The notes below the pieces were generated by a model. It worked only from the letters and a program-made list of their open reading frames with translations. It was not told the origin of the DNA and made no database searches. From positions 544,001 through 608,000 of the forward strand of contig CBDCCI010000001.1 of the NCBI GenBank assembly GCA_965214705.1: a stretch of 64,000 nt of DNA. Direction: 5' to 3'. Positions 1-64,000 of this stretch are shown here, in pieces (within the stretch, counting starts at the first letter, position 1; each line of letters opens with the position of its first letter). A program made the position numbers and the translations under genes. The stretch comes from Alphaproteobacteria bacterium (GTDB lineage Bacteria; Pseudomonadota; Alphaproteobacteria; UBA828).

Positions 1-57
1 TCGTCGCGAATCGTCACGAGCGCGACGATAGCCGACGGTCGAGAGAGTTACCAGTAG

Positions 58-225
58 GCACCCCCGCGCTACACCGGCGCCGTCTACAAGGCCTCGGGCT
101 GGATCCATGTCGGGATCACCCAGGGGCGCGGGCGCTACGACACACATATGGAGCGGGCCAAGCCCAGGAAGGACATCTGGCTCAGGCCCCTCAGACGTGA
201 CTGGAGACGAACGCTCAATCGTTGA
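58..225 (+). pseudogene. C-terminal fragment of a DUF4338 (DruA-like) IS-associated protein
   Basis: Manual translation gives PPRYTGAVYKASGWIHVGITQGRGRYD...KDIWLRPLRRDWRRTLNR*. This matches the DUF4338 C-terminus, also seen at 54.8-55.0 kb (RFRGTVYRAAGWLAVGQTRG). An in-frame TAG lies at 55-57. Confidence 0.7.
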
Positions 226-261
226 ATCCATCGCACCCATCACCAGACAACCGAAGGCTTA

Positions 262-590
262 CGCATCGTGCACCCCTCGCCTCGCGGCGCGTCTGTGTCG
301 TCGTAACAACCGTAATCACTTCGTAAGCCACCGACATCAAACTCCGGCGTATTAGAGCGTAGGTTTGTCATGACGTCAAGGGGCATCCGTGTCACGTCAA
401 CCTCTTGTTATCATGTGTATATACGCACTCCTGCGTATTACAGCGTACCCCAGCGTAGGCCTGTCGTTGATTTGACAAATGCGAGATATTAAAAAGGAGA
501 GCCTTGAGGTCATGAAAAAGTCGAAACTGACTCGCAGTTTGCTGGCGGCGTGCTCGATCGTCGCCCTCACGGCCGTCATGTACGGCTGCT
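262..590 (+). repeat. 5' conserved flank, copy 1 (integrase-proximal region, promoter, RBS, signal peptide)
   Basis: Near-identical to ~61743-62070 from about 310 onward. Weaker similarity extends back to the CAT that is the integrase start codon in copy 2. Confidence 0.95.
302..457. promoter_or_regulatory. Helically phased short direct repeats (candidate integrase arm-type or regulator sites)
   Basis: GCGTA at 347, 357 and at 433, 443, 453 (10-bp spacing), inverted TACGC at 422, CGTAA at 302/311/322, and palindrome GTCATGAC at 367-374. Confidence 0.45.
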
Positions 591-2146
591 CGAGCTCCGG
601 GGAGGACCGGGCCAAAGCGGATCGGGACGAACTGCAAGCGCAGATCGATGCCCTGCAAGAAGCATTCGGGGACGAGGACATAACGCCGGAAGCCATCATG
701 GCGCTCATTGCCGAGAGGGATGATGCCACGGCCGATGTGACCCGCCTCACTGACGAGTTGGCCATGGCCAAAGCCGAAGTCACCCGCCTCACTGGCGAGT
801 TGGCCAAGACCACGGGCGAGAGGGACGGCCTCCAGACCATGTTGGACGTGGCCAAAGGCGAAGTCACCCGCCTCGAAGGTGAGTTGGCTGCCGCGAACGA
901 CCGTGCCGACACCGCGGAGGAAGAGCTCGCCAAGATCGAGAAGGAGGCGGAAGACCTTATGGCAGCCGCGGCACTCGCGGATCGGATTGCCAGAGGTGGG
1001 GCGATTGAGACGGCGATCTCAACCAACAGGCTTGGGGATTATGCGACTTCCACTGCCAGGACCATCGACGCGCTCCCCGATAGCAGCGGTGTTGACGGAT
1101 TGTCGGTGGAGCGCGACGTGGCCGGCACGATAACGGTCGACGTGAACGGAGATGACGACGACGACTACGATGGCGGCGAGACCACGGCCGGTGACGACGA
1201 CTGGAACAGTGTCAGGATGACGAGGGAAGACGCTGGCGATGAGTCCACTCACACCCTAGTAATCTATACGGACATCGAGGAGCCAGCGGACAAGCCGTTC
1301 ACGGATCTATATGACCGGGCTGCTCGCGATGACATCCTCAATGATGCGGATCGGGTCAAGCTGGCTCAGGCCGCGGACTTCCCCTCGGGGGCAAGCCAGT
1401 CGGTGACGTACGGCGGCGACACCGGCAACCCGGAGTCGTTCGCCGGCACCTTCGCCGGTGTGTCTGGTACGTATGAGTGCACTAGCGGCACGACTTGCAC
1501 GGTGACCACCGACGCCGACGGCGACTTGGTTATGGCGGCGAACTGGAGGTTCACGCCCGACTCCAATTTGGCCACGATCAAGGATCCGGATGTCGCTTAC
1601 GCGTACTTCGGCTGGTGGATGAACGAGCCGAAGGAGAGCGACGATCCGCACACTGTCGAGGTCTTCGCGGCCGGCACGGACGCCCATGTGGCTGCTGTCG
1701 CCGACACCATTGAGGGCACCGCGACCTATTCGGGTCCGGCGGCCGGCATCTATCAGACGCAGACTTTCACCGCCGGTGCGCAGACGGAGGCCGCTGTTGG
1801 TGATTTCACGGCGACTGCCAGTCTCGTGGCGAAGTTCGGCGATGAAGCCGCGACCGGAACCATCGACGGGACGATCACGGACTTCACGCTGGGCGATGGA
1901 ACATCCGCTGCTTGGAAGGTGATGTTGGAAGATACCGGCATAAACGGGGACGGCACCTTCAGCGGTACGAGTGAAGTTGACTTCGGCGGCGGCCCCACCG
2001 AGTCGGATGTCGGGTCGTGGGGAGGCTCGTTCTACGATGCTGGCGCGGACCCCGCCGAGGATCAGCCAGGCACGGTCGCGGGCATGTTCGATGCGGTAAC
2101 GGACACTGCCAGCCTGATCGGCGCATTCGGTGCGACGAAGCAGTAG
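512..2146 (+). CDS. Surface lipoprotein with coiled-coil stalk and C-terminal TbpB-like beta-barrel (Slam/T11SS cargo)
   Basis: AGGAGA RBS, signal peptide MKKSKLTRSLLAACSIVALTAVMYG-C (lipobox), heptad repeats VTRLTDELA/VTRLTGELA/VTRLEGELA, GTATYSGPAAG and terminal LIGAFGATKQ motifs. Lies directly upstream of a Slam gene. Confidence 0.85.
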   Translation: MKKSKLTRSLLAACSIVALTAVMYGCSSSGEDRAKADRDELQAQIDALQEAFGDEDITPEAIMALIAERDDATADVTRLTDELAMAKAEVTRLTGELAKTTGERDGLQTMLDVAKGEVTRLEGELAAANDRADTAEEELAKIEKEAEDLMAAAALADRIARGGAIETAISTNRLGDYATSTARTIDALPDSSGVDGLSVERDVAGTITVDVNGDDDDDYDGGETTAGDDDWNSVRMTREDAGDESTHTLVIYTDIEEPADKPFTDLYDRAARDDILNDADRVKLAQAADFPSGASQSVTYGGDTGNPESFAGTFAGVSGTYECTSGTTCTVTTDADGDLVMAANWRFTPDSNLATIKDPDVAYAYFGWWMNEPKESDDPHTVEVFAAGTDAHVAAVADTIEGTATYSGPAAGIYQTQTFTAGAQTEAAVGDFTATASLVAKFGDEAATGTIDGTITDFTLGDGTSAAWKVMLEDTGINGDGTFSGTSEVDFGGGPTESDVGSWGGSFYDAGADPAEDQPGTVAGMFDAVTDTASLIGAFGATKQ

Positions 2147-2157
2147 CCGGATTGGCG

Positions 2158-2245
2158 GGATCGGGGTCGCCTCGTAAGACCCCGATCCTTTAGGTCCGGA
2201 CTTCCGGAAGAGGGTGGCGGGATGTGCCACCCTCTTCTTCTTTCT
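2158..2245 (+). terminator. Double hairpin / intrinsic terminator between lipoprotein and slam
   Basis: Stems GGATCGGGGTC..GACCCCGATCC (2158-2188) and GAAGAGGGTGGC..GCCACCCTCTTC (2207-2237) followed by a pyrimidine tract. Identical in copy 2. Confidence 0.75.
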
Positions 2246-2691
2246 CATTCTCTCTCTGTTGAGTTCCGTCCGAGGCCTGCTGCGATGATGTTTGCCCCGC
2301 TTTGCCGTGCCCTCGCGTTTGCCGCTTGCCTGTTGCTCGCCCTCCCGGCCTGGGGCGCCACGGAGCAGGCGGCAGGTGAGTTCTCTGCACAGTCCGCCCC
2401 CGCGCTGCCGGGCTTGGCGTCGGCGCAAGCGCTGGTCGATGAAGGCCGCTTCGGGGAGGCGTTGACCATCCTGAATGCGCTGGCACAGGACTATCCCGAC
2501 CATCCCCGGCGCACCGATGTCCTCTTCCTGCTGGGCCTGGCGGCGACCCAGGCATCGCTGAACCCCGATCTCCCGGAGGGGCGGCGGGAGCTTCTGCTGA
2601 GCCTCGCCATCGCGTCCTTCCGCGTCATCCTGATCGATCGGCCCGCGCTCGTGCGGGTGCGTCTGGAGCTGGCCCGCGCCTTCTTCCTCAA

Positions 2692-4851
2692 CCCAAGTTG
2701 GCACTTTTCCGCTGCCTGTGTTCCCTATTGGTTTGATTCAACGCGATATTTTTCTCGGTCGATTCCAACATGGCCCCACATTTTGTGAGATTCTGTCAGC
2801 TCATCAGACGGGTCCTCGTGCGGTGGATGGCGGGGTCCACGCCCGCCGCCGAGGAGATTGCGGCAACCTCGGCGGCCGGGCGCGTGTCCTGGCGGTTGAC
2901 GATCAAGGTGCCGTCGGTCTGGCGCAGGCGCGTGGTGATCCGCACCCAGGTCCGCATGCTCTCGCGGATCGACGCCCAGCACTTGTGGATGCCGCGCGCG
3001 GCCAGCCGGGTACGGATCAGATGCACGGCGTGGTAGGCCAGCACGGCGATCAGCAGGTGGGCCGCGATGCGCCGGTCGAGCTGGTGCCAGATCGGGCGAA
3101 GGCCGAGCTCGGATTTCAGGCTCCGGAATGTCGCCTCGATATCCGTGATCCGCCAGTACGTCCGCAGGACCGTCTCGATGTCCCAGTCGACGTGGCTGGT
3201 GCGCAGCACATAGGCACCGGCGCCCTCATCGGCCTCGTCGTATCGCGGCCTGCGCTTGAAGCGCACGGCGGTGGCATTGGGGCCGGTTTTCGCCCTCTCG
3301 ACCGTGATCTCGTAGTGCCTGGCGACGGCGGAGAAGCGCTGCTTGAGGCGGCCTATGCTCTCCAGCACCTTGTCGTAGCGCTTGAGGCGGCCCTTGACCG
3401 CAAGGCCGCCGTGGAGCCTTTCCAGCGCCGCCTCGAAGCGGTTCCGCCTCAGGCCGATGATCGCGTTCTCGGCCTTCTTCTTGCCCTCGCTGACGACGTA
3501 GAGCCGCGCCTCGCCGTCCTCGCTGGCAAGCCGCCAGGCCCGCACCTCGTGGCGCGCGCTGGTGATCAGCAGGGCCTCGGGTCCGCCCTCGGGCGGCGCA
3601 GGCCTGGCACCGCGGCTGACCGCGATCCAGTCGTAGCCCTGCTCGCCCAGCCACGCGATGTTTTTCTCGGTGGCGATGCCCGCGTCCATGACCACCGTGG
3701 GCTTCGGCGCCGTGCCGCCGCACACCGCCTCGAGCCGCGCCAGCGCCTCGTGCAGCGTGCCCGGCTCGCTCACGTTGCCCGGCAGGATCTCGCAACTGCG
3801 CGGGAAGCCCGCGCCGTCGAGCGCCAGCGCCAGCGTGATGAGGGGACAGTCGTCGCGCTTCTGCTTGGAGCGCCCGAACCTGGGAAGCTCGCCGCCCGTG
3901 TGGCCGTGGTAGTGGACGTTGGTGAGATCGTAGAAGGCGATCGTCTCGGGCAGGTCGAGCAGTGCGCGCTCACGGTTGAACAGCTCCCGCTGGATGGCGG
4001 CGCGGTGGCGCCAGAGCAGGTCGCCGATGCGGTAGAGCGTCTTGCGCCGCAGCGCCTTGCGGTCGCCCTCCAGGCCCAGGAGCTCGGCGGCCGCGCTGTC
4101 GTGGCGGAGCCAGCGGCTGGTATCACGCTCGCTGGCGGGATGGACCATCCTGGCGACGATCAGCGCGCTGGCGATGCGCCCGTCGCGGCCCTTGATGTCG
4201 AGGCCGTGGAGGATTTCGGCGAAGCCGAGGGCGTCGAGGGCCTTGAGGCACAGGCGCTCGCAGCCGACCGTGCGCGGGTTCTCGTGCTCCAGGGTATCGA
4301 GGTCGACGGTGGCGATCTCGGGCTTGCGCGCCTCTTCCTGCATCGCCTCGACGCGGAACCCCCTGGCCCTGAGCTTGGCGACGATGTCCTCGGCTGCGGC
4401 CCGCACATCCGCCTCGCCCTCGAACAGCGGCGGCTTGCCGTGAAGCAGCGCCTCGGCGAGTTCGGTGACGGCCTTCCACTTCTCGCGCGGCACCGGATAG
4501 TCGGTGCCGAGATTGAGCAGCGTCCTGTGGCGCACCTTGTCGCCGACGCGCTGGGCGAGCACGAGGCGATGGCTTCGGACCGGCTGGCCGGCCTTGTCGG
4601 TGTGTGTCCTGGTTGCCTTGATGTACATGGCGGCGCCGTTTCTGCGATGCCTGTTTCGCATACACGGCGTTCGCGGCATCTGGCAAGAGGGATATCGACT
4701 CAACTCCAAAGTCCTGGCCCCACAATTGGCTTCCAGGACCACGAATGGCAAATGTGGGTCTCAGGTGTCCTCCAACCCCAACATCTAGTGGTTCAGCGCC
4801 GCAAAACTAGCTCGAACAGGCTCGGCTGGTCGGAAAAAGTGCCAACTTGGG
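2692..4851 (-). mobile_element. IS1634-family insertion sequence
   Basis: Terminal IRs CCCAAGTTGGCACTTTT(T)CCG. TCAA is duplicated at 2688-2691 and 4852-4855. Confidence 0.9.
2796..4628 (-). CDS. tnp: IS1634-family DDE transposase
   Basis: N-terminus MYIKAT...RVGDKVRHRTLLNLG, plus YDLTN, VVMDAG and IEATFRSLKSELGLRPIWH motifs. Confidence 0.9.
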   Translation of the reverse strand: MYIKATRTHTDKAGQPVRSHRLVLAQRVGDKVRHRTLLNLGTDYPVPREKWKAVTELAEALLHGKPPLFEGEADVRAAAEDIVAKLRARGFRVEAMQEEARKPEIATVDLDTLEHENPRTVGCERLCLKALDALGFAEILHGLDIKGRDGRIASALIVARMVHPASERDTSRWLRHDSAAAELLGLEGDRKALRRKTLYRIGDLLWRHRAAIQRELFNRERALLDLPETIAFYDLTNVHYHGHTGGELPRFGRSKQKRDDCPLITLALALDGAGFPRSCEILPGNVSEPGTLHEALARLEAVCGGTAPKPTVVMDAGIATEKNIAWLGEQGYDWIAVSRGARPAPPEGGPEALLITSARHEVRAWRLASEDGEARLYVVSEGKKKAENAIIGLRRNRFEAALERLHGGLAVKGRLKRYDKVLESIGRLKQRFSAVARHYEITVERAKTGPNATAVRFKRRPRYDEADEGAGAYVLRTSHVDWDIETVLRTYWRITDIEATFRSLKSELGLRPIWHQLDRRIAAHLLIAVLAYHAVHLIRTRLAARGIHKCWASIRESMRTWVRITTRLRQTDGTLIVNRQDTRPAAEVAAISSAAGVDPAIHRTRTRLMS

Positions 4852-5905
4852 TCAAGGGCGAGGACAGCCTGTCGCAGCGCCACTTCGAGCGGGTGCTGGC
4901 CGGCGACCCGCCTGAGGCGGTGGTCGCCAACGTCCGACATTTCCTGAACCGGATCAGGGCACGGCGGCGCTGGAGCTTCAGCCTTGGCGCCGCCATCGCG
5001 CCCGACACCAATATCGGCGGCAGCTCGGAGGAGCGCACCATCTATATCTTCGGTTTGCCGTTCGAGCGCGACATCGAGGAGCTGACCACGTCGGGCATAG
5101 GTCTCTCGGTGTGGGGCGGCGCCGAGCACCAGTATCCGCTGAGCGAGCGGGTGCGGCTGCGCAGCGGCGCCAATCTCTCGCGGCGGGAGCACGAGGGATC
5201 GCGGTTCGACGAGGTTTTCGCGTCGGTCCATCTCGGGCCTCGCCTGCTGCTGGGCGAGCGCACGGAGGCGAGCGTGCTGGCCACCGCGAGCCAGCGCTGG
5301 GCCGGCACGGTGAAGGATCGACACGCCCTCGGCGGGCGCGTCGAGGTGGGGCACCGGGTCAACCGTGCGGTGACGGTGAACGGGCGGGTCGCCTGGGAGG
5401 ACCGGCACCATCGAACGGGGACGAGCCGGGACGGGCCGGCTCTGGATGTGTCGCTGGGCGGCGCCTGGGTGATCGCGCCCACGGTTCGGGCGGATGTGTC
5501 TGCGGGGTATGGGCGTGAGCGCCCGGAGGTGATGCGCGATCGCCATGAGAGGTATCGCGTTGGCGCGGGCGTTTCGGTGCTCCTGCCGCTGGGCTTCACG
5601 GTGAGCGGCGGCGGGGACTATCGCTGGACGGACTTCGAGGCGGGGTGGCACCCGTACGTGCCGGACAACGGGGCGCGCGAGGACCGGACGTGGAGCGCGC
5701 GGGCGTCGGTGTACAACCGTGGGATCACCCTCTACGGCTTCAGCCCGGCGGTGGGGGTGGTTCACGAGGTCCGCAAGACCAACGCACAGCTCTACGACTA
5801 CGAGCGCACGCGGGGCGAGCTTCGCTTCGTGCGCCAGTTCTAGTCACCGGGCGGCCCGAAGCGGCGGCGTTGGCGGGGCGGCGGCGCCATGAGCACACTG
5901 CATCG

Positions 5906-7012
5906 ATGGGCCTGACGGGTCTCGGGGCACGCCTTGGGTTGTCGGGCGGTTCCCCTGCGAGGCGGACACGAGGCCGGACCGGCCGGTGTCTCGGCTTGGC
6001 GTGCGCGCTGCTCCTCTGCGTATGCCTGCCGGGCGCGGCCGCCTCCGAAGAGGTGGGCTTTCGCAGCATGGCGACGCCGCTGCGCATGGTGAACCTGAAC
6101 CCGTTTCACCTCGCGTACGGTGTGCCGGGGTCCCTCGGCGCCCGCGTGATGCCGGCGGGCTCGTCGGAGCTGATCGCATCGCTGGACATGGCGTCGCATC
6201 TGCGCGCGGCCAGTTCCGGAGCGGAGCGGGTGCTGATGGACGGGGAGACCTACCGGCGGGCGCTCACGCTGCGGCATGGTCTGGGAGACGGCTGGGAGTA
6301 TCTGCTCGACGTCCCCGTCGTTGCGCACAGCGGCGGCGTTTTCGACGGCTTCATCGAGAGCTGGCATGACGCCTTCGGCCTGCCCCAGGGCGCGCGGGAC
6401 CGTGCGCCGCGCGATCGGCTGGCGCTCTTCTACGCCGATGACGAGGGACCCCGTGTGGACATCGATCGCAGTGTCTTCTCCCTCGGGGATGTGAGCCTCG
6501 GGGTCGGCTACGCCTTGTCGCCCGCGCCGCTGTCGAATGACGGCATGGCGGTCCGGGCGGTTGTGAAGCTTCCGAGCGGCGACGAGGACGCATTGGCCGG
6601 TTCGGGAGGCTTTTCGGCCTCGGTCTGGGCCGAGACCTCGGGAGCATTGTCGGGCTCGGCCGGCTCCCGCGCCTGGCTATATGCCGCGACGCTGGGGGCT
6701 CTCGTGGGCGAGGCCCCGGAGAACCTTTCGGACCTCGGCGGCCGCTTCATCGCCTTCGGGCGCTTCGGCGTGACCTGGCGGGCGCTCAGGGATCTGCGGC
6801 TGACGGTGCAGGTCGACGCCCATTCGTCGCCCTACGGCGCCTCCGCCCTGTCTCCGCTCTCGGACGCGGCCGTCATGGTGGGGCTGGGAGGGACGCTGAG
6901 ACTCAGCGAGCGCGTGGAGCTCGACATCGCCGTCACGGAGGACGACGGCACTTGGCACGCCGCACCCGACATTGGCCTGCACGTCGCCATGCGGTGGCGG
7001 CTGCATGATTGA
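5906..7012 (+). CDS. DUF3187-family outer-membrane protein
   Basis: PLRMVNLNPF, DGETYR, HSGGVFDGFIESWHDAFGLPQG motifs and a barrel-like C-terminus. Start codon is uncertain. Confidence 0.75.
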   Translation: MGLTGLGARLGLSGGSPARRTRGRTGRCLGLACALLLCVCLPGAAASEEVGFRSMATPLRMVNLNPFHLAYGVPGSLGARVMPAGSSELIASLDMASHLRAASSGAERVLMDGETYRRALTLRHGLGDGWEYLLDVPVVAHSGGVFDGFIESWHDAFGLPQGARDRAPRDRLALFYADDEGPRVDIDRSVFSLGDVSLGVGYALSPAPLSNDGMAVRAVVKLPSGDEDALAGSGGFSASVWAETSGALSGSAGSRAWLYAATLGALVGEAPENLSDLGGRFIAFGRFGVTWRALRDLRLTVQVDAHSSPYGASALSPLSDAAVMVGLGGTLRLSERVELDIAVTEDDGTWHAAPDIGLHVAMRWRLHD

Positions 7013-7272
7013 ACCGGGAGGACCGTCATCGCGAGAGCGCACGCGCCATGCATGTTGCCCTCGCCCGGCTGCCCTTGCCCGCAGCACTCAGGCCGAACCC
7101 GCCGCGTTCACGCGGTCGGTTGCTGAATGTGGCCCCGATACCATCAAGGTGTGCTCGCTCCCGAGTGCGGCCCGTCGTTCCAGGCGCAGCCCCGCTTGGC
7201 GTCCTCCATATGCGTCTTCTTGTCGGATGGGGCGCCGCCTCTTTCACCATAGCAGCGGGAAGGAAATCCAGC

Positions 7273-7857
7273 ATGACCAGATGGATCTCTGCGCTTGCGG
7301 CGCTGTTGTGCGGCCTCGGTCTTGTCCCGGTCGCTCACGCAGAGGACCGCCACGCCGACCGCATCCATGTCGGGATCGGCTATCGGCACGTCTTCATCGA
7401 CGGCGAGACAATGACTGCCGATGGCGACACTGTGACCATACCGGACTTCGAGCACAGGGTGATCGTTCTGCGGGCCGGCTACGATCTCCGGCCCTTCTTC
7501 GCGATTGAGGCCGAGGTCATGACGAGTGTCGCGGAGACGGAGTTGGCAGCCGGCACGCCGGCCGGCGACATCCCGTTCAGCACGCGCATCCTTCATGGTC
7601 TCGGCGTCTTCGGGAAGGTCCGGCATGAGATAGCGGAAGGCGTTTCAATGCACGCGCGGGTTGGTGGGGCGGTCATGAAGACGGAAGCGTCGGCCTTCGG
7701 GGTCTCGACGTCAGACACAGGCGAGGGCCTGGCCTACGGGGCAGGCGGTGAGGTCCGTCTGAGCGAGTGGGCGAGCCTGCGGGTGGACTGGACTCAATAC
7801 CGCGAGGACGGCGAGACGGCCGATGCAGTGTCGCTCGCCGCCGTCACCCGCTTCTGA
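7273..7857 (+). CDS. Small outer-membrane beta-barrel (OmpA-TM/porin family)
   Basis: Signal peptide ending VAHA, LRAGYD, GLAYGAGGE, LRVDWTQY and a terminal Phe. Confidence 0.8.
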   Translation: MTRWISALAALLCGLGLVPVAHAEDRHADRIHVGIGYRHVFIDGETMTADGDTVTIPDFEHRVIVLRAGYDLRPFFAIEAEVMTSVAETELAAGTPAGDIPFSTRILHGLGVFGKVRHEIAEGVSMHARVGGAVMKTEASAFGVSTSDTGEGLAYGAGGEVRLSEWASLRVDWTQYREDGETADAVSLAAVTRF

Positions 7858-8995
7858 CGACCGATCCACCCTGCCCCTGTCAACGGGCCGTGGCACATTC
7901 GCGCGAAATACGCGAGGCTGACCGGACAAGACCAGCGTATGTCAATGTATTTCTCTCTGAGAGCTATGAATGAATTTCAGTGCGATAGTGGCGTATTTCA
8001 ATGAGATTCTCTCGTTCCAACGCTCCTGTCATGACGCTTGTCATACCAGGGCGTACTGGAGCGTAGCTGTGACGGCGCATGTCATCGATATGTCGGTCCT
8101 GCATCATCGATGCGTGGGGTGTGAGAGCAATAAACGCCTCAAGGCGTAGGACAGGGACTACAGGATGCGAGAAAAGCCTTCAGGGCCAGCCTCTTAGGTG
8201 GCACTATAAGGACACCATAGCCATAATTCGGGAGCTATTGGGCTGCACCATAGGAGAGGACATAGTTCTGATACAGGATCGCGGAATCTCTCGTTGATGC
8301 AATGGCTTGCTCTCGCGAGCCTCAAAGAATGTCGCGCGGAATGCCGCGCAACCCGAACGTCATTCGTCCGAAACCGGCTGCAACTTCGCCACAGGTGAGC
8401 TGAGCCGCATCTCGGTGCCGAAGAGGCCGGCGACGATGGCGACTGCGGGAGGCACTGCAGGGAGAGATCGCCGTGTGTCGAGATTGTGTCCCGAGCGGAG
8501 TGGGCCGGATTGCGAGCACGAGGCGGGTCTCGGTGTCCGGGCATCGGCGCAGTTGACCGATCGCATTGCGGGCCGGCACTGACGAGGGGTTGGAACACAC
8601 TGTGGACACATGGCGGCACGGAAATGCCGGGACGATCGTCGGCGTTGCCGACGGCAGGCGCGTGGCACGCGATCATGGTCGGCGCAGTTGATGGATCGCT
8701 TCTGTCGATGGTCGTGCTGAGAGGAGCGACGGATGAACATCGAAACCTCGGCATCGACGATCAGGATGGTGACGCGCCGGTCGTCGGCACCGACGACGGC
8801 GCTGTCGACGGCACGGGCACGAGAACCGGACAGAGGCGGTCGCACTCGTGCTCGCGCTGGTGCGGCGCCTGGTGATGGCCATGCTGCAGGTGCGGGATTT
8901 CCGGACGACGCTCATCGCCGGCACGGGTTGCGCGCGGAGTGCTCACGGGTGGAACCGCGGCTGCGCGGGGTAGAAGACGGCTCGCGTTCGTCGAG

Positions 8996-9511
8996 TGACG
9001 CCGAGCGTGCACGCGGGACGTGCATCCGCAAGCCGAAGATGAACTGCGGCACGATGCCGGCGGCCGCACTCGTCGGCGCATCGTCCGGGTCTCCATCGCC
9101 ATGGTCACCGTCATCGCTGCATGCGAAGGCGCGTGCAGCGATGGGGGCGCCGGAGTTGGGAACGACAATGGCGGCGGGCGGCTCGACCGCGGGGCTGGCC
9201 TCGCGGCCAGGCGGGCGCGTGCCTGCGGCAACCGGGCGAGATTGCAGACGCTCGCGATCATGATCGGCGCAGCGAGGCGCTCGCCATGATCGTCACGAGT
9301 GCCGGGCTTAGTGGCGTCGGGCCGTTCAGGCGCGACGGCACCGATGTCCGTCGAGCCGCGGAGGCGCTCGTCACCATCGGCGACAGCGTTGACGCCGAGG
9401 GTCCGCGCGTGACTTGCAGTCCGTAATCCGAAGGTGAACTGCGGCACGATATCGGCGGCCGCACTCGCTGGTGCACCGTGGCCATGTTCATCGCCCTGAT
9501 CGTCGTCACCG
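8996..9511. repeat. Imperfect ~120-bp direct repeat in a degenerate region
   Basis: ~8996-9117 versus ~9390-9511, sharing TGAACTGCGGCACGAT and CGGCGGCCGCACTCG. Confidence 0.7.
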
Positions 9512-9970
9512 GCACGGGCGGGAGCACGCGCAGTCCATGCGCGTGCCGCTGCAAGGGCCGGCGACGGCGTGCGCTGCTTGACTGCGGGCAAACCGTCGCG
9601 GACTGAACCGCGGTCTGTCTCTCTGCTGCGAGGGGATCGTCCGGCGACGGCGCGCGAGCGCCGAGCCGGACGCGGCGACGCAGGACGGACAAGCCGGAGA
9701 GCAGGACACGCGCATCGAGCCCGGCGATGGCGCGTAGCGCCGAGCCTGATGCACGGCGGCGGAGGCAGGCGGGGAAGCACGGCCGATGCAGCGAGCGCGG
9801 ACGGCGCCAGCGCGAAGCGCGGCGACGCCGGCGTTCGAGCGCGCACTCGGGTTGGCGGTGCACGATCCGGCGGGCGGGCGCACAGGCCGACGCTCGTGAC
9901 GCCCGTCGTGAAACACGACGAAGCGGCCGATGCCTTGAGGCTTCGGCCGCTTCGTCGAGGCGCGCGCTGC

Positions 9971-10446
9971 TTACGCGGCTTTGATCTGCATCACCGGTAT
10001 GCCCAGCGTGCGGGCTTTGTCGACGAGGTTGCCGGTGATGCCGCTGCCGGGGAAGGCGATGACGCCCTTGGGCAGGAAGTTCAGCAGCTCGTCGTTGCGG
10101 CGGAAGGGCGCGGCCTTGCCGTGCGCGTTCCAATCGGGGCGGCAGATGACCTGGTTGACGCCTCTGGCCTCGGCCCAGCTTGCCGCGATCTTCTCGACGC
10201 CGGGACCGCCACCGTGGAGCAGCACCATGTCGCCGTACTTCGCGCGCGCCATGTCGAGCGTGCTCCAGACGGCGTCGGCATCGCTGACGGTCTTGCCGCC
10301 GGTGATCGCGACCAGGGTGCCCTCGGGCAGGTGCGCGCGGGTCTCGCGATCCTTGCGTGCGCGGCGGAAGTCGCGCGCGTCGATGGCGGCGGAGGTGAGC
10401 TGTCCGGTCTGGCTCGTGTGCGAGCCGTGGCGCGGGCGCCAGGTGT
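9971..10446 (-). pseudogene. DUF2493 (YspA/SLOG-like) gene, 3' half
   Basis: VAITGG, VLLHGGGPG, RPDWNAHGKAAPFRRNDELL and IAFPGSG motifs. The 5' half is at 25964-26421. Confidence 0.85.
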
Positions 10447-10805
10447 GCACTACCTGAAGCGAATTGTTCGCGAATGAACCGTGACGCACGGGTTGCTCTT
10501 TCCTCCTGTATATGGCTTACGCTACAGTGGGTTAGGATGATTGCAAGGGCGGATTGGGCGGAGATGGAGAACACATTGGCAAGTCCTGTGTCTCTCAGGA
10601 GTTGCACGCGGGGAAGTGGGTTGTGGATATTGGCGTAGAGCGCTGGTATGGTTCTTATCACGAATTGAGGGGGCTCTACGAGGACACAATGGCGGCATAT
10701 ACTATCGCTCACGAGGAATACCACAGGATTTTGGTGACATATTCCTCGTCCTCACGAAGCCACGTGTCCCGGTTGCAGCAGGTCCCTACGGGCGGCTCGC
10801 CACCA

Positions 10806-11167
10806 TGAGGGAGGATGCCAGTGGGCGCCGCCAGCGCGCGGTGATGGCGACCGATGCGGAGTGGGAGAGGATCGGCCGGGCGGCTGCGGCGAGCGGCATG
10901 GACCTGTCGCGCTTCGTGATCCATCGCGCTCTCGATCGCGATCCGCTGCCGCCGGAGGTCCTGCGCCGGGCGGTCCGCGAGATGCTGGTGATGTCCAGGC
11001 TGGAGGAGAGGCGGTTGCGCGGGGCGGGCGCCGGCGAGGCCTGGGAGGACGCCTGCGACGCGGTGGACGAATGGATCGAGCGGGAGGGCATGCTGGACCG
11101 GCTCACCGATCCCGGTGCTGCGAACCGCTGGAAGGCGGCGGGGCCGGCCGGGGAGGACGGGTCGTGA
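10806..11167 (+). CDS. MobC/ribbon-helix-helix-like relaxosome accessory protein
   Basis: RAVMATDAEWERIGRAAAASGMDLSRFVI RHH-type pattern. Confidence 0.55.
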
Positions 11168-11475
11168 CGGAGGAGGCGGCGCGGCCCGTCAGGCGTCAGC
11201 GCAGCCTGCACTGCAAGCCGGTGGAGCAGGAGATGATCCGGGAGCGCGCGGCGGCGGCGGAGAAGACCGTGTCGCGCTATATTCTGGATCTCGCGCTCGC
11301 CGACGATCCGGACCGCCATCCGCTGGTGCTGACTGAAGCGGAACAGGTGGAGCAGCGGGACGGGGTGCGGGAGTTGCAGGCATTCGTGCGGGCTCTCCGG
11401 CGCGAGCTTCCGGGGGGCAGCGGGCTGAGCCTTCTGAGCGCGATCTCCGTCCTCGCGAGGGAGCGTGCGCTGTGA
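11164..11475 (+). CDS. RHH-like mobilisation accessory protein
   Basis: GTG start overlaps the previous stop. RSLHCKPVEQEMIRERAAAAEKTVSRYILDLAL. Confidence 0.55.
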   Translation: MTEEAARPVRRQRSLHCKPVEQEMIRERAAAAEKTVSRYILDLALADDPDRHPLVLTEAEQVEQRDGVRELQAFVRALRRELPGGSGLSLLSAISVLARERAL

Positions 11476-12008
11476 GACGGACGCGGCGTCGGCGGAAGGC
11501 GCGCAGGCCGAGCAGGCACATCTCGATTTCGGCGACGGACGCGGAGTGGGAGACCGTTCGCAACAAGGCCGACCAGCGCGGGCTGTCGATCGCGCGCTAC
11601 CTGCTGGAGCTGGTGGAGCGGGACGGCTCGGAAGAGGACACTGGTCTCCGGCACGAGTGGCCCGCGTTGGCGCTGGCAAAGGACGAGCAGCGGGAGCAGC
11701 TGGAGGCGCTGCGGGAGGTTCGCGCGCTGATGCTGGAGGGGGAGGATGCGGGTCCGCTTGTGCGCGACATGCGGGAGAGGATCGCGGTGATGTTCGCCGC
11801 CTGGGCGTCCGCGATGGCCGGGGCGGGCCGCTCGGAAGAGCTGCGCATGGCGCTCGCCTCGGTGCTGGGCGAGGAGCGGGCACGCATCGCTGCGGCGTCG
11901 GTCGTGACCTCGGTCACGGTTTCGACCGAGCCGCCGGCAGCGAAGAAAGAGGTCGCGCCTGAGTCCCGCGAGGGAAAGGCGGACGCCGGCCAGGACCGGC
12001 TCTTGTGA
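11472..12008 (+). CDS. RHH-like mobilisation accessory protein
   Basis: ISISATDAEWETVRNKADQRGLSIARYLLEL. Paralog of the 10806 ORF, translationally coupled. Confidence 0.6.
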   Translation: MRRTRRRRKARRPSRHISISATDAEWETVRNKADQRGLSIARYLLELVERDGSEEDTGLRHEWPALALAKDEQREQLEALREVRALMLEGEDAGPLVRDMRERIAVMFAAWASAMAGAGRSEELRMALASVLGEERARIAAASVVTSVTVSTEPPAAKKEVAPESREGKADAGQDRLL

Positions 12009-12235
12009 GGCGGGCACCATGTGCGCCGCGGTCCCTATCGAGGTGCAGAGAATCGTCGGTACAAGGGGAGAGACAACGTGATTGCGGGACGCGGCGGCAG
12101 AAGCGAAAGGTCGCGCTTTAGGCCCACAACGGGAAGACGGACTTGCACCTATACCGTTTGCTGTGAGGCGGCCTCCATGTGCGCCACCGGCATGAACGAG
12201 GTGCACGAGATCGACCACACGAGGGAACAATTGTC

Positions 12236-12901
12236 GTGACTGCGGAGCGCGACGGCAAGAGCGCGTGGACCGGCCAGCCGGACTTGCTGGCGAGCCTGCC
12301 GCCGGAGGGCCCGCCCGCTTCGCGGCCGGATCCCGGTATCGATCCTGCCGTGGTCGAGGAACTGCTCACCGAAGTCCGGGTCCTGCGGGAGCAGGTGGCC
12401 GGACTGAAGGAAGCGGTATCCGCCGACCGGCCTGCGCCAGCGCCTGAGGCTGCACCTGAGGTGCTGACGCGGGAGGCGCTGGAAGCCTGGGGCGACGGAC
12501 TCGTGGCCCGTGTTGCCGAGGCTGCGCGACCGGCGGACGCGCTGGCGGCCGGGCCCGGGGAAGATGCCGCGGCAGCGCTTGATGGCCATGCCGGCAGGAT
12601 CGAGGAAGCGGCGGTGAAGGCGGCAGCGGCGGCGGAACGCATCGATCGGGGTATGGCAACCACTGCGGACCGGGTCGCGGCCGGGGTCGAGGAGGCCGCG
12701 GCCAGGATCGAAAAGGGCCTCGCGGCGACGCGCTCCCAAGTCATCGACCATTCCGGTTCTATCCGTGGGCTTCTCTATGACGTCCTCACGCAAACGGCCG
12801 GACCGAAGTTCGGCTTGAAGACGGTTCTTGTGGGCTTGATCGTCTTCGTTCTGGGCATGCTGCTCGAGAGCCACATACATCTGCTCTACCGATGGCAGTG
12901 A
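12236..12901 (+). CDS. Hypothetical coiled-coil protein with C-terminal transmembrane helix
   Basis: Ala-rich helical body ending in TVLVGLIVFVLGMLL. Lies just upstream of the relaxase. Confidence 0.55.
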   Translation: MTAERDGKSAWTGQPDLLASLPPEGPPASRPDPGIDPAVVEELLTEVRVLREQVAGLKEAVSADRPAPAPEAAPEVLTREALEAWGDGLVARVAEAARPADALAAGPGEDAAAALDGHAGRIEEAAVKAAAAAERIDRGMATTADRVAAGVEEAAARIEKGLAATRSQVIDHSGSIRGLLYDVLTQTAGPKFGLKTVLVGLIVFVLGMLLESHIHLLYRWQ

Positions 12902-12976
12902 GCCCGGTGAGCCTGCGGCGTCCCGCCTGTCCGCCACTGCCGCGCACCGGCGCGGCCGTAATCGGGGTCTGAGCCG

Positions 12977-15900
12977 ATGGTCGCCACGGTCGTCGAGCTT
13001 CGTTCGTCCGCCATGGCGGTGACCTACTACGAGCGCGACGGCTACTACGCAAAGAACGATCCCGAGCACCGCCAGGCCAGCTTCTGGTACGGGGACGCGG
13101 CGAAGGCGCTGGGGCTCAAGGCCCATGTGCGCCCCTCGCGCTTCGAATCGGTGCTGTCGGGATTCGTGCCGGGGATGGAGCTCCGTCTCGGCCGAATGCG
13201 CGAGGGGGAGCACGATCACCGGCCCGGCTGGGACATAACCCTGTCGGCTCCGAAGTCGGTATCGCTGGAGGCGCTGGTGATGGGCGACCGCCGGGTGATC
13301 CGGGCTCACGACGAGGCGGTGCGGGCGACGCTCGGCTTCGTGGAGTCGGATCTCCTGCAGACCCGGGGCTGGGACCCGGCGACGCGGCGCCGTCCCCGGG
13401 TGAAGGCGGAGGGCATGGTGGTGGCGGGGTTCCGGCACCTCGCGAGCCGCGACCAGGACCCGCAGCTGCACACCCACTGCGTGCTGGCCAACATGACGCG
13501 CAATGCGTCGGGGGAATGGCGGAGCGTGGAGCCGACCAGGATCCGCCGCAGCGAGAAGCTGATCGGGGCGTACTACCGGAACGAGCTCGCGCAGCGTCTC
13601 CAGGCTTTGGGTATGGCCGTCTCGCCGAGCCTGGTGGGACGGGTACCGGGGTTCGAGCTTGCGGGCTACGACCGCTCCTTCCTGGACGCGTTCTCGGGCA
13701 GGCGCCGCGAGATTCTTGCGTACCTGGAGCGCCAGGACCTGTCCTACACGGCGAAGCACACGCAGATGGCGGCGCTGCACACGCGCCGGCGCAAGGAGGA
13801 CAAGGGCCTCGCGGACCTGGTGCCGGAATGGCGCGAACGGGCGCAGGCACTGAGTCTGGCCCGGGAGAAGACGGCTCTCACGCCGTCCCGGCCGCTGGAC
13901 CCGGTGACCGGCGAGCGGGTTGGATTGCCGCACGTGCTACCTCCCGACCTGCCGGCCAACGAGATCCGCAGCCTGAAGCGCGCGCCGGCGCTGCCGGCGC
14001 TGCCGAGGTTGGCCCGCGACGACGTTGCCGCGTCGGCGGGGGTGAATCCCACGCAGTCTCGCTCACCGGCGCCGGCGGAGCTGTCGCAGGAGCCTGAGCG
14101 CGGCGTCCTGGAGGCGGTGGCGCGGGCGGTGTCGCACGTTGCGGAGAGGCGCACCGCGATCCCGGAGGCGGAGATCAGGGCGGTGGCGCTGGGCCATGCG
14201 CCGGGGCGCTACACGCTGGCCGAGGTCGACGGGGCGATCGCACGGCTGGTGTCCGGCGGCGAGCTGATCGAGGCGGAACGCCGGGGCATGGACCGGGCCT
14301 TCGTCACCGACCGGGCGGTGAAGGCCGAACGCCAGGTGCTGGCGTCGATGCAGGCGGGACGGGACAAGGGAACGGCGCTGGCCGGTACAGATGCCGTCGA
14401 GGCGCGGCTCGGGGCGTCGCGTCTCACGCAGGGCCAGAGGGAGGCGGTCCGCACGGTGCTGCTGTCGAGCGATCTCACGGTCGGCGTGCAGGGCCATGCG
14501 GGCAGCGGCAAGACCACCATGCTGAGGGAGGTGAAGGCGCTTCTCGGAGGCAGGACGATACAGGGCCTCGCGCCCTCGGCCGCCGCCGCCCGGGTTCTCG
14601 CCAGGGAGGCAGACATCCCCTCGCGGACGCTGCAGCACTTCCTGACCCGCTTCAACGATCTTTCCGACCCGGAGCGACTGGCGCGGGGCCGGGAGGAGTA
14701 CGGGGGCGCGGTGCTGGCGGTGGACGAGGCCTCGATGATCGACACCGTGCGCATGGAGGCGCTGCTGCGCATCGCGCGCGATCTGAATGTGGCACGCGTG
14801 GCGCTGGTGGGCGGCACCGCGCAGCTGAAGGCGGTGGATGCGGGCCAGCCCTTCCGCCTGCTGCAGAAGGCGGGCATGGCGACGGCGACCATGGACGAGG
14901 TGCTGCGCCAGCGCGACCCGGCGCTGCGCGCGACGGTAGGCCGCGTCAGGGAGGGGGAGCCGGACGCGGCGATCGCGGCGCTGGGCAACCGGGTGCGCGA
15001 GGCGCCCCGCGAGGAGCTCGGCATCGAGGCGGGCCGGCGCTGGCTCGCGCTGGCGCCGGAGCAGCGGGCGGACACCCTGATCCTGGCCCCCACGCACGCG
15101 ATCCGCCGGCAGGCAAACGAGGCGGTGCGCGAGGGGCTCGCGGAGGAAGGCGTCTTGAAGGGCCGCACGCTCGCCGTCGACCGCCTGGTAAACCGGCGGC
15201 TCACCCGCGCGCTGGCTTCCGACATCCGGAGCTACGAGCCCGGCGACACTATAGTGTTCCACCGCGACGTCTTCGGCTGCCGCGCGAACGACGTCTGCAC
15301 CGTCACGGGCCACGACGGCGGCAGGGTCGTGCTGGCCCATGCCGACGGCGAGCGCCGGTTCCGGCCCTCGGGCAATGCGGCGCGCTATCTGGGCCTCTAC
15401 GACACCGAGCGGATCGAGCTGCGCGCCGGCGACCTGATCCGCTGGACGCGCAACCGCAAGGCCCCGCCCGGCCGCGGCAGGCATCCCCGGGGGCCGGACC
15501 TGGTCAACGGCGGCGAGGCGGAGATCGTGGAGATCGGCTACAGGCGGGTGCGCTTCCGCGAGGGCGGCCGGGAGTTCGGTCTTGCGCTTACCGACCCGCA
15601 GCTGCGCCATCTGGATCATGCCTACTGTTCCACCGTGCATTCTGCGCAGGGCCGGACGGCGCGGGCGGCGATCGCGGTGCTGGACGCGGGCGCCGGGGCC
15701 GACCGCGAGCTGTTCCATGTCGAGCTCAGCCGGGTCTCGGAAGAGTTCCTGCTGCTGACCGACGACCGCGACGCGCTGATCGAGAGCATGGCATACGACC
15801 GGAGCGAGGACGGGGCGCTGGAGGCCTTGGGGATCGACCTTTCCGAGACCCCCGCGGTGGACCCCGAGGAGTTCGCGGCGCTGGCGGCGGACTGGCGGGC

Positions 15901-17773
15901 GCTTCTGCGGGAGGGCGAGGCGGCGAACACCGTTCCGTTCCTCCTCCCGGGCTACCGGGATGTGATGGCGCAGGCTGCTGCGCTCGCGCAGATCGAGGAC
16001 CTGCCGCAGGACATGCGCCGCCTCACCGATACCATGCTGGCGAAACACGAGGAGCATCTGGCCCACGACCGCGAGGTGCAGGGCCTCGTCGAGGGCATCC
16101 GGGACCACTGGCGGCGCTGGCCGGAGCTCGGCTGGGCGGCCTCCGCGCAGGGAGTGCCGGTGGAGCAACTCCCCGCATACGCTGCCTGGCGCGAGGAAGG
16201 GGCGGCGCTTCTGCAGGCGGGCCGGAGCCTGGTGGAGGCGGAGGGCGAGGCGGCACACCGCGAGGTGGCCCGCCACCTCCATGCCATGCCGGGAGGGCGC
16301 GCCGGTCTGGAAGACGCCGTCGAAATGCTCGAACGCACGCGGCTGCTCGACGATGCCGGACGCTTCGAGAGGGCGTGGCACGATCTCCGCCATCGAGCGG
16401 CTGAGAGCGTCGTCCCAGAGCTGTATGCGCCGGGCTACCGGCAGGTAGCGGCGCTTGGCGAAAGGCTCGCGGCCGCCGAGGGGCTCGATGCGCAGGCGCA
16501 GCGCGTGGTGGCGGATTGGCGGGAGGTCGATACGGCGCAGACGGCACTGGCCGAAGAGGTGCGTGCCCTGCCCGGTCGCATCGCGGCGTGGCAGGCGGTG
16601 GACCTGCCGCAGGACGAGCCCGGCGGGCTCGATCCGCACCATCCCGCACGCCGCGCCTGGCGCGACGAAGGCGCCAAGCTGGAGGCCATGGCCGGGGACA
16701 TGCTGCGCCCGGAAGACGCCCACGCGCCCTACCTGGACGCCGAGCCGGGTGCGCGCGACGCTGTCCGGCAGGTGGCGGAGGAGATCAGCGACGCGCTGCG
16801 GCACGACCGCTACCGGGCATTCGGGTGGCTGACGAAGGAGGTGAACCGGCAGGCGCGCGAGACCCGGACCGAGGCGTTCCATGTGCCGCGCTACAGCGAG
16901 CTGGTGGCACAGGCCGAGGCGCTCTCCGCGCAGGCGGCGCTGCCGGCGCGCACGCAGGAGGTGATCGCTTCATGGCTCGACTATCACGCCCGGTGCGAAC
17001 CGGTCTGCCGGCAGATCCGGGAATGGCCCGCACGGCTGGACGCGCTGACGGCGGACTGCCCCGAACGTCCCGCGACGCTCGACGCCCTGACCAAGTGGCG
17101 GCAACGGGCGGAGCCCCTGCTCGCAGAGGCCCGCGCGATGCTGGCGGAGGACGGCCCTCATGCGTCCCATCTGGCCGCCATGGTGGACGAGCGCAAGGCG
17201 CTGGCCGAGGGAACGGGCCGCCTCGACCGCGCGCTGGTCGAGGTCGAGGCGCGGGAGACGGACGTGGTGTCTTCGGTCGTACAAGAGTGGGCGGGGGAGA
17301 CCTATGGGATCGGCTTCGACAGCGGCGCCTATGCCGCGCTGATGGAGCGCGCACGCTCCCTCGATGCCAGGCCGCATCTGCCGGAGAGGCTGCGCGACAC
17401 GGTCGACGTCCTTCTCGCCAGGGACGAATGCTGGGCGCATAACCGGGATCGGGTCGAAGCGTTTCTCAAACGGGCTGCGGAGCTTGAGCGCGCGCGGAAC
17501 GCTCTGACGCAGATGGACGTCACGGCCTCGTCGTTCGAGGAGCGTCCGCAGGCCCGGCGAGACTGCCGGCAGAAGGAGAAGGAGGTTCTCGACGAAGCGG
17601 CAGCGCTCAGGAAGGACATGCCGAAACACGAGCTCGCCGCCCATCTGGCCGCCTGCGGCGCAGGCCCGGATGCGGTCCGTGAGCGCGAAGAGGAGATCCG
17701 CAACAGGATCGCCCGGGAGCAGGAAAAGCAGGCCGCCCTGCGAATGAGCCGGGACCGGGGAATCTCGATGTAG
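12977..17773 (+). CDS. mobF: MOBF (TrwC/TraI-like) relaxase-helicase with long helical C-terminal extension
   Basis: TYYERDGYY, DITLSAPKSVS, HLASRDQDPQLHTH (HUH), GHAGSGKTT, VDEASM, HAYCSTVHSAQG, and terminal RDRGISM. Confidence 0.92.
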   Translation: MVATVVELRSSAMAVTYYERDGYYAKNDPEHRQASFWYGDAAKALGLKAHVRPSRFESVLSGFVPGMELRLGRMREGEHDHRPGWDITLSAPKSVSLEALVMGDRRVIRAHDEAVRATLGFVESDLLQTRGWDPATRRRPRVKAEGMVVAGFRHLASRDQDPQLHTHCVLANMTRNASGEWRSVEPTRIRRSEKLIGAYYRNELAQRLQALGMAVSPSLVGRVPGFELAGYDRSFLDAFSGRRREILAYLERQDLSYTAKHTQMAALHTRRRKEDKGLADLVPEWRERAQALSLAREKTALTPSRPLDPVTGERVGLPHVLPPDLPANEIRSLKRAPALPALPRLARDDVAASAGVNPTQSRSPAPAELSQEPERGVLEAVARAVSHVAERRTAIPEAEIRAVALGHAPGRYTLAEVDGAIARLVSGGELIEAERRGMDRAFVTDRAVKAERQVLASMQAGRDKGTALAGTDAVEARLGASRLTQGQREAVRTVLLSSDLTVGVQGHAGSGKTTMLREVKALLGGRTIQGLAPSAAAARVLAREADIPSRTLQHFLTRFNDLSDPERLARGREEYGGAVLAVDEASMIDTVRMEALLRIARDLNVARVALVGGTAQLKAVDAGQPFRLLQKAGMATATMDEVLRQRDPALRATVGRVREGEPDAAIAALGNRVREAPREELGIEAGRRWLALAPEQRADTLILAPTHAIRRQANEAVREGLAEEGVLKGRTLAVDRLVNRRLTRALASDIRSYEPGDTIVFHRDVFGCRANDVCTVTGHDGGRVVLAHADGERRFRPSGNAARYLGLYDTERIELRAGDLIRWTRNRKAPPGRGRHPRGPDLVNGGEAEIVEIGYRRVRFREGGREFGLALTDPQLRHLDHAYCSTVHSAQGRTARAAIAVLDAGAGADRELFHVELSRVSEEFLLLTDDRDALIESMAYDRSEDGALEALGIDLSETPAVDPEEFAALAADWRALLREGEAANTVPFLLPGYRDVMAQAAALAQIEDLPQDMRRLTDTMLAKHEEHLAHDREVQGLVEGIRDHWRRWPELGWAASAQGVPVEQLPAYAAWREEGAALLQAGRSLVEAEGEAAHREVARHLHAMPGGRAGLEDAVEMLERTRLLDDAGRFERAWHDLRHRAAESVVPELYAPGYRQVAALGERLAAAEGLDAQAQRVVADWREVDTAQTALAEEVRALPGRIAAWQAVDLPQDEPGGLDPHHPARRAWRDEGAKLEAMAGDMLRPEDAHAPYLDAEPGARDAVRQVAEEISDALRHDRYRAFGWLTKEVNRQARETRTEAFHVPRYSELVAQAEALSAQAALPARTQEVIASWLDYHARCEPVCRQIREWPARLDALTADCPERPATLDALTKWRQRAEPLLAEARAMLAEDGPHASHLAAMVDERKALAEGTGRLDRALVEVEARETDVVSSVVQEWAGETYGIGFDSGAYAALMERARSLDARPHLPERLRDTVDVLLARDECWAHNRDRVEAFLKRAAELERARNALTQMDVTASSFEERPQARRDCRQKEKEVLDEAAALRKDMPKHELAAHLAACGAGPDAVREREEEIRNRIAREQEKQAALRMSRDRGISM

Positions 17774-17897
17774 ATGTGGAACGCCGTAGGCGTGGACCGC
17801 CGCGTCCGTGCACTCCGCAGGGCGATGCTGTCGAGGCGGGGCACCGTTCCCTCCCATGGCGGCCTTCGGCCTGCCGCTAGCAAGTGGGTTTGGCCGG

Positions 17898-17937
17898 TTC
17901 TGTTAGCGCATTGATTATTCTGTTAGCGCATCGATTA
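17898..17937. repeat. 2 x 20-bp tandem repeat
   Basis: TTCTGTTAGCGCATTGATTA / TTCTGTTAGCGCATCGATTA. Confidence 0.85.
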
Positions 17938-17943
17938 TCCGCT

Positions 17944-18108
17944 GGGTCTGCGTCTGGCATGGCGGACGCATCGAGAATGTATGTGGTTGATTCTCCGCGA
18001 TTTTGCATTCGCACCGGATGGCCGCAAACGGGCCCTCGTGACAATCGGTGCTTCTGAGCCTGACTTCGGTCACGACAACGGGCTGGAGTGGGAGCGGTAG
18101 AAACGCTC
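17944..18108. repeat. 165-bp direct repeat, copy 1
   Basis: Matches 21885-22049 and ends exactly at the IS1595 inverted repeat. Confidence 0.92.
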
Positions 18109-18220
18109 GGGGCTTATGATCCTTACTTAACGGGCGAGGGGCGATCAGGATGATGGCGGGATGCGGAAGGTGGTCTACACCGTCGGTGGAACGGGCGCTC
18201 TTGGCGTCGGAGAAAGAGTG

Positions 18221-18550
18221 ATGTCCGTCATCTTTCCCGAATGGTCGCTGTACACCTGGGGTGTGGTCGGTGCGGCCTTTATCGCCCTGATAGTGCTGAC
18301 GTGGCTGACAGAGCCGAACCGCATTTTCGGGAGGAAGTGGCGCGCTCTGAGAATCGCGCGCGATGAGAAGATCGCACGGCTCGCCGCCAACATGATCGAG
18401 GAAAAGCGGATACGGCGGATCGCCGAGGCCACGATGATGCACTACACGGAAGACCCGGAGATGAAACTGCGGATGGGGCAAAAGCTCCTGGAAAAGTGGG
18501 AGAAGGAAGATGAGGCCGCCCGCCGTTCAGACGACGAGCGGCCCCAATGA
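18221..18550 (+). CDS. Small membrane-anchored hypothetical protein (passenger)
   Basis: One hydrophobic helix (WGVVGAAFIALIVLTWL) followed by a charged helical tail. Confidence 0.5.
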   Translation: MSVIFPEWSLYTWGVVGAAFIALIVLTWLTEPNRIFGRKWRALRIARDEKIARLAANMIEEKRIRRIAEATMMHYTEDPEMKLRMGQKLLEKWEKEDEAARRSDDERPQ

Positions 18551-18561
18551 GCGGATTCGCC

Positions 18562-19989
18562 CTACCGGCTTGTGCCGAACGCGGCCGTGAGGTCGGCGCG
18601 CCCGAGCGTTCCGGCGGCGCCCTCGTGGGCGGCGCCCGTGAAGATGCCCGTGAGTGTACCATCATCACCGCCAGTTTCTCGGAAGGTGTTGCCGTCCACG
18701 GCGATCAGGTAGCCGAGATCGCCGTCGCCCCAGGTGCTGCCGCCTTCGCGGTACTCAAGGGCGGTGAAGTCGGCGGTTCCGGTCAATGTGCCGAGTTGAA
18801 CGCCGATCTCCGCGTCGCCGACGACGGGGCGCCGCCCGGAGAAGCCGAGCAAGGCACCCTGCCATGTCACGGTGCCGGACAGCGCGCGGTTGCCCGCGAG
18901 CGTGGTGCTCGGCGTGCGCCCATGCGCCCAAGGCTCGCTGTAACCGTTCCTGAGCGCGACGCCGAAGTTGGCATGTGGCCCGTTGCCGGCAAGGTGGACC
19001 GCTATGCTGTCCCACGGGCCGAAGTCATTGGGACCGTCGCCGGGATTGAGGCGCCCGTACATGGCTTGGAGCGCCTCGCGGTCGAGCGGATGAAGGATCG
19101 AGGACAGTCCAGACGGGATGTAGTTCGGGTGCATGATCGAATCGATCGTCGAGACATGCGCATCCATCCCGAGCGAGTGCAGGATTTCGTGCGCCACAAG
19201 CGACTGCGCCAGCACCTCGATGTTGTAGGCGGTGGTCCCGCGGGCGATCTGCACGTAGGCGTGATCGTTCCTGTGCCCGGCCTTCTCGATGGTCCATGTG
19301 GTGCCCGAGGCCCCACCGCAGTTCACGTAGGCCGCGCAGTCCAGAAACTCGATGTGGATGGTGTTGGACCGCTCTCTTCCCGACTTGGTGTAGAACCCTC
19401 GGGAGTTCACCGCGTCGCGCAAGCTGAGTCCCGACAAGGGAGCCTCGACCTGGATGCGGTAGGCCAGAGGCAGCGAGAGATTGACCGCCTCCACCACCTC
19501 CGCGACGAGCTCCCGCTCACGCGCGGTCGACGGTCCGATCACCCTGAGTGCTGGCGCCGAGGCGAAGCGCGTGATGGTTCCCCTGGAGGTCACGGCGAGA
19601 TGGTTGGCGACGGCGCTGCGGCCGACACCATCGTTGAGGACGCCGTAGCGGATCGTCGCACCGGCGCGCGTGCCGACAGTCGGCAAAGTGCCGAGGGGCG
19701 AATCCCTCAGATCGACGCCGGCATTCTGCCGGTCGCCGCTGGTCAGCGGGAATGGCAGCGCTGCAGCCCGTTCAGCCGCCTCGCGTTCGGCCTCTTCTCT
19801 GGCGAGCCGCTCCCGCTCCAGGCGTTCCGCTTCCTCACGCTCCACGCGCTCTTGTTCCGCCGCCTCGCGCTCGGCCTGTGTAGGTTCAACGGTCGACGTG
19901 ACGGGGGTGCTCCCGCCTCCACCGCCACACGCGGCAAGCGCCACCAAGGCCGCAACGCACGCTACGGCGGTCAACGATGTTCTGATCAT
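18562..19989 (-). CDS. Lipoprotein: metzincin-like Zn metalloprotease with C-terminal TbpB-like barrel
   Basis: Lipobox LAA-C followed by GGGGGS, an E/R-rich helix, HEILHSLGMDAH with SIMHP Met-turn, GTVTWQG, and terminal LTAAFGTSR. Confidence 0.8.
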   Translation of the reverse strand: MIRTSLTAVACVAALVALAACGGGGGSTPVTSTVEPTQAEREAAEQERVEREEAERLERERLAREEAEREAAERAAALPFPLTSGDRQNAGVDLRDSPLGTLPTVGTRAGATIRYGVLNDGVGRSAVANHLAVTSRGTITRFASAPALRVIGPSTARERELVAEVVEAVNLSLPLAYRIQVEAPLSGLSLRDAVNSRGFYTKSGRERSNTIHIEFLDCAAYVNCGGASGTTWTIEKAGHRNDHAYVQIARGTTAYNIEVLAQSLVAHEILHSLGMDAHVSTIDSIMHPNYIPSGLSSILHPLDREALQAMYGRLNPGDGPNDFGPWDSIAVHLAGNGPHANFGVALRNGYSEPWAHGRTPSTTLAGNRALSGTVTWQGALLGFSGRRPVVGDAEIGVQLGTLTGTADFTALEYREGGSTWGDGDLGYLIAVDGNTFRETGGDDGTLTGIFTGAAHEGAAGTLGRADLTAAFGTSR

Positions 19990-20216
19990 GTGTGCATCTC
20001 CCGTGGACCCGACCGCGCCCCGTGGCGCCTGGCGCCGGGCCGTTGCAAACCTCACGGGTATGTGATGTCCCCACCTATTCGCCCTGGCGCGGGAGCTACC
20101 CGAGCCGTTTGCGAGGCTGTTCTATTCAGCGGGCGGCCCGACAGGGCGGGCACCCGGAGGTTTGCAGGGGATAGCGTGACGGGCGCTCGCGGCGCCGTCA
20201 AGCAAGGAGACTAGCT

Positions 20217-20420
20217 ATGACCCGAGGTGTTCCGGTGCTCGATCCGAAGCGCGACTTGAAGGGCGCGACGCCCGAGAAGCTGGCGAAGGCGCTGTTTCGC
20301 CGGACGGGGCCGCTACCGGCCCGCGTTCGACAGCCCGTTGCGGGCGATCAGGTCGCGGTAGAGGAGGTTCCGGCCGACGAGGCGGGCGACGGTATCACGC
20401 ATCTGGACGAGGGTTCCTGA
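20217..20420 (+). CDS. Small ORF convergent with and overlapping the IS1595 transposase 3' end
   Basis: AAGGAGA RBS, 67 aa. Confidence 0.4.
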   Translation: MTRGVPVLDPKRDLKGATPEKLAKALFRRTGPLPARVRQPVAGDQVAVEEVPADEAGDGITHLDEGS

Positions 20421-21290
20421 CTCGCGATGATTGTGCTTGCCGGCGAACTCCCGGACGTAGCGGTCAAGATGCTTCGGGCTGATCTTGTGGAAGGTGCCAG
20501 CGTGCGCCCGCTTCAGCATCGACCAGAAGCTCTCGATCCCGTTCGTGTGAGCCTGCCCGCGCACGTATTGGGAGACCGAGTGCCTGACCGCTTCGTGGTC
20601 CCTCTCGACGCCCTTGTAGGCCGCAGCATCGTCCGTGTAGACCTTCGCGTCCGCCTCGGTGTTTTCCTCGACAAAATCCTGCAACGTCTCGGCATCGGTC
20701 TCGGCGACAACCTCCGCGCGGACCTGATTCGTGTCCCGATCCTTCATGCCGACCACGGCAGTCTTTCCGACCGCGCCCCGGCCCGTTCCCGCCAGTTCCT
20801 TCCGCTTCGCGTTGCTCATGTTCTTCCGCTTGCCGCCCATGTAGGTCTCGTCCACTTCTACAGGGCCGTCGAACGGCTCTTCGTCGCCATCTTCGCCCCA
20901 CGCTTCGCGGATGCGATGCAGCATGAACCACGCCGCACGCTGCGAAACGCCGATGTCCCGATGCAGCTTCATGCTGGAAACGGACTTGAGGGACGTGATG
21001 CACAGGTAGATCGCGATGGCCCACTTGCGCAGCGGGATGTTCGACCGCGCCATCGGCGTGCCGGTGCGGACGGAGAAGTAGGAGCGGCAGCCCTTGCACC
21101 AGTAGGGCATCGGCTTCGCGTTCGGAGCTTCCTTCGTCTCGGTCGAGCCGCACTTCGGGCAGTAGCGGCCATCCTCCCAAACGACCGACTCAAACCACTT
21201 CGTAGCGGCTTCCTCGGTCGGGAACATGTCCATCAACTCGACGACGGTCAGTCCCTCGCGGTGGGCTTTTCCAGGTGCTTTGCGGCTCAT
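20313..21290 (-). CDS. tnp: IS1595-family transposase
   Basis: Zn ribbon CPKCG...CKGC, VEVDETYMGG, YTDDAAAY and HTNGIESFWSMLKR. Confidence 0.93.
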   Translation of the reverse strand: MSRKAPGKAHREGLTVVELMDMFPTEEAATKWFESVVWEDGRYCPKCGSTETKEAPNAKPMPYWCKGCRSYFSVRTGTPMARSNIPLRKWAIAIYLCITSLKSVSSMKLHRDIGVSQRAAWFMLHRIREAWGEDGDEEPFDGPVEVDETYMGGKRKNMSNAKRKELAGTGRGAVGKTAVVGMKDRDTNQVRAEVVAETDAETLQDFVEENTEADAKVYTDDAAAYKGVERDHEAVRHSVSQYVRGQAHTNGIESFWSMLKRAHAGTFHKISPKHLDRYVREFAGKHNHRESGTLVQMRDTVARLVGRNLLYRDLIARNGLSNAGR

Positions 21291-21393
21291 TTCTCGTCTC
21301 CCCTTACACCTTGGAATATAGGGAGTTAGCCCGCAGATGTCAAGTAATGATCATAAGCCCCTTTGCAAGAAATGGCTCACTAGACAAGAACTG

Positions 21394-21705
21394 CTACCAT
21401 CCAAGTAGAATAGCACAAAAAGCTGCTATTGTGGCCGTCTCTTGTGTATCCAATCTCGGATCTTCGGCTACCTCGTTTATACAATTCAGCATAGCGGGCG
21501 TCCGACGGAGTGCTTCGTCGAATGTCGAGGTATCCTTAAGTACAGCAGCGGTAAAGTCGGCAGCAGTGGCCAATCTGTCTTGTGACGAAGCACTGCGCCA
21601 TTCGCCGAGAGTGGAGTCATGCAGAGTTCCGCCTTCGTACCATTCGGCACTCATTGCCGGAGAGGTCGAGACTAGTACTAGAATTGCAAGCACTGCATAT
21701 CTCAT
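21394..21705 (-). CDS. Small secreted hypothetical protein
   Basis: GGAGG RBS, signal peptide MRYAVLAILVLVSTSPAMS, two Cys, lower GC. Confidence 0.6.
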   Translation of the reverse strand: MRYAVLAILVLVSTSPAMSAEWYEGGTLHDSTLGEWRSASSQDRLATAADFTAAVLKDTSTFDEALRRTPAMLNCINEVAEDPRLDTQETATIAAFCAILLGW

Positions 21706-21884
21706 TCGTTCCTCCCGTCGAATATCGATCATGTGGAAGCCATGCAAGATTTGTGGCACGCTAGATCAGACTTGCTAACGGCCACTGGTCGCACGTTCTC
21801 CAGCGGCGTTGAGATCGACGAAACCGGCCAGCCGCTTCCCTCTACGGATGTCGCCCCCGACCCGCAGGGGGCGTGGCCGTAAGC

Positions 21885-22049
21885 GGGTCTGCGTCTGGCA
21901 TGGCGGACGCATCGAGAATGTATGTGGTTGATTCTCCGCGATTTTGCATTCGCACCGGATGGCCGCAAACGGGCCCTCGTGACAATCGGTGCTTCTGAGC
22001 CTGACTTCGGTCACGACAACGGGCTGGAGTGGGAGCGGTAGAAACGCTC
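21885..22049. repeat. 165-bp direct repeat, copy 2
   Basis: Matches 17944-18108. Confidence 0.92.
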
Positions 22050-22154
22050 CACACCGCAGGAGATCAATGGATGAAGCCAAATCAATCACCGCCATATCAG
22101 AACCACGCCCCCGTAAGCTGCCCCGGCGCTGCATGGGTATCCGCCGCCGTTGCG

Positions 22155-23027
22155 TCACAGCATTCCGGGAAACCTGTGTCGTGGCAGAGCCGACCCGATA
22201 ACTGCGATCTCGCTGCAGTGGACCGGATAGAGTTCCGGGACAAAATCGATTCGCGGTTTCTTGCCAGCCGGTCCGTAGCCGATGTCAGCGGGCTTGATAT
22301 CCTCGATTGCGACAAGCTCAACGACAACGCCCAAGCGTTCTTCGACATCCTGTGCGAGCTTGGCAAACTCCGGTTCCCAGATCCCTGCTTTGTTGCGCGT
22401 GGTACCTGTAACCTGCCAGCCCAGCCACCATGCTCTGGGCGCCAGAATTTGCACAATCGGTACTTTTTCACAGACTTCCGCATCAAAGCAGGATCTTGCT
22501 TCCGAAGCGATATCCTTCCGGTTGGCATCGACAATCGAGGCGTACCGCAAGCTCTGCATCAATGCGGCGGGAGGACTGTCCCCTCGCCCGGACACTGGCT
22601 TGATTTTCAATTCGATGACGGTGAGCCGCCCGCAGTCCGTGACTCCAAGCAAATCAACTTCACCGATTCCCTTGTCACAGCCACTAGCTGCCAAGGGAAC
22701 CTGATAGTCGAGCAGACGCAACCATCCCGTTTCTGGGCGCGGCCAAAAGCAGGCCATACGCCATAACGCAATAGCCAAGTGCTCTTCCTTGAGAGAGTGG
22801 TCTTCCTTGATGCGATTGCTGCTGCCTTTTTCCGACAAGAAGCCCTTGTGATCCGACATGAAGTACTTCTTGCCTTTGGTCCAGCGCTTTGGTGCAGAAC
22901 ACCTTAGCTGTTCGTACTCCAAACAAAGTGCGTCGCGATTAATCCTCGACATAGTTTCCGAAAGTCCTGTTGTTTGCCAATTTCGTCCAAAGAGAATTGG
23001 GAAACTTCCCGTTGAAATGTCAGACAT
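22155..23027 (-). CDS. PD-(D/E)XK-fold nuclease-like protein
   Basis: IGEVDLLG...TVIELK...ALMQSLRY pattern, lower-GC cargo. Start codon is uncertain. Confidence 0.6.
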   Translation of the reverse strand: MSDISTGSFPILFGRNWQTTGLSETMSRINRDALCLEYEQLRCSAPKRWTKGKKYFMSDHKGFLSEKGSSNRIKEDHSLKEEHLAIALWRMACFWPRPETGWLRLLDYQVPLAASGCDKGIGEVDLLGVTDCGRLTVIELKIKPVSGRGDSPPAALMQSLRYASIVDANRKDIASEARSCFDAEVCEKVPIVQILAPRAWWLGWQVTGTTRNKAGIWEPEFAKLAQDVEERLGVVVELVAIEDIKPADIGYGPAGKKPRIDFVPELYPVHCSEIAVIGSALPRHRFPGML

Positions 23028-23266
23028 TTGATGTCCTCCGTATCCACTAACTGTGACTTATGTTGTGATCCACCACGAGAGCCTCTTGCAGACGAGGCCA
23101 TCATTGCCATTGGCGTGCGAGAGCACCCGTAGAGGAGCTTGGCCCGAACCGTGATCGGCTTCTGTCACTGATGGCGCGGGTTCGCCCGCGACCTCGTTCA
23201 AGAGGTTGAGACTTCGCCGCGATTCCTCCCCACCCGCAACGGCAACGGAGTTTGGGAGGTCTCTCG

Positions 23267-23452
23267 ATGGCGCGCAAGCGGGAGAAGGCGGCAGCGCCTC
23301 AAAGTGGTGCACCCGGATTGCGCGGGGATCGACATTGGCAAGGACCATCACTTCGTGGCGGTCGATCCGGAGCGGACTTCGGAACCGATCCGGGAGTTCG
23401 GCGCGTTCACGCGCGATCTGGATACGATGGCCGAGTGGCTCAAGTCGTGCAG
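23267..23452 (+). pseudogene. IS110-family transposase N-terminal remnant
   Basis: VHPDCAGIDIGKDHHFVAV...REFGAFTRDLDTMAEWLKSC, frameshifted and truncated. Confidence 0.8.
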
Positions 23453-23524
23453 TCAATCTCGACGCGGTCCGCAGCGACCCCGCCAACGACAACGAGGCCG
23501 AGCACGGGGTGATGCTGAGAAGCC

Positions 23525-24712
23525 TCATCCGCTGGTGAGGGGCGCGCCGGGTCCGCCGCCGTTTCCGGCCTCGCCGCCATCCAATGCCCTCGCGATGGCC
23601 GCGCCGATGCGTTCCGCCGCCGCCTCGGTCTCCCGGTCGCCGACATGGGCGTAGCGCAGTGTCATGCCCGGATTCTTGTGACCAAGCAGGTGGGAGACGA
23701 CGGGCAACGGGACGCCTTGCAGCACGGCGTGGCTGGCGAACGTGTGCCTGAGGTCATGAAGGCGCACGTCCTCGATCCCGGTCTCCCTGCGCACCGAGTA
23801 CCAGAGCGGCAAGCCGGAGCACAGCGGCCGGTCCGGGTCGAGCGGCGAGGGGAAGACGTAGGGGCCGTTCGACCGCGGCTGCCGCTCCAGGATGGCGCGT
23901 GCCGGCGCATTCAGCGGCACCTGTCTCGGTCCGGTCTTGGCGTCGGCGAGATTGAGCGTGTCTGCGTCCACGTCCTGCCAGCGCATGGTCACGATCTCGC
24001 TCTTGCGGCAGCCTGTCAGCAGCAGCAGGCGGATGATGTCGGCCTGTTGCGCGCGCGCCGGCCGCGCGCCGGCGTAGCGGTCCAGCACGCCGTGAAGGCG
24101 ATGGATTTCATCGCGCGAGAGGAAGCGGGTGAGCCTGGGGCGGGGGTTGCGCTTGATGCCGCGCGCCGGGTTCGTCTGGAGATGGCCGCAGACGACCGCG
24201 TGGTTCAGCAACGTGCCGAGCAGGCTCAATGCGTGATTGGCGCCTCCCGGCGCGGTCCGGCTGTACTCGTCGAACCAGCGAGTCACGCCGGCGCGGTCGA
24301 TCCGGTCGAGCGGCAGCGATCCGAAGGCCGGAAGCAGACGTGCGTTGATGATCCGCTTCGCCTCCTTTCGCGTCGACGGCTTGCCCCGGTCGAAGAAGGC
24401 TCGCTCCGGCCCGGCGACGAACTCCGCGAAGGTCGGGACCGCCCCCCGTTCCGGCCCGCCGGCGGGCGGCACGGTTTCGAGTTCGAGGCATTTGGCGCGC
24501 GCCTCCCCGACGCTCATCAACGCCGCAGACCCGAGGGTAATCCTGCGCGCGCCGTCTTCGCCCTTCCGCCAGTAGACGAAGCTGCGGTGGCCCGACGCAC
24601 GGATGCGCACACCGAGACCCGCTAGGCGCGTGTCCCAGACCGTGTACTCGCGGGGCGCCGGCGCCAGCTTCGCAATGTTGGCGTCGGTCAGACGCCGCCT
24701 CTTCACGGCCAT
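23525..24712 (-). CDS. int: Tyrosine integrase with arm-binding domain (IME integrase 2)
   Basis: VWDTRLAGLGVRI, TGCRKSEI, AKTG, HDLRH and LLGH...LRY. Confidence 0.92.
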   Translation of the reverse strand: MAVKRRRLTDANIAKLAPAPREYTVWDTRLAGLGVRIRASGHRSFVYWRKGEDGARRITLGSAALMSVGEARAKCLELETVPPAGGPERGAVPTFAEFVAGPERAFFDRGKPSTRKEAKRIINARLLPAFGSLPLDRIDRAGVTRWFDEYSRTAPGGANHALSLLGTLLNHAVVCGHLQTNPARGIKRNPRPRLTRFLSRDEIHRLHGVLDRYAGARPARAQQADIIRLLLLTGCRKSEIVTMRWQDVDADTLNLADAKTGPRQVPLNAPARAILERQPRSNGPYVFPSPLDPDRPLCSGLPLWYSVRRETGIEDVRLHDLRHTFASHAVLQGVPLPVVSHLLGHKNPGMTLRYAHVGDRETEAAAERIGAAIARALDGGEAGNGGGPGAPLTSG

Positions 24713-24715
24713 GGG

Positions 24716-25843
24716 TCAACCCTCCGCCAGGACGGCGCCGACGGCATCGGCCGCCTCGCGCACCATGGCGTCGGACAGATGGATGTATTTCAGCGTCGTC
24801 GCCGGATTGCGGTGCCCGAGCAGGCGGCCGATGGTGAGCACCGTCTCGCCCTGCGCGAGCGCGATGCTGGCGTAGCTGTGTCGCAAATCGTGAAGGCGGA
24901 CGTCGCACATGCCGGCTTCCGCCCTCACGTGATGCCAGGCTCTGTCGACCGTCGCCGCGTTGAGACAGCCGTGCGTCAGCGGCGAGGGAAAGATCCAGGC
25001 CGTCTCGCGGGGCAGGCCGTCGAGGATCGCGCGCGCGGCGGACGAGAGCCAGACCGTGCGGGGTCCGGTCTTGGAGTCGCGCAGGAACAGCTTGCCCTCG
25101 CGGTAGTCGCGCCATTTGAGGGTGACGATCTCGCCCTTGCGGCAGCCGGTGAGCAGGAGGAGCCGTATGATCGCGACGGTCTGAGGGTGATCCGCCTCGT
25201 GGCGTGCCAGCACCGCGCCCAGCCGGCGGAACTCGGCCGCCGACAGGAAGCGCTCCCGTCCCTGGCGGCGGTAGCGCTTGATGCCGGCGCACGGGTTGGT
25301 GCCTTCCGGCCTGTAGCCGTAGACCTCGGCCTGGCGCATGATGACCGAGAGCACGGGGGCGGAGCGGTCGGCGGCCACCGGGGTCTCGTGGAGGGAGGCG
25401 AACCAGAGCTGGACGTCGTGGGCGGCGATCTCCGAGATCGGGCGTCCTGCGAACCAGGGCAGGACATGGTTCCGGTAGTAGCCCCGGTTGACCTTGAGCG
25501 TGGAGGGTTTCCAGTTCGGGGCATGGCGCCGGAACACTTCGTCTGCGACGATCTCGAACGGAGTGTCCGGCGGCGCTGCGGCCGAATCGTCGTCTCCCTT
25601 GCGGATCGCGGCCAGCAGGGTCCTGGCCCGGCCGCGGGCTTCGTCCGTGCCGATGTCTCCTGCCTGGCCGACGATCTTCCAGACCCGCCGCCCTTCGTGC
25701 TGACTGTGGATGAAATAGCGCCTGGCGCCCGAGGGCAGGACCCTGACACCGAAGCCCTTTAGTTCGCGGTCGCGAACGTCGTAGGCGGACTTGCGGGGCT
25801 TGAGCGCGTCGACGCGGCGTTGGTTGAGGCGAAGCGTCGCCAT
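24716..25843 (-). CDS. int: Tyrosine integrase with arm-binding domain (IME integrase 1)
   Basis: RDRELKGFGVRV, TGCRKGEI, SKTG, HDLRH and LLGH...LKY. Confidence 0.92.
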   Translation of the reverse strand: MATLRLNQRRVDALKPRKSAYDVRDRELKGFGVRVLPSGARRYFIHSQHEGRRVWKIVGQAGDIGTDEARGRARTLLAAIRKGDDDSAAAPPDTPFEIVADEVFRRHAPNWKPSTLKVNRGYYRNHVLPWFAGRPISEIAAHDVQLWFASLHETPVAADRSAPVLSVIMRQAEVYGYRPEGTNPCAGIKRYRRQGRERFLSAAEFRRLGAVLARHEADHPQTVAIIRLLLLTGCRKGEIVTLKWRDYREGKLFLRDSKTGPRTVWLSSAARAILDGLPRETAWIFPSPLTHGCLNAATVDRAWHHVRAEAGMCDVRLHDLRHSYASIALAQGETVLTIGRLLGHRNPATTLKYIHLSDAMVREAADAVGAVLAEG

Positions 25844-25963
25844 CGATATTCCTCCTGCGTTGCGTTGCAGCCGGGGCGAAATCGGGGGCCGATTCCGTGT
25901 CCCCCGGCCGAATCAGGAGGAAGAAAGCAACGCTGTGTCAGCATGTTAGCACCGTAGGTGCGC

Positions 25964-26421
25964 CGCCAGGTGTCGCCGGTCTCGACGCGGTAGGCATCGG
26001 CGGCGAGGTCGCGGAGCTTCTCGAAGGCGTCACGCCTGTCGCCGAGGCTCTGCGCGCGGTCGGTCATGGTCTGCAGCTCCCACGCCTTGACCTCGGAGCC
26101 GTCCTGCGCCTTCTCGAGGTCTTTCATCTCAGGCGCGATGCGGTCGACGGCGCGGTCGAGGCGGGTAACCTGCGAGTGCAGCATGTTGGTCAGGCCCCAC
26201 ATCAGTGCCTCGCGCTCGTCGGCCATCTGTGTGCCGTCTACGGTGATGCCGTCGACGATGACGCGGATGGCTTCGTTCAGCGCATCGATGGCATCGTCCT
26301 CGTCCCAGACGACCCTGCTGTCGAGCTCGCCGCGCTCGGGCGCTGCGCCGTAGAGGGCCATGCCCTCGCAGACCGTGGCAGTGGAAGAAGCCGATGCGGT
26401 AGTGCTGGTAGTGTCTATCAT
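25964..26421 (-). pseudogene. DUF2493 gene, 5' half
   Basis: MIDTT...AQDGSEVKAWELQ...AYRVETGDTW, continuing at 10446. Confidence 0.8.
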
Positions 26422-27868
26422 GACGATCTCCCTTGTCATCCTCCGGGGCCCTGTGCCCCGTCGTGATGTCCTTTGTGATTCACGCGCGCGCAGAGGCAGC
26501 ACCTGGCCCTAGGAAGTCTTAGGCGGGATTAGGTGCGGAAGTTCGGCGAGTTGGTGCGGAAGATGGCGCCGCCGTGCCGGTGGGAACGGTGCTCCGCAGC
26601 AAATCCATTCCAGTGGTCATTACGGCGCCGTGCCGGGCGGGCCCGCTTGGGCCTGGCCGGCGTCTAGGCGCCGCCACGAATGGTTCCGCGAATGGATTTG
26701 ATGCGGTGCAGCGTGACGCGGCGGCCCCGCGTCAGGGGCCGGCGCGCTGCAAGACGAGGCGGTTGGCGATTACACGCAAGCCATCTTCACGGTCGCCGAA
26801 CTTCACGGCCCGCCTTAGACTTCCTTGGGTCAGGGCGGAGGGAGCGCAGCGACCGAAGCACCCGGAGGGTGGAACACCCGCAGGGTTGCTGTCGCGAGCA
26901 CGTGTGAAATCCTCGGACATCACGACGGAGTGCGCTGTGAATACCAAGTAGGAGGAAAGCATGAAGTAAACCAAACACTTGGTAGTGCTGATGATCGACC
27001 GGTGGCTGAAACGCCACCCTGCCTGACGAGGGGTGTTGGGCGGAAGGGGATCGCTAAGCTCCGCCGGTTTCCGACGGTGGGGCGAAAGAGCTGCGATCTG
27101 AACTGTACCGGGTGCGGGCCGTCGCTCGCGGGCCGGGCTACCACAGGACCTATGGCGAGGTTGAACGAAGCACGTGACGGAAGCCTCTTTATTTAGATGT
27201 CCAACCCTCAATGGCCCGACGGGGCGGAGGGAGCGCGGTGAGAGCCGGTTGGTCTTCCGTCTGCCGACTGGCGGGTGTGTTGAACGCACCCGGGTACGGG
27301 TCAACCCTTCTATCCCGAACCCCAGAGCTGCAAGGGGTATAGCGTGCCGCCTAAGGGTCTCAGGTTTGTCATCGGAACACAGGAACCCATGCTGTTCGCC
27401 CGGCACGGAACCGGGCTAGCCGCGGAGAACGGAGACGGGCCGCATGGGGGCGGAGCCCTCGTAGTAGTCGGAGTGCGGGAAAGCCGCATACATGGCGAAG
27501 GGGGGCAGAAGGTGGATCGGCTATCGACTGACGGAGGAACTATCCGTGGACTCGGATAATCAGGCCGACATGGCCTGGCTCCTCAACGTGCAGCGGAAGT
27601 TGTATCGGTGGAGTAAGGAGACGCCTGAAGGCGCTTACGGCGATGTGTGGAACTGGGTAACCGATCCGCGCAATCTTCGCTGTGCATGGCACTCGATTGC
27701 CCAGAACAAGGGCAGACGAACGCCGGGCGTCGACGGGCTGACGGTGGCGAGCATTGCCGCTGGCGATGGAGGTGTACCGTAAGCGGTATCGGGCCCCCAT
27801 ACTTCCAGCGGATCTGATTTCGGGGCTGACTCTCCGCCTTGACCACGAGCCACACAGGAGAGATCGCG

Positions 27869-28294
27869 ATGACAGATTCGATTTTGGCATCTGGCGACGG
27901 TGTCGCTGTTGCTTCGGTTGAGATCCCAGCTTCTGAGGGAGCCGCCCCGGCTCCGTCTGAGCCGGCCCCCATGCGACGCTGGCCGGACGATGAGAAGGCG
28001 CGGATTGTCTCGGAGAGCTTTGAGCCGGGCTCTTCGGTTGCGGCGGTCGCGCGCCGCCATGGCGTCAGCGATACGACCCTGACCAAGTGGCGGCGGCGCG
28101 CGCGGGAGGGAACTCTTCCGGGCGCTCGGATTGGTGGCTCTGCACCGCCATTTGTTCCCGTGGTGGTTGATAGCGTGACGTCCGAGCGGACGGTGGCGAT
28201 CGAGGCGCTAGGCGTGGTCGTTCGCCTTCCGGTGGAGAGCGCGGTCGATCGGATTGTTGCGGTGGCCTCGGGCCTGGGCCGGGCGTCGTCATGA
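27869..28294 (+). CDS. tnpA: IS66 accessory protein TnpA
   Basis: RRWPDDEKARIVSESFEPGSSVAAVARRHG HTH. Confidence 0.88.
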   Translation: MTDSILASGDGVAVASVEIPASEGAAPAPSEPAPMRRWPDDEKARIVSESFEPGSSVAAVARRHGVSDTTLTKWRRRAREGTLPGARIGGSAPPFVPVVVDSVTSERTVAIEALGVVVRLPVESAVDRIVAVASGLGRASS

Positions 28295-28641
28295 TCGCGG
28301 CCCCCTCGCTTCGCATCGTGTTGGCGACGCGGCCGGTTGATTTTCGTCGCGGCCACGACGCGCTTGCGGCGACGGCGGCGGGGGAGCTGGACCTCGATAT
28401 CTATTCCGGGGTGATCGTGATCTTCCGCTCGCGCCGCGGCGACAGGCTCAAGCTCCTTGCGTGGGACGGCAGCGGTCTGGTGATGACCTACAAGCGTCTG
28501 GAGCAGGGCCGCTTCGCCTGGCCTCGGATCGAGGATGGTGTGATGCGCCTTACGAAGGGCCAGTTCGAGGCCCTCTTCGAGGGTCTGGACTGGCGCCGGG
28601 TGAAGGCCCGCCCGGTTCGCCGCCCGCTGGCGGCGGAGTGA
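28291..28641 (+). CDS. tnpB: IS66 accessory protein TnpB
   Basis: PVDFRRGHD, FRSRRGDRLKLLAWDGSG and KRLEQGRFAWP. Confidence 0.93.
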   Translation: MIAAPSLRIVLATRPVDFRRGHDALAATAAGELDLDIYSGVIVIFRSRRGDRLKLLAWDGSGLVMTYKRLEQGRFAWPRIEDGVMRLTKGQFEALFEGLDWRRVKARPVRRPLAAE

Positions 28642-28734
28642 GGCGGCACGCAGGCGGGGCCGCAGATTTCGGTCGCGGTCCCGCCTGCACTTTTCCCTGG
28701 TCATGCATTGGCGAATCGGATTAAGGGGTGGCCC

Positions 28735-30450
28735 ATGCCGAAGGTCACGCCCTCACCCCTCAGCAGCGCCGGTTCGCCGTCGCCTGCGGTGGTTTCGGCG
28801 GCGCTGGCGGCCCTGCATGCGGAGCTTGACGACGAGCGCGCGGCGCGCCGGGCGACGGAAGCAGCCCTATGCGAAGCGGAGCAGGCACGCGGCGCGGCGG
28901 AGGCGGCGAGGCAGACGGCGGAAGCGCGGGCGGCACGGCTGGAGGCCGAGAACGCGCAGAGCGCGGAGCAGATCAGCCGGCTTGAGCATCTCAACAAGGA
29001 GCTCAGGAAGGCGCTGTTCGGTCCGCGCTCCGAGAAGCTCGGCGAGGACGAGCGCCAGCTTACGTTCGAGGAGTTTTGGGCGGCGATCGCTGAAGCCGGC
29101 GGTCGGCCCGAGGCAGATGACCAGGAGCAGGACGAGGGGGCTGGCGGCAAGCGCCGGCGGCGCTCTTCCCGGGGGTCGCGCAGCGGGGTGCGCTTCGGGC
29201 CCCAGGTCGACCGGCGCGAGGAGGTGATCGAGCCGGACACGATCATGTGCCCCTGCGGCTGCGGCGAGATGACGAAGATCGGCGAGGACCGCAGCGAGCG
29301 GCTGGACTATGAGCCGGCGAAGTTCACCGTCATCGAGACCGTGCGCCCCCGCTACGCCTGCAACAAGTGCAAGGGGGGCGGGGTGGTGCAGTCGCCGGCG
29401 CCGGCCGCTCTGGTCGAGGGCGGCCTTCCCACCGAGGCTCTTCTGGCGCAGGTGCTGATCGCGAAGTACGGCGATCATTGCCCGCTCTATCGCCAGTCGC
29501 AGATCTACGAGCGCTCGGGGATCGAGGTTCACCGTGCGACGCTGGCGACGTGGGTGGGCCAGGCGTCGTTTCACCTGCGCCCCGTGGTCGCTTGCCTGGA
29601 GGATGAGCTGAAGAAGTCGGATCACCTGGGTCTGGACGAGACCACGATCCGCGTTCTCGACCCGGGCCGGGGCAAGACGAAGACGGGCTACATGTGGACC
29701 CTTGTGCGTGACGAGCGCCACTGGAGCGGCACGGACCCGCCGGGCGTCGTCTATCGCTATGCGCCCGGCCGCGGCGGCAAGTATGGCGCCGAGCTTATGG
29801 AGGGCTTTTCGGGGACGGTGCAGCTCGACGGCTACTCGGGCCACAACATCCTGGCGCGGCCGGACCGGGCGGAAGGCCCTGTGACGCGGGCCCTCTGTTG
29901 GGCGCATGTAAGACGGAAGCTGAAAGAGGTATACGACTCGAGCGCATCGCCGATCGCGCTGGCCGGTCTGAATCGGATCGCGAAGCTCTATGCGATCGAG
30001 AAGAAGATCCGGGGCAAGCCGCCGGCGGAGCGCCGCGCGATCCGTTGGGAGGAGTCGGCGCCGATCGTGAACACCTTCGGTGTCTGGCTCGACGAGCAGC
30101 GCTCGCGCGTCTCACCGCGCTCGCGTCTCGGCGAGAAGCTGACCTATATCGCCAACCAGTGGGACGGGCTGCTGGAGTTCCTGCACGACGGTCGTGTCGA
30201 GATCGACTCGAACCTGGTGGAAAACCGAATCCGGCCGCTGAAGCTCACCGCCAAGAACGCGCTCTTCGCCGGCAACGACGAGGGTGCGCAAGCCTGGGCC
30301 CGCATCGCCTCGCTGATCGAGACCTGCAAGATGAACGGCGTCGAGCCCTACGCCTGGATGCGGAGCACGCTCGAGAAGATCGCCAAGGGCCACCCGCAGT
30401 CGGGCATCCAGGAGCTTCTGCCGTGGAACTTCCAGCCCGAGGCAAAATGA
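28735..30450 (+). CDS. tnpC: IS66 transposase TnpC
   Basis: LFGPRSEK, KYGDHCPLYRQ, LDETT, CWAHVRRK and ELLPWN. Confidence 0.95.
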   Translation: MPKVTPSPLSSAGSPSPAVVSAALAALHAELDDERAARRATEAALCEAEQARGAAEAARQTAEARAARLEAENAQSAEQISRLEHLNKELRKALFGPRSEKLGEDERQLTFEEFWAAIAEAGGRPEADDQEQDEGAGGKRRRRSSRGSRSGVRFGPQVDRREEVIEPDTIMCPCGCGEMTKIGEDRSERLDYEPAKFTVIETVRPRYACNKCKGGGVVQSPAPAALVEGGLPTEALLAQVLIAKYGDHCPLYRQSQIYERSGIEVHRATLATWVGQASFHLRPVVACLEDELKKSDHLGLDETTIRVLDPGRGKTKTGYMWTLVRDERHWSGTDPPGVVYRYAPGRGGKYGAELMEGFSGTVQLDGYSGHNILARPDRAEGPVTRALCWAHVRRKLKEVYDSSASPIALAGLNRIAKLYAIEKKIRGKPPAERRAIRWEESAPIVNTFGVWLDEQRSRVSPRSRLGEKLTYIANQWDGLLEFLHDGRVEIDSNLVENRIRPLKLTAKNALFAGNDEGAQAWARIASLIETCKMNGVEPYAWMRSTLEKIAKGHPQSGIQELLPWNFQPEAK

Positions 30451-32041
30451 CTCGCGCGCTCACGGCGCTCCTCAAGAAATCCCCGTCGTAGTCAAGCCAG
30501 ATTCCGGTATGGGGTCTGCGTACCGCTTACGGTGTACCGCTCTTTCTGGACGAGCTTCGGGAGGCGCTGCGCGATGGCAGCTACCGACCGTCGCCCGCCC
30601 GGCGGAAGTGGATTCCGAAGCCGGGCAAGCCGGGGAAGTTCCGACCCCTTGGTATCCCCACCGTTGCTGACCGCGTGGTGCAATGCGCGGTCAAGAACAT
30701 CCTGGAGCCAATTTTCGAGGCGCGTTTCTGGCAGGTCTCCTACGGGTTCAGGCCCGGACGGGGCTGCCATGGCGCACTCGAACATATCCGGCTGACCACT
30801 CGGACTCACAAGTCGAGAACCGATGGGAAGCTTCGCGACCCTCCCTATCAATGGGTGATTGAAGGCGACATCGAGGGCTGCTTCGACAACATCGGCCATC
30901 ACTACCTGATGGAGCGCGTACGGAAATCCGTTGCGGACCGGAAGGTCAACAGGCTGATCGTGCGGTTCCTCAAAGCCGGGGTATTGGAGGACGTCAACTA
31001 CAATCCGACAACCACCGGCACGCCTCAAGGGGGTGTCCTGTCTCCCCTGCTGGCCAACATCGCGCTGAGCGCGATCGAGGAGCGGTACTGGTGGTGGGTG
31101 AGGCACCCGCATGATCCCAATATCCGGACTGACGGAAGGCGGATGGCCGCGACACGGCGATTTCGGGACAGGGAGGCCGGGCGAACGGTCTTCTACCCGG
31201 TCCGATATGCCGACGACTTCCTGATCTTCGTGGCGGGCGGTTACGACGATGCGGCTGCTGAGAAGCAGGCGCTCGCGGACTGGCTGCGCGAGGAGATGGG
31301 GCTGACGCTATCGGAGGAGAAGACGCGGATCACCAGACTGACGGAAGGATTCCGGTTCCTCGGATGCCGGGTTCGTCTCAAAGGGGACGACCATGACGGC
31401 TACATGTGCCGGGTCGAAATCCCGAAGGAGGCGATCAGTGACTTCTGCCGGCGGATCAAGCAAGTGCTGAATCAGCGGACGCGGACGCGCTCGCTGAGAA
31501 GCGTGCTCCAGGAAATCAATCCAATCCTCCGGGGGTGGGGCCACTACTACCGCCACTGCATCGGGGCCAAGCGCATCCTGTCCAGTCTGGACTGGTATGT
31601 GTGGCGACGGCTCTGGCTGTGGATGCGGGGTAAGCACGACGGCGCCTCCCCGCGACGGGTGTACGCTTCTTGGTCGAGGCCGAGCCGGCAGTATCCCGGC
31701 GCTCGGGTCTGGGCCGATGGCGACACTGAGCTGTACCAAATGGGCCGGATTCCGGTCATGCAGTTCAAGCTCAATTGGATGAAAACTCCTGCCTTCACGA
31801 AAGCCTTTGGCGAGCCGGGTGCATAACGAAAGGTGCACGCCCGGTTCTGAGAGAGGGCGCGAGAAACCTGTGGTGCGTGAGGATCACCAGGCGCTCGCGT
31901 CCTACTCTACCGGACCCTTTGTTTCTTTTCCTGCAAGCGCCGTGACACCGTCGAGGCGAGTGGAGGCGCGGTGCCGGTCGCGGGTGAGAGCGAGCCGTTG
32001 GCGGTGCTGCCGATGGCACCGCCGGTGGCGCTCGTCACCGC

Positions 32042-32218
32042 TCACAGCATCGGGTGGGTGTCGAGGAGGTGGCGGGCGACCTCGCGGACGCGATGGCGCT
32101 CGTGCACCCTGACGGGACCGCGGGGGTCTTCGGACAGGTGCACCACGTAGAACACCGCGCCGCGGTTGAGGATGTCGTCCTGGCGATAGACATCCCCGAC
32201 GTAGTCGCCGTCCTGATA
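32042..32218 (-). pseudogene. 3' part of small backbone gene split by the RIT composite
   Basis: YQDGDYVGDVYRQDDIL...HPML* joins MSSDIGFRRVGENEARVYQ (42858-42914) through the repeat CTGATA. Confidence 0.7.
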
Positions 32219-32549
32219 TTACGTTGAGCTCAACGTAATAAATTGGCCTGTATCGGTCGTGCGCAGCAGGACCGATACAGGCATTGAGCTGAGCCGCGCT
32301 GCACGGCCGTAGTGCCGGGCTATGGGGAAAGTAACCGCTGGGTGGGAGCCGATTAGGCCGAAGCGGTGCAACCTGTTGGTGTCGCTGGCGGCGCCGGCAC
32401 TCTGAATCTCCACTTATCAGGTTGCGACGCGGCTGTGCAGGGGCTCGCGACGATGTTTCGCCGCCGGGCAGCACGAAGCGGGCGCAGGAGCGGTCGCGGC
32501 GCGGCGGCCGGGGGGACTGTTGTCGGACCTTGTCGGTTCTGACGCATCG

Positions 32550-33770
32550 TCACGGCGGTCGGGTATTCGTCGCCCGCATGGCTGCTTGGGGCTGCGGCTC
32601 AAGAATGACGGTTTGCCGCAGCGTTGCCTCGCCGCACTGGCGGCACACGGTGATGTCGATCCCCGTCAGTCGCAGCATCATCTGCTGCGTCGTTTCCGGC
32701 TCCCGCGGTTCAGGGGCAGGCTGGCCGAGCAGGTCTCGGCAGCGGGCGAGCTTGCGAGCCCGGCAGCGATTGGCGAGCAAGCCGTAGTGGCGCAGGCGGG
32801 TGAAGCCGCGCGGGAGGACGTGCAGGAGGAAGCGGCGGATGAACTCGTCGACGTCGAGACGCATCACCTTGACCTTGTTGCCGTCAGCGTAGTCGCGCCA
32901 ACGGAAGCGAACGTGCTCGCCGTCGAAGTCGACGAGGCGATGATTGGCGATGGCAGCCTTGTGGGTGTAGCGCCCGAGATAGGCCAGAACGTGCCCGGCG
33001 CCGGCGAACGGGGCCTTGGTGTAGACCACCCAGTCGTTCGACCGCAGCGCGGTCTTCAGACACTCGAACTCGCGGCTGTCGTCACCACCGCCGACGACCT
33101 TGAGCCGGAGTTCGCCGTCGCGGTGCGCGGCGCCGAGGAAGTCGAGATACTTGCCGCGGAAGACCTTCGAGAGCGCGACCGTGGGGAACAGGAAGCCCTT
33201 GCGCGCGGGAGTGAGCCAGCGCTCTCTGTCCGGGCTCAGACCGCCGTCGGTGACGATACAGTGGACATGGATGTGCTGTCCCAGATTCTGCCCCCAAGTG
33301 TGCAGCACCATGGTGATGCCGAGCTCGCCGCCGAGCCAGCGGGGATTGCGGCCGAACTCGAGCAGGGTCTGGGAGGCGGCCTTGAAGAGCAGCCTGTAGA
33401 TGAGCGCGGTATTGCCCTGGGCCACGGGGTTGAGCTCGTGGGGCAGGGTGAACACGACATGCCAGTAGTCGATGTCGAGCAGATCGGCGCACTGACGCTC
33501 AACCCACCTGGTCTGCGAGAGGGTCTGGCACTTGGGGCAATGACGGTTCCGGCACGAGGCGTACTGGATCGTCACCGCCCCGCAGTGATCGCATTCTGCC
33601 TTGAACCCGCCGAGCACAGCGGTGCGGCAGTTCACCAGCGCGTCGACGACCCTCTGCTGCTGGGCCGAGAGCAGATGTGTCTCGCCATAGGCGTCGCCGC
33701 GCTCGCGCAGGATGTCCGCGACCTCCAGCGCCGGCCGTGTGGCTGGCGCCGCGTGGCCGACATGAGCCAC
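32550..33770 (-). CDS. tnp: IS91-family (Y2) transposase
   Basis: CRTAVLGG, SCRNRHCPKCQ, HVVFTLP, LHTWG...HIHVHC, YLGRYTH and FIRRFLLHVLP. Confidence 0.93.
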   Translation of the reverse strand: MAHVGHAAPATRPALEVADILRERGDAYGETHLLSAQQQRVVDALVNCRTAVLGGFKAECDHCGAVTIQYASCRNRHCPKCQTLSQTRWVERQCADLLDIDYWHVVFTLPHELNPVAQGNTALIYRLLFKAASQTLLEFGRNPRWLGGELGITMVLHTWGQNLGQHIHVHCIVTDGGLSPDRERWLTPARKGFLFPTVALSKVFRGKYLDFLGAAHRDGELRLKVVGGGDDSREFECLKTALRSNDWVVYTKAPFAGAGHVLAYLGRYTHKAAIANHRLVDFDGEHVRFRWRDYADGNKVKVMRLDVDEFIRRFLLHVLPRGFTRLRHYGLLANRCRARKLARCRDLLGQPAPEPREPETTQQMMLRLTGIDITVCRQCGEATLRQTVILEPQPQAAMRATNTRPP

Positions 33771-33773
33771 CGG

Positions 33774-34628
33774 TCAGGCCTGGGCAGGACGCGGAAACTC
33801 CAGCAGGTCCAGGGGCGACGGCGTGGCGGACGTCTTGTCGTGAGCAAGGTGAAGGTAGCGCATGGTCGAGCGGATTGAGGTGTGCCCGAGGCGGCGTTGG
33901 ATGACATGCAGCTCGACGCCGGCCTCGAGGAGCCCGGTGGCGTAGCAATGGCGCAGCGTGTGGATCCCGCCGGGCTTGGCGATCCCGGCTTTGTCCTTGG
34001 CTCGATCGTAAACGTGTGCTGGCCCATGGCGCGTCATCGGCCGGCCGGGAATCCGACCGGGGAACAGCCAGTGCTCGGGCCGTACCCGCTGCCAGTACTC
34101 GCGCAGCTCGTCGAGCAGCCGGGGCGAGAGCGGGACGTAGCGGTCCTTGTTGCCCTTGCCCTGATCGACGCGCAGGCACATCCGCTGTGAGTCGATATCG
34201 CTGATCTGCAACCGGCCGAGCTCGCTCGCCCGAAGCCCCGCTGCATAGGCCGTCATCAGCAAGGCGCGGTGCTTGCGGTTGATGGTGACGCTGAACAGCC
34301 GCACCAGTTCGTCTTGGTTGAGCAGTACGGGCAGGGTGGAAGGCGTCTTGGCGAAGGGCAGATAGAAGTGCGGCTCGGGCAAGCCCAGCGTGATGCGATA
34401 GAGGAAGCGGATCCCTTGGCGAGCGCTGTTGCAGCTCTGCCAAGCCAGCCCCCGCTCTTCGTGAAGAAAGATGAGGTACTCCTGGACTTCCTCCGCTGAG
34501 ATGTGCTCGGGGCTGCGACCGTAGTGAACCGCGAGCCCGGAGACCGAGTTGAGGTAGGACTTCCTGGTGTTCTCGGCGAAGCCGCGAACCGTCATGTCGT
34601 TGATCATGCGCTGGCGAAGTGCCGTCAT
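33774..34628 (-). CDS. Tyrosine recombinase partner of IS91-like transposase
   Basis: MTALRQRMINDM, AAGLRASE, GKGNKDR, HTLRHCYAT and LGH...MRY. Confidence 0.92.
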   Translation of the reverse strand: MTALRQRMINDMTVRGFAENTRKSYLNSVSGLAVHYGRSPEHISAEEVQEYLIFLHEERGLAWQSCNSARQGIRFLYRITLGLPEPHFYLPFAKTPSTLPVLLNQDELVRLFSVTINRKHRALLMTAYAAGLRASELGRLQISDIDSQRMCLRVDQGKGNKDRYVPLSPRLLDELREYWQRVRPEHWLFPGRIPGRPMTRHGPAHVYDRAKDKAGIAKPGGIHTLRHCYATGLLEAGVELHVIQRRLGHTSIRSTMRYLHLAHDKTSATPSPLDLLEFPRPAQA

Positions 34629-34851
34629 GGGGCGTCTCCCTCTGGGTTTGGTCTGTCACGAAGACACGCCCATGCTCTTGCTCGCCGGCTTGGCGGTCGA
34701 CGACCATCGATCAACGAGGGAGAAACAGGATTCGACCCTGCGCCCAGACGCTGGAGCGAACGGCCACACTCAACTTACGCGCGGCAAGGAGATCACTCTG
34801 GGCACCCGGCGGCCGAGGCGCCCCGCCGCGGAACGCGGCTCAGTTCAGTAC

Positions 34852-34936
34852 CAGTTATGTCGAGAGAGTTTTTATGGGCAGCTGAGCCGCTCCGGTCCTG
34901 CAGGAACAAGCCGCAGGACCGGATTCGCTCAACATT
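34852..34936. repeat. 85-bp inverted repeat, left of RIT
   Basis: Reverse complement of 42776-42860. Confidence 0.92.
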
Positions 34937-34937
34937 T

Positions 34938-35939
34938 CTACGCGGCGCGTGCGTCGTGCAGAATGGCCATCAGACGATCAGGCGCGTCCGTAAAGGCGCC
35001 CTTTCTGATCGAGGGAGGAACTCCTCGAGCAAGGATCTCAAGCTTCCCGATGGGATCGCTACGCAGGTATATCTCCGTACTGCGGATGCTGGCGTGCCCC
35101 AGCCAGAGAGACACCTTTCGAATGTCCCTTGTGACCTCGTAGGTATGGAGGCCACACGCGTGCCTCAACACGTGCGGCGTGATCCGCTTGCTCGCCAATG
35201 ACGGCATCGTCTTGCGAGCGGTCGCGGCGTGCAGCGCCAAGCGATGGGCGAACCCATGGCGGCTTATCGGGGCGCACCTGGCATTGAGGAAGACGTGGTC
35301 GTCCTCCACGGCTGGCCGGATGGCAAGCCAGTCGCGGAGAACCGCACTGGTTTCCTTCCACAGCGGGAGCGTGCGCTTCCTTCGACCCTTCCCCGTCACC
35401 CGCACCGTATCGGCGTGCGGATGCCCGAGGTCGCCGACCATGACCCCGACCAGTTCCGAGACCCGAAGCCCGGCGCAGTAGGCCAGGTGCAGCATTGCCC
35501 GATCGCGCAAACCAGCTGCGGTTTTGGGGTCCGGTGCGTCAAGCAATGCCTGCACTTCATCGTGGTCGAGGCAGTCGATGACCGTTTGGTCATGACGCTT
35601 CATCGGGATGGCGCTGATCTGTTGAGCCACATCGAGACAGGCCGGTAAACGGTACTCGAGGTATCGGAAGAACGACTTGATCGCGGCAAGGCGCACGTTC
35701 CGCGTGGGGACCGTGTTCCCCCGGTCTCTCTCCAGATGATCGAGGAAGTCGAGAACCAGCTCGCTCGAGAGGTGCTCGATCGTGATCGCGCTGGGGCGGA
35801 TGCCGAGCCGATCTGCCGCGAAGCGGCTCAACAGCACGAAGCTGTCGGTGTAGCTGCCGACAGTATGCCGGCTGGCGTTGCGCTCCTGGGGCATATGGTG
35901 CCGTAGGAACATGCTGATATGGGGAGCTAATTCGGTCAT
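34938..35939 (-). CDS. ritC: RIT recombinase C
   Basis: TRNVRLAAIKSFFRY, GLRVSEL, GKGRRKR, PHVLRH and WLGH...EIY. Confidence 0.88.
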   Translation of the reverse strand: MTELAPHISMFLRHHMPQERNASRHTVGSYTDSFVLLSRFAADRLGIRPSAITIEHLSSELVLDFLDHLERDRGNTVPTRNVRLAAIKSFFRYLEYRLPACLDVAQQISAIPMKRHDQTVIDCLDHDEVQALLDAPDPKTAAGLRDRAMLHLAYCAGLRVSELVGVMVGDLGHPHADTVRVTGKGRRKRTLPLWKETSAVLRDWLAIRPAVEDDHVFLNARCAPISRHGFAHRLALHAATARKTMPSLASKRITPHVLRHACGLHTYEVTRDIRKVSLWLGHASIRSTEIYLRSDPIGKLEILARGVPPSIRKGAFTDAPDRLMAILHDARAA

Positions 35940-38096
35940 GGCCTCATCCTCTGCGTCCGTGCGTTTTCCGTCTCCCAGGCAATCTGCTTCAGCAAGGTCG
36001 GCGTCGCCTCGAGGTACCAATAGGTCGAGGTAACGGAGGAGTGGCCGAGGTAGGTCGAGAGCGCGAGCATGTGCCGGCTGACCTGGTCTCGATCGGTTGC
36101 GATTGCCTGCTCAAGCGACGTGACGGAGAAGCGATGCCTCAAGTCGTGAAGCCTGACACCCGGCTCACCGGGACCGCCGCGTAGTCCTGTGGCACGGGCC
36201 AGCTTCACGAACATCGTGGTCAAAGTGGCCTTGTTGAGGGGTTTGCCGTTCGACAGAACGAACAACGCGTCGCTCGTGCCGCCGAGCTGCTTGCGGATCT
36301 CCAGATAGGCCGCGAGTGCATCACACGAGTTCGGATGCAGCGGAACGAGTCGAGACTTCCTGAACTTGGTTTCTCGAATGACGAGCCCGTCGGAGGTGAT
36401 GTCCGAGAAGCGCAGTCCACAGACTTCGGAGCGCCGCAAACCGGTTACAGCCACCAAGCCGATCACACAGTACAAGGTGTGCGGCGTGATCGAACCGGCC
36501 GGCGGAAGGCGCAGGGCGGCTTCCATCAGCCGTTTCACCTCAGCCTCACCCAACAGGCGCGGTGTACGCCTCTGCACCTTCGCGCGGCCAAGCGCGTCTA
36601 TGTGTGGAATCTCGTGACGGTCATCTTCACTGTGCAGCCATAGGGCGAACTGCCGGAGTTGCCTCAGACGTTTCCGAGCTCTCCCGGGGGATGGCGTGTC
36701 GGAGGCAAAACGAATCATCGTTTCGGCCCGGACAAGGTTAAGGGTTGGGCAGGCTCTCTCTCGAGAGCCTGCCCAACCCTTTTGAACGAAGCCGCGGGCC
36801 ACGAGAGGCGAAGTTGAGCTATGTGGAAAGTGCGCTGATGTCAGCGTCAGGCGGCATCCACCGGCAGCAGAGTTGCGCATAAAATCGACGCTCGCGCCGG
36901 TCTTTCGGCAGGCATGCGGGCGCACGCTGCGAGGACTGAGCGGGGTGTGAGCCGAGGGCTGTCAGCCCGGCTCAAGCGGAGACAGGTTCGGTCGTGCGTC
37001 GGCGCTTTGGCGCCGTTGCGCGGGGCCGAAGCGAGCGGGCGTCTCACGGTTTCCCCCTGTGGGTCGGCGGCAGCGCCGGCGGGCCGCGCGTCGAGCGGGG
37101 CTCATGGCGGCGGCGGATTTCGCGGACGAGGCGCATGACGCCGCCGCAGTGGGGGCAGGCCACGGGCGCGGTGCCGATCTCGGGCTCTTCGTCGGGCTCG
37201 GCCTGAGCGCCGTCCACGCTTCCCTCGGGGGCGGCGCAGCCGAGGGCGCCGAGAGCCTGGCGTGCTCTCTCCAGCGTGCTGGCGCGGCAGCCGTTGGCGA
37301 GGATGCCGAAGTAGCGAATGCGGTGCATGCCGTCCGGCAGGACGTGCCTCAGGAAGCGGCGGATGAACTCGTCGGCGCTCACGGTGGCGATGCCGTAGCG
37401 CGGCTTTCTCTGCCCCGGCGCCTTGGGCTTTCGGTGGCGGAAGGAGACCGTCTCGCCGTCGAAGGAGACGATGCGGCTGTCGGAGATGGCGATCCTGTGC
37501 GTGTAGTGCGAGAGGTACCGGAAGACCTGCTCAGGCCCGCGGAAGGGCCGCTTGGCGTAGACCACCCAGTCCCTGGCCCGGGCGGCGGCAAGCGTGGCGT
37601 GGAACTCGCCGGGATTGGCGAGGTGGGCGAGGGTGCCGTGGAACTCCAGGTCCCCCCGGCCGTGGGCGCGGGCGAGCTCCTTGAGGAAGAGGCGGCGGAA
37701 CAGGCTGCCGAGGACCTTGACGGGGGCGAGGAAGGTGGTGCTCCCCGTCTTCCACTCGCCACTGTCTACGTCGAAGCCCGCGTTGGGCACGACCACGTGC
37801 AGGTGCGGGTGGAAGCGGAGCTTCTGATCCCAGGTATGGAGGACCGCGGTGCCGCCGATGCGCATGCCGCCGTGGCGGGGATCGGCGGCGATGGTGCGCA
37901 GGGTCTCGGCGACGGCCCGGAAGAGGATGTCGAACACCACCCTGCGGTTGCAGAAGGCAATGGCGGCAACCTCCTTGGGCAGGGTGAAGACCACATGGAA
38001 GTAGGGCACCGGCAGGATGTCCCCGGCGCGCTCCTCGCTCCAGAGGTTGGCGGCGAGACCCTGGCAGGTGGGGCAGTGGCGGTTGCGGCAGGAGTT

Positions 38097-39746
38097 CTTA
38101 TGAGCTCTCTCCGCAAGGCCCGGCTTCATCTACGTCAATGGCATTCGCAATCTCTCCACTCGAATCCGCGGCCGATGTCCAGGCAGAACGTCGTTTCCAC
38201 GCAGCGATCCGCCACGCTGCTCAGCTCTTATCCGGTTCGGAACTCCGGCGCTTGCCGGCTCCGTGACCCCAATACCGCATCCAAGCGGTGGTGACGTTCC
38301 GGGAGGCGGGACCCATCTGTAGAACGGTGCCAAGCGGCGACCCAACTCTTGCCCGGTCACACGCCTTGCCCGGCATCCTCCGCGGCCGCGTCCGACCACG
38401 TCGGAACCTCCTGTATTTTCCCGTTCGTTCGGCCGGTGCCCTCAGGAGACGATGGCGCCCTCAGGCACCAGTCCTTGGGTGGCATAGCGCCACAGCGCGA
38501 TCAGCAGCTTGCGCGCGACCCCCACGATCGCCCGCTTCCTCGCTCGCCGGTCCCTCCCGCCACCGGCATCCCTGGCGACGTAGGCGTGGAACCACTTCGT
38601 GATCGCGCTTTCCGGTTGCAGCTTCAGCCAGCGCCAAGCCATCTGGATCATGTGCTTCCTGACATGCGAGGGGCCGGCCTTGCTGATGCCAAGATCGTGG
38701 TCGACATCTCCGCTCGCCCACGGCACCGACGTCAACCCGGCCCAGCTGCCCAACTCCCGGCGATTGCGGAAGTCCCGATAGAACACCTCGCCAGCCAGCA
38801 GTGTGGCGTCATTGAGGCCGATGCCATGGATGCGCGTAAGCGCCGCGATCATCGCCGTCCCGTCACGATTGGTCGCGTCCTGGGCTTTCCGGCCAGCCTT
38901 CAGCAGGGCCCTCTTCTCGGCCTCGATCATCTCGATATGCTCCTCAACCAGGCGAAGCATCCCCACCGCCCTCTCAATCTCTGCCCGCGCACGCGGCGGC
39001 AACGGCGCCCCATAGCCCGTCCGCGCGGTCGCGAGGCGTTCGAGGAAGTCCGGCTTGCGCGGCGCCAGATCGAAGATGCCGTGCAACTGCAAGAGCCCTT
39101 TGATCCGGTTGTTGACGCGGGTACGCTCGCTGATCAGCGTGTCCCTCTCGCGCAGCAGGCGCTTGGCATCCTCCTGGTCCACATCGGGCACGCGCACCCA
39201 GGACATGGCCTCCGAATCGCCTTGGTCCCATGCCTTCAGAGCCCGAACCATCCTCCTCGCGTCGATACGGTCGGTCTTTTTCTTCTTGGCGCGCCGGTTC
39301 ACCCGCAGGCTCGCCGGATCGTTCATGAAGATATCGATCTCCGCGTCACGGCGCTCGATATCGCGGGCAAGCCAGAACCCCTCGTAGCCCGCCTCGTAGG
39401 TCAGCATCACCCGAGGACGGGCGCCGAGCTCCCTCGCCACCCGTTCCCGCACCGACCCGACGAGATCCAACAGTCCCGCCGTGTCGGCAGCAGCCAGTGT
39501 GTGGATGCTGATGCTGCCACCCGAGGCATCCGGGCAATGCACGCCAACGATCCACGATTTGAGGCTGATCTCCACCGCGACATAAATCGTGCTACTACTT
39601 GCGCCTGTCAGCGCGGTCGTGTCTGGACCATCCGACATCCGTCCACTCCGTTGTTGACGATTCCGCTCGGAGAGAAGGTGCTGGCCTTCTCTCCGAGCTT
39701 GTCTAACCGCCAGAATCGATTCGGTGCCACCGTGCTCATGGTATCT
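38097..39746 (-). mobile_element. IS110-family, IS1111-type element
   Basis: No target duplication. Sub-terminal IR ATGAGC lies 7 bp from the left end and 3 bp from the right end. A 345-bp non-coding region lies downstream of the transposase. Confidence 0.82.
38442..39638 (-). CDS. tnp: IS110-family transposase/recombinase
   Basis: YVAVEIS, TYEAG, KTDRIDA, GLTSVPWASG, ISKAG and VARKL. Confidence 0.9.
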   Translation of the reverse strand: MSDGPDTTALTGASSSTIYVAVEISLKSWIVGVHCPDASGGSISIHTLAAADTAGLLDLVGSVRERVARELGARPRVMLTYEAGYEGFWLARDIERRDAEIDIFMNDPASLRVNRRAKKKKTDRIDARRMVRALKAWDQGDSEAMSWVRVPDVDQEDAKRLLRERDTLISERTRVNNRIKGLLQLHGIFDLAPRKPDFLERLATARTGYGAPLPPRARAEIERAVGMLRLVEEHIEMIEAEKRALLKAGRKAQDATNRDGTAMIAALTRIHGIGLNDATLLAGEVFYRDFRNRRELGSWAGLTSVPWASGDVDHDLGISKAGPSHVRKHMIQMAWRWLKLQPESAITKWFHAYVARDAGGGRDRRARKRAIVGVARKLLIALWRYATQGLVPEGAIVS

Positions 39747-39941
39747 GAAGAGCGGATGCTCGCGCCCGCAGCCCTCGCAGGCGTACATGTGGCCGCCGAG
39801 CACGGCGGTGCGGCACGCCTCGATGGCGCCCATGACCTTGAGCCGGGCGGCGTCGATGCGCCCTTTGTGGCGCTCACGGAAAGCGGCGCCGGCGCGGCGG
39901 AAGATCTCCGCCACGCCCGCGCGTTCGGCCTCCACGCGCCG

Positions 39942-40820
39942 TCAGTTGCGCAACGCTGCGAAGCCTGAGATCGGGTGGTCGAGGCCCTCGAACATCTTGC
40001 CGGTGACGCGGGCGTAGTGACGGGTCGTGTTCGCGCTTCGATGGCCGAGCATGTCCCGGATCACCTCGATATCGCCGCCGCGCTCGAGGAGATGGGTCGC
40101 CGCCGAATGGCGCAGGCAATGGAAGGTGTAGCTGCGGTCGAGCTCGGCAATGTCGCGCGCCCTCCTGAAGGCGGCCTGCAAGGTCTCCGTTGCGATGGGC
40201 CTGTCGAGCGAGACGCCGTAGAAGAGCCAGTTCGTCGGACGCGGCCAGATGTTCCTGTAGTAGACGCGCAAGTAGTGGATGACGATGTCCGGCAACGGTG
40301 CCATTCTCTCGGTGCCGCCTTTGCCGGAGGGGATGTGCAGCAGCTTCTTCTCCGACAGGATGTCGCCGACCTTGATGGCCAAGGTCTCGGAGATGCGGAG
40401 CCCGCCGCCATAGCCGGTGACAATGGCAGCACGGTGGCGGAGGTCGGGTGTCGCAAGGATGAGGTGCTCGACCTCCTGCTCCGACATGTAGCGCGGCAGC
40501 TTGCCGGGCTTCTTGCGGGAGCGCAGGCCGGCGACATGGTCAGGCCAGCCGAGTGTGTCGATGTAGAGGAAGTTCAGCGCGGCGAAGGAGACGTTGGTCG
40601 TGCCCGGACTGAGCCCCTTGTCGATCCGCCCCAGGTACCACTGGCGCACCTGCTCGGCGTCGAGCTCGTCCGGCGAGGCGTCGTAGTACCTGGCCAGGTT
40701 CTTGATCTCGCAGATGTAGGCCTTGGACGTGCTCGCGGCCAGATTGGCGATGCGGAGCTGCTCCTCCATGCGCTGGCGAAGAGGGGTGACGGTGTTCGTG
40801 TCGCACGCGGTCCCGGTCAT
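39942..40820 (-). CDS. Tyrosine recombinase partner of IS91-like transposase 2
   Basis: TPLRQRM, GLRISE, GKGGTER, HCLRHSAATHLLE and LGH...RHY. Confidence 0.9.
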   Translation of the reverse strand: MTGTACDTNTVTPLRQRMEEQLRIANLAASTSKAYICEIKNLARYYDASPDELDAEQVRQWYLGRIDKGLSPGTTNVSFAALNFLYIDTLGWPDHVAGLRSRKKPGKLPRYMSEQEVEHLILATPDLRHRAAIVTGYGGGLRISETLAIKVGDILSEKKLLHIPSGKGGTERMAPLPDIVIHYLRVYYRNIWPRPTNWLFYGVSLDRPIATETLQAAFRRARDIAELDRSYTFHCLRHSAATHLLERGGDIEVIRDMLGHRSANTTRHYARVTGKMFEGLDHPISGFAALRN

Positions 40821-41165
40821 TATCGATCTCCCTGGATCGCGACGGCGCGCCGCCGGACCGATCCGGCGACGGTCCGTCGCAGGGGTCGATGCTAACCACT
40901 GGTGATCGGGAGGCTGCTGGGGATCCGCCACCCGACGGGCGGAGCGCCACTGACGCAACCGGGAAGCGAACGCACAGAACAAACGGCACCCGCGACGCCT
41001 CGGAAATGAATGAACTCTACGCCGCTAACTCCGCGTAGCGGCTTCGTTCAAAGTCCTCTCCGAGCGCCATCGCGTTATCTGCCCACGCGAGCAGCAGGCG
41101 TTCTTCGTTCTCGTACCGGCAGCCAAGATGTCGTTTGAGGGCGACGAAACGGCCAACATGCTTCT

Positions 41166-42731
41166 TCATGTGCATGGCAGATCCCCGATCCAGGGCTGCG
41201 CCACCTCGAGAAGCATCGGGCGGTCGGTCTTGGCATAGATCGCGGTGGTATCCAGCGAGCGATGCCGCAGAAGCGCGCCGATAACGTCGAGCGACACTCC
41301 GGAGCGAACCAAGTTGGTCGCTGTGGAGTGACGGAAGAGGTGCGAGCCCCGCGGTCGGACTTCGCTCATGCCGGCCCGCTTCAGAGCGGATTTGACGCGT
41401 GCCGAGACCGTTCCACTACAAGCAAAGGGCCGATGCGGTGCTTTTGCCCGAAGGAAGACCTGGTCCTCGGCGACGCGCGGACGCGCCTGCTCGATGTAGG
41501 CGAGAACGGCGTCGCCTGCATCCTGGGGAAGCGGCAATCCCACCTGCCGCCGGGACTTCCCGCACACGCGGATTATCGCGTTGTGCCAGTCGATGTCATC
41601 GAGACGTAGCCGGACGATATCTCCTGCGCGTAGGCCGAGGCGGGCGAGGAGAAGGAGGATCGCCCGATCACGCAGACCTACGGGCGTCGTGACATCGCAG
41701 CATCGGATGACCTGCTCGATGGCCTCGGCAGGAAGATATCGAGGCAGGCTGGCCAACTTCCAGACGCGGCCCCTTGGGACTGCATCGACGAGAGTCGGCG
41801 AACAGATTCCGCGAGCAGCAAGATACCGCAGATACATTTGCATGGAGGTCGCCAGCGTCTGGGCATGACCCCATGACACCCCCTCGAACCGTGCAAGCAG
41901 CGCGGCTCGGATGCGCGCAGCGTTGTAACCTTCAGGATCTTGCCCAAGTCTCGCGAGCAACGTGCTGACGTTGCGTTTGTGATCGCGGATTCTCTCAGCC
42001 CCAATGCCGCGATGTCGTCGAAGCCACTCGCCGAATCCGTCCAGCGAGGTGTCCCTCGCCGTTTCGGGCACCACCGTCCGATGGTGGAGCACGCCTCTGT
42101 CAGTGAGGTACTGCGCAAACTCGACGAAGGGACGAACGTACTGCGGGTCGTAGCGGAGACTGCCGAAGTTCCTGGAGCAGCCTGGGCAGACGCAGTCGTG
42201 GCCGAGGAACTGCTCCACCACATCGGAATCGACTTCCCGCATGGGAATGCGGGACCGATGCATCCAGAAGAGAAGGTGCCGGCACACGCCCCGCCAATAG
42301 GCGAGCGTGGCGGCAGCGTAACCGTCGATTGCGCGCCGGGCGATGAAGTCTTCCAGAAGGGTCAATCCTTCATGAAGGTCGCCGGGATGTGGGATGTGGC
42401 CCGTGTCCTCCAAGTACTGCACGAGCTTCAACGCGCCCGTCATCAAGGGGCGTGGGTACACGGTAGTCTCTTTGCGGCGCGACGGCAGCGTCCCTGCACA
42501 TCCGCATTCGTGATGACGGAAACGGCGCAACACGGCATCGTCAACCGAGACAATGGCCACGCCCTCTTGGTGCAGCCAAACGAGAAGGTGCCGCGCCGAA
42601 CGCCACAGGCTGCTGATGGTGTTCTCGGTAAAGTCGCAGCGGCGCAAATAGTCCACAAATGCTTGAAGGTGATGTTGGAACTGGTGCGGCGTCGGCCCCG
42701 GCCGAAAGACCCGCGTTGCTGTCGATGACAT
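41166..42731 (-). CDS. ritA: RIT recombinase A
   Basis: LPRYL, RDRAILLLLARLGLRAGD, GKSRR, HLFRHSTAT, LRHRSLDTTAIYAK and VAQPW. Confidence 0.88.
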   Translation of the reverse strand: MSSTATRVFRPGPTPHQFQHHLQAFVDYLRRCDFTENTISSLWRSARHLLVWLHQEGVAIVSVDDAVLRRFRHHECGCAGTLPSRRKETTVYPRPLMTGALKLVQYLEDTGHIPHPGDLHEGLTLLEDFIARRAIDGYAAATLAYWRGVCRHLLFWMHRSRIPMREVDSDVVEQFLGHDCVCPGCSRNFGSLRYDPQYVRPFVEFAQYLTDRGVLHHRTVVPETARDTSLDGFGEWLRRHRGIGAERIRDHKRNVSTLLARLGQDPEGYNAARIRAALLARFEGVSWGHAQTLATSMQMYLRYLAARGICSPTLVDAVPRGRVWKLASLPRYLPAEAIEQVIRCCDVTTPVGLRDRAILLLLARLGLRAGDIVRLRLDDIDWHNAIIRVCGKSRRQVGLPLPQDAGDAVLAYIEQARPRVAEDQVFLRAKAPHRPFACSGTVSARVKSALKRAGMSEVRPRGSHLFRHSTATNLVRSGVSLDVIGALLRHRSLDTTAIYAKTDRPMLLEVAQPWIGDLPCT

Positions 42732-42775
42732 CGTCACTCTCCTCCTATCCTCAGTGGGGGAGGAGAGGCTTACAT

Positions 42776-42860
42776 AATGTTGAGCGAATCCGGTCCTGCG
42801 GCTTGTTCCTGCAGGACCGGAGCGGCTCAGCTGCCCATAAAAACTCTCTCGACATAACTG
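42776..42860. repeat. 85-bp inverted repeat, right of RIT
   Basis: Reverse complement of 34852-34936. Confidence 0.92.
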
Positions 42861-42990
42861 ATAGACGCGGGCTTCGTTCTCGCCCACCCGCCGGAACCCG
42901 ATGTCGCTGCTCATTGTGCTCTCCCCGTAGCGTGATGCCGGCGCGGAGAGGACTCTCTCTGCTCTCCATGCGGCTCGCCGCTCGCCCGCT

Positions 42991-43971
42991 TCACTCGGAC
43001 TCCCGGTCTGCGAGCGCGGCCGCCGTCCAGGCGGCAAGCGCGGCGGAGCCGAATGCAAGGAGATCCTCGTTGAAGTCGGCACCGCGAGGCACGATGACGG
43101 TGGCGGCGACGCGCGCGTATTCGCAGCGCCGGACGAGGCGCGCGGCAGCGCGCTCGCCTTCTTCATCGTTGTCCCTGGCGATGACGATGCGGGCGACGCC
43201 GGGCGGAGGCGCGAATGCGCCGAGGCTGCCGGCGGAGAGCGCTGCGGCGGCGACGGTGTCGGGGATGGCCGTGACGATGGACAGCACGGTCTCGATCCCC
43301 TCGCCGACGAGGAGCGAAGCTCCATCGTCGGGGTCGCCGAAACGGACGGCATGGCCGTGCACGTGCCCGAGCGCCTTGCGCGGGCGACTCACATTTGCCT
43401 TGGCGGGCCTGGTCGGGTGCAACCACGTTCGCAGCACGCCGCAGATGGCTTCGTCGGTGCCGGTGACGGCCGCGACCAGGGCCGGCAGGCGGCGCATGCC
43501 GCTATCGCCGCGGTAGAAGAGGCTGGGATGGAAGCGCAGGGCCGCGAAGTGGCAGCGCTCAATACCGCGCGTCTTGAGGTAGGCCTCGGCATGGGTGCCG
43601 TCGATGGCGCGGCAACGGCGCCACAGGCGCCGCGCCGCCTCGGTGGCGTCGTAGGCGTCGCCCGAGCCCGCGGCCGGCGCAGCCGGCCGCGCGAGGAAGG
43701 CGCGGGCCTCGTCGAGCGCCGCGCGCAGCGTCGGCGCGTTGATGCGGTGGCGGATGATGTCGAGCAGATCGCCATGCGCGCCCGTGGCTGCATCGGTGAA
43801 CTTCCCGGGCGCCCCCGGCGGCGCGAGACGGACGTAGAGAGATCGGCCGCGCCCGCCGTCGAGATCGCCCGCGACCCAGTACCGGCCCCGGCGGCGCCCG
43901 TAGGGCAGGTATCGGCGGCAGGCTTCTTCGGCGCGCTCGGCGAGTGCTGCGGCGACGGCAGCCGCGTTCAT
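42991..43971 (-). CDS. Toprim-domain primase-like protein of plasmid/ICE backbones
   Basis: GRSLYVRL, DAATGAHGDLLD, AEAYLKTRGI, LVGEGIETVLS and IARDND. Confidence 0.85.
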   Translation of the reverse strand: MNAAAVAAALAERAEEACRRYLPYGRRRGRYWVAGDLDGGRGRSLYVRLAPPGAPGKFTDAATGAHGDLLDIIRHRINAPTLRAALDEARAFLARPAAPAAGSGDAYDATEAARRLWRRCRAIDGTHAEAYLKTRGIERCHFAALRFHPSLFYRGDSGMRRLPALVAAVTGTDEAICGVLRTWLHPTRPAKANVSRPRKALGHVHGHAVRFGDPDDGASLLVGEGIETVLSIVTAIPDTVAAAALSAGSLGAFAPPPGVARIVIARDNDEEGERAAARLVRRCEYARVAATVIVPRGADFNEDLLAFGSAALAAWTAAALADRESE

Positions 43972-44452
43972 GGCGCACACTTCGGGCGGGGGCGGGAGCC
44001 GGCGAAGCCGGGACCGTCGGCGGTCATGGGGAGCATGAGAGACCTCGCTGGACGCAGCATGGGACACGGCCCGGTCCCGGCCTCGACCGGCCTCTCGCCG
44101 GCGCCGGGACGGCGGGCGGCGCGCGAAGCGCAGGCCCCGCCGTCCGGCCAGTGGCGGACTCGGATCGGGCTGCACAAAGAAACCCGCCCCGCGCGGGAGG
44201 AACGCGGGGCGGGCTCTGGGGCGAGCGGGTATGGCGCGACAATCTGCATGAGATCCGCGCGGCTATCAGGATGAGATTCCTGGCGGCGACGGCGCGTTGA
44301 GGATTCCGCTGTGAGGCGGGGATTGCAAGCTCTTTTTGGATTTTGATTGTCGCGGCGCGACAGTTTCTTCGAGCAGCCAGATTGACGCGGAGAGGAGGCG
44401 GCCCGCGGGGGTCGATCTCTCGCGGGCCGCGAGTGGGGCAGTGGTGGCCGGC

Positions 44453-46902
<2,450 letters not shown>

Positions 46903-46965
46903 CTACGCCCTCCCTACATTCCTGGCCGCCGATCTCCCCCGTCTCATCCTGATTGACGCTGCTGT

Positions 46966-48876
46966 TTTGCGGTAGGAACGCCGGTTACCCAGCGCCCCCC
47001 GCACAGATCCCCGCAGGCCCGTTAGGGCACGAGGCTCCTACCTTGAGTGGTTGACGGCAAATCGCTGGTTTGGCCAAGGGTGGCGGATGCTCAGTGGCGG
47101 CCAAAAGGCCCGCGCCAGGGCGCCGACCTTGGCCAGCGTGAAGCGGTCCTTTTGGGATCGGCGCCGCAGCACGCGACGCCATAGCCGCACGAGCCGGAAC
47201 GTGAACTGCTTGAGGTACGGGAAGCTGGTTGGGACGGCATAGTATCGAAGCCATCCGTCCACGACCCTCCCAAGCCATTTTGCAACCTCGTACCGGTCAT
47301 GGTGCATCCTTCGGCGCAGTTCGGCCTTGATGCGCTTGAGGGTTCGGTTGACCCGGCTTCGCATCGGTTTCCGGCCCAGACCGGGACGTCCGGTCCTCGT
47401 GGTCCGGCAGTAATGCGTGAACCCGAGGAAGTCGAACGTTTCGGGACGCCGCTCGCCTCGCGCCCGCCGGCGTGCGATCGCCCGCTGGCCAAACTCGATG
47501 AGCCGCGTCTTGTCCGGGTGGAGGTCGAGCGAGAACAAAGCCAGCCTCGCCTTCAAGTCGCGCAGGAACCGTTCCGCGTCGCTCTTGTGCTCGAAACCGA
47601 CCACAAAATCATCGGCGTAACGCACGATGATCGTGTCGCCGCAGGCCGTCCGCGAACGCCATTTCTGGAACCACAGGTCGAGCACATAGTGGAGGTAGAC
47701 GTTCGCGAGAATCGGCGAAGCCACCGCCCCTTGCGGGGTGCCCACCAGCGTGTCTGACCATGCGCCCTCTTCGATGACGCCCGCGTTGAGCCACTTGGCG
47801 ATCAGCCGGAGTGCCCGCCGATCCCCGATGCGATGGCCCAAGAACCGGAGCGTCCAGTTCCTGTCCAGGTTATCGAAGAACCCACGGATGTCGGCGTCAA
47901 CGATCCAGTTGACCCGGCGTCGGTCGATCCCGTACGCCAGAGCATCGAGCGCGTCGTGCGCCCCACGCCCCGGACGGAACCCATAGCTGAACCCGAGGAA
48001 GGCCGGCTCGTAAATTGGCGTCAGGATAATCTCCGTCACCGCCTTCTGGACGATCTTGTCCTCTAGCGCGGCGACGCCGAGCGGTCGTGTCCCGCCGTCT
48101 GGCTTGGGTATCTCTACCCACCGGACCGGCGGCGCCCGATACGCTCCGGTCTGTACGCGACGGTGAAGGTCGAGCAGCCGCTCTTCCAGCCCCTCCGCGT
48201 ACTGAGCCCATGTCATGCCGTCTACCCCCGCTGCGGCGTCCCGCTTCAGCGCGTGGAAGGCCCAGCGCAGCGCGTCCGGCGTGACATGATGCAAGAGCGC
48301 CGTCAGCTTCTCCCGCGGCTTCCTCGTTGCAGTTTGCCGTATCCGCTCGGCGGCCTGGGACACGCTTTCCCGGCTCTGCGTCCGGCGCGTGCTTTCGCGT
48401 CGCGGATTCCTCTCGGTTCCGGCCCTTCGCTTCATCGGCTCCGCCGGACCTCGCGGCCCCTTGTTCGCCGACTTCATCGCTACTATGGCCGAATCAGATT
48501 GCTTCGACTCGTACATCTTCGATTCGGATATCCTCCTTTCTTCCGCGGCCCCGGTACGACCACCGGGGCAAGTCGAAGCCCTCCCGAGTCCCGGCACAGG
48601 GGTGTACGTGCGTCCATGGATTCCTCAGACAACGCGGAGCCCCGCAGTGCCTCACCAGAGCGGTCCTGCGGGTGTCGCCTTCGGCCGATGAGAAAACCTC
48701 GGCACTCCGGACCATAACATTTTCGATGCTCAATCATCCCGGCCACACGCGCCGCTACCGACGCTTCGACCGCACCCTCACGGATGCCGCCGCACGGCTC
48801 GCGGTGGAAGTAGTGGTTAGCCTTTCCTTCCCGTCGGACTCTCACCGACTCCCCTGCGCCAGTTAGCTCGGCGCTC
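46966..48876 (-). ncRNA. Group II intron with intact RT
   Basis: DV/DVI-like GGAGCCTCGTGCCC...GGATCTGTGCGGGGGGCGC..GTAACC..CGTTCCTACCGC after the RT stop. The 5' end reads GAGCGCC. The 3' boundary is uncertain by 2 nt. Confidence 0.78.
47038..48516 (-). CDS. ltrA: Group II intron reverse transcriptase/maturase (no endonuclease domain evident)
   Basis: AAGVDG, RPLGV, SYGFRPGR, DADIRGFFD, GTPQG, RYADDF and FDFLGFTH. Confidence 0.93.
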   Translation of the reverse strand: MYESKQSDSAIVAMKSANKGPRGPAEPMKRRAGTERNPRRESTRRTQSRESVSQAAERIRQTATRKPREKLTALLHHVTPDALRWAFHALKRDAAAGVDGMTWAQYAEGLEERLLDLHRRVQTGAYRAPPVRWVEIPKPDGGTRPLGVAALEDKIVQKAVTEIILTPIYEPAFLGFSYGFRPGRGAHDALDALAYGIDRRRVNWIVDADIRGFFDNLDRNWTLRFLGHRIGDRRALRLIAKWLNAGVIEEGAWSDTLVGTPQGAVASPILANVYLHYVLDLWFQKWRSRTACGDTIIVRYADDFVVGFEHKSDAERFLRDLKARLALFSLDLHPDKTRLIEFGQRAIARRRARGERRPETFDFLGFTHYCRTTRTGRPGLGRKPMRSRVNRTLKRIKAELRRRMHHDRYEVAKWLGRVVDGWLRYYAVPTSFPYLKQFTFRLVRLWRRVLRRRSQKDRFTLAKVGALARAFWPPLSIRHPWPNQRFAVNHSR

Positions 48877-48935
48877 CTCATCTTGTTTGTCGCGCCGCAA
48901 GCGGGCGGGGAAGGCCCGCTGCGGGGAGGTCAGCC

Positions 48936-49385
48936 CTAGAACGGCACGCTGTCTGCCCCTGCTGTAGCCGGATCGCCGGCCGGCGCAGCCTCTCCATCGG
49001 ACGCCGCAGCGCCGCTGCCATTGGCGCCGGCGGGGCGATCCAAGAACTGGATCCGCGAGCCAGGGACGAGCAGGATCTCGGTGGAGAACCGATCCGAGTC
49101 CTCGCCGTCCTTGCGCCAGCGCCGGGTCTGCATCTTGCCCGCGACGTACACCAGGCGACCCTTCTTCGCGTGCTTGTCGAGCATGTCGATCAAGCCGTTC
49201 TGGAAGGTCACGACCCGATGCCACTCGGTCTTGTCGATCCGCTCGCCGGTACCGGCCTTGTCGATGAACGACTCGTCGGTGGCGATACTCAGGTTGGCCA
49301 CGCGCCCGCCGCTCTGCAGGTGGTTGACGGTAACATCGGCGCCCAGGCGGCCAATGACTTCTGCCCTGTTCAATCCGAAAGCCAT
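48936..49385 (-). CDS. ssb: Single-stranded DNA-binding protein
   Basis: LNRAEVIGRLGAD, IATDES, TEWHRVV, KGRLVYV and acidic tail DSVPF. Confidence 0.93.
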   Translation of the reverse strand: MAFGLNRAEVIGRLGADVTVNHLQSGGRVANLSIATDESFIDKAGTGERIDKTEWHRVVTFQNGLIDMLDKHAKKGRLVYVAGKMQTRRWRKDGEDSDRFSTEILLVPGSRIQFLDRPAGANGSGAAASDGEAAPAGDPATAGADSVPF

Positions 49386-49629
49386 GGTCTTGTCTCCTGT
49401 CGATTCGAGTTGATGACGAAGGTTGAGGAGCGGGCTGGAGTCTCTTCTCGACCCCGCCCTGCTCACCTTCTCCAAGCTCCACACCTCCTCTCGTCTGCTG
49501 CCTGCTCCGAGGCCCGCCGGGTTCACGAGGCCTCGCGGACCGCACGGCCGGTGACTGCCGTGGCGCTGGTTCGGGATAGGGGACGTCAAGAGCGGGCTCA
49601 CCTTCGGAACGCCCACGGCGGGTCCGCAC

Positions 49630-50442
49630 TCATGAGGGAGACAGCACCATGAGCGGCACGTTGGAGAGGACTTCGACCTGGTCGGGGCGCAGGCGGGCGA
49701 AGGCGATGCAGGCGGCGGCCTCGGATTCGGTCTCGAAGACGCCCAGCTCCCCGCCCGTCTCCAGTTCGACCACGGTGATCTGCGGTGGCCAGAGCACCGC
49801 CAGGTGTCGCTCGGGCGCGCGGGAGTTGGAACGATATGCGCAGCGCTCACAGCGGGCCGTGCCACCGGTGCGGAGGCCACAATCCACACACGCGCTCTGC
49901 GCGCGCCTCGCGGCGTAGCGTTTCTTGGCGGCGGCGCTGGCTCGCTCGGGACAGACGCGCTCCTTCTCCAGCGCGAGGCACCGGCCGCAGCGCGACAGGC
50001 CTCCGACCGTGGGCTGCCTGCAGCGTACGCATCGGCCAGCAGCCTGCCGTGCGGCATAACGCCGGCGGTCGAGAGCACGTCTGGCCTCGCGGCACGGCTC
50101 GCAGACGGTGCGATCCTCCTCCGGCCGGCGGCGGCCGCACGATGTGCAAAGTCCCGCCGCCTGACGCGCCTGGCGGCGGCGCCTGTCGCCGGCGCGGTCG
50201 GCACGGCGGCACTGCTCCGGATCGCGGCCGCCATATTGGTTGCCCTCGGCGCGGGCCTTCGCCCGGCGGGCGCGCTCGGCGGCGCGGCGCTTCTCGGCAC
50301 AGCCGAGGCAGAGCTTGAGGCCGGGCTCCGGCGGGGCCTTGCCGCAACGCGGGCAGCGGCCGCGCGCGAGTCGCTCGGCACGGAGCTGCTGCTGGCGGCT
50401 CTGGCAGTGGGCTCGATGTGCGACAGATTCCTCCACCGGCAT
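49630..50442 (-). CDS. Basic protein with four CxxC...CxxC zinc-ribbon repeats
   Basis: GRCPRC..CLGC, GLCTSC..CEPC, GRCVRC..CGRC and ACVDC..CERC, separated by Arg-rich helices. Confidence 0.7.
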   Translation of the reverse strand: MPVEESVAHRAHCQSRQQQLRAERLARGRCPRCGKAPPEPGLKLCLGCAEKRRAAERARRAKARAEGNQYGGRDPEQCRRADRAGDRRRRQARQAAGLCTSCGRRRPEEDRTVCEPCREARRALDRRRYAARQAAGRCVRCRQPTVGGLSRCGRCLALEKERVCPERASAAAKKRYAARRAQSACVDCGLRTGGTARCERCAYRSNSRAPERHLAVLWPPQITVVELETGGELGVFETESEAAACIAFARLRPDQVEVLSNVPLMVLSPS

Positions 50443-50457
50443 GACCGGCGCTCTCGG

Positions 50458-50784
50458 TCAGCGCGCGTAGCGGGCTGCGACCAAGCCCGTCGCCTGCCAT
50501 CCATAGAGTTGCATCCCGGAGCCTTCGAGCTTCACCCCCGTGCAGACGATGATCTCATTGGGCGCGGGCCGCATCTTCCTGACGGCGGCCAGGCTCGCGA
50601 TCGTGCGCCGTTGCTTGCGTCTGCCCTTCGTCCCGGGCTGCTCCGCCTGGACGGGTTCGATCTGCCCGTTCGGATGGGAGCGGTACTTCTCGACCACGTA
50701 GCGCTCGTCGTCGAGACCTCTGCCGAACAGGTGCACCAGAAAGGTCTGCGCGTCGCGATGGAATATCCGGCCGGTCCGCATGAT
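50458..50784 (-). CDS. Hypothetical protein
   Basis: GGAG RBS and co-oriented with the backbone operon. Confidence 0.45.
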   Translation of the reverse strand: MMRTGRIFHRDAQTFLVHLFGRGLDDERYVVEKYRSHPNGQIEPVQAEQPGTKGRRKQRRTIASLAAVRKMRPAPNEIIVCTGVKLEGSGMQLYGWQATGLVAARYAR

Positions 50785-51403
50785 GCCGTCTCCCCCGGTG
50801 GTAGTTGCCGACGGCGGGGGCACGCTCCGCAGCGCCGCCCCCGCCGCCCGCGTCACGGCCGACCTCTCGCTCATGGCGGCGCACGGCGCGGGCGCGATGA
50901 GGGACGGCTGCTGGTGACCGTCTGGACCCGCGTGTCGGTGATCGTCAGGAGAACACGCTTAGTCGATCAATAAGCCCAGCAGGGCGATGAGTCGCCCGCC
51001 GCCGGTTGGGCGATTGGAGACATTCCTCGGCTGTGGGTGAACGGCTCGGCGCAGCGACCGCCTCCGAGCCTTGGGGGCGGCAGAACGACGGACGGCGAGC
51101 CGGTCGCGGCGCTGGCGCAGGCGACGCTGTCGGATGTGGGAGGCTTTTTCTGCGCGGTGGCCGTGTGCCGGCCGCCGGAGGCATCCAGAGGGCCGCTGGA
51201 GCGCCTGGCGCCGCCTTTCGCCGATTTCGGCACGACGTGGCCCCGAAGGAGCGCGCGCCGTCCTGGGCTCGCTGGCAGCGTCGCGGGTCCTGAATGCACG
51301 AGGGCTCGCGTGCGCGGTGAACGATGACGCACTGGCTTTCGCCGGAGATTCGAGGAGGGGGCGTACCTGGCCTTCACACGCTACGCTGGAAAAAACCGAG
51401 CCT

Positions 51404-51814
51404 CTAATGCTCCTTCGCCCGTCGTTCCAGGTAGCTGAGGGCGGCGCGGGCGATCAGTCCTGAGCGTGTCTCGCCCTCCCGTGAGGCGGCTTCGTCAATG
51501 ATCGCAAGTACACGCGAGGGCACAGTAATGTTGATTCGCTTGGCCTTGCTGTCCATCTTGGAGAGATCGACCGCGACAATCGCAAAAATGCCGTCGGCGA
51601 AATGCTCGTCGGCTTGATGCACTTCAAGCGGCGCCCTCTCCGGAATCGCCGCGCTCTGCATGAGCAGGCCCTCAATGTGGAACACGATCGCCTCGTGAGC
51701 ACGGTCGATCGCCCCTTCAAGTGTCTCGCCGGCGGAGAAGCAGCCAGGAAGATCCGGTACCGTCACGCCATAGCTGCTGTCCTCATCCTTGTGGATGACA
51801 ATCGGAAATCTCAT
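51404..51814 (-). CDS. hicB: HicB antitoxin
   Basis: YGVTVPDLPGCFSAGET and RHH KRINITVP. Confidence 0.93.
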   Translation of the reverse strand: MRFPIVIHKDEDSSYGVTVPDLPGCFSAGETLEGAIDRAHEAIVFHIEGLLMQSAAIPERAPLEVHQADEHFADGIFAIVAVDLSKMDSKAKRINITVPSRVLAIIDEAASREGETRSGLIARAALSYLERRAKEH

Positions 51815-52008
51815 TTCCGTTCCCTCCAGTTCCAGCCGGCCTGCCGGTAGATGCTTCGTGCCGTCCCGATCGGTAGGTCTTTTCTCGGATGAGGCACGGT
51901 AACTAGACCGGCTCGTTCGGGGTGGATGAACTGGTGGTGGCTGCCGCGAATTCGATGGGCCACCCAGCCGTCCCGCTTCAGCCTCCTGACGATGTCGGCG
52001 CTATCCAT
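51811..52008 (-). CDS. hicA: HicA mRNA interferase toxin
   Basis: RGSHHQFIHP...VTVPHPRKDLPIGT. Confidence 0.93.
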   Translation of the reverse strand: MDSADIVRRLKRDGWVAHRIRGSHHQFIHPERAGLVTVPHPRKDLPIGTARSIYRQAGWNWRERK

Positions 52009-52152
52009 CGATGAGTACTATACACACGAGAATGCCGGTAATCACGGAAGTCTGGGACTGAGGACTGGGATCCTCCGTCCGGAATCCTGTCGTGGCGGTG
52101 TTCGACGCTGGCGTCGGCGCTTTCCGTTCTTCGCGGTGCCGGTCACCGGGAG

Positions 52153-52518
52153 TTGCGCCGCGTGTTCCATACGTGGTTCAGTCTGCTGGCCGGGCCTGGC
52201 GCCGGCGGCGCCGCAATCGAGGGGGTCGAGGAGATGGAGCGACTTGAGGAGGCGGGCGAGCTGAGAACGGCGGTTCAGGACCGTGTGCGCGCATGGCGTG
52301 AGGCAGACCGCGAGCAGGGCCGCGCGGAAGGCGTCGAGCAGGAGCGGTCGCTGCTGCGTCGCCTGACCGAGCGGAAGTTCGGTGCCGACACCGCCGGGGC
52401 CTTCGCGGCCCTGCTGGCCGGGATCGAGGATCCGGAACGTCTGGCGGATTTCGGCGAGTTGATCATCGACTGCGCTTCGGGCGACGAGCTCATCGCGCGG
52501 CTGGAGAGTTCGGCTTAG
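52153..52518 (+). pseudogene. Orphan C-terminal part of an Rpn-family gene
   Basis: Closely similar to 56877-57264 (EEMERLEEAGELRT.VQDRVRAWREA, RKFGAD, IIDCA.GDELIARL). Confidence 0.8.
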
Positions 52519-53588
52519 GCCGGATCGTCCGCCCCCGCGGGACGGTGCCGGGAGCTGCGCCGCTTCGACGGAAATTGGCGCGCCTGACCCGAGCCGTCCG
52601 GCCCGCACCAAGGCGCCGTTCTCCCTCCGCGTCCATTCCCTGTGGGCGATCACAATTGACCATGACGAGTGTCGGACGTCCGCCGGCTTGCGATCGAAGG
52701 CACTGAAGGGCGGCCCCGCCAGGGACCGCCACCGCCGACGTGATTCGGCCCGACGGCCGTGTCGAGCATCGCCGCCCGGCGGGCTGGTTTGATTCCGGAA
52801 TCGGGGGTGCCGTCGGCGAGCTCGCGCGGCGTTTCGGCCCGAGTCGCTACGGGTCGCTTCGCGGAGCTACGCTGGAGTTGGAATTCACTCGCTTCCGCAG
52901 TGATTACGGCGGGGGATTCCTGGGGCTGTCAGAGAGGGCTGAATCGAGAGATAAGAGACTGTATCGATTGAGAGAACCGAGGGTGTAGCTTCTGTCCTAC
53001 GCCCAGGCTCTCCTCTGCTTGAAGAGGCCTCAGCCCGAGGCCTCGCTCGTTTCAACTTGTCCGACCGCCAACGTACCTGACGACTCGGGTCGTGTCCATG
53101 GCCGATGAATCCCACCACACTAGCGCCTGCTTGTCCACATCAGAGTTGCGGCCAGACAGGCCATCGCGGCGACGAACCAAGGAACGATCCCTGACCATCC
53201 TGGGACTTCCGCCCCCTCTGCGCTGCAGCCTCCCCGCACATCCTTGCGGCATCCTCCGTGCCGCACAACGTGCCAAGGCCGAATTCTCGCCACATTTCTG
53301 CGACCATTGCAAGCCCGAAATTCGACCGGCCCAGGGCAAATTTGTCCAAGCGGCTGGTAGGCAGTTGAGTTCTGGCCACGGGTTGTGCGGATCGGCTTTG
53401 TTGCGGGGTTTGCGGCGGGGTCTGGCCGAGCATCCGGTTCGGTCAGACGGTTCTGGCATTACCGTGTGGGCGGTGCGGGCGGTGCCGTCGCGATTTGGCG
53501 GTGCCCCGACATGATGGATCGCGCCACCGGCGTGGTCGGGAGCGAGGGCAGGTACGATCTTTGCGCCCGGCTTGCCGGGCGCCGGGGT

Positions 53589-55381
53589 TCAGGCCGGCGC
53601 GGCGCGCTTTGCGGTCCTCGGCTGGGTGTTCCCGGTCATTTTCAGGAAGTCGAGGACGGCGCGGACGTTGCGGGCGAGCCTGCGCACGGTCGAGGCGACC
53701 TCGAGCCCCCGGCCCTTGATCAGGCCGATGGCGAAGCGCCGCAGGCGGGTCATGTTCTCGGGGCCGAAGCCTGTGCGTATGCGGCTGCGGTCCTCGTCCC
53801 AGGTCCAGTCGAGGCAGTGGTGCGAGCTGTTCTCGATGCACCAGTGGCCGCGGTTGAGGGCGAGCAGGCTCTGCGCGTTGGCCGTGCCGGGCGTGTGGCT
53901 GGAGATCCCGTAGGCGGTCTCGGTGCCGGTCTCGCCGGTCTTCTTGTCCTGGCGGGAGCGCTCGATCATGAAGACCTGGCCGACGCCCGGGAAGTCGAGA
54001 AAGCCGTTCAACTCCGTGCTCGTCCAGATTGCCCGCTGCTCGATGCGTCCGTGCGACAGCGCGGCCTCCTCCTCGAAGTCGGGCTCACGCTCCGGCGCCT
54101 CTTCGAAGAGCAGCGTCACATCGTCCCGCATGGTCTTCTGGTTCCCTTTCACGATGAACATGAAGTGCGCGCCCCGGTCGAGCAGGTAGCGGGCGAACTT
54201 GCGCTGGGTTAGCAGCGCGTCCGTCGTGACCGTCTTGCCCGCGATGTTCGGGATCAGGTCCACCAGCGCCGTCACGGTGCCGATCTCGTTGGTGCGCTTT
54301 GTCTCCTCGTCGGCCCCGACTTTCAGGAGAAGTTTTTTTGGGCGAGCGTGGCCTTGGTCTCGTGCCCGACCGCGCTCATGACATGAGCCTGGGTCCCGTC
54401 CTCGTCGATGGCCCCCCTCAGGGTCTTGCCGTCGATGGCAAGCGCCGCGTCGCCTGAGCCGTGGGCCTCCTGCCACTTGCGCAACGCCTCGTCCAACTGG
54501 TCCGGGTCCACCCGGATCACCACATTGCGGATGGTCGACATCGAAGGCGGCCGGCGCACCCCGTCGCGCAGCCGCACGCCGAAGCGGGCCAGCGCCTTCT
54601 CGCCGAGATCGTCGACCCACTCGGACATGGCCTTCCAGCCTCGCATGCCGCAGAGCGTCGCGCCACTCGCAAGCGCGAGCACGCTGGGCAGCGAATGCCG
54701 CCGTCCCTTGCGCGTGCGGGGGTCGTCGATGTCCTTGAAGTAGGCGTAGAGCGACTCTTGCTGAGCGGCGCTGATCATGGTTCTCGGAACTCCTTTCTTC
54801 CACAACTCCCGATCCAGCCCGGCAGCGGACAGCCGGCGGCAGGCGTCGGGAACCAGGGGGCGCAGCAGCACAAGCTTCGGCGTCGAGCCGGCGACATAGC
54901 CCGAGCGGTGGCGCCGGAAGCCGCGGGTCTGGCCGACCGCCAGCCATCCAGCCGCCCGGTAGACCGTGCCCCGGAACCTCGCCGCGTCCACGAATGTTTC
55001 CAGCATCAGCACGGGGTGGCCGAAGCGGGCCGGCCAGTCGCGCGCCAAGCGCCGCGCGCAAAGCCCCAGCACCCGCGAGCCGAGGTTCGGAACACCCCGT
55101 CCCGGCAGGATCAGGAAGCGCGCGTTGTTCGCGATCAGATGCAGCCGCCCGTGCTGCGTGCGGAAGTCCCAGCCGATCCACTCGTCCCGCGCCCGGCACT
55201 TGCGCGCCGCAGCCGAAAACACGGCCAGCGCCAGCCACTCGCCGCGCCGATGGGCGACGTACCACGCCGTCGCCCCCACCTTCGCAGACGCACCCAGGTA
55301 GTGATGCCCCTCCATCAGCGCGCGGAACCGGGCCTCGTCCTGCGGCCGGACAGCAGCGACATCGACCTCGGAAAGATCCAC
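53589..55381 (-). CDS. tnp: DUF4338-ISAs1-family transposase fusion with frameshift at an A7 run
   Basis: HHYLG, LIANNARFLILP, LETFVD (DUF4338), then IDDPR and LAIDGKTLRG. Continues after CCCAAAAAAAC (~54340) in another frame with TNEI, TTDALLTQ, VKGNQ and RGHWCIEN. Confidence 0.85.
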
Positions 55382-56215
55382 CGTAGAAACCGTCCCCCTG
55401 CTCGAAGCCGATCCGCAGCAGAACACCGCGAATCCAGTCGCCTCAATCCATAGCAGGGTTGGCGCGCGCTGACCAGACCCAAGGTCAACTCGTAGCGCAG
55501 AACTCAAAAATCAGGCTTGGACAAATTCGCCCTGTCGACCGGCCGGACAACGGTTTCGAGATTCCACCGTCCACGTCCTCCGCTGCGGCCGGCCCCCTGT
55601 CCGAGACTCCCTGCCGCCGGCAGACCCCCTGCCGCCGGCGCACCGGGTCCTTGGCGGCCGTGCCTGCAGCCGGAGCCGTTGCCGCTCATCGTCATCGCAC
55701 GCTGCGGGGCACCGACTCATGGATGGAGCGCAAGAATATGAAGGTGTCGGGGGATCGCCCGCGAGCGGCGAAGTGCCGCTCATCTCTTGGTGGCCAGAGG
55801 CGTGCGCCGCGTCCCGGTCAACTCCTTGATTCCGGATTGAGCGGGTCCGGCGGGAACCGGTTCGATCACGGGGAATTGTCGGCCAGCGGGCCACATTTCC
55901 GTCCTCCTGCTTCCGCCTTGATGTCGGTAATTCCGGCGATTCCGGGGCCGCGACGGAGAAAACCGCTATGAGCCCGCACCACGGCGCGGCGCAATTGAAA
56001 AGGCCGAAGTACGCCAACAGCGTGCCCTGAGGTTCGTCGTGGCTGCGCACCGGCCACCGCGCTGACACGGGATCGCTGCGGGTGGCAATGCGCGCTCTCA
56101 CCCCTCACCACGCCTCTCCGCAAGACGGCCTTCTGGCATGTCATCGGACCTTCCACTACCATCGGTGCCGACGGTTGCAGCACGACTGCGCGGCCGCGCC
56201 GGAGAGGATGCGGCC

Positions 56216-57264
56216 ATGCGCCACGACGAGATCTATAAGTCCATCTTCTCCCGAAGGATCTCCGTCGAGCATCTGCTCCGCTTCATCGCCGGCACGATCG
56301 ACGACGGCCCCGAGTGGCTCGCGGCCTTCGACCCGCAGACCCTGGAGCCGGTGCCGACCGAGCGCATCGCATCGACGACACCCTGCACCGCCACCTGAGC
56401 GATCTGGTCTGGCGCGTGCGCCTGCGGGACGGCGGCGAAGAGGACTGGGCCTATCTGTTCGTGCTGATCGAGTTCCAGTCTGCGGTGGACCACCTGATGG
56501 CGCTGCGGGTCAACACCTACGTCAATCTTCTGTACCGGGGCCTCTGGGCGGGTCGCCGCTTCGGCGCCTCGGACCGTCTGCCGCCTGTGCTGCCGGTGGT
56601 TCTGTACAACGGCGCCTCACCGTGGACGGCGGCGGCGAGTGTCGAGGCGCTGGTTGCGCCGGAGGGCCGGCCCCCCGGCGCCATTGCCCCCGTGCCTGTC
56701 TATGCCGGCTCGGGCTACGTGACGCTTGACGTGGGCCGGGTCGGGGGCGGAGACTTTCCGCCGGACGATGTCGTTTCCCTGGTGATCGGCATCGAGCGGA
56801 TGTCGTCGCTTGAGGAGGGTTACGCGACGCTGCTTGAGGCGTTTTCGGCACTTCGGAGTTCCGAGCACCGGGACTTGCGGCGTATATTCCACGAGTGGTT
56901 CAGTCTGCTTGTCGGGCAGGGCGCCGGAGGCGCCGTGATCGAGGGGTTTGAGGAGATGGAGCGACTGGAGGAAGCGGGCGAGCTGCGGACGCCGGTCCAG
57001 GACCGGGTCCGCGCATGGCGGGAGGCCGAACGCGAGCAGGGCCGCGCCGAAGGCGTCGAGCAGGGCCGCGCCGAAGGCGTCGAGCAGGAGCGGGCGCTTC
57101 TTCGGCGCCAGACCGAACGCAAATTCGGTGCGGACGCCGCCGGCCGTGCGGTACCCCTGCTGGCCGGGATCGGGGAGCCCGAGCGGCTGGCGGACGTCGG
57201 CGACTGGATCATCGACTGCGCGACGGGCGACGAGCTGATCGCGCGGCTGGCGGACGCGGCTTAG
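56216..57264 (+). pseudogene. rpn: Rpn/YhgA-like PD-(D/E)XK protein, frameshifted
   Basis: MRHDEIYKSIFS...PVPTERI, then SDLVWRV, LIEFQS and LPPVLPVVLYNG in another frame. A 5-bp duplication CGCATCGCAT lies at 56363-56372. Confidence 0.85.
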
Positions 57265-57435
57265 CGCGCGCCGCCGCTGCCTCGCGTCAAGAGAGAGCCA
57301 GCGGAGCCCGCCACGATCGGCAGTCTGCGCGGCCACGGGCGAAGCCGCCGCATATGCGGTTTGATCGTCGGTCACGAGTTCAGGGACGGGCAGTCGGAGC
57401 GCCTGTCGGCGCAGAACGACGGCACTGGCCGCCGT

Positions 57436-59283
57436 TCAGTTCGTGCCCATGCCGAAGCCGAGGTCGCGAACGGCCTTGCGGAACGCCGCCTCTGCCCTCG
57501 TCTGCACCACCAGATGCTTCTTCCCCGCGCGCAGGCAGAGCTTCGCCGCGCGCTCGTCGCCGGCAATCCTGGCGGCGACGTCCTCGTCGGCGCATTCGAT
57601 CAACAGCGCCGTACCGCGCGCCTTGAGCGCGCCGGCGGCGCGCTCGACGTTGCGCAGGAAGCCCTCGACCCTCTCGGGCAGAGGCTGATCGTCCCGTGCC
57701 GCAAGGAATGCGCGCAAGCCGTCGGCATCGTGTCCGCCCTCGAAGGCCGCCAGGGTCCGCTCGCGCGCCAGGCGCCACACGCCCTCCGCCTCGACCTCCG
57801 CAAACGTCTCCAGCATGAGCCTCTCGTCCGCCGACAACGCCTCGCCGGCGCACACCCGAAGGTCGGGGAAGACGGTCAGCGAGGTGCGCGCCGCCGCCGT
57901 GCCCGGCTCGTACGTATCGGCGAGCCCCAGGCAGTAGGCGCCGAGCGCATTCAGCCTGAAGTATTGCAGCCCGTCGTAGCGGCTGAGCCAGGCCAGCTCG
58001 CCGCTCCCCGACAGGTGCGTGAAATCCAGCCGTGCCTCCTCGGGGTGGATGTAGGCGACATCGATCAGACCCAGCGTCGCGGCATACTCGAACAGCACGC
58101 ACAGAAGGTAGCGGCCCTGCAGGATGTTCCAGCCGTGAAAGCCGGCATAGCCCAGGCTGTCGTGGTGCAGATCGAACAGGTAGAGCTTCCACGGATCGCG
58201 CGTGATGCCGAACTCGAACGACGACGCCTGCATGAAGCGCGAGAACTCGTCGAAGCGCACCCAGCGGTCCAATGGACAGTGCTTCAGCGCCTCGGCGATC
58301 ACCGGGCGGCGCGTCGACGCCGCGATCATCGCGCGCCGGCCCTTGCCGCGGTTCTGGCCCTTGATGGCCTCGATGCGGCTGAACTCGTCGAGCAGGTCGT
58401 TCTTGATCCAGCGTTGCCAAAGATTGCGCAGCGTCTCCGCTGCGGGCGCCCCCTGGGCGGCGTGGCCCTTCTTCGTCAGCGCCAGCTTCGAGCCCCTGAG
58501 CTCGGCCAGCTTGCCCGCCTGCACCAGCAACGGCCAGGCAAACCCCCTGACGGGGCCGACCGCTTGTTCCCCGCGTCCCCGCTTCTCCGCGAGGTCGAAG
58601 AAGTCGCCCCCGTCCAGTTCCCCGGCAATGGCCGCCGCCGAAGCCGCCGAGGCCCGCCGCGTCTTCGCGCTCACCGCGACCCGCCCGAGATCGATCTGGC
58701 GCAGCACCGAGACCAGGTCTCTCTGTGCCGCACGCTCCATGTCGCGCCGAACCAGCTCGACCCGCTCCAACCCCGGCGCCTCCCCCTCGGGCACGTGGCC
58801 GCGCCGCCGCCGGTCGGCCGCCTCCGGCAGCGCCTCCTCGGCGGCGAGCGCCGCCTCGGGCGGCGCGGGCACGAACGCGCGCAGACGCTCCGCCAGATCC
58901 GGCGGGACGAACGGCGTAGCGTCCGCGTAGCTGCCGCGGGAATGGAGGAAGAGGCGCAGGGGCAATGCGTCGGGAGAACCGCGCCGGCCGAAGCCCAGGG
59001 GCAGCGCGCCGTACTTGGCCTCGAACCGCGCGGCCTTGAAGCCCTCCGCGTCGTGCAGCGCCTCTGCCACCGCCAGTCGTTGAAGCTCGTCGAGATCGTC
59101 CCACAGACGGCGGAGCGAGGCCCCGCTGAGACGGCTCTCGATGGCCGCCACCATGTCGGCCTTGCGCGTGGGCTGCGGCTTCGCCGCCGAGAGCCAGTTC
59201 ACCATGGTCGTGAGGTCGCTGTTGCTCAGCGCGGCAAGCGCCTTCGCCAGGGTAGGGAGCCAGTCATCGGCGATACGCACCAT
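57436..59283 (-). CDS. Helicase-associated (XPB/Ssl2 N-terminal-like) domain protein
   Basis: GAGGAG RBS. C-terminal LETFAE...GVWRL.RE.T..A..G..AD.L..FL......PLP..V pattern. No Walker motifs seen. Confidence 0.6.
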   Translation of the reverse strand: MVRIADDWLPTLAKALAALSNSDLTTMVNWLSAAKPQPTRKADMVAAIESRLSGASLRRLWDDLDELQRLAVAEALHDAEGFKAARFEAKYGALPLGFGRRGSPDALPLRLFLHSRGSYADATPFVPPDLAERLRAFVPAPPEAALAAEEALPEAADRRRRGHVPEGEAPGLERVELVRRDMERAAQRDLVSVLRQIDLGRVAVSAKTRRASAASAAAIAGELDGGDFFDLAEKRGRGEQAVGPVRGFAWPLLVQAGKLAELRGSKLALTKKGHAAQGAPAAETLRNLWQRWIKNDLLDEFSRIEAIKGQNRGKGRRAMIAASTRRPVIAEALKHCPLDRWVRFDEFSRFMQASSFEFGITRDPWKLYLFDLHHDSLGYAGFHGWNILQGRYLLCVLFEYAATLGLIDVAYIHPEEARLDFTHLSGSGELAWLSRYDGLQYFRLNALGAYCLGLADTYEPGTAAARTSLTVFPDLRVCAGEALSADERLMLETFAEVEAEGVWRLARERTLAAFEGGHDADGLRAFLAARDDQPLPERVEGFLRNVERAAGALKARGTALLIECADEDVAARIAGDERAAKLCLRAGKKHLVVQTRAEAAFRKAVRDLGFGMGTN

Positions 59284-59336
59284 CGGTCGCTCCTCTCGTC
59301 GATAACGATGCCGTCCCGATGCCCGGCGCGCACCCC

Positions 59337-60506
59337 TCACGGCGAGATGTCCTTTCCGATGCTGGCCGCCACCAGGGCCGCCGCTTCCTTCACCGAGTCC
59401 CGCGCCAAGTGCGCGTAGCGGGCGGTGGTCTGGATCTTCTTGTGGCCGAGAAGCTTGCCGATCATCGTGAGGTCTTCGCCCAGCGCCAGCGCCCGCGAGG
59501 CAAAGCTGTGACGCAGGTCGTGAAGCCGGACGTCGTCGAGCCCGGCGCGCTCCCTCACCGGGTACCAGTAGTAGGCGAGGTGCGTCAGCCGCTCGCCCGG
59601 CTCGCGGCCCGCGATCACCCAGGGGTTGCCGGCAAGCCGGGGAATGGCGGCAAGAACCCGCGCCGCAGCAGGCGACAGCGGAACCACACGGGGGCCGGTC
59701 TTGCTCTCGCGAAGCCGGACCTCGTTCCTCTCCAGCGCAACGTCCTCCCACCGAAGCCCAAGTACCTCGCCCGAGCGGCACCCGGTCAGCATCAGAAGCC
59801 GGATCGCCGCTGCCACGTGAACCGGAAGCCAGCCCTCGGCCTCAAGCTCGTCCAGAGCCTGACCCAGGCGCCCGAACTCCTCCTCGGTCAGGAAGCGTTC
59901 CGGGCGCCGCGTCCGGTAGCGCGTCACGAAGCGGCAGGGGTTGCTTCCCGCCGGAACCAGTCCCCACGCTTCCGCGCGGTTCAGCATCCGCGACAGTGCG
60001 CCCACCGCCTCGTTCGCGGCCACCGGCGTCTTGCGCAACCTGTAGTGAAGCTCGGCCACGTGCTCGCGGCCCAGCGCCGACAGCGGCACCTTGCCTAGCG
60101 GCGGCAGGACGTGCCTGCCGATCACCAGGCGGTAACCCGCGATCGTGCTCGCCCTGCAGCGAACCTCCACGTGCTCGCGCATGTATCTTTCGGCAAGATC
60201 GGCCACCGTCGGGCCGGCATCGCCGCCGCTCGAGGCCCTGGGCTCCTCGCCCGCCTTGATCCGGGCCAGCAGCCCGGTCCCCCGGCGCCGCGCCTCGTCC
60301 GCCGAGATCGTGCCGTGCCGGCCAACCGTGATCCGCTTCGACCCTCTGGGGCCGCGGCCCTGCACCAGATACGTCTTCGCCCCGTTGGGATAGACCCGTA
60401 CACCGAAGCCCCGCAGGTCCCGGTCCCAATAGATGACGTCCTTGTCCCCGGCGCGCAGGCCGTCGACCACCCGGTTCGACAGGGACTTCCGTTCAAGTTT
60501 CGCCAT
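59337..60506 (-). CDS. int: Tyrosine integrase with arm-binding domain (backbone integrase 2)
   Basis: YWDRDLRGFGVRVYP, TGCRSGE, SKTG, HDLRHSFAS and LLGH...ARY. Confidence 0.93.
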   Translation of the reverse strand: MAKLERKSLSNRVVDGLRAGDKDVIYWDRDLRGFGVRVYPNGAKTYLVQGRGPRGSKRITVGRHGTISADEARRRGTGLLARIKAGEEPRASSGGDAGPTVADLAERYMREHVEVRCRASTIAGYRLVIGRHVLPPLGKVPLSALGREHVAELHYRLRKTPVAANEAVGALSRMLNRAEAWGLVPAGSNPCRFVTRYRTRRPERFLTEEEFGRLGQALDELEAEGWLPVHVAAAIRLLMLTGCRSGEVLGLRWEDVALERNEVRLRESKTGPRVVPLSPAAARVLAAIPRLAGNPWVIAGREPGERLTHLAYYWYPVRERAGLDDVRLHDLRHSFASRALALGEDLTMIGKLLGHKKIQTTARYAHLARDSVKEAAALVAASIGKDISP

Positions 60507-60526
60507 ATCGCGGTTCCCCCCGACCC

Positions 60527-61747
60527 TTACGCCATCTGTGCTGGCGGCAATCCAGGCGCTCCGTTGAGGACAGCGGCCCCGGTGCGGACGACGTCGTCCT
60601 CGATGCTGCCCCCCACCCGCGCCGCCGCGATCTTCTCCGCGTCCCGCGAGAGGTGCGCGTAGCGCGCCGTGCTGCCGATGTCCGTGTGGCCGAGAAGGCG
60701 CCCGATCATCGGTAGAGCCAGACCGAGGGCCAAGGCTCGCGACGCAAAGCTGTGACGCAGGTCGTGGATCCGCACGTCCTCTACTTCGGCACGCTCCCGC
60801 GCCCGGTGCCAGGGGTTGGTCAGCTCCGACAAGTGGCGATCCGGCCTGCGTGCCGGAAATACCCATGGGCTCCGACGGACCCGCTTGATCCCCGCCAGCA
60901 CCTGTGACGCCTCCGGCGTCAGAGGCACCATGCGCGCCCCCGTCTTCGCATCGCGCAGGCGAAGCTCCCCGGACTTGCGGTCGACGTCGCTCCAGCGAAG
61001 CGTCAGCACCTCCCCGAGACGGCATCCGGTCAGCATGATCAGCCGCAGCGCCGCCGCAGCCCGCGCCTGCACCGGGCCCTCGGCCTCCAGCTCGCGCAGC
61101 GCGAGGCCCAGCCGGCGATACTCGTCCTCGGTTAGGAAGCGCTCTCTCCGCCCCTCCTTGTAGCGCAGAACGAACCGGCACGGGTTGCCGCCGGGCGGCG
61201 CCATTCCCCACGCCTCCGACAACGAGAACATCTTGGACAAAACCATCAGCGCCCGGTTCGCGGCACGGGGCGTCTCACGCATCCCGTAGTGCAGAGCCGC
61301 CACCTCCGCCCGGCCCACGGAGGCCACGGGCTTCGCACCCAATGCCGGCAGGATGTGGTTCCTCAGCGAGCCGGCGTAGATCCTCTGCGTGTGCGCGTTG
61401 CAGTGCACCTTGACATGGCCCTCCATGTAGCGCTCGGCCAGGTCGGCGACGGTGAGCGTGCGCTCGAGCGGCCTCGCCACGGGATCCTCGCCCTGCTTGA
61501 TGCGGGCGATGGCGGCTGCGGCCTTCTTGCGCGCTTCCTCTGCGGTGGTCTTGCCGTGCCGGCCGAGGGAGACCCGCCTGATGCCGGCAGGCCCCCGGCT
61601 CTGGGCCACGTATATCTTGGTGCCCGAGGGGTAGACGCGCACCCCGAAGCCGGGGAGTTCCCGGTCCCAGAAGACGGCCTCCTTGCCCTCGACGGAGAGC
61701 CCGTCGACGGTGCGCTTGGAGAGCGTGAGTTCGCCCCTCTTCGGCAT
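60527..61747 (-). CDS. int: Tyrosine integrase with arm-binding domain (backbone integrase 1)
   Basis: FWDRELPGFGVRVYP, TGCRLGE, AKTG, HDLRHSFAS and LLGH...ARY. Confidence 0.93.
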   Translation of the reverse strand: MPKRGELTLSKRTVDGLSVEGKEAVFWDRELPGFGVRVYPSGTKIYVAQSRGPAGIRRVSLGRHGKTTAEEARKKAAAAIARIKQGEDPVARPLERTLTVADLAERYMEGHVKVHCNAHTQRIYAGSLRNHILPALGAKPVASVGRAEVAALHYGMRETPRAANRALMVLSKMFSLSEAWGMAPPGGNPCRFVLRYKEGRRERFLTEDEYRRLGLALRELEAEGPVQARAAAALRLIMLTGCRLGEVLTLRWSDVDRKSGELRLRDAKTGARMVPLTPEASQVLAGIKRVRRSPWVFPARRPDRHLSELTNPWHRARERAEVEDVRIHDLRHSFASRALALGLALPMIGRLLGHTDIGSTARYAHLSRDAEKIAAARVGGSIEDDVVRTGAAVLNGAPGLPPAQMA

Positions 61748-62070
61748 CGAGAATCCCTCGAGTCGCGGCGTGTCTGAGCCGCCGAAATTGCCGTAATCAC
61801 TTCGTAAAACACCGACATCCAACTCCGGCGTATTAGAGCGTAGGTTTGTCATGACGTCAAGGGGCATCCGTGTCACGTCAACCTGTTGTTATCATGTGTA
61901 TATACGCACTCCTGCGTATTACAGCGTACCCCAGCGTAGGCCTGTCGTTGATTTGACAAATGCGAGATATTAAAAAGGAGAGCCTCAAGTCATGAAGCAG
62001 GGGAAGCTGACTCGCAGTTTGCTGGCGGCGTGCTCGACCGTCGCGCTCGCGGCCGTCCTGTACGGCTGCG
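61743..62070 (+). repeat. 5' conserved flank, copy 2
   Basis: Near-identical to ~262-590. Confidence 0.95.
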
Positions 62071-63518
62071 TACACAGTGACGATGACCCGACTACCACCC
62101 CGCCAGATCCAGCAACCGTGGATCTTTCGGCAGTGCCCGATCACAACCTCATGGCAGGCGAGCACGTGATCGAACCGGGCGAAAGCTTGGTCGAGGGGAA
62201 TGTCGAATTCTCTTGCCCGGCGGACGGTGAGGCCTGCGTAGTCACGGTGGCGGTGGACGCCGACGGCAAGATCTCGGCCAACTCTACCGGCGGCGCGGCG
62301 TCCGTGCTGTACAGCATGGCGTACCTCGATGATAGAATGGCCGGTATAAAGATGGCCAGTGACAGAGCGCTCGGCATCGCGTCCGCGATCACTTCTGCGA
62401 CCTCTACTCCACCGGCGATCGACGTCGAAGTCACCGCGACCCGCGCGACGGGCGAGGAGGCGAGCGTCGAGGTTGCGGTGACGGGCGACGACGCCGGCAC
62501 CGGCGACTTCGAGGCGGCGGATGCCCCTGCCGCCATCGCAGGGTGGCACGGCTCCAGTTGGATGCGCGGCGAGGCTACCGAGCATGTGACCGTTTACACT
62601 GATATCGACGAGCCTACACCCACGGCGTTTACCATGATCCATCTCCTGGACCGCAGCACTGACGACGATGCGAGTGACAACGAGGCCTTGAGCATCACCA
62701 ATGCTAACGTGAACATGGTTAGCGGTGTGGCTGAGTTCCCCTCCGCAGCGCTTCAGACGGGCGCACCCTTCGACGAAGACGACGAGTTCACGGGCATGTT
62801 CGATGGCGCGCCGGGCACTTTTACCTGTGCTGCCGCTGATTGCACCCTCTCTACAGATGGCGATGGCAAGCTGGCCAGCGTGGCCGGCATTTGGTACTTC
62901 ACGCCTGACGAGGGGGCTAAGGTTCCCGTGGCCGACGACGACTACCTGCATTTCGGCTGGTGGCTGAACTCGCCAGACGAGGCCAACGACGATGGTGAAT
63001 ACGAGTATATGCTCGACACCTTCTACGGCGGCTCGACGGCTCCCTTCACGGGGGATGAGGTTGCCGTAGTTGAGGGCAAGGCCAAGTACTCGGGCGCCGC
63101 GGCCGGGTTGTACGCGACGCGGACCTTCGAGGACGGCGATGCCACCGGCGCCAACGATGGTACGTTCACCGCAGATGTCGCACTGACCGCGGCTTTTGGC
63201 GGCGACGATGTCGCCATCAACGACCAATTCAAGATCAGCGGGTCCGTGACGAACTTCATGGAGGGCGGCGAGAGTCTCGGCTGGTCGGTGGCGCTGCAGG
63301 AGGTCGACATCAGTGGAACGGGCGGCGGTGACGCCTACCTAATTGAAGGCGACGCGTCGGCGTTTTCCGGCACGGGCGCTCCGGGGACGGGTTCGTGGGA
63401 AGCGATGTTCTACGGTCCCGTTGACGGGGTCGCGGCTCCCACCGGCGTCGCCGGTCAGTTCGGCGCCAATCTCGGCGACACGGACCTCGCCGGTGCATTC
63501 GGTGCTACCAAGGACTAA
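61992..63518 (+). CDS. Surface lipoprotein with C-terminal TbpB-like barrel (variant 2)
   Basis: MKQGKLTRSLLAACSTVALAAVLYG-C, YTDIDEP, YLHFGWWLN, GKAKYSGAAAG and terminal LAGAFGATKD. Confidence 0.85.
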   Translation: MKQGKLTRSLLAACSTVALAAVLYGCVHSDDDPTTTPPDPATVDLSAVPDHNLMAGEHVIEPGESLVEGNVEFSCPADGEACVVTVAVDADGKISANSTGGAASVLYSMAYLDDRMAGIKMASDRALGIASAITSATSTPPAIDVEVTATRATGEEASVEVAVTGDDAGTGDFEAADAPAAIAGWHGSSWMRGEATEHVTVYTDIDEPTPTAFTMIHLLDRSTDDDASDNEALSITNANVNMVSGVAEFPSAALQTGAPFDEDDEFTGMFDGAPGTFTCAAADCTLSTDGDGKLASVAGIWYFTPDEGAKVPVADDDYLHFGWWLNSPDEANDDGEYEYMLDTFYGGSTAPFTGDEVAVVEGKAKYSGAAAGLYATRTFEDGDATGANDGTFTADVALTAAFGGDDVAINDQFKISGSVTNFMEGGESLGWSVALQEVDISGTGGGDAYLIEGDASAFSGTGAPGTGSWEAMFYGPVDGVAAPTGVAGQFGANLGDTDLAGAFGATKD

Positions 63519-63529
63519 CCCGATTGACG

Positions 63530-63617
63530 GGATCGGGGTCGCCTCGTAAGACCCCGATCCTTTAGGTCCGGACTTCCGGAAGAGGGTGGCGGGATGTGCC
63601 ACCCTCTTCTTCTTTCT
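63530..63617 (+). terminator. Double hairpin / terminator, copy 2
   Basis: Identical to 2158-2245. Confidence 0.75.
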
Positions 63618-63653
63618 CATTCTCTCTCTGTTGAGTTCCGTCCGAGGTCTGCG

Positions 63654-64000
63654 ATGACGTTTGCCCCGCTTTGCCGTGCCCTCGCGTTTGCCGCTTGCCT
63701 GTTGCTCGCCCTCCCGGCCTGGGGCGCCACGGAGGAGGCCGCAGGTGAACTCTCTGCACAGTCCGCCCCCGCGCTGCCGGGCTTGGCGTCGGCGCAAGCG
63801 CTGGTCGATGAAGGCCGCTTCGGGGAGGCGTTGGCCATCCTGAATGCGCTGGCACAGGACTATCCCGACCATCCCCGGCGCACCGATGTCCTCTTCCTGC
63901 TGGGCCTGGCGGCGACCCAGGCGTCGCTGAACCCCGATCTCCCGGAGGGGCGGCGGGAGCTTCTGCTGAGCCTCGCCATCGCGTCCTTCCGCGTCATCCT
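63654..64000 (+). CDS. slam: Slam, second copy (runs off the window end)
   Basis: Near-identical at DNA level to 2285-2631. Confidence 0.85.
   Translation, partial: MTFAPLCRALAFAACLLLALPAWGATEEAAGELSAQSAPALPGLASAQALVDEGRFGEALAILNALAQDYPDHPRRTDVLFLLGLAATQASLNPDLPEGRRELLLSLAIASFRVI

Follow-up and report, generated by a model that had tools for sequence, protein, structure and literature searches.

How can two genes of one genome share the DNA that flanks them and differ so greatly in between? The question is posed by a window of 64,000 nucleotides (the whole stretch of DNA analysed here), in which two surface lipoprotein genes, encoding 544 aa (copy 1) and 508 aa (copy 2), lie about 61.5 kb apart with common DNA on both sides (Table 1). 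It is chiefly in pathogens, as proteins that bind the host, that Slam-exported lipoproteins are known. In the present genus of uncultured, Alphaproteobacteria-like genomes, hypervariable, predicted Slam cargo is carried on elements that seemingly use the RBS of the cargo gene as their attachment site. A preliminary description rightly reported the paired repeats, and its mobile family with a sharp recombination point beside an integrase pair agrees with the identity blocks that end at a short core. It also held that bodies are recombined into a fixed slot; the types of junction observed speak instead for integration of an element before the gene.

Where the shared DNA of the two copies ends

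In an identity profile along copy 2 against copy 1, with ISs excluded, int2 is 100% and int1 99.6% identical, the leader is 97.7% identical (with a single mismatch within 61821-61985), and a 10-bp core, AGGAGAGCCT, which overlaps the RBS at both copies, is 100% identical. The first mismatch, at 61986, is the base directly 3' of the core, and the spacer and signal peptide beyond it are 85.9% identical (12 differing columns of 85). Near-identity had been thought to continue through the lipobox Cys and to break sharply there; we rejected a lipobox break for this pair because near-identity is lost at the core, 85 bp short of the Cys. On the 3' side, the hairpins are 96.9% and slam 99.2% identical, so that the near-identical slam genes of the earlier account stand once ISs are set aside, but the slam of copy 1 is broken and not intact.

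Table 1. Annotated features of the window, in order of position
Position	Strand	Feature	Remarks
1..262	.	right end of 3569-bp IS	4 bp upstream of integrase start codon; hybrid target duplications
263..494	+	integrase-side leader of copy 1 (P arm)	263-346 of C2:478960 type, remainder of copy-2 type; motif pair ~310 + ~342
495..504	+	core AGGAGAGCCT = RBS, copy 1	attR-type junction
512..2146	+	surface lipoprotein copy 1, 544 aa	signal peptide to Cys26, coiled-coil stalk, handle-plus-barrel head
2156..2240	+	double hairpin of copy 1	second one terminator-like (terminator scan made on copy-2 equivalent)
2285..5843	+	slam of copy 1	split by IS (~2692-4851)
12977..17773	+	TrwC/MobF relaxase gene	three ~90% copies elsewhere in genome
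52850..53004	-	gene-less arm (P')	motif pair ~52909 + ~52877
53005..53014	-	core AGGAGAGCCT, no gene behind	attL-type junction
53015..53330	-	hairpin leader (B arm)	two GAGGCCTC units at its end
56314..57264	+	Rpn/YhgA-like gene	in several relatives between hairpin leader and integrases
57436..59336	-	ORF with Helicase_C_3 domain	downstream of int2
59337..60506	-	int2, arm-binding tyrosine recombinase	complete catalytic set
60527..61747	-	int1, arm-binding tyrosine recombinase	R243, K268, H328, R331, H354, Y363
61748..61975	+	integrase-side leader of copy 2 (P arm)	motif pair ~61791 + ~61823
61976..61985	+	core AGGAGAGCCT = RBS, copy 2	attR-type junction
61992..63518	+	surface lipoprotein copy 2, 508 aa	predicted TbpB-lobe/fHbp-like fold, residues ~136-508
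63528..63610	+	double hairpin of copy 2	terminator-like stem 63578-63610
63654..64000	+	intact slam of copy 2, 5' part	runs past window end

The bodies do differ greatly, their DNA identity of 40-50% being alignment noise, but they share more than the scattered motifs first noticed: the last 250 aa are 40% identical, copy 2 and the copy-1-type head are 36.9% identical across 336 aa, and the copy 1 head is homologous in sequence to that of copy 2. The copy 1 head type recurs in two other copies on C2. The proposed coiled-coil stalk agrees with a profile search in which coiled-coil models were the sole matches to residues 34-150 of copy 1, all below their cut-offs, and the CPADGEAC domain is present in copy 2 as described. 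Among 41 intact family genes (five of the 46 translated genes were left out as broken), median body identity is 23% over 820 pairs, which bears out the expectation of many distinct bodies.

Copies 1 and 2 bear the sequence marks, and copy 2 also the predicted fold, of Slam-dependent surface lipoproteins (T11SS cargo), again as anticipated. Both have the lipobox Cys26, a Cys nearly invariant among 98 aligned homologues. The copy 2 model (pLDDT 89.2) has a handle and a C-terminal 8-stranded barrel, and its top structural matches are fHbp (9mrj; Z 14.3, rmsd 3.9, 194 aligned), the TbpB C-lobe (Z 13.6) and hemophilin (Z 13.3). SlipAM (PF04575) scores above its cut-off in slam, and slam lies at most 700 bp away in 29 of the 41 intact genes. 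The lipobox, the handle with C-terminal barrel and slam directly downstream are all features of the known cargo (TbpB, fHbp, HpuA, hemophilin) in the available text of a T11SS survey (PMC12282271); unlike that cargo, copy 2 is less than 25% identical to solved structures and has no Pfam TbpB match. The survey also reports T11SS loci co-occurring with transposases, and "integrase" occurs 0 times in its main text.

Core, leaders and arms across the genus

The pattern of core plus ATG is present in 15 of the 21 genomes of the genus, which are not independent, with 0 matches for a reversed control. Three of its 53 matches (G014 C178, G006 C40, G012 C15) fail a longer pattern and are not counted as family; core plus signal peptide was absent from all 28 genomes searched elsewhere in the order. 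The concern that only the two window copies exist can be laid to rest, as this assembly (G000) has the core at six gene starts and four gene-less sites. The core is invariant, and the adjacent columns are variable, at all 46 gene sites and 11 gene-less sites whose flanks were long enough to compare. Two arms of G001 have one change in the core. Two family genes lack the core, and the DNA fetched upstream of them (up to 8 kb) holds no integrase pair.

Two kinds of leader precede the core. Among 59 sites in the fetched loci, 23 lie behind hairpin leaders downstream of int2 (11 gene-less, 12 with a gene), and 36 lie behind integrase-side leaders, every one gene-bearing. The leaders fall into 20 clusters, and each gene has its own. 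When a hairpin leader with a gene (C2:469889 of this assembly) is set against one without (448065), identity is 99.7% and ends at the core; in the 13 pairs whose leaders agree at 85% or more, head identity is at background (median 32% vs 30.8%). At gene-bearing sites, the hairpin leader is predicted by folding to pair with the Shine-Dalgarno sequence, AGGAG being predicted unpaired at a median of 0.01 behind hairpin leaders (n=12) vs 0.42 behind cognate integrase-side leaders (n=19). No sigma-70 consensus promoter was found on the gene strand of the copy-2 leader or the hairpin leader, a search of leaders from 6 loci for known RNA families gave one weak match far below threshold, and a scan of 25 loci revealed no tRNA as target.

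The gene-less arm, searched for across the genus, had 22 matches, of which 20 are arms. Seventeen follow hairpin leaders downstream of int2, one follows the hairpin-bearing leader of another integrase subfamily, one stands at a secondary site sharing AGAGCCT, and one is truncated; none of the 20 lies behind a cognate integrase-side leader. All 11 arms first examined contain a pair of motifs of the CCGTAATCA and CTCCAGCGTA types. At its 32-bp spacing, this pair is found elsewhere only in leaders of the integrase subfamily whose members are 71-100% like int1. Four of these 11 arms adjoin integrase pairs of other subfamilies.

A candidate element and the alternatives

We consider it probable that the integrase pair marks an integrative element that targets the RBS of Slam-exported lipoprotein genes, including that of its own cargo gene. 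The attB site would consist of hairpin leader, core and gene, and attP of integrase-side leader, core and gene-less arm; integration would then generate attL (hairpin leader, core, arm) and attR (integrase-side leader, core, gene). Copies 1 and 2 would both be attR-type junctions, with one leader before different genes, the element bringing a leader to the gene rather than bodies being slotted in. Each element would have its own lipoprotein-slam operon behind a hairpin leader and thus its own attB, so that one sibling could enter another and arrays nested in alternating orientation could arise. Diversification of the bodies would be a separate process, in which ordinary recombination falls between stalk, head and slam.

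Several observations are in line with this model. The short identical core is found at sites of the attL, attR and empty attB types, and the motif pair common to arms and cognate leaders would provide the reconstructed attP with arm-type repeats on either side. Arm and cognate attR occur together in 9 of the 21 genomes, neither occurs in 10, and one alone in 2. Both int1 and int2 have the full catalytic set and the arm-binding domain of a lambda-type element's tyrosine recombinase. In G004, three attL and three attR nest without crossing, and a further plus-strand gene-less site that the model predicted was then found at C1:1532213; G020 C7 nests too. In these two relatives attL and attR stand in direct orientation around the element, which is not so in G000, G005 and G012 as assembled. 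In G005 a distance of 1.28 Mb separates the two ends, which are inverted, and in G012 they lie on different contigs; G000 lacks clean nesting, its C2 having three plus-strand attR vs one plus-strand attL.

From this pattern we infer integrase cleavage at the core, a circular form and any effect on expression. No attP junction was present in any genome or contig examined; a pattern scan for attP in JGI metagenomes gave 2 matches, both unrelated, and IMG/VR held 0 matches to the arm motif and 1, unrelated, to core plus signal peptide. Contigs lose rare forms, and among those listed from the runs there was no joint at a core; nor was an excised circle with attP seen among them or in the pattern scans. 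The searches made found no empty chromosomal site. The 10-bp core and its two arms offer a defined substrate for an uncharacterised two-integrase family.

What would such an integration do to the gene? On the folding prediction, leader exchange would take away the hairpin predicted to block the Shine-Dalgarno sequence, and may raise translation. A surface-variation switch acting at the RBS is possible, and we propose it only tentatively: genes behind hairpin leaders would be shut, integration of a sibling would open one and add another silent gene, excision would shut it again, and nested arrays would be a growing library. If so, mobile DNA would both spread surface proteins and decide which are translated, by a route distinct from inversion switches and gene conversion.

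The pairing of copies 1 and 2 may itself be a product of assembly, two strain haplotypes of one locus having been joined via the 3.6-kb IS, with the copy 1 leader perhaps a consensus mosaic; we take this reading seriously while leaning against it. By rough depths from three runs, the integrase arm stands at about 0.9-1.2 times the copy-2 body and slam at 2.5-2.8 times; from the assembly, values of 2 and 4 would be expected. In runs X3 and X5, the left-arm alleles belonging to the unit that lies upstream of the window have full depth (L006 4083-4102), and run X1 has both left arms, each at about half depth, which suggests two haplotypes assembled in tandem. The IS in front of copy 1 has unlike, hybrid target duplications, which suggest that two IS copies were joined there, and the DNA upstream of copy 1 is a patchwork of IS end, 84 bp identical to the paralogue C2:478960, and about 150 bp of copy-2-type leader. 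Copy 1 is present only in this assembly, its protein forming a cluster of 1 vs a cluster of 3 for copy 2. However, copy 1 is a real allele, since its stalk repeats, IS content and cargo set it apart from its near twin; the suspected join is located no later than the window start; and the same leader stands before different genes in other genomes also. The check for a chimeric assembly was not passed cleanly by copy 1; the junctions of copy 2 are bridged in two studies, with signal peptide, body and hairpin on one contig. This reading would remove the copy 1/copy 2 pair, not the family pattern. A haplotype duplication of the tandem unit would ease the nesting in G000, with one attL still missing.

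Alternatively, the segment between inverted cores (hairpin leader, integrases and integrase-side leader) might flip and change the driving leader, as in fim or Mycoplasma vpma. For the variable lipoproteins of M. agalactiae vpma and M. bovis vsp, recombined by Xer1/Mbr between -72 and the start codon, the available text of PMC2268961 describes features that recur here: a recombination site in a conserved 5' UTR, a conserved signal peptide and an adjacent tyrosine recombinase. Moreover, the cores are inverted around each integrase pair (53014 minus, 61976 plus), the same gene lies on both sides of one integrase pair in G017 C8, and in G014 C89 the breaks fall at both signal peptides. A different junction, CGAGGCCTCTTCA then TTA (19 sites, 12 of 21 genomes), belongs to a second integrase subfamily; it occurs reciprocally after both leader kinds, which simple integration does not account for. 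We nevertheless judge inversion unlikely. The flipped state, an arm behind the integrase-side leader, is seen in 0 of the 20 arms of the first subfamily; four arms are non-cognate with the neighbouring integrases; rare signal-peptide variants pair across the nesting and not across a cassette (G000, G004); and a gene on both sides is also expected from insertion into a self copy. In the vpma system one promoter serves the silent genes through inversion, whereas here each copy has its own leader, with gene-less arms and an integration-like pattern.

A fixed socket, with promoter plus signal peptide and terminator plus slam held constant and mature bodies exchanged at the lipobox and last strand, appears to us quite improbable, although part of the evidence favours it. 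Over the same 820 pairs, signal-peptide DNA has a median identity of 91%, and rare codons are kept in it (ACT 47/47, AGT 41/45, TTG 44/46, vs a background of 3-5%), a conservation at sequence level that exceeds protein need; the best full-length homologues of copy 2 (39-47% identity) have different signal peptides. These two facts together indicate that bodies were at some time joined behind this signal peptide. The match listed by BLASTP of the two copies lies in the signal peptide. In addition, the G000 gene at C2:469889 is 98% identical to copy 2 downstream but 40% in the head. The drop at the core, well before the Cys, argues against the socket, as do the gene-less cores, which it leaves unexplained, and the single body at the copy-2 locus among contigs listed from three runs. 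Nor is there a family-wide fixed 3' flank, as had been supposed: the double hairpins differ between most family members, and identity downstream is correlated with identity in the head (Spearman 0.52 over 406 pairs, which are not independent), heads being 40-100% identical in the 15 pairs that reach 85% downstream. The 3' flank appears usually to travel with its gene, and its 99% identity between copies 1 and 2 looks like local recombination.

An ordinary island cluster of paralogues, in which RBS, signal peptide and slam are under purifying and the exposed bodies under diversifying selection, copies undergo gene conversion and integrases merely move the island, seems very improbable: stalk and head are indeed shuffled within genes (11 + 14 incongruent pairs), the copy 1 leader is a conversion-like patchwork, and the genome is rich in ISs and has 98 int1 matches, mostly in pairs, but all 10 core bases are kept at 11 gene-less sites where an RBS is needless, the identity blocks stop exactly at the core, and arm and attR co-occur by genome.

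Known systems compared

SXT/R391, inserted at the 5' end of prfC, gives the gene it enters a new promoter and 5' end; unlike the present family, it has one housekeeping target and one integrase and is not known to nest in itself via cargo. Among integrative (mobilizable) elements, rare targets lie at gene 5' ends, and some elements target the conserved sites of others or the att sites of residents (PMC5704250). The proposed element resembles the lambda-type ones of that source, including IME_oriT and site-specific accretion, in its arm-binding tyrosine recombinases adjoining the att site, and differs in having two adjacent integrases, a target in the RBS of its own kind of cargo gene, and a family that nests in itself in alternating orientation, re-pairing leaders with surface-protein genes. 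The available text of PMC5704250 contained no RBS-of-own-cargo target, and the open-access literature searched yielded only analogues of a self-targeting RBS element.

The tandem lpl cluster of S. aureus is similar in that island lipoprotein paralogues are shuffled via a conserved stretch of DNA, but there homologous recombination acts at a conserved region inside the ORF, with no integrase-linked core in the text available (PMC2568036). Strand-biased circularizing elements (SE), described from Gammaproteobacteria only, require intA-tfp-intB and srap (PMC10214605, available text). They too have two tyrosine recombinases at one end and imperfect inverted motifs, and their copy-out movement would permit insertion into an own copy; here, in contrast, int1 and int2 have arm-binding domains and are 20 bp apart with no gene between them. 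The TrwC/MobF relaxase gene, which lies between slam and arm in the window as it does in G004, G008 and G013, may be part of a separate inserted element.

Where the shared flanks end

The two surface-lipoprotein genes with common upstream and downstream flanks are indeed present in the window, each with slam directly after it. The source assembly (7.92 Mb, 3 contigs, 67% GC) is rich in insertion sequences (ISs), and the named homologues are in one Alphaproteobacteria MAG and one Rhodospirillales MAG. The feature is real, but the preliminary description, which had the 5' break at the lipobox, drew the boundary in the wrong place: in an identity profile of copy 1 versus copy 2 computed with ISs excluded, near-identity instead stops at the 10-bp core AGGAGAGCCT, which overlaps the Shine-Dalgarno sequence. 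In this profile the adjoining recombinase genes int2 and int1 are 100% and 99.6% identical. Positions 61821-61985 (leader and core) differ at 1 of 165 bases, the stretch between 61986 and the Cys codon at 12 of 85 columns; further down, identity is 96.9% in the hairpins and 99.2% in slam. The heads of the two proteins are homologous (40% identity, last 250 aa). An AlphaFold2 model of copy 2 (pLDDT 89.2) resembles fHbp (Z 14.3), the TbpB C-lobe (Z 13.6) and hemophilin (Z 13.3), and this predicted fold, with slam behind the gene, argues for a cargo class already known (Slam/T11SS-type).

The copy-1 unit and its upstream neighbour are probably two alleles that the assembly has placed in tandem. 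At least 87% of words from the copy-2 region occur in six sequencing runs of two studies, and a single contig spans copy 2 between its signal peptide and its hairpin in run X3, as also in run X5 of another study. Depths and alleles were compared in contigs of four runs. With the copy-2 body as reference, these rough contig depths are about equal for the integrase arm and about 2.5-2.8-fold for slam, against 2 and 4 expected from the assembly. X3 and X5 contain the left-arm alleles that belong to the unit upstream of the window, and run X1 contains both left arms at about half depth each. The IS preceding copy 1 is flanked by target duplications that do not match, the copy 1 leader is a patchwork, and the copy 1 protein forms a cluster of one. 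The family-level result is independent of copy 1.

The core as a junction

The core is a junction, beyond a mere ribosome-binding role. Among 30 matches to the 10-mer in the source assembly, 6 precede a family signal peptide and 4 a gene-less conserved arm. Two kinds of leader lie upstream: the integrase-side leader, head-to-head with int1, and the hairpin leader, downstream of int2, which terminates in two GAGGCCTC units. Across the core, leaders are combined with genes in varied pairings. The genes at C2:439700 and C2:478960 have a common leader, C2:478960 and copy 1 a common gene start, and copies 1 and 2 a common leader; one hairpin leader stands before a gene at C2:469889 and before an arm at C2:448065, with a 99.7% match that stops at the core.

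Of 21 genomes in the genus, 15 contain core plus signal peptide; none of 28 other genomes searched in the order does. The fetched loci hold 59 sites, 23 behind hairpin leaders (11 arm, 12 gene) and 36 behind integrase-side leaders (all gene). An independent genus-wide search gave 20 arms, none behind an integrase-side leader of the cognate subfamily (integrases 71-100% like int1); 17 follow hairpin leaders, and the remaining three comprise one behind a hairpin-bearing leader of another integrase subfamily, one secondary site and one truncated arm. The 11 arms examined for motifs contain a motif pair that at 32-bp spacing recurs only in leaders of the cognate subfamily, and 4 of these 11 adjoin integrases of other subfamilies. 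Arm and cognate leader-plus-gene are both present in 9 genomes, both absent in 10, and found singly in G013 and G010 (the latter 62% complete); no P value is given, because these are related genomes of one genus.

A proposed route of integration

Both integrases retain R, K, H-x-x-R, H and Y, with an arm-binding domain in each, and of 98 int1 matches in the source assembly those of at least 77% occur only at six family sites. The site types match the attB/attL/attR pattern of an integrative element. Hairpin leader, core and gene would constitute attB; with an arm in place of the gene, attL; and integrase-side leader, core and gene, attR, with attP restricted to a circle. The element would carry a hairpin-leader gene, hence its own attB, and therefore siblings would nest. 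In G004 a plus-strand arm predicted left of the array was then found, and its three attL and three attR form non-crossing pairs; nesting is also seen in G020 C7. The fit is poor in G005 and G012, where element ends are far apart or on separate contigs. No attP junction was seen among the run-contig joints listed or in pattern scans of JGI metagenomes and IMG/VR, and a search found no empty chromosomal site. A second integrase subfamily, with its junction between CGAGGCCTCTTCA and TTA, occurs behind both leader kinds (19 sites, 12 genomes) and bounds whole arrays in G004, G008 and G009; it may use an inversion or a transposon-like route.

Leader and gene are unlinked: heads stay at background identity in the 13 pairs whose leaders match by 85% or more. 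RNA folding predicts AGGAG, which lies after the leader, to be base-paired after hairpin leaders (median unpaired value 0.01, n=12) and after those of other subfamilies (0.00, n=15), and to be partly free after cognate integrase-side leaders (0.42, n=19); we infer that integration may raise translation. Repeated insertions of one IS family, within the attachment arms or immediately upstream of int1, might block recombination, and altered attL-type cores in G001 suggest mismatch-tolerant exchange.

Signal peptides, bodies and related loci

Among 41 intact genes compared in 820 pairs, median identity is 91% for signal-peptide DNA and 23% for bodies, and stalks and heads are shuffled inside genes. 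The invariant 3' flank first proposed fits one case in the source assembly (98% downstream, 40% head) but does not hold family-wide, where the double hairpin varies and downstream DNA follows head similarity in pairwise comparison. The former case is the outlier, most plausibly explained by homologous recombination within slam, halting where homology ends. The signal peptide contains fixed rare codons, and different signal peptides occur in the best full-length homologues of copy 2, which points to DNA-level constraint on this ~100-bp stretch and to past capture of bodies. Of the fixed socket with replaced bodies, this constrained stretch is what survives.

Closest among known systems are integrative elements directed at other elements (PMC5704250), Vpma switching (PMC2268961), SE elements (PMC10214605), T11SS cargo (PMC12282271) and S. 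aureus lpl (PMC2568036). A search of openly accessible main texts yielded no element integrating at the ribosome-binding site of its own surface-lipoprotein cargo. Other loci are collected in the table.

Coordinates of individual features (C2 without a genome is the source contig, G000:C2)
Feature	Location	Remarks
Arm site, one of the four in G000	window 53014, minus	
IS family, ~200-bp inverted ends	window 1-262; G000:C2:448261, 475161, 530538, 540694; arms of G012, G005	
attL-type junctions	G001:C190, G001:C155 (L166, L176)	one core change each; G001 gene sites have the usual core
Hairpin leader	G000:C2:677190-677260	~6 tandem 12-bp GAGGCCTC units, then core-like variant, no gene
Degraded integrase pair	G000:C2 681-684 kb	adjoins the preceding leader
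Additional cassette, second contig	G000:C1:468561-472480 (L008)	lipoprotein gene cut off after ~6 codons
Integrase pair inside int2 of another pair	L100:11160-11790 (G020:C4); G000:C3:224589-227923	
Further tandem arm-type integrase pairs	window 23525-25843; L006 past slam (C2:610355-612592)	34-41% like int1; no link to lipoprotein genes
Integrase pair head-to-head with lipoprotein gene, then slam	L080:2113-8709, unrelated Alphaproteobacteria MAG	same layout; similar stalk repeat, integrases 30% identical, no core
Related lipoprotein genes	G000:C3:2751108-2754893; C1:3239170-3240507	different signal peptides, no core; C3 gene of 1261 aa, with two heads and repeated Cys-pair modules
Distant slam behind gene	G004:C1:1584371 and 1596779; G017:C8; G012:C9:375923	37-38% like the copy-2 slam; G004 and G017 have a second, closer slam further along
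DUF3187 and OMP beta-barrel genes	window 5645-7857	behind slam, in copy 1 and its near twin
Cargo ORFs	window 30675-31826, 47038-48597, 51404-51814, 42991-44175, 48936-50504	two reverse transcriptase ORFs (one with group II maturase domain), HicB-like antitoxin, Toprim/DUF7146 primase, SSB domain
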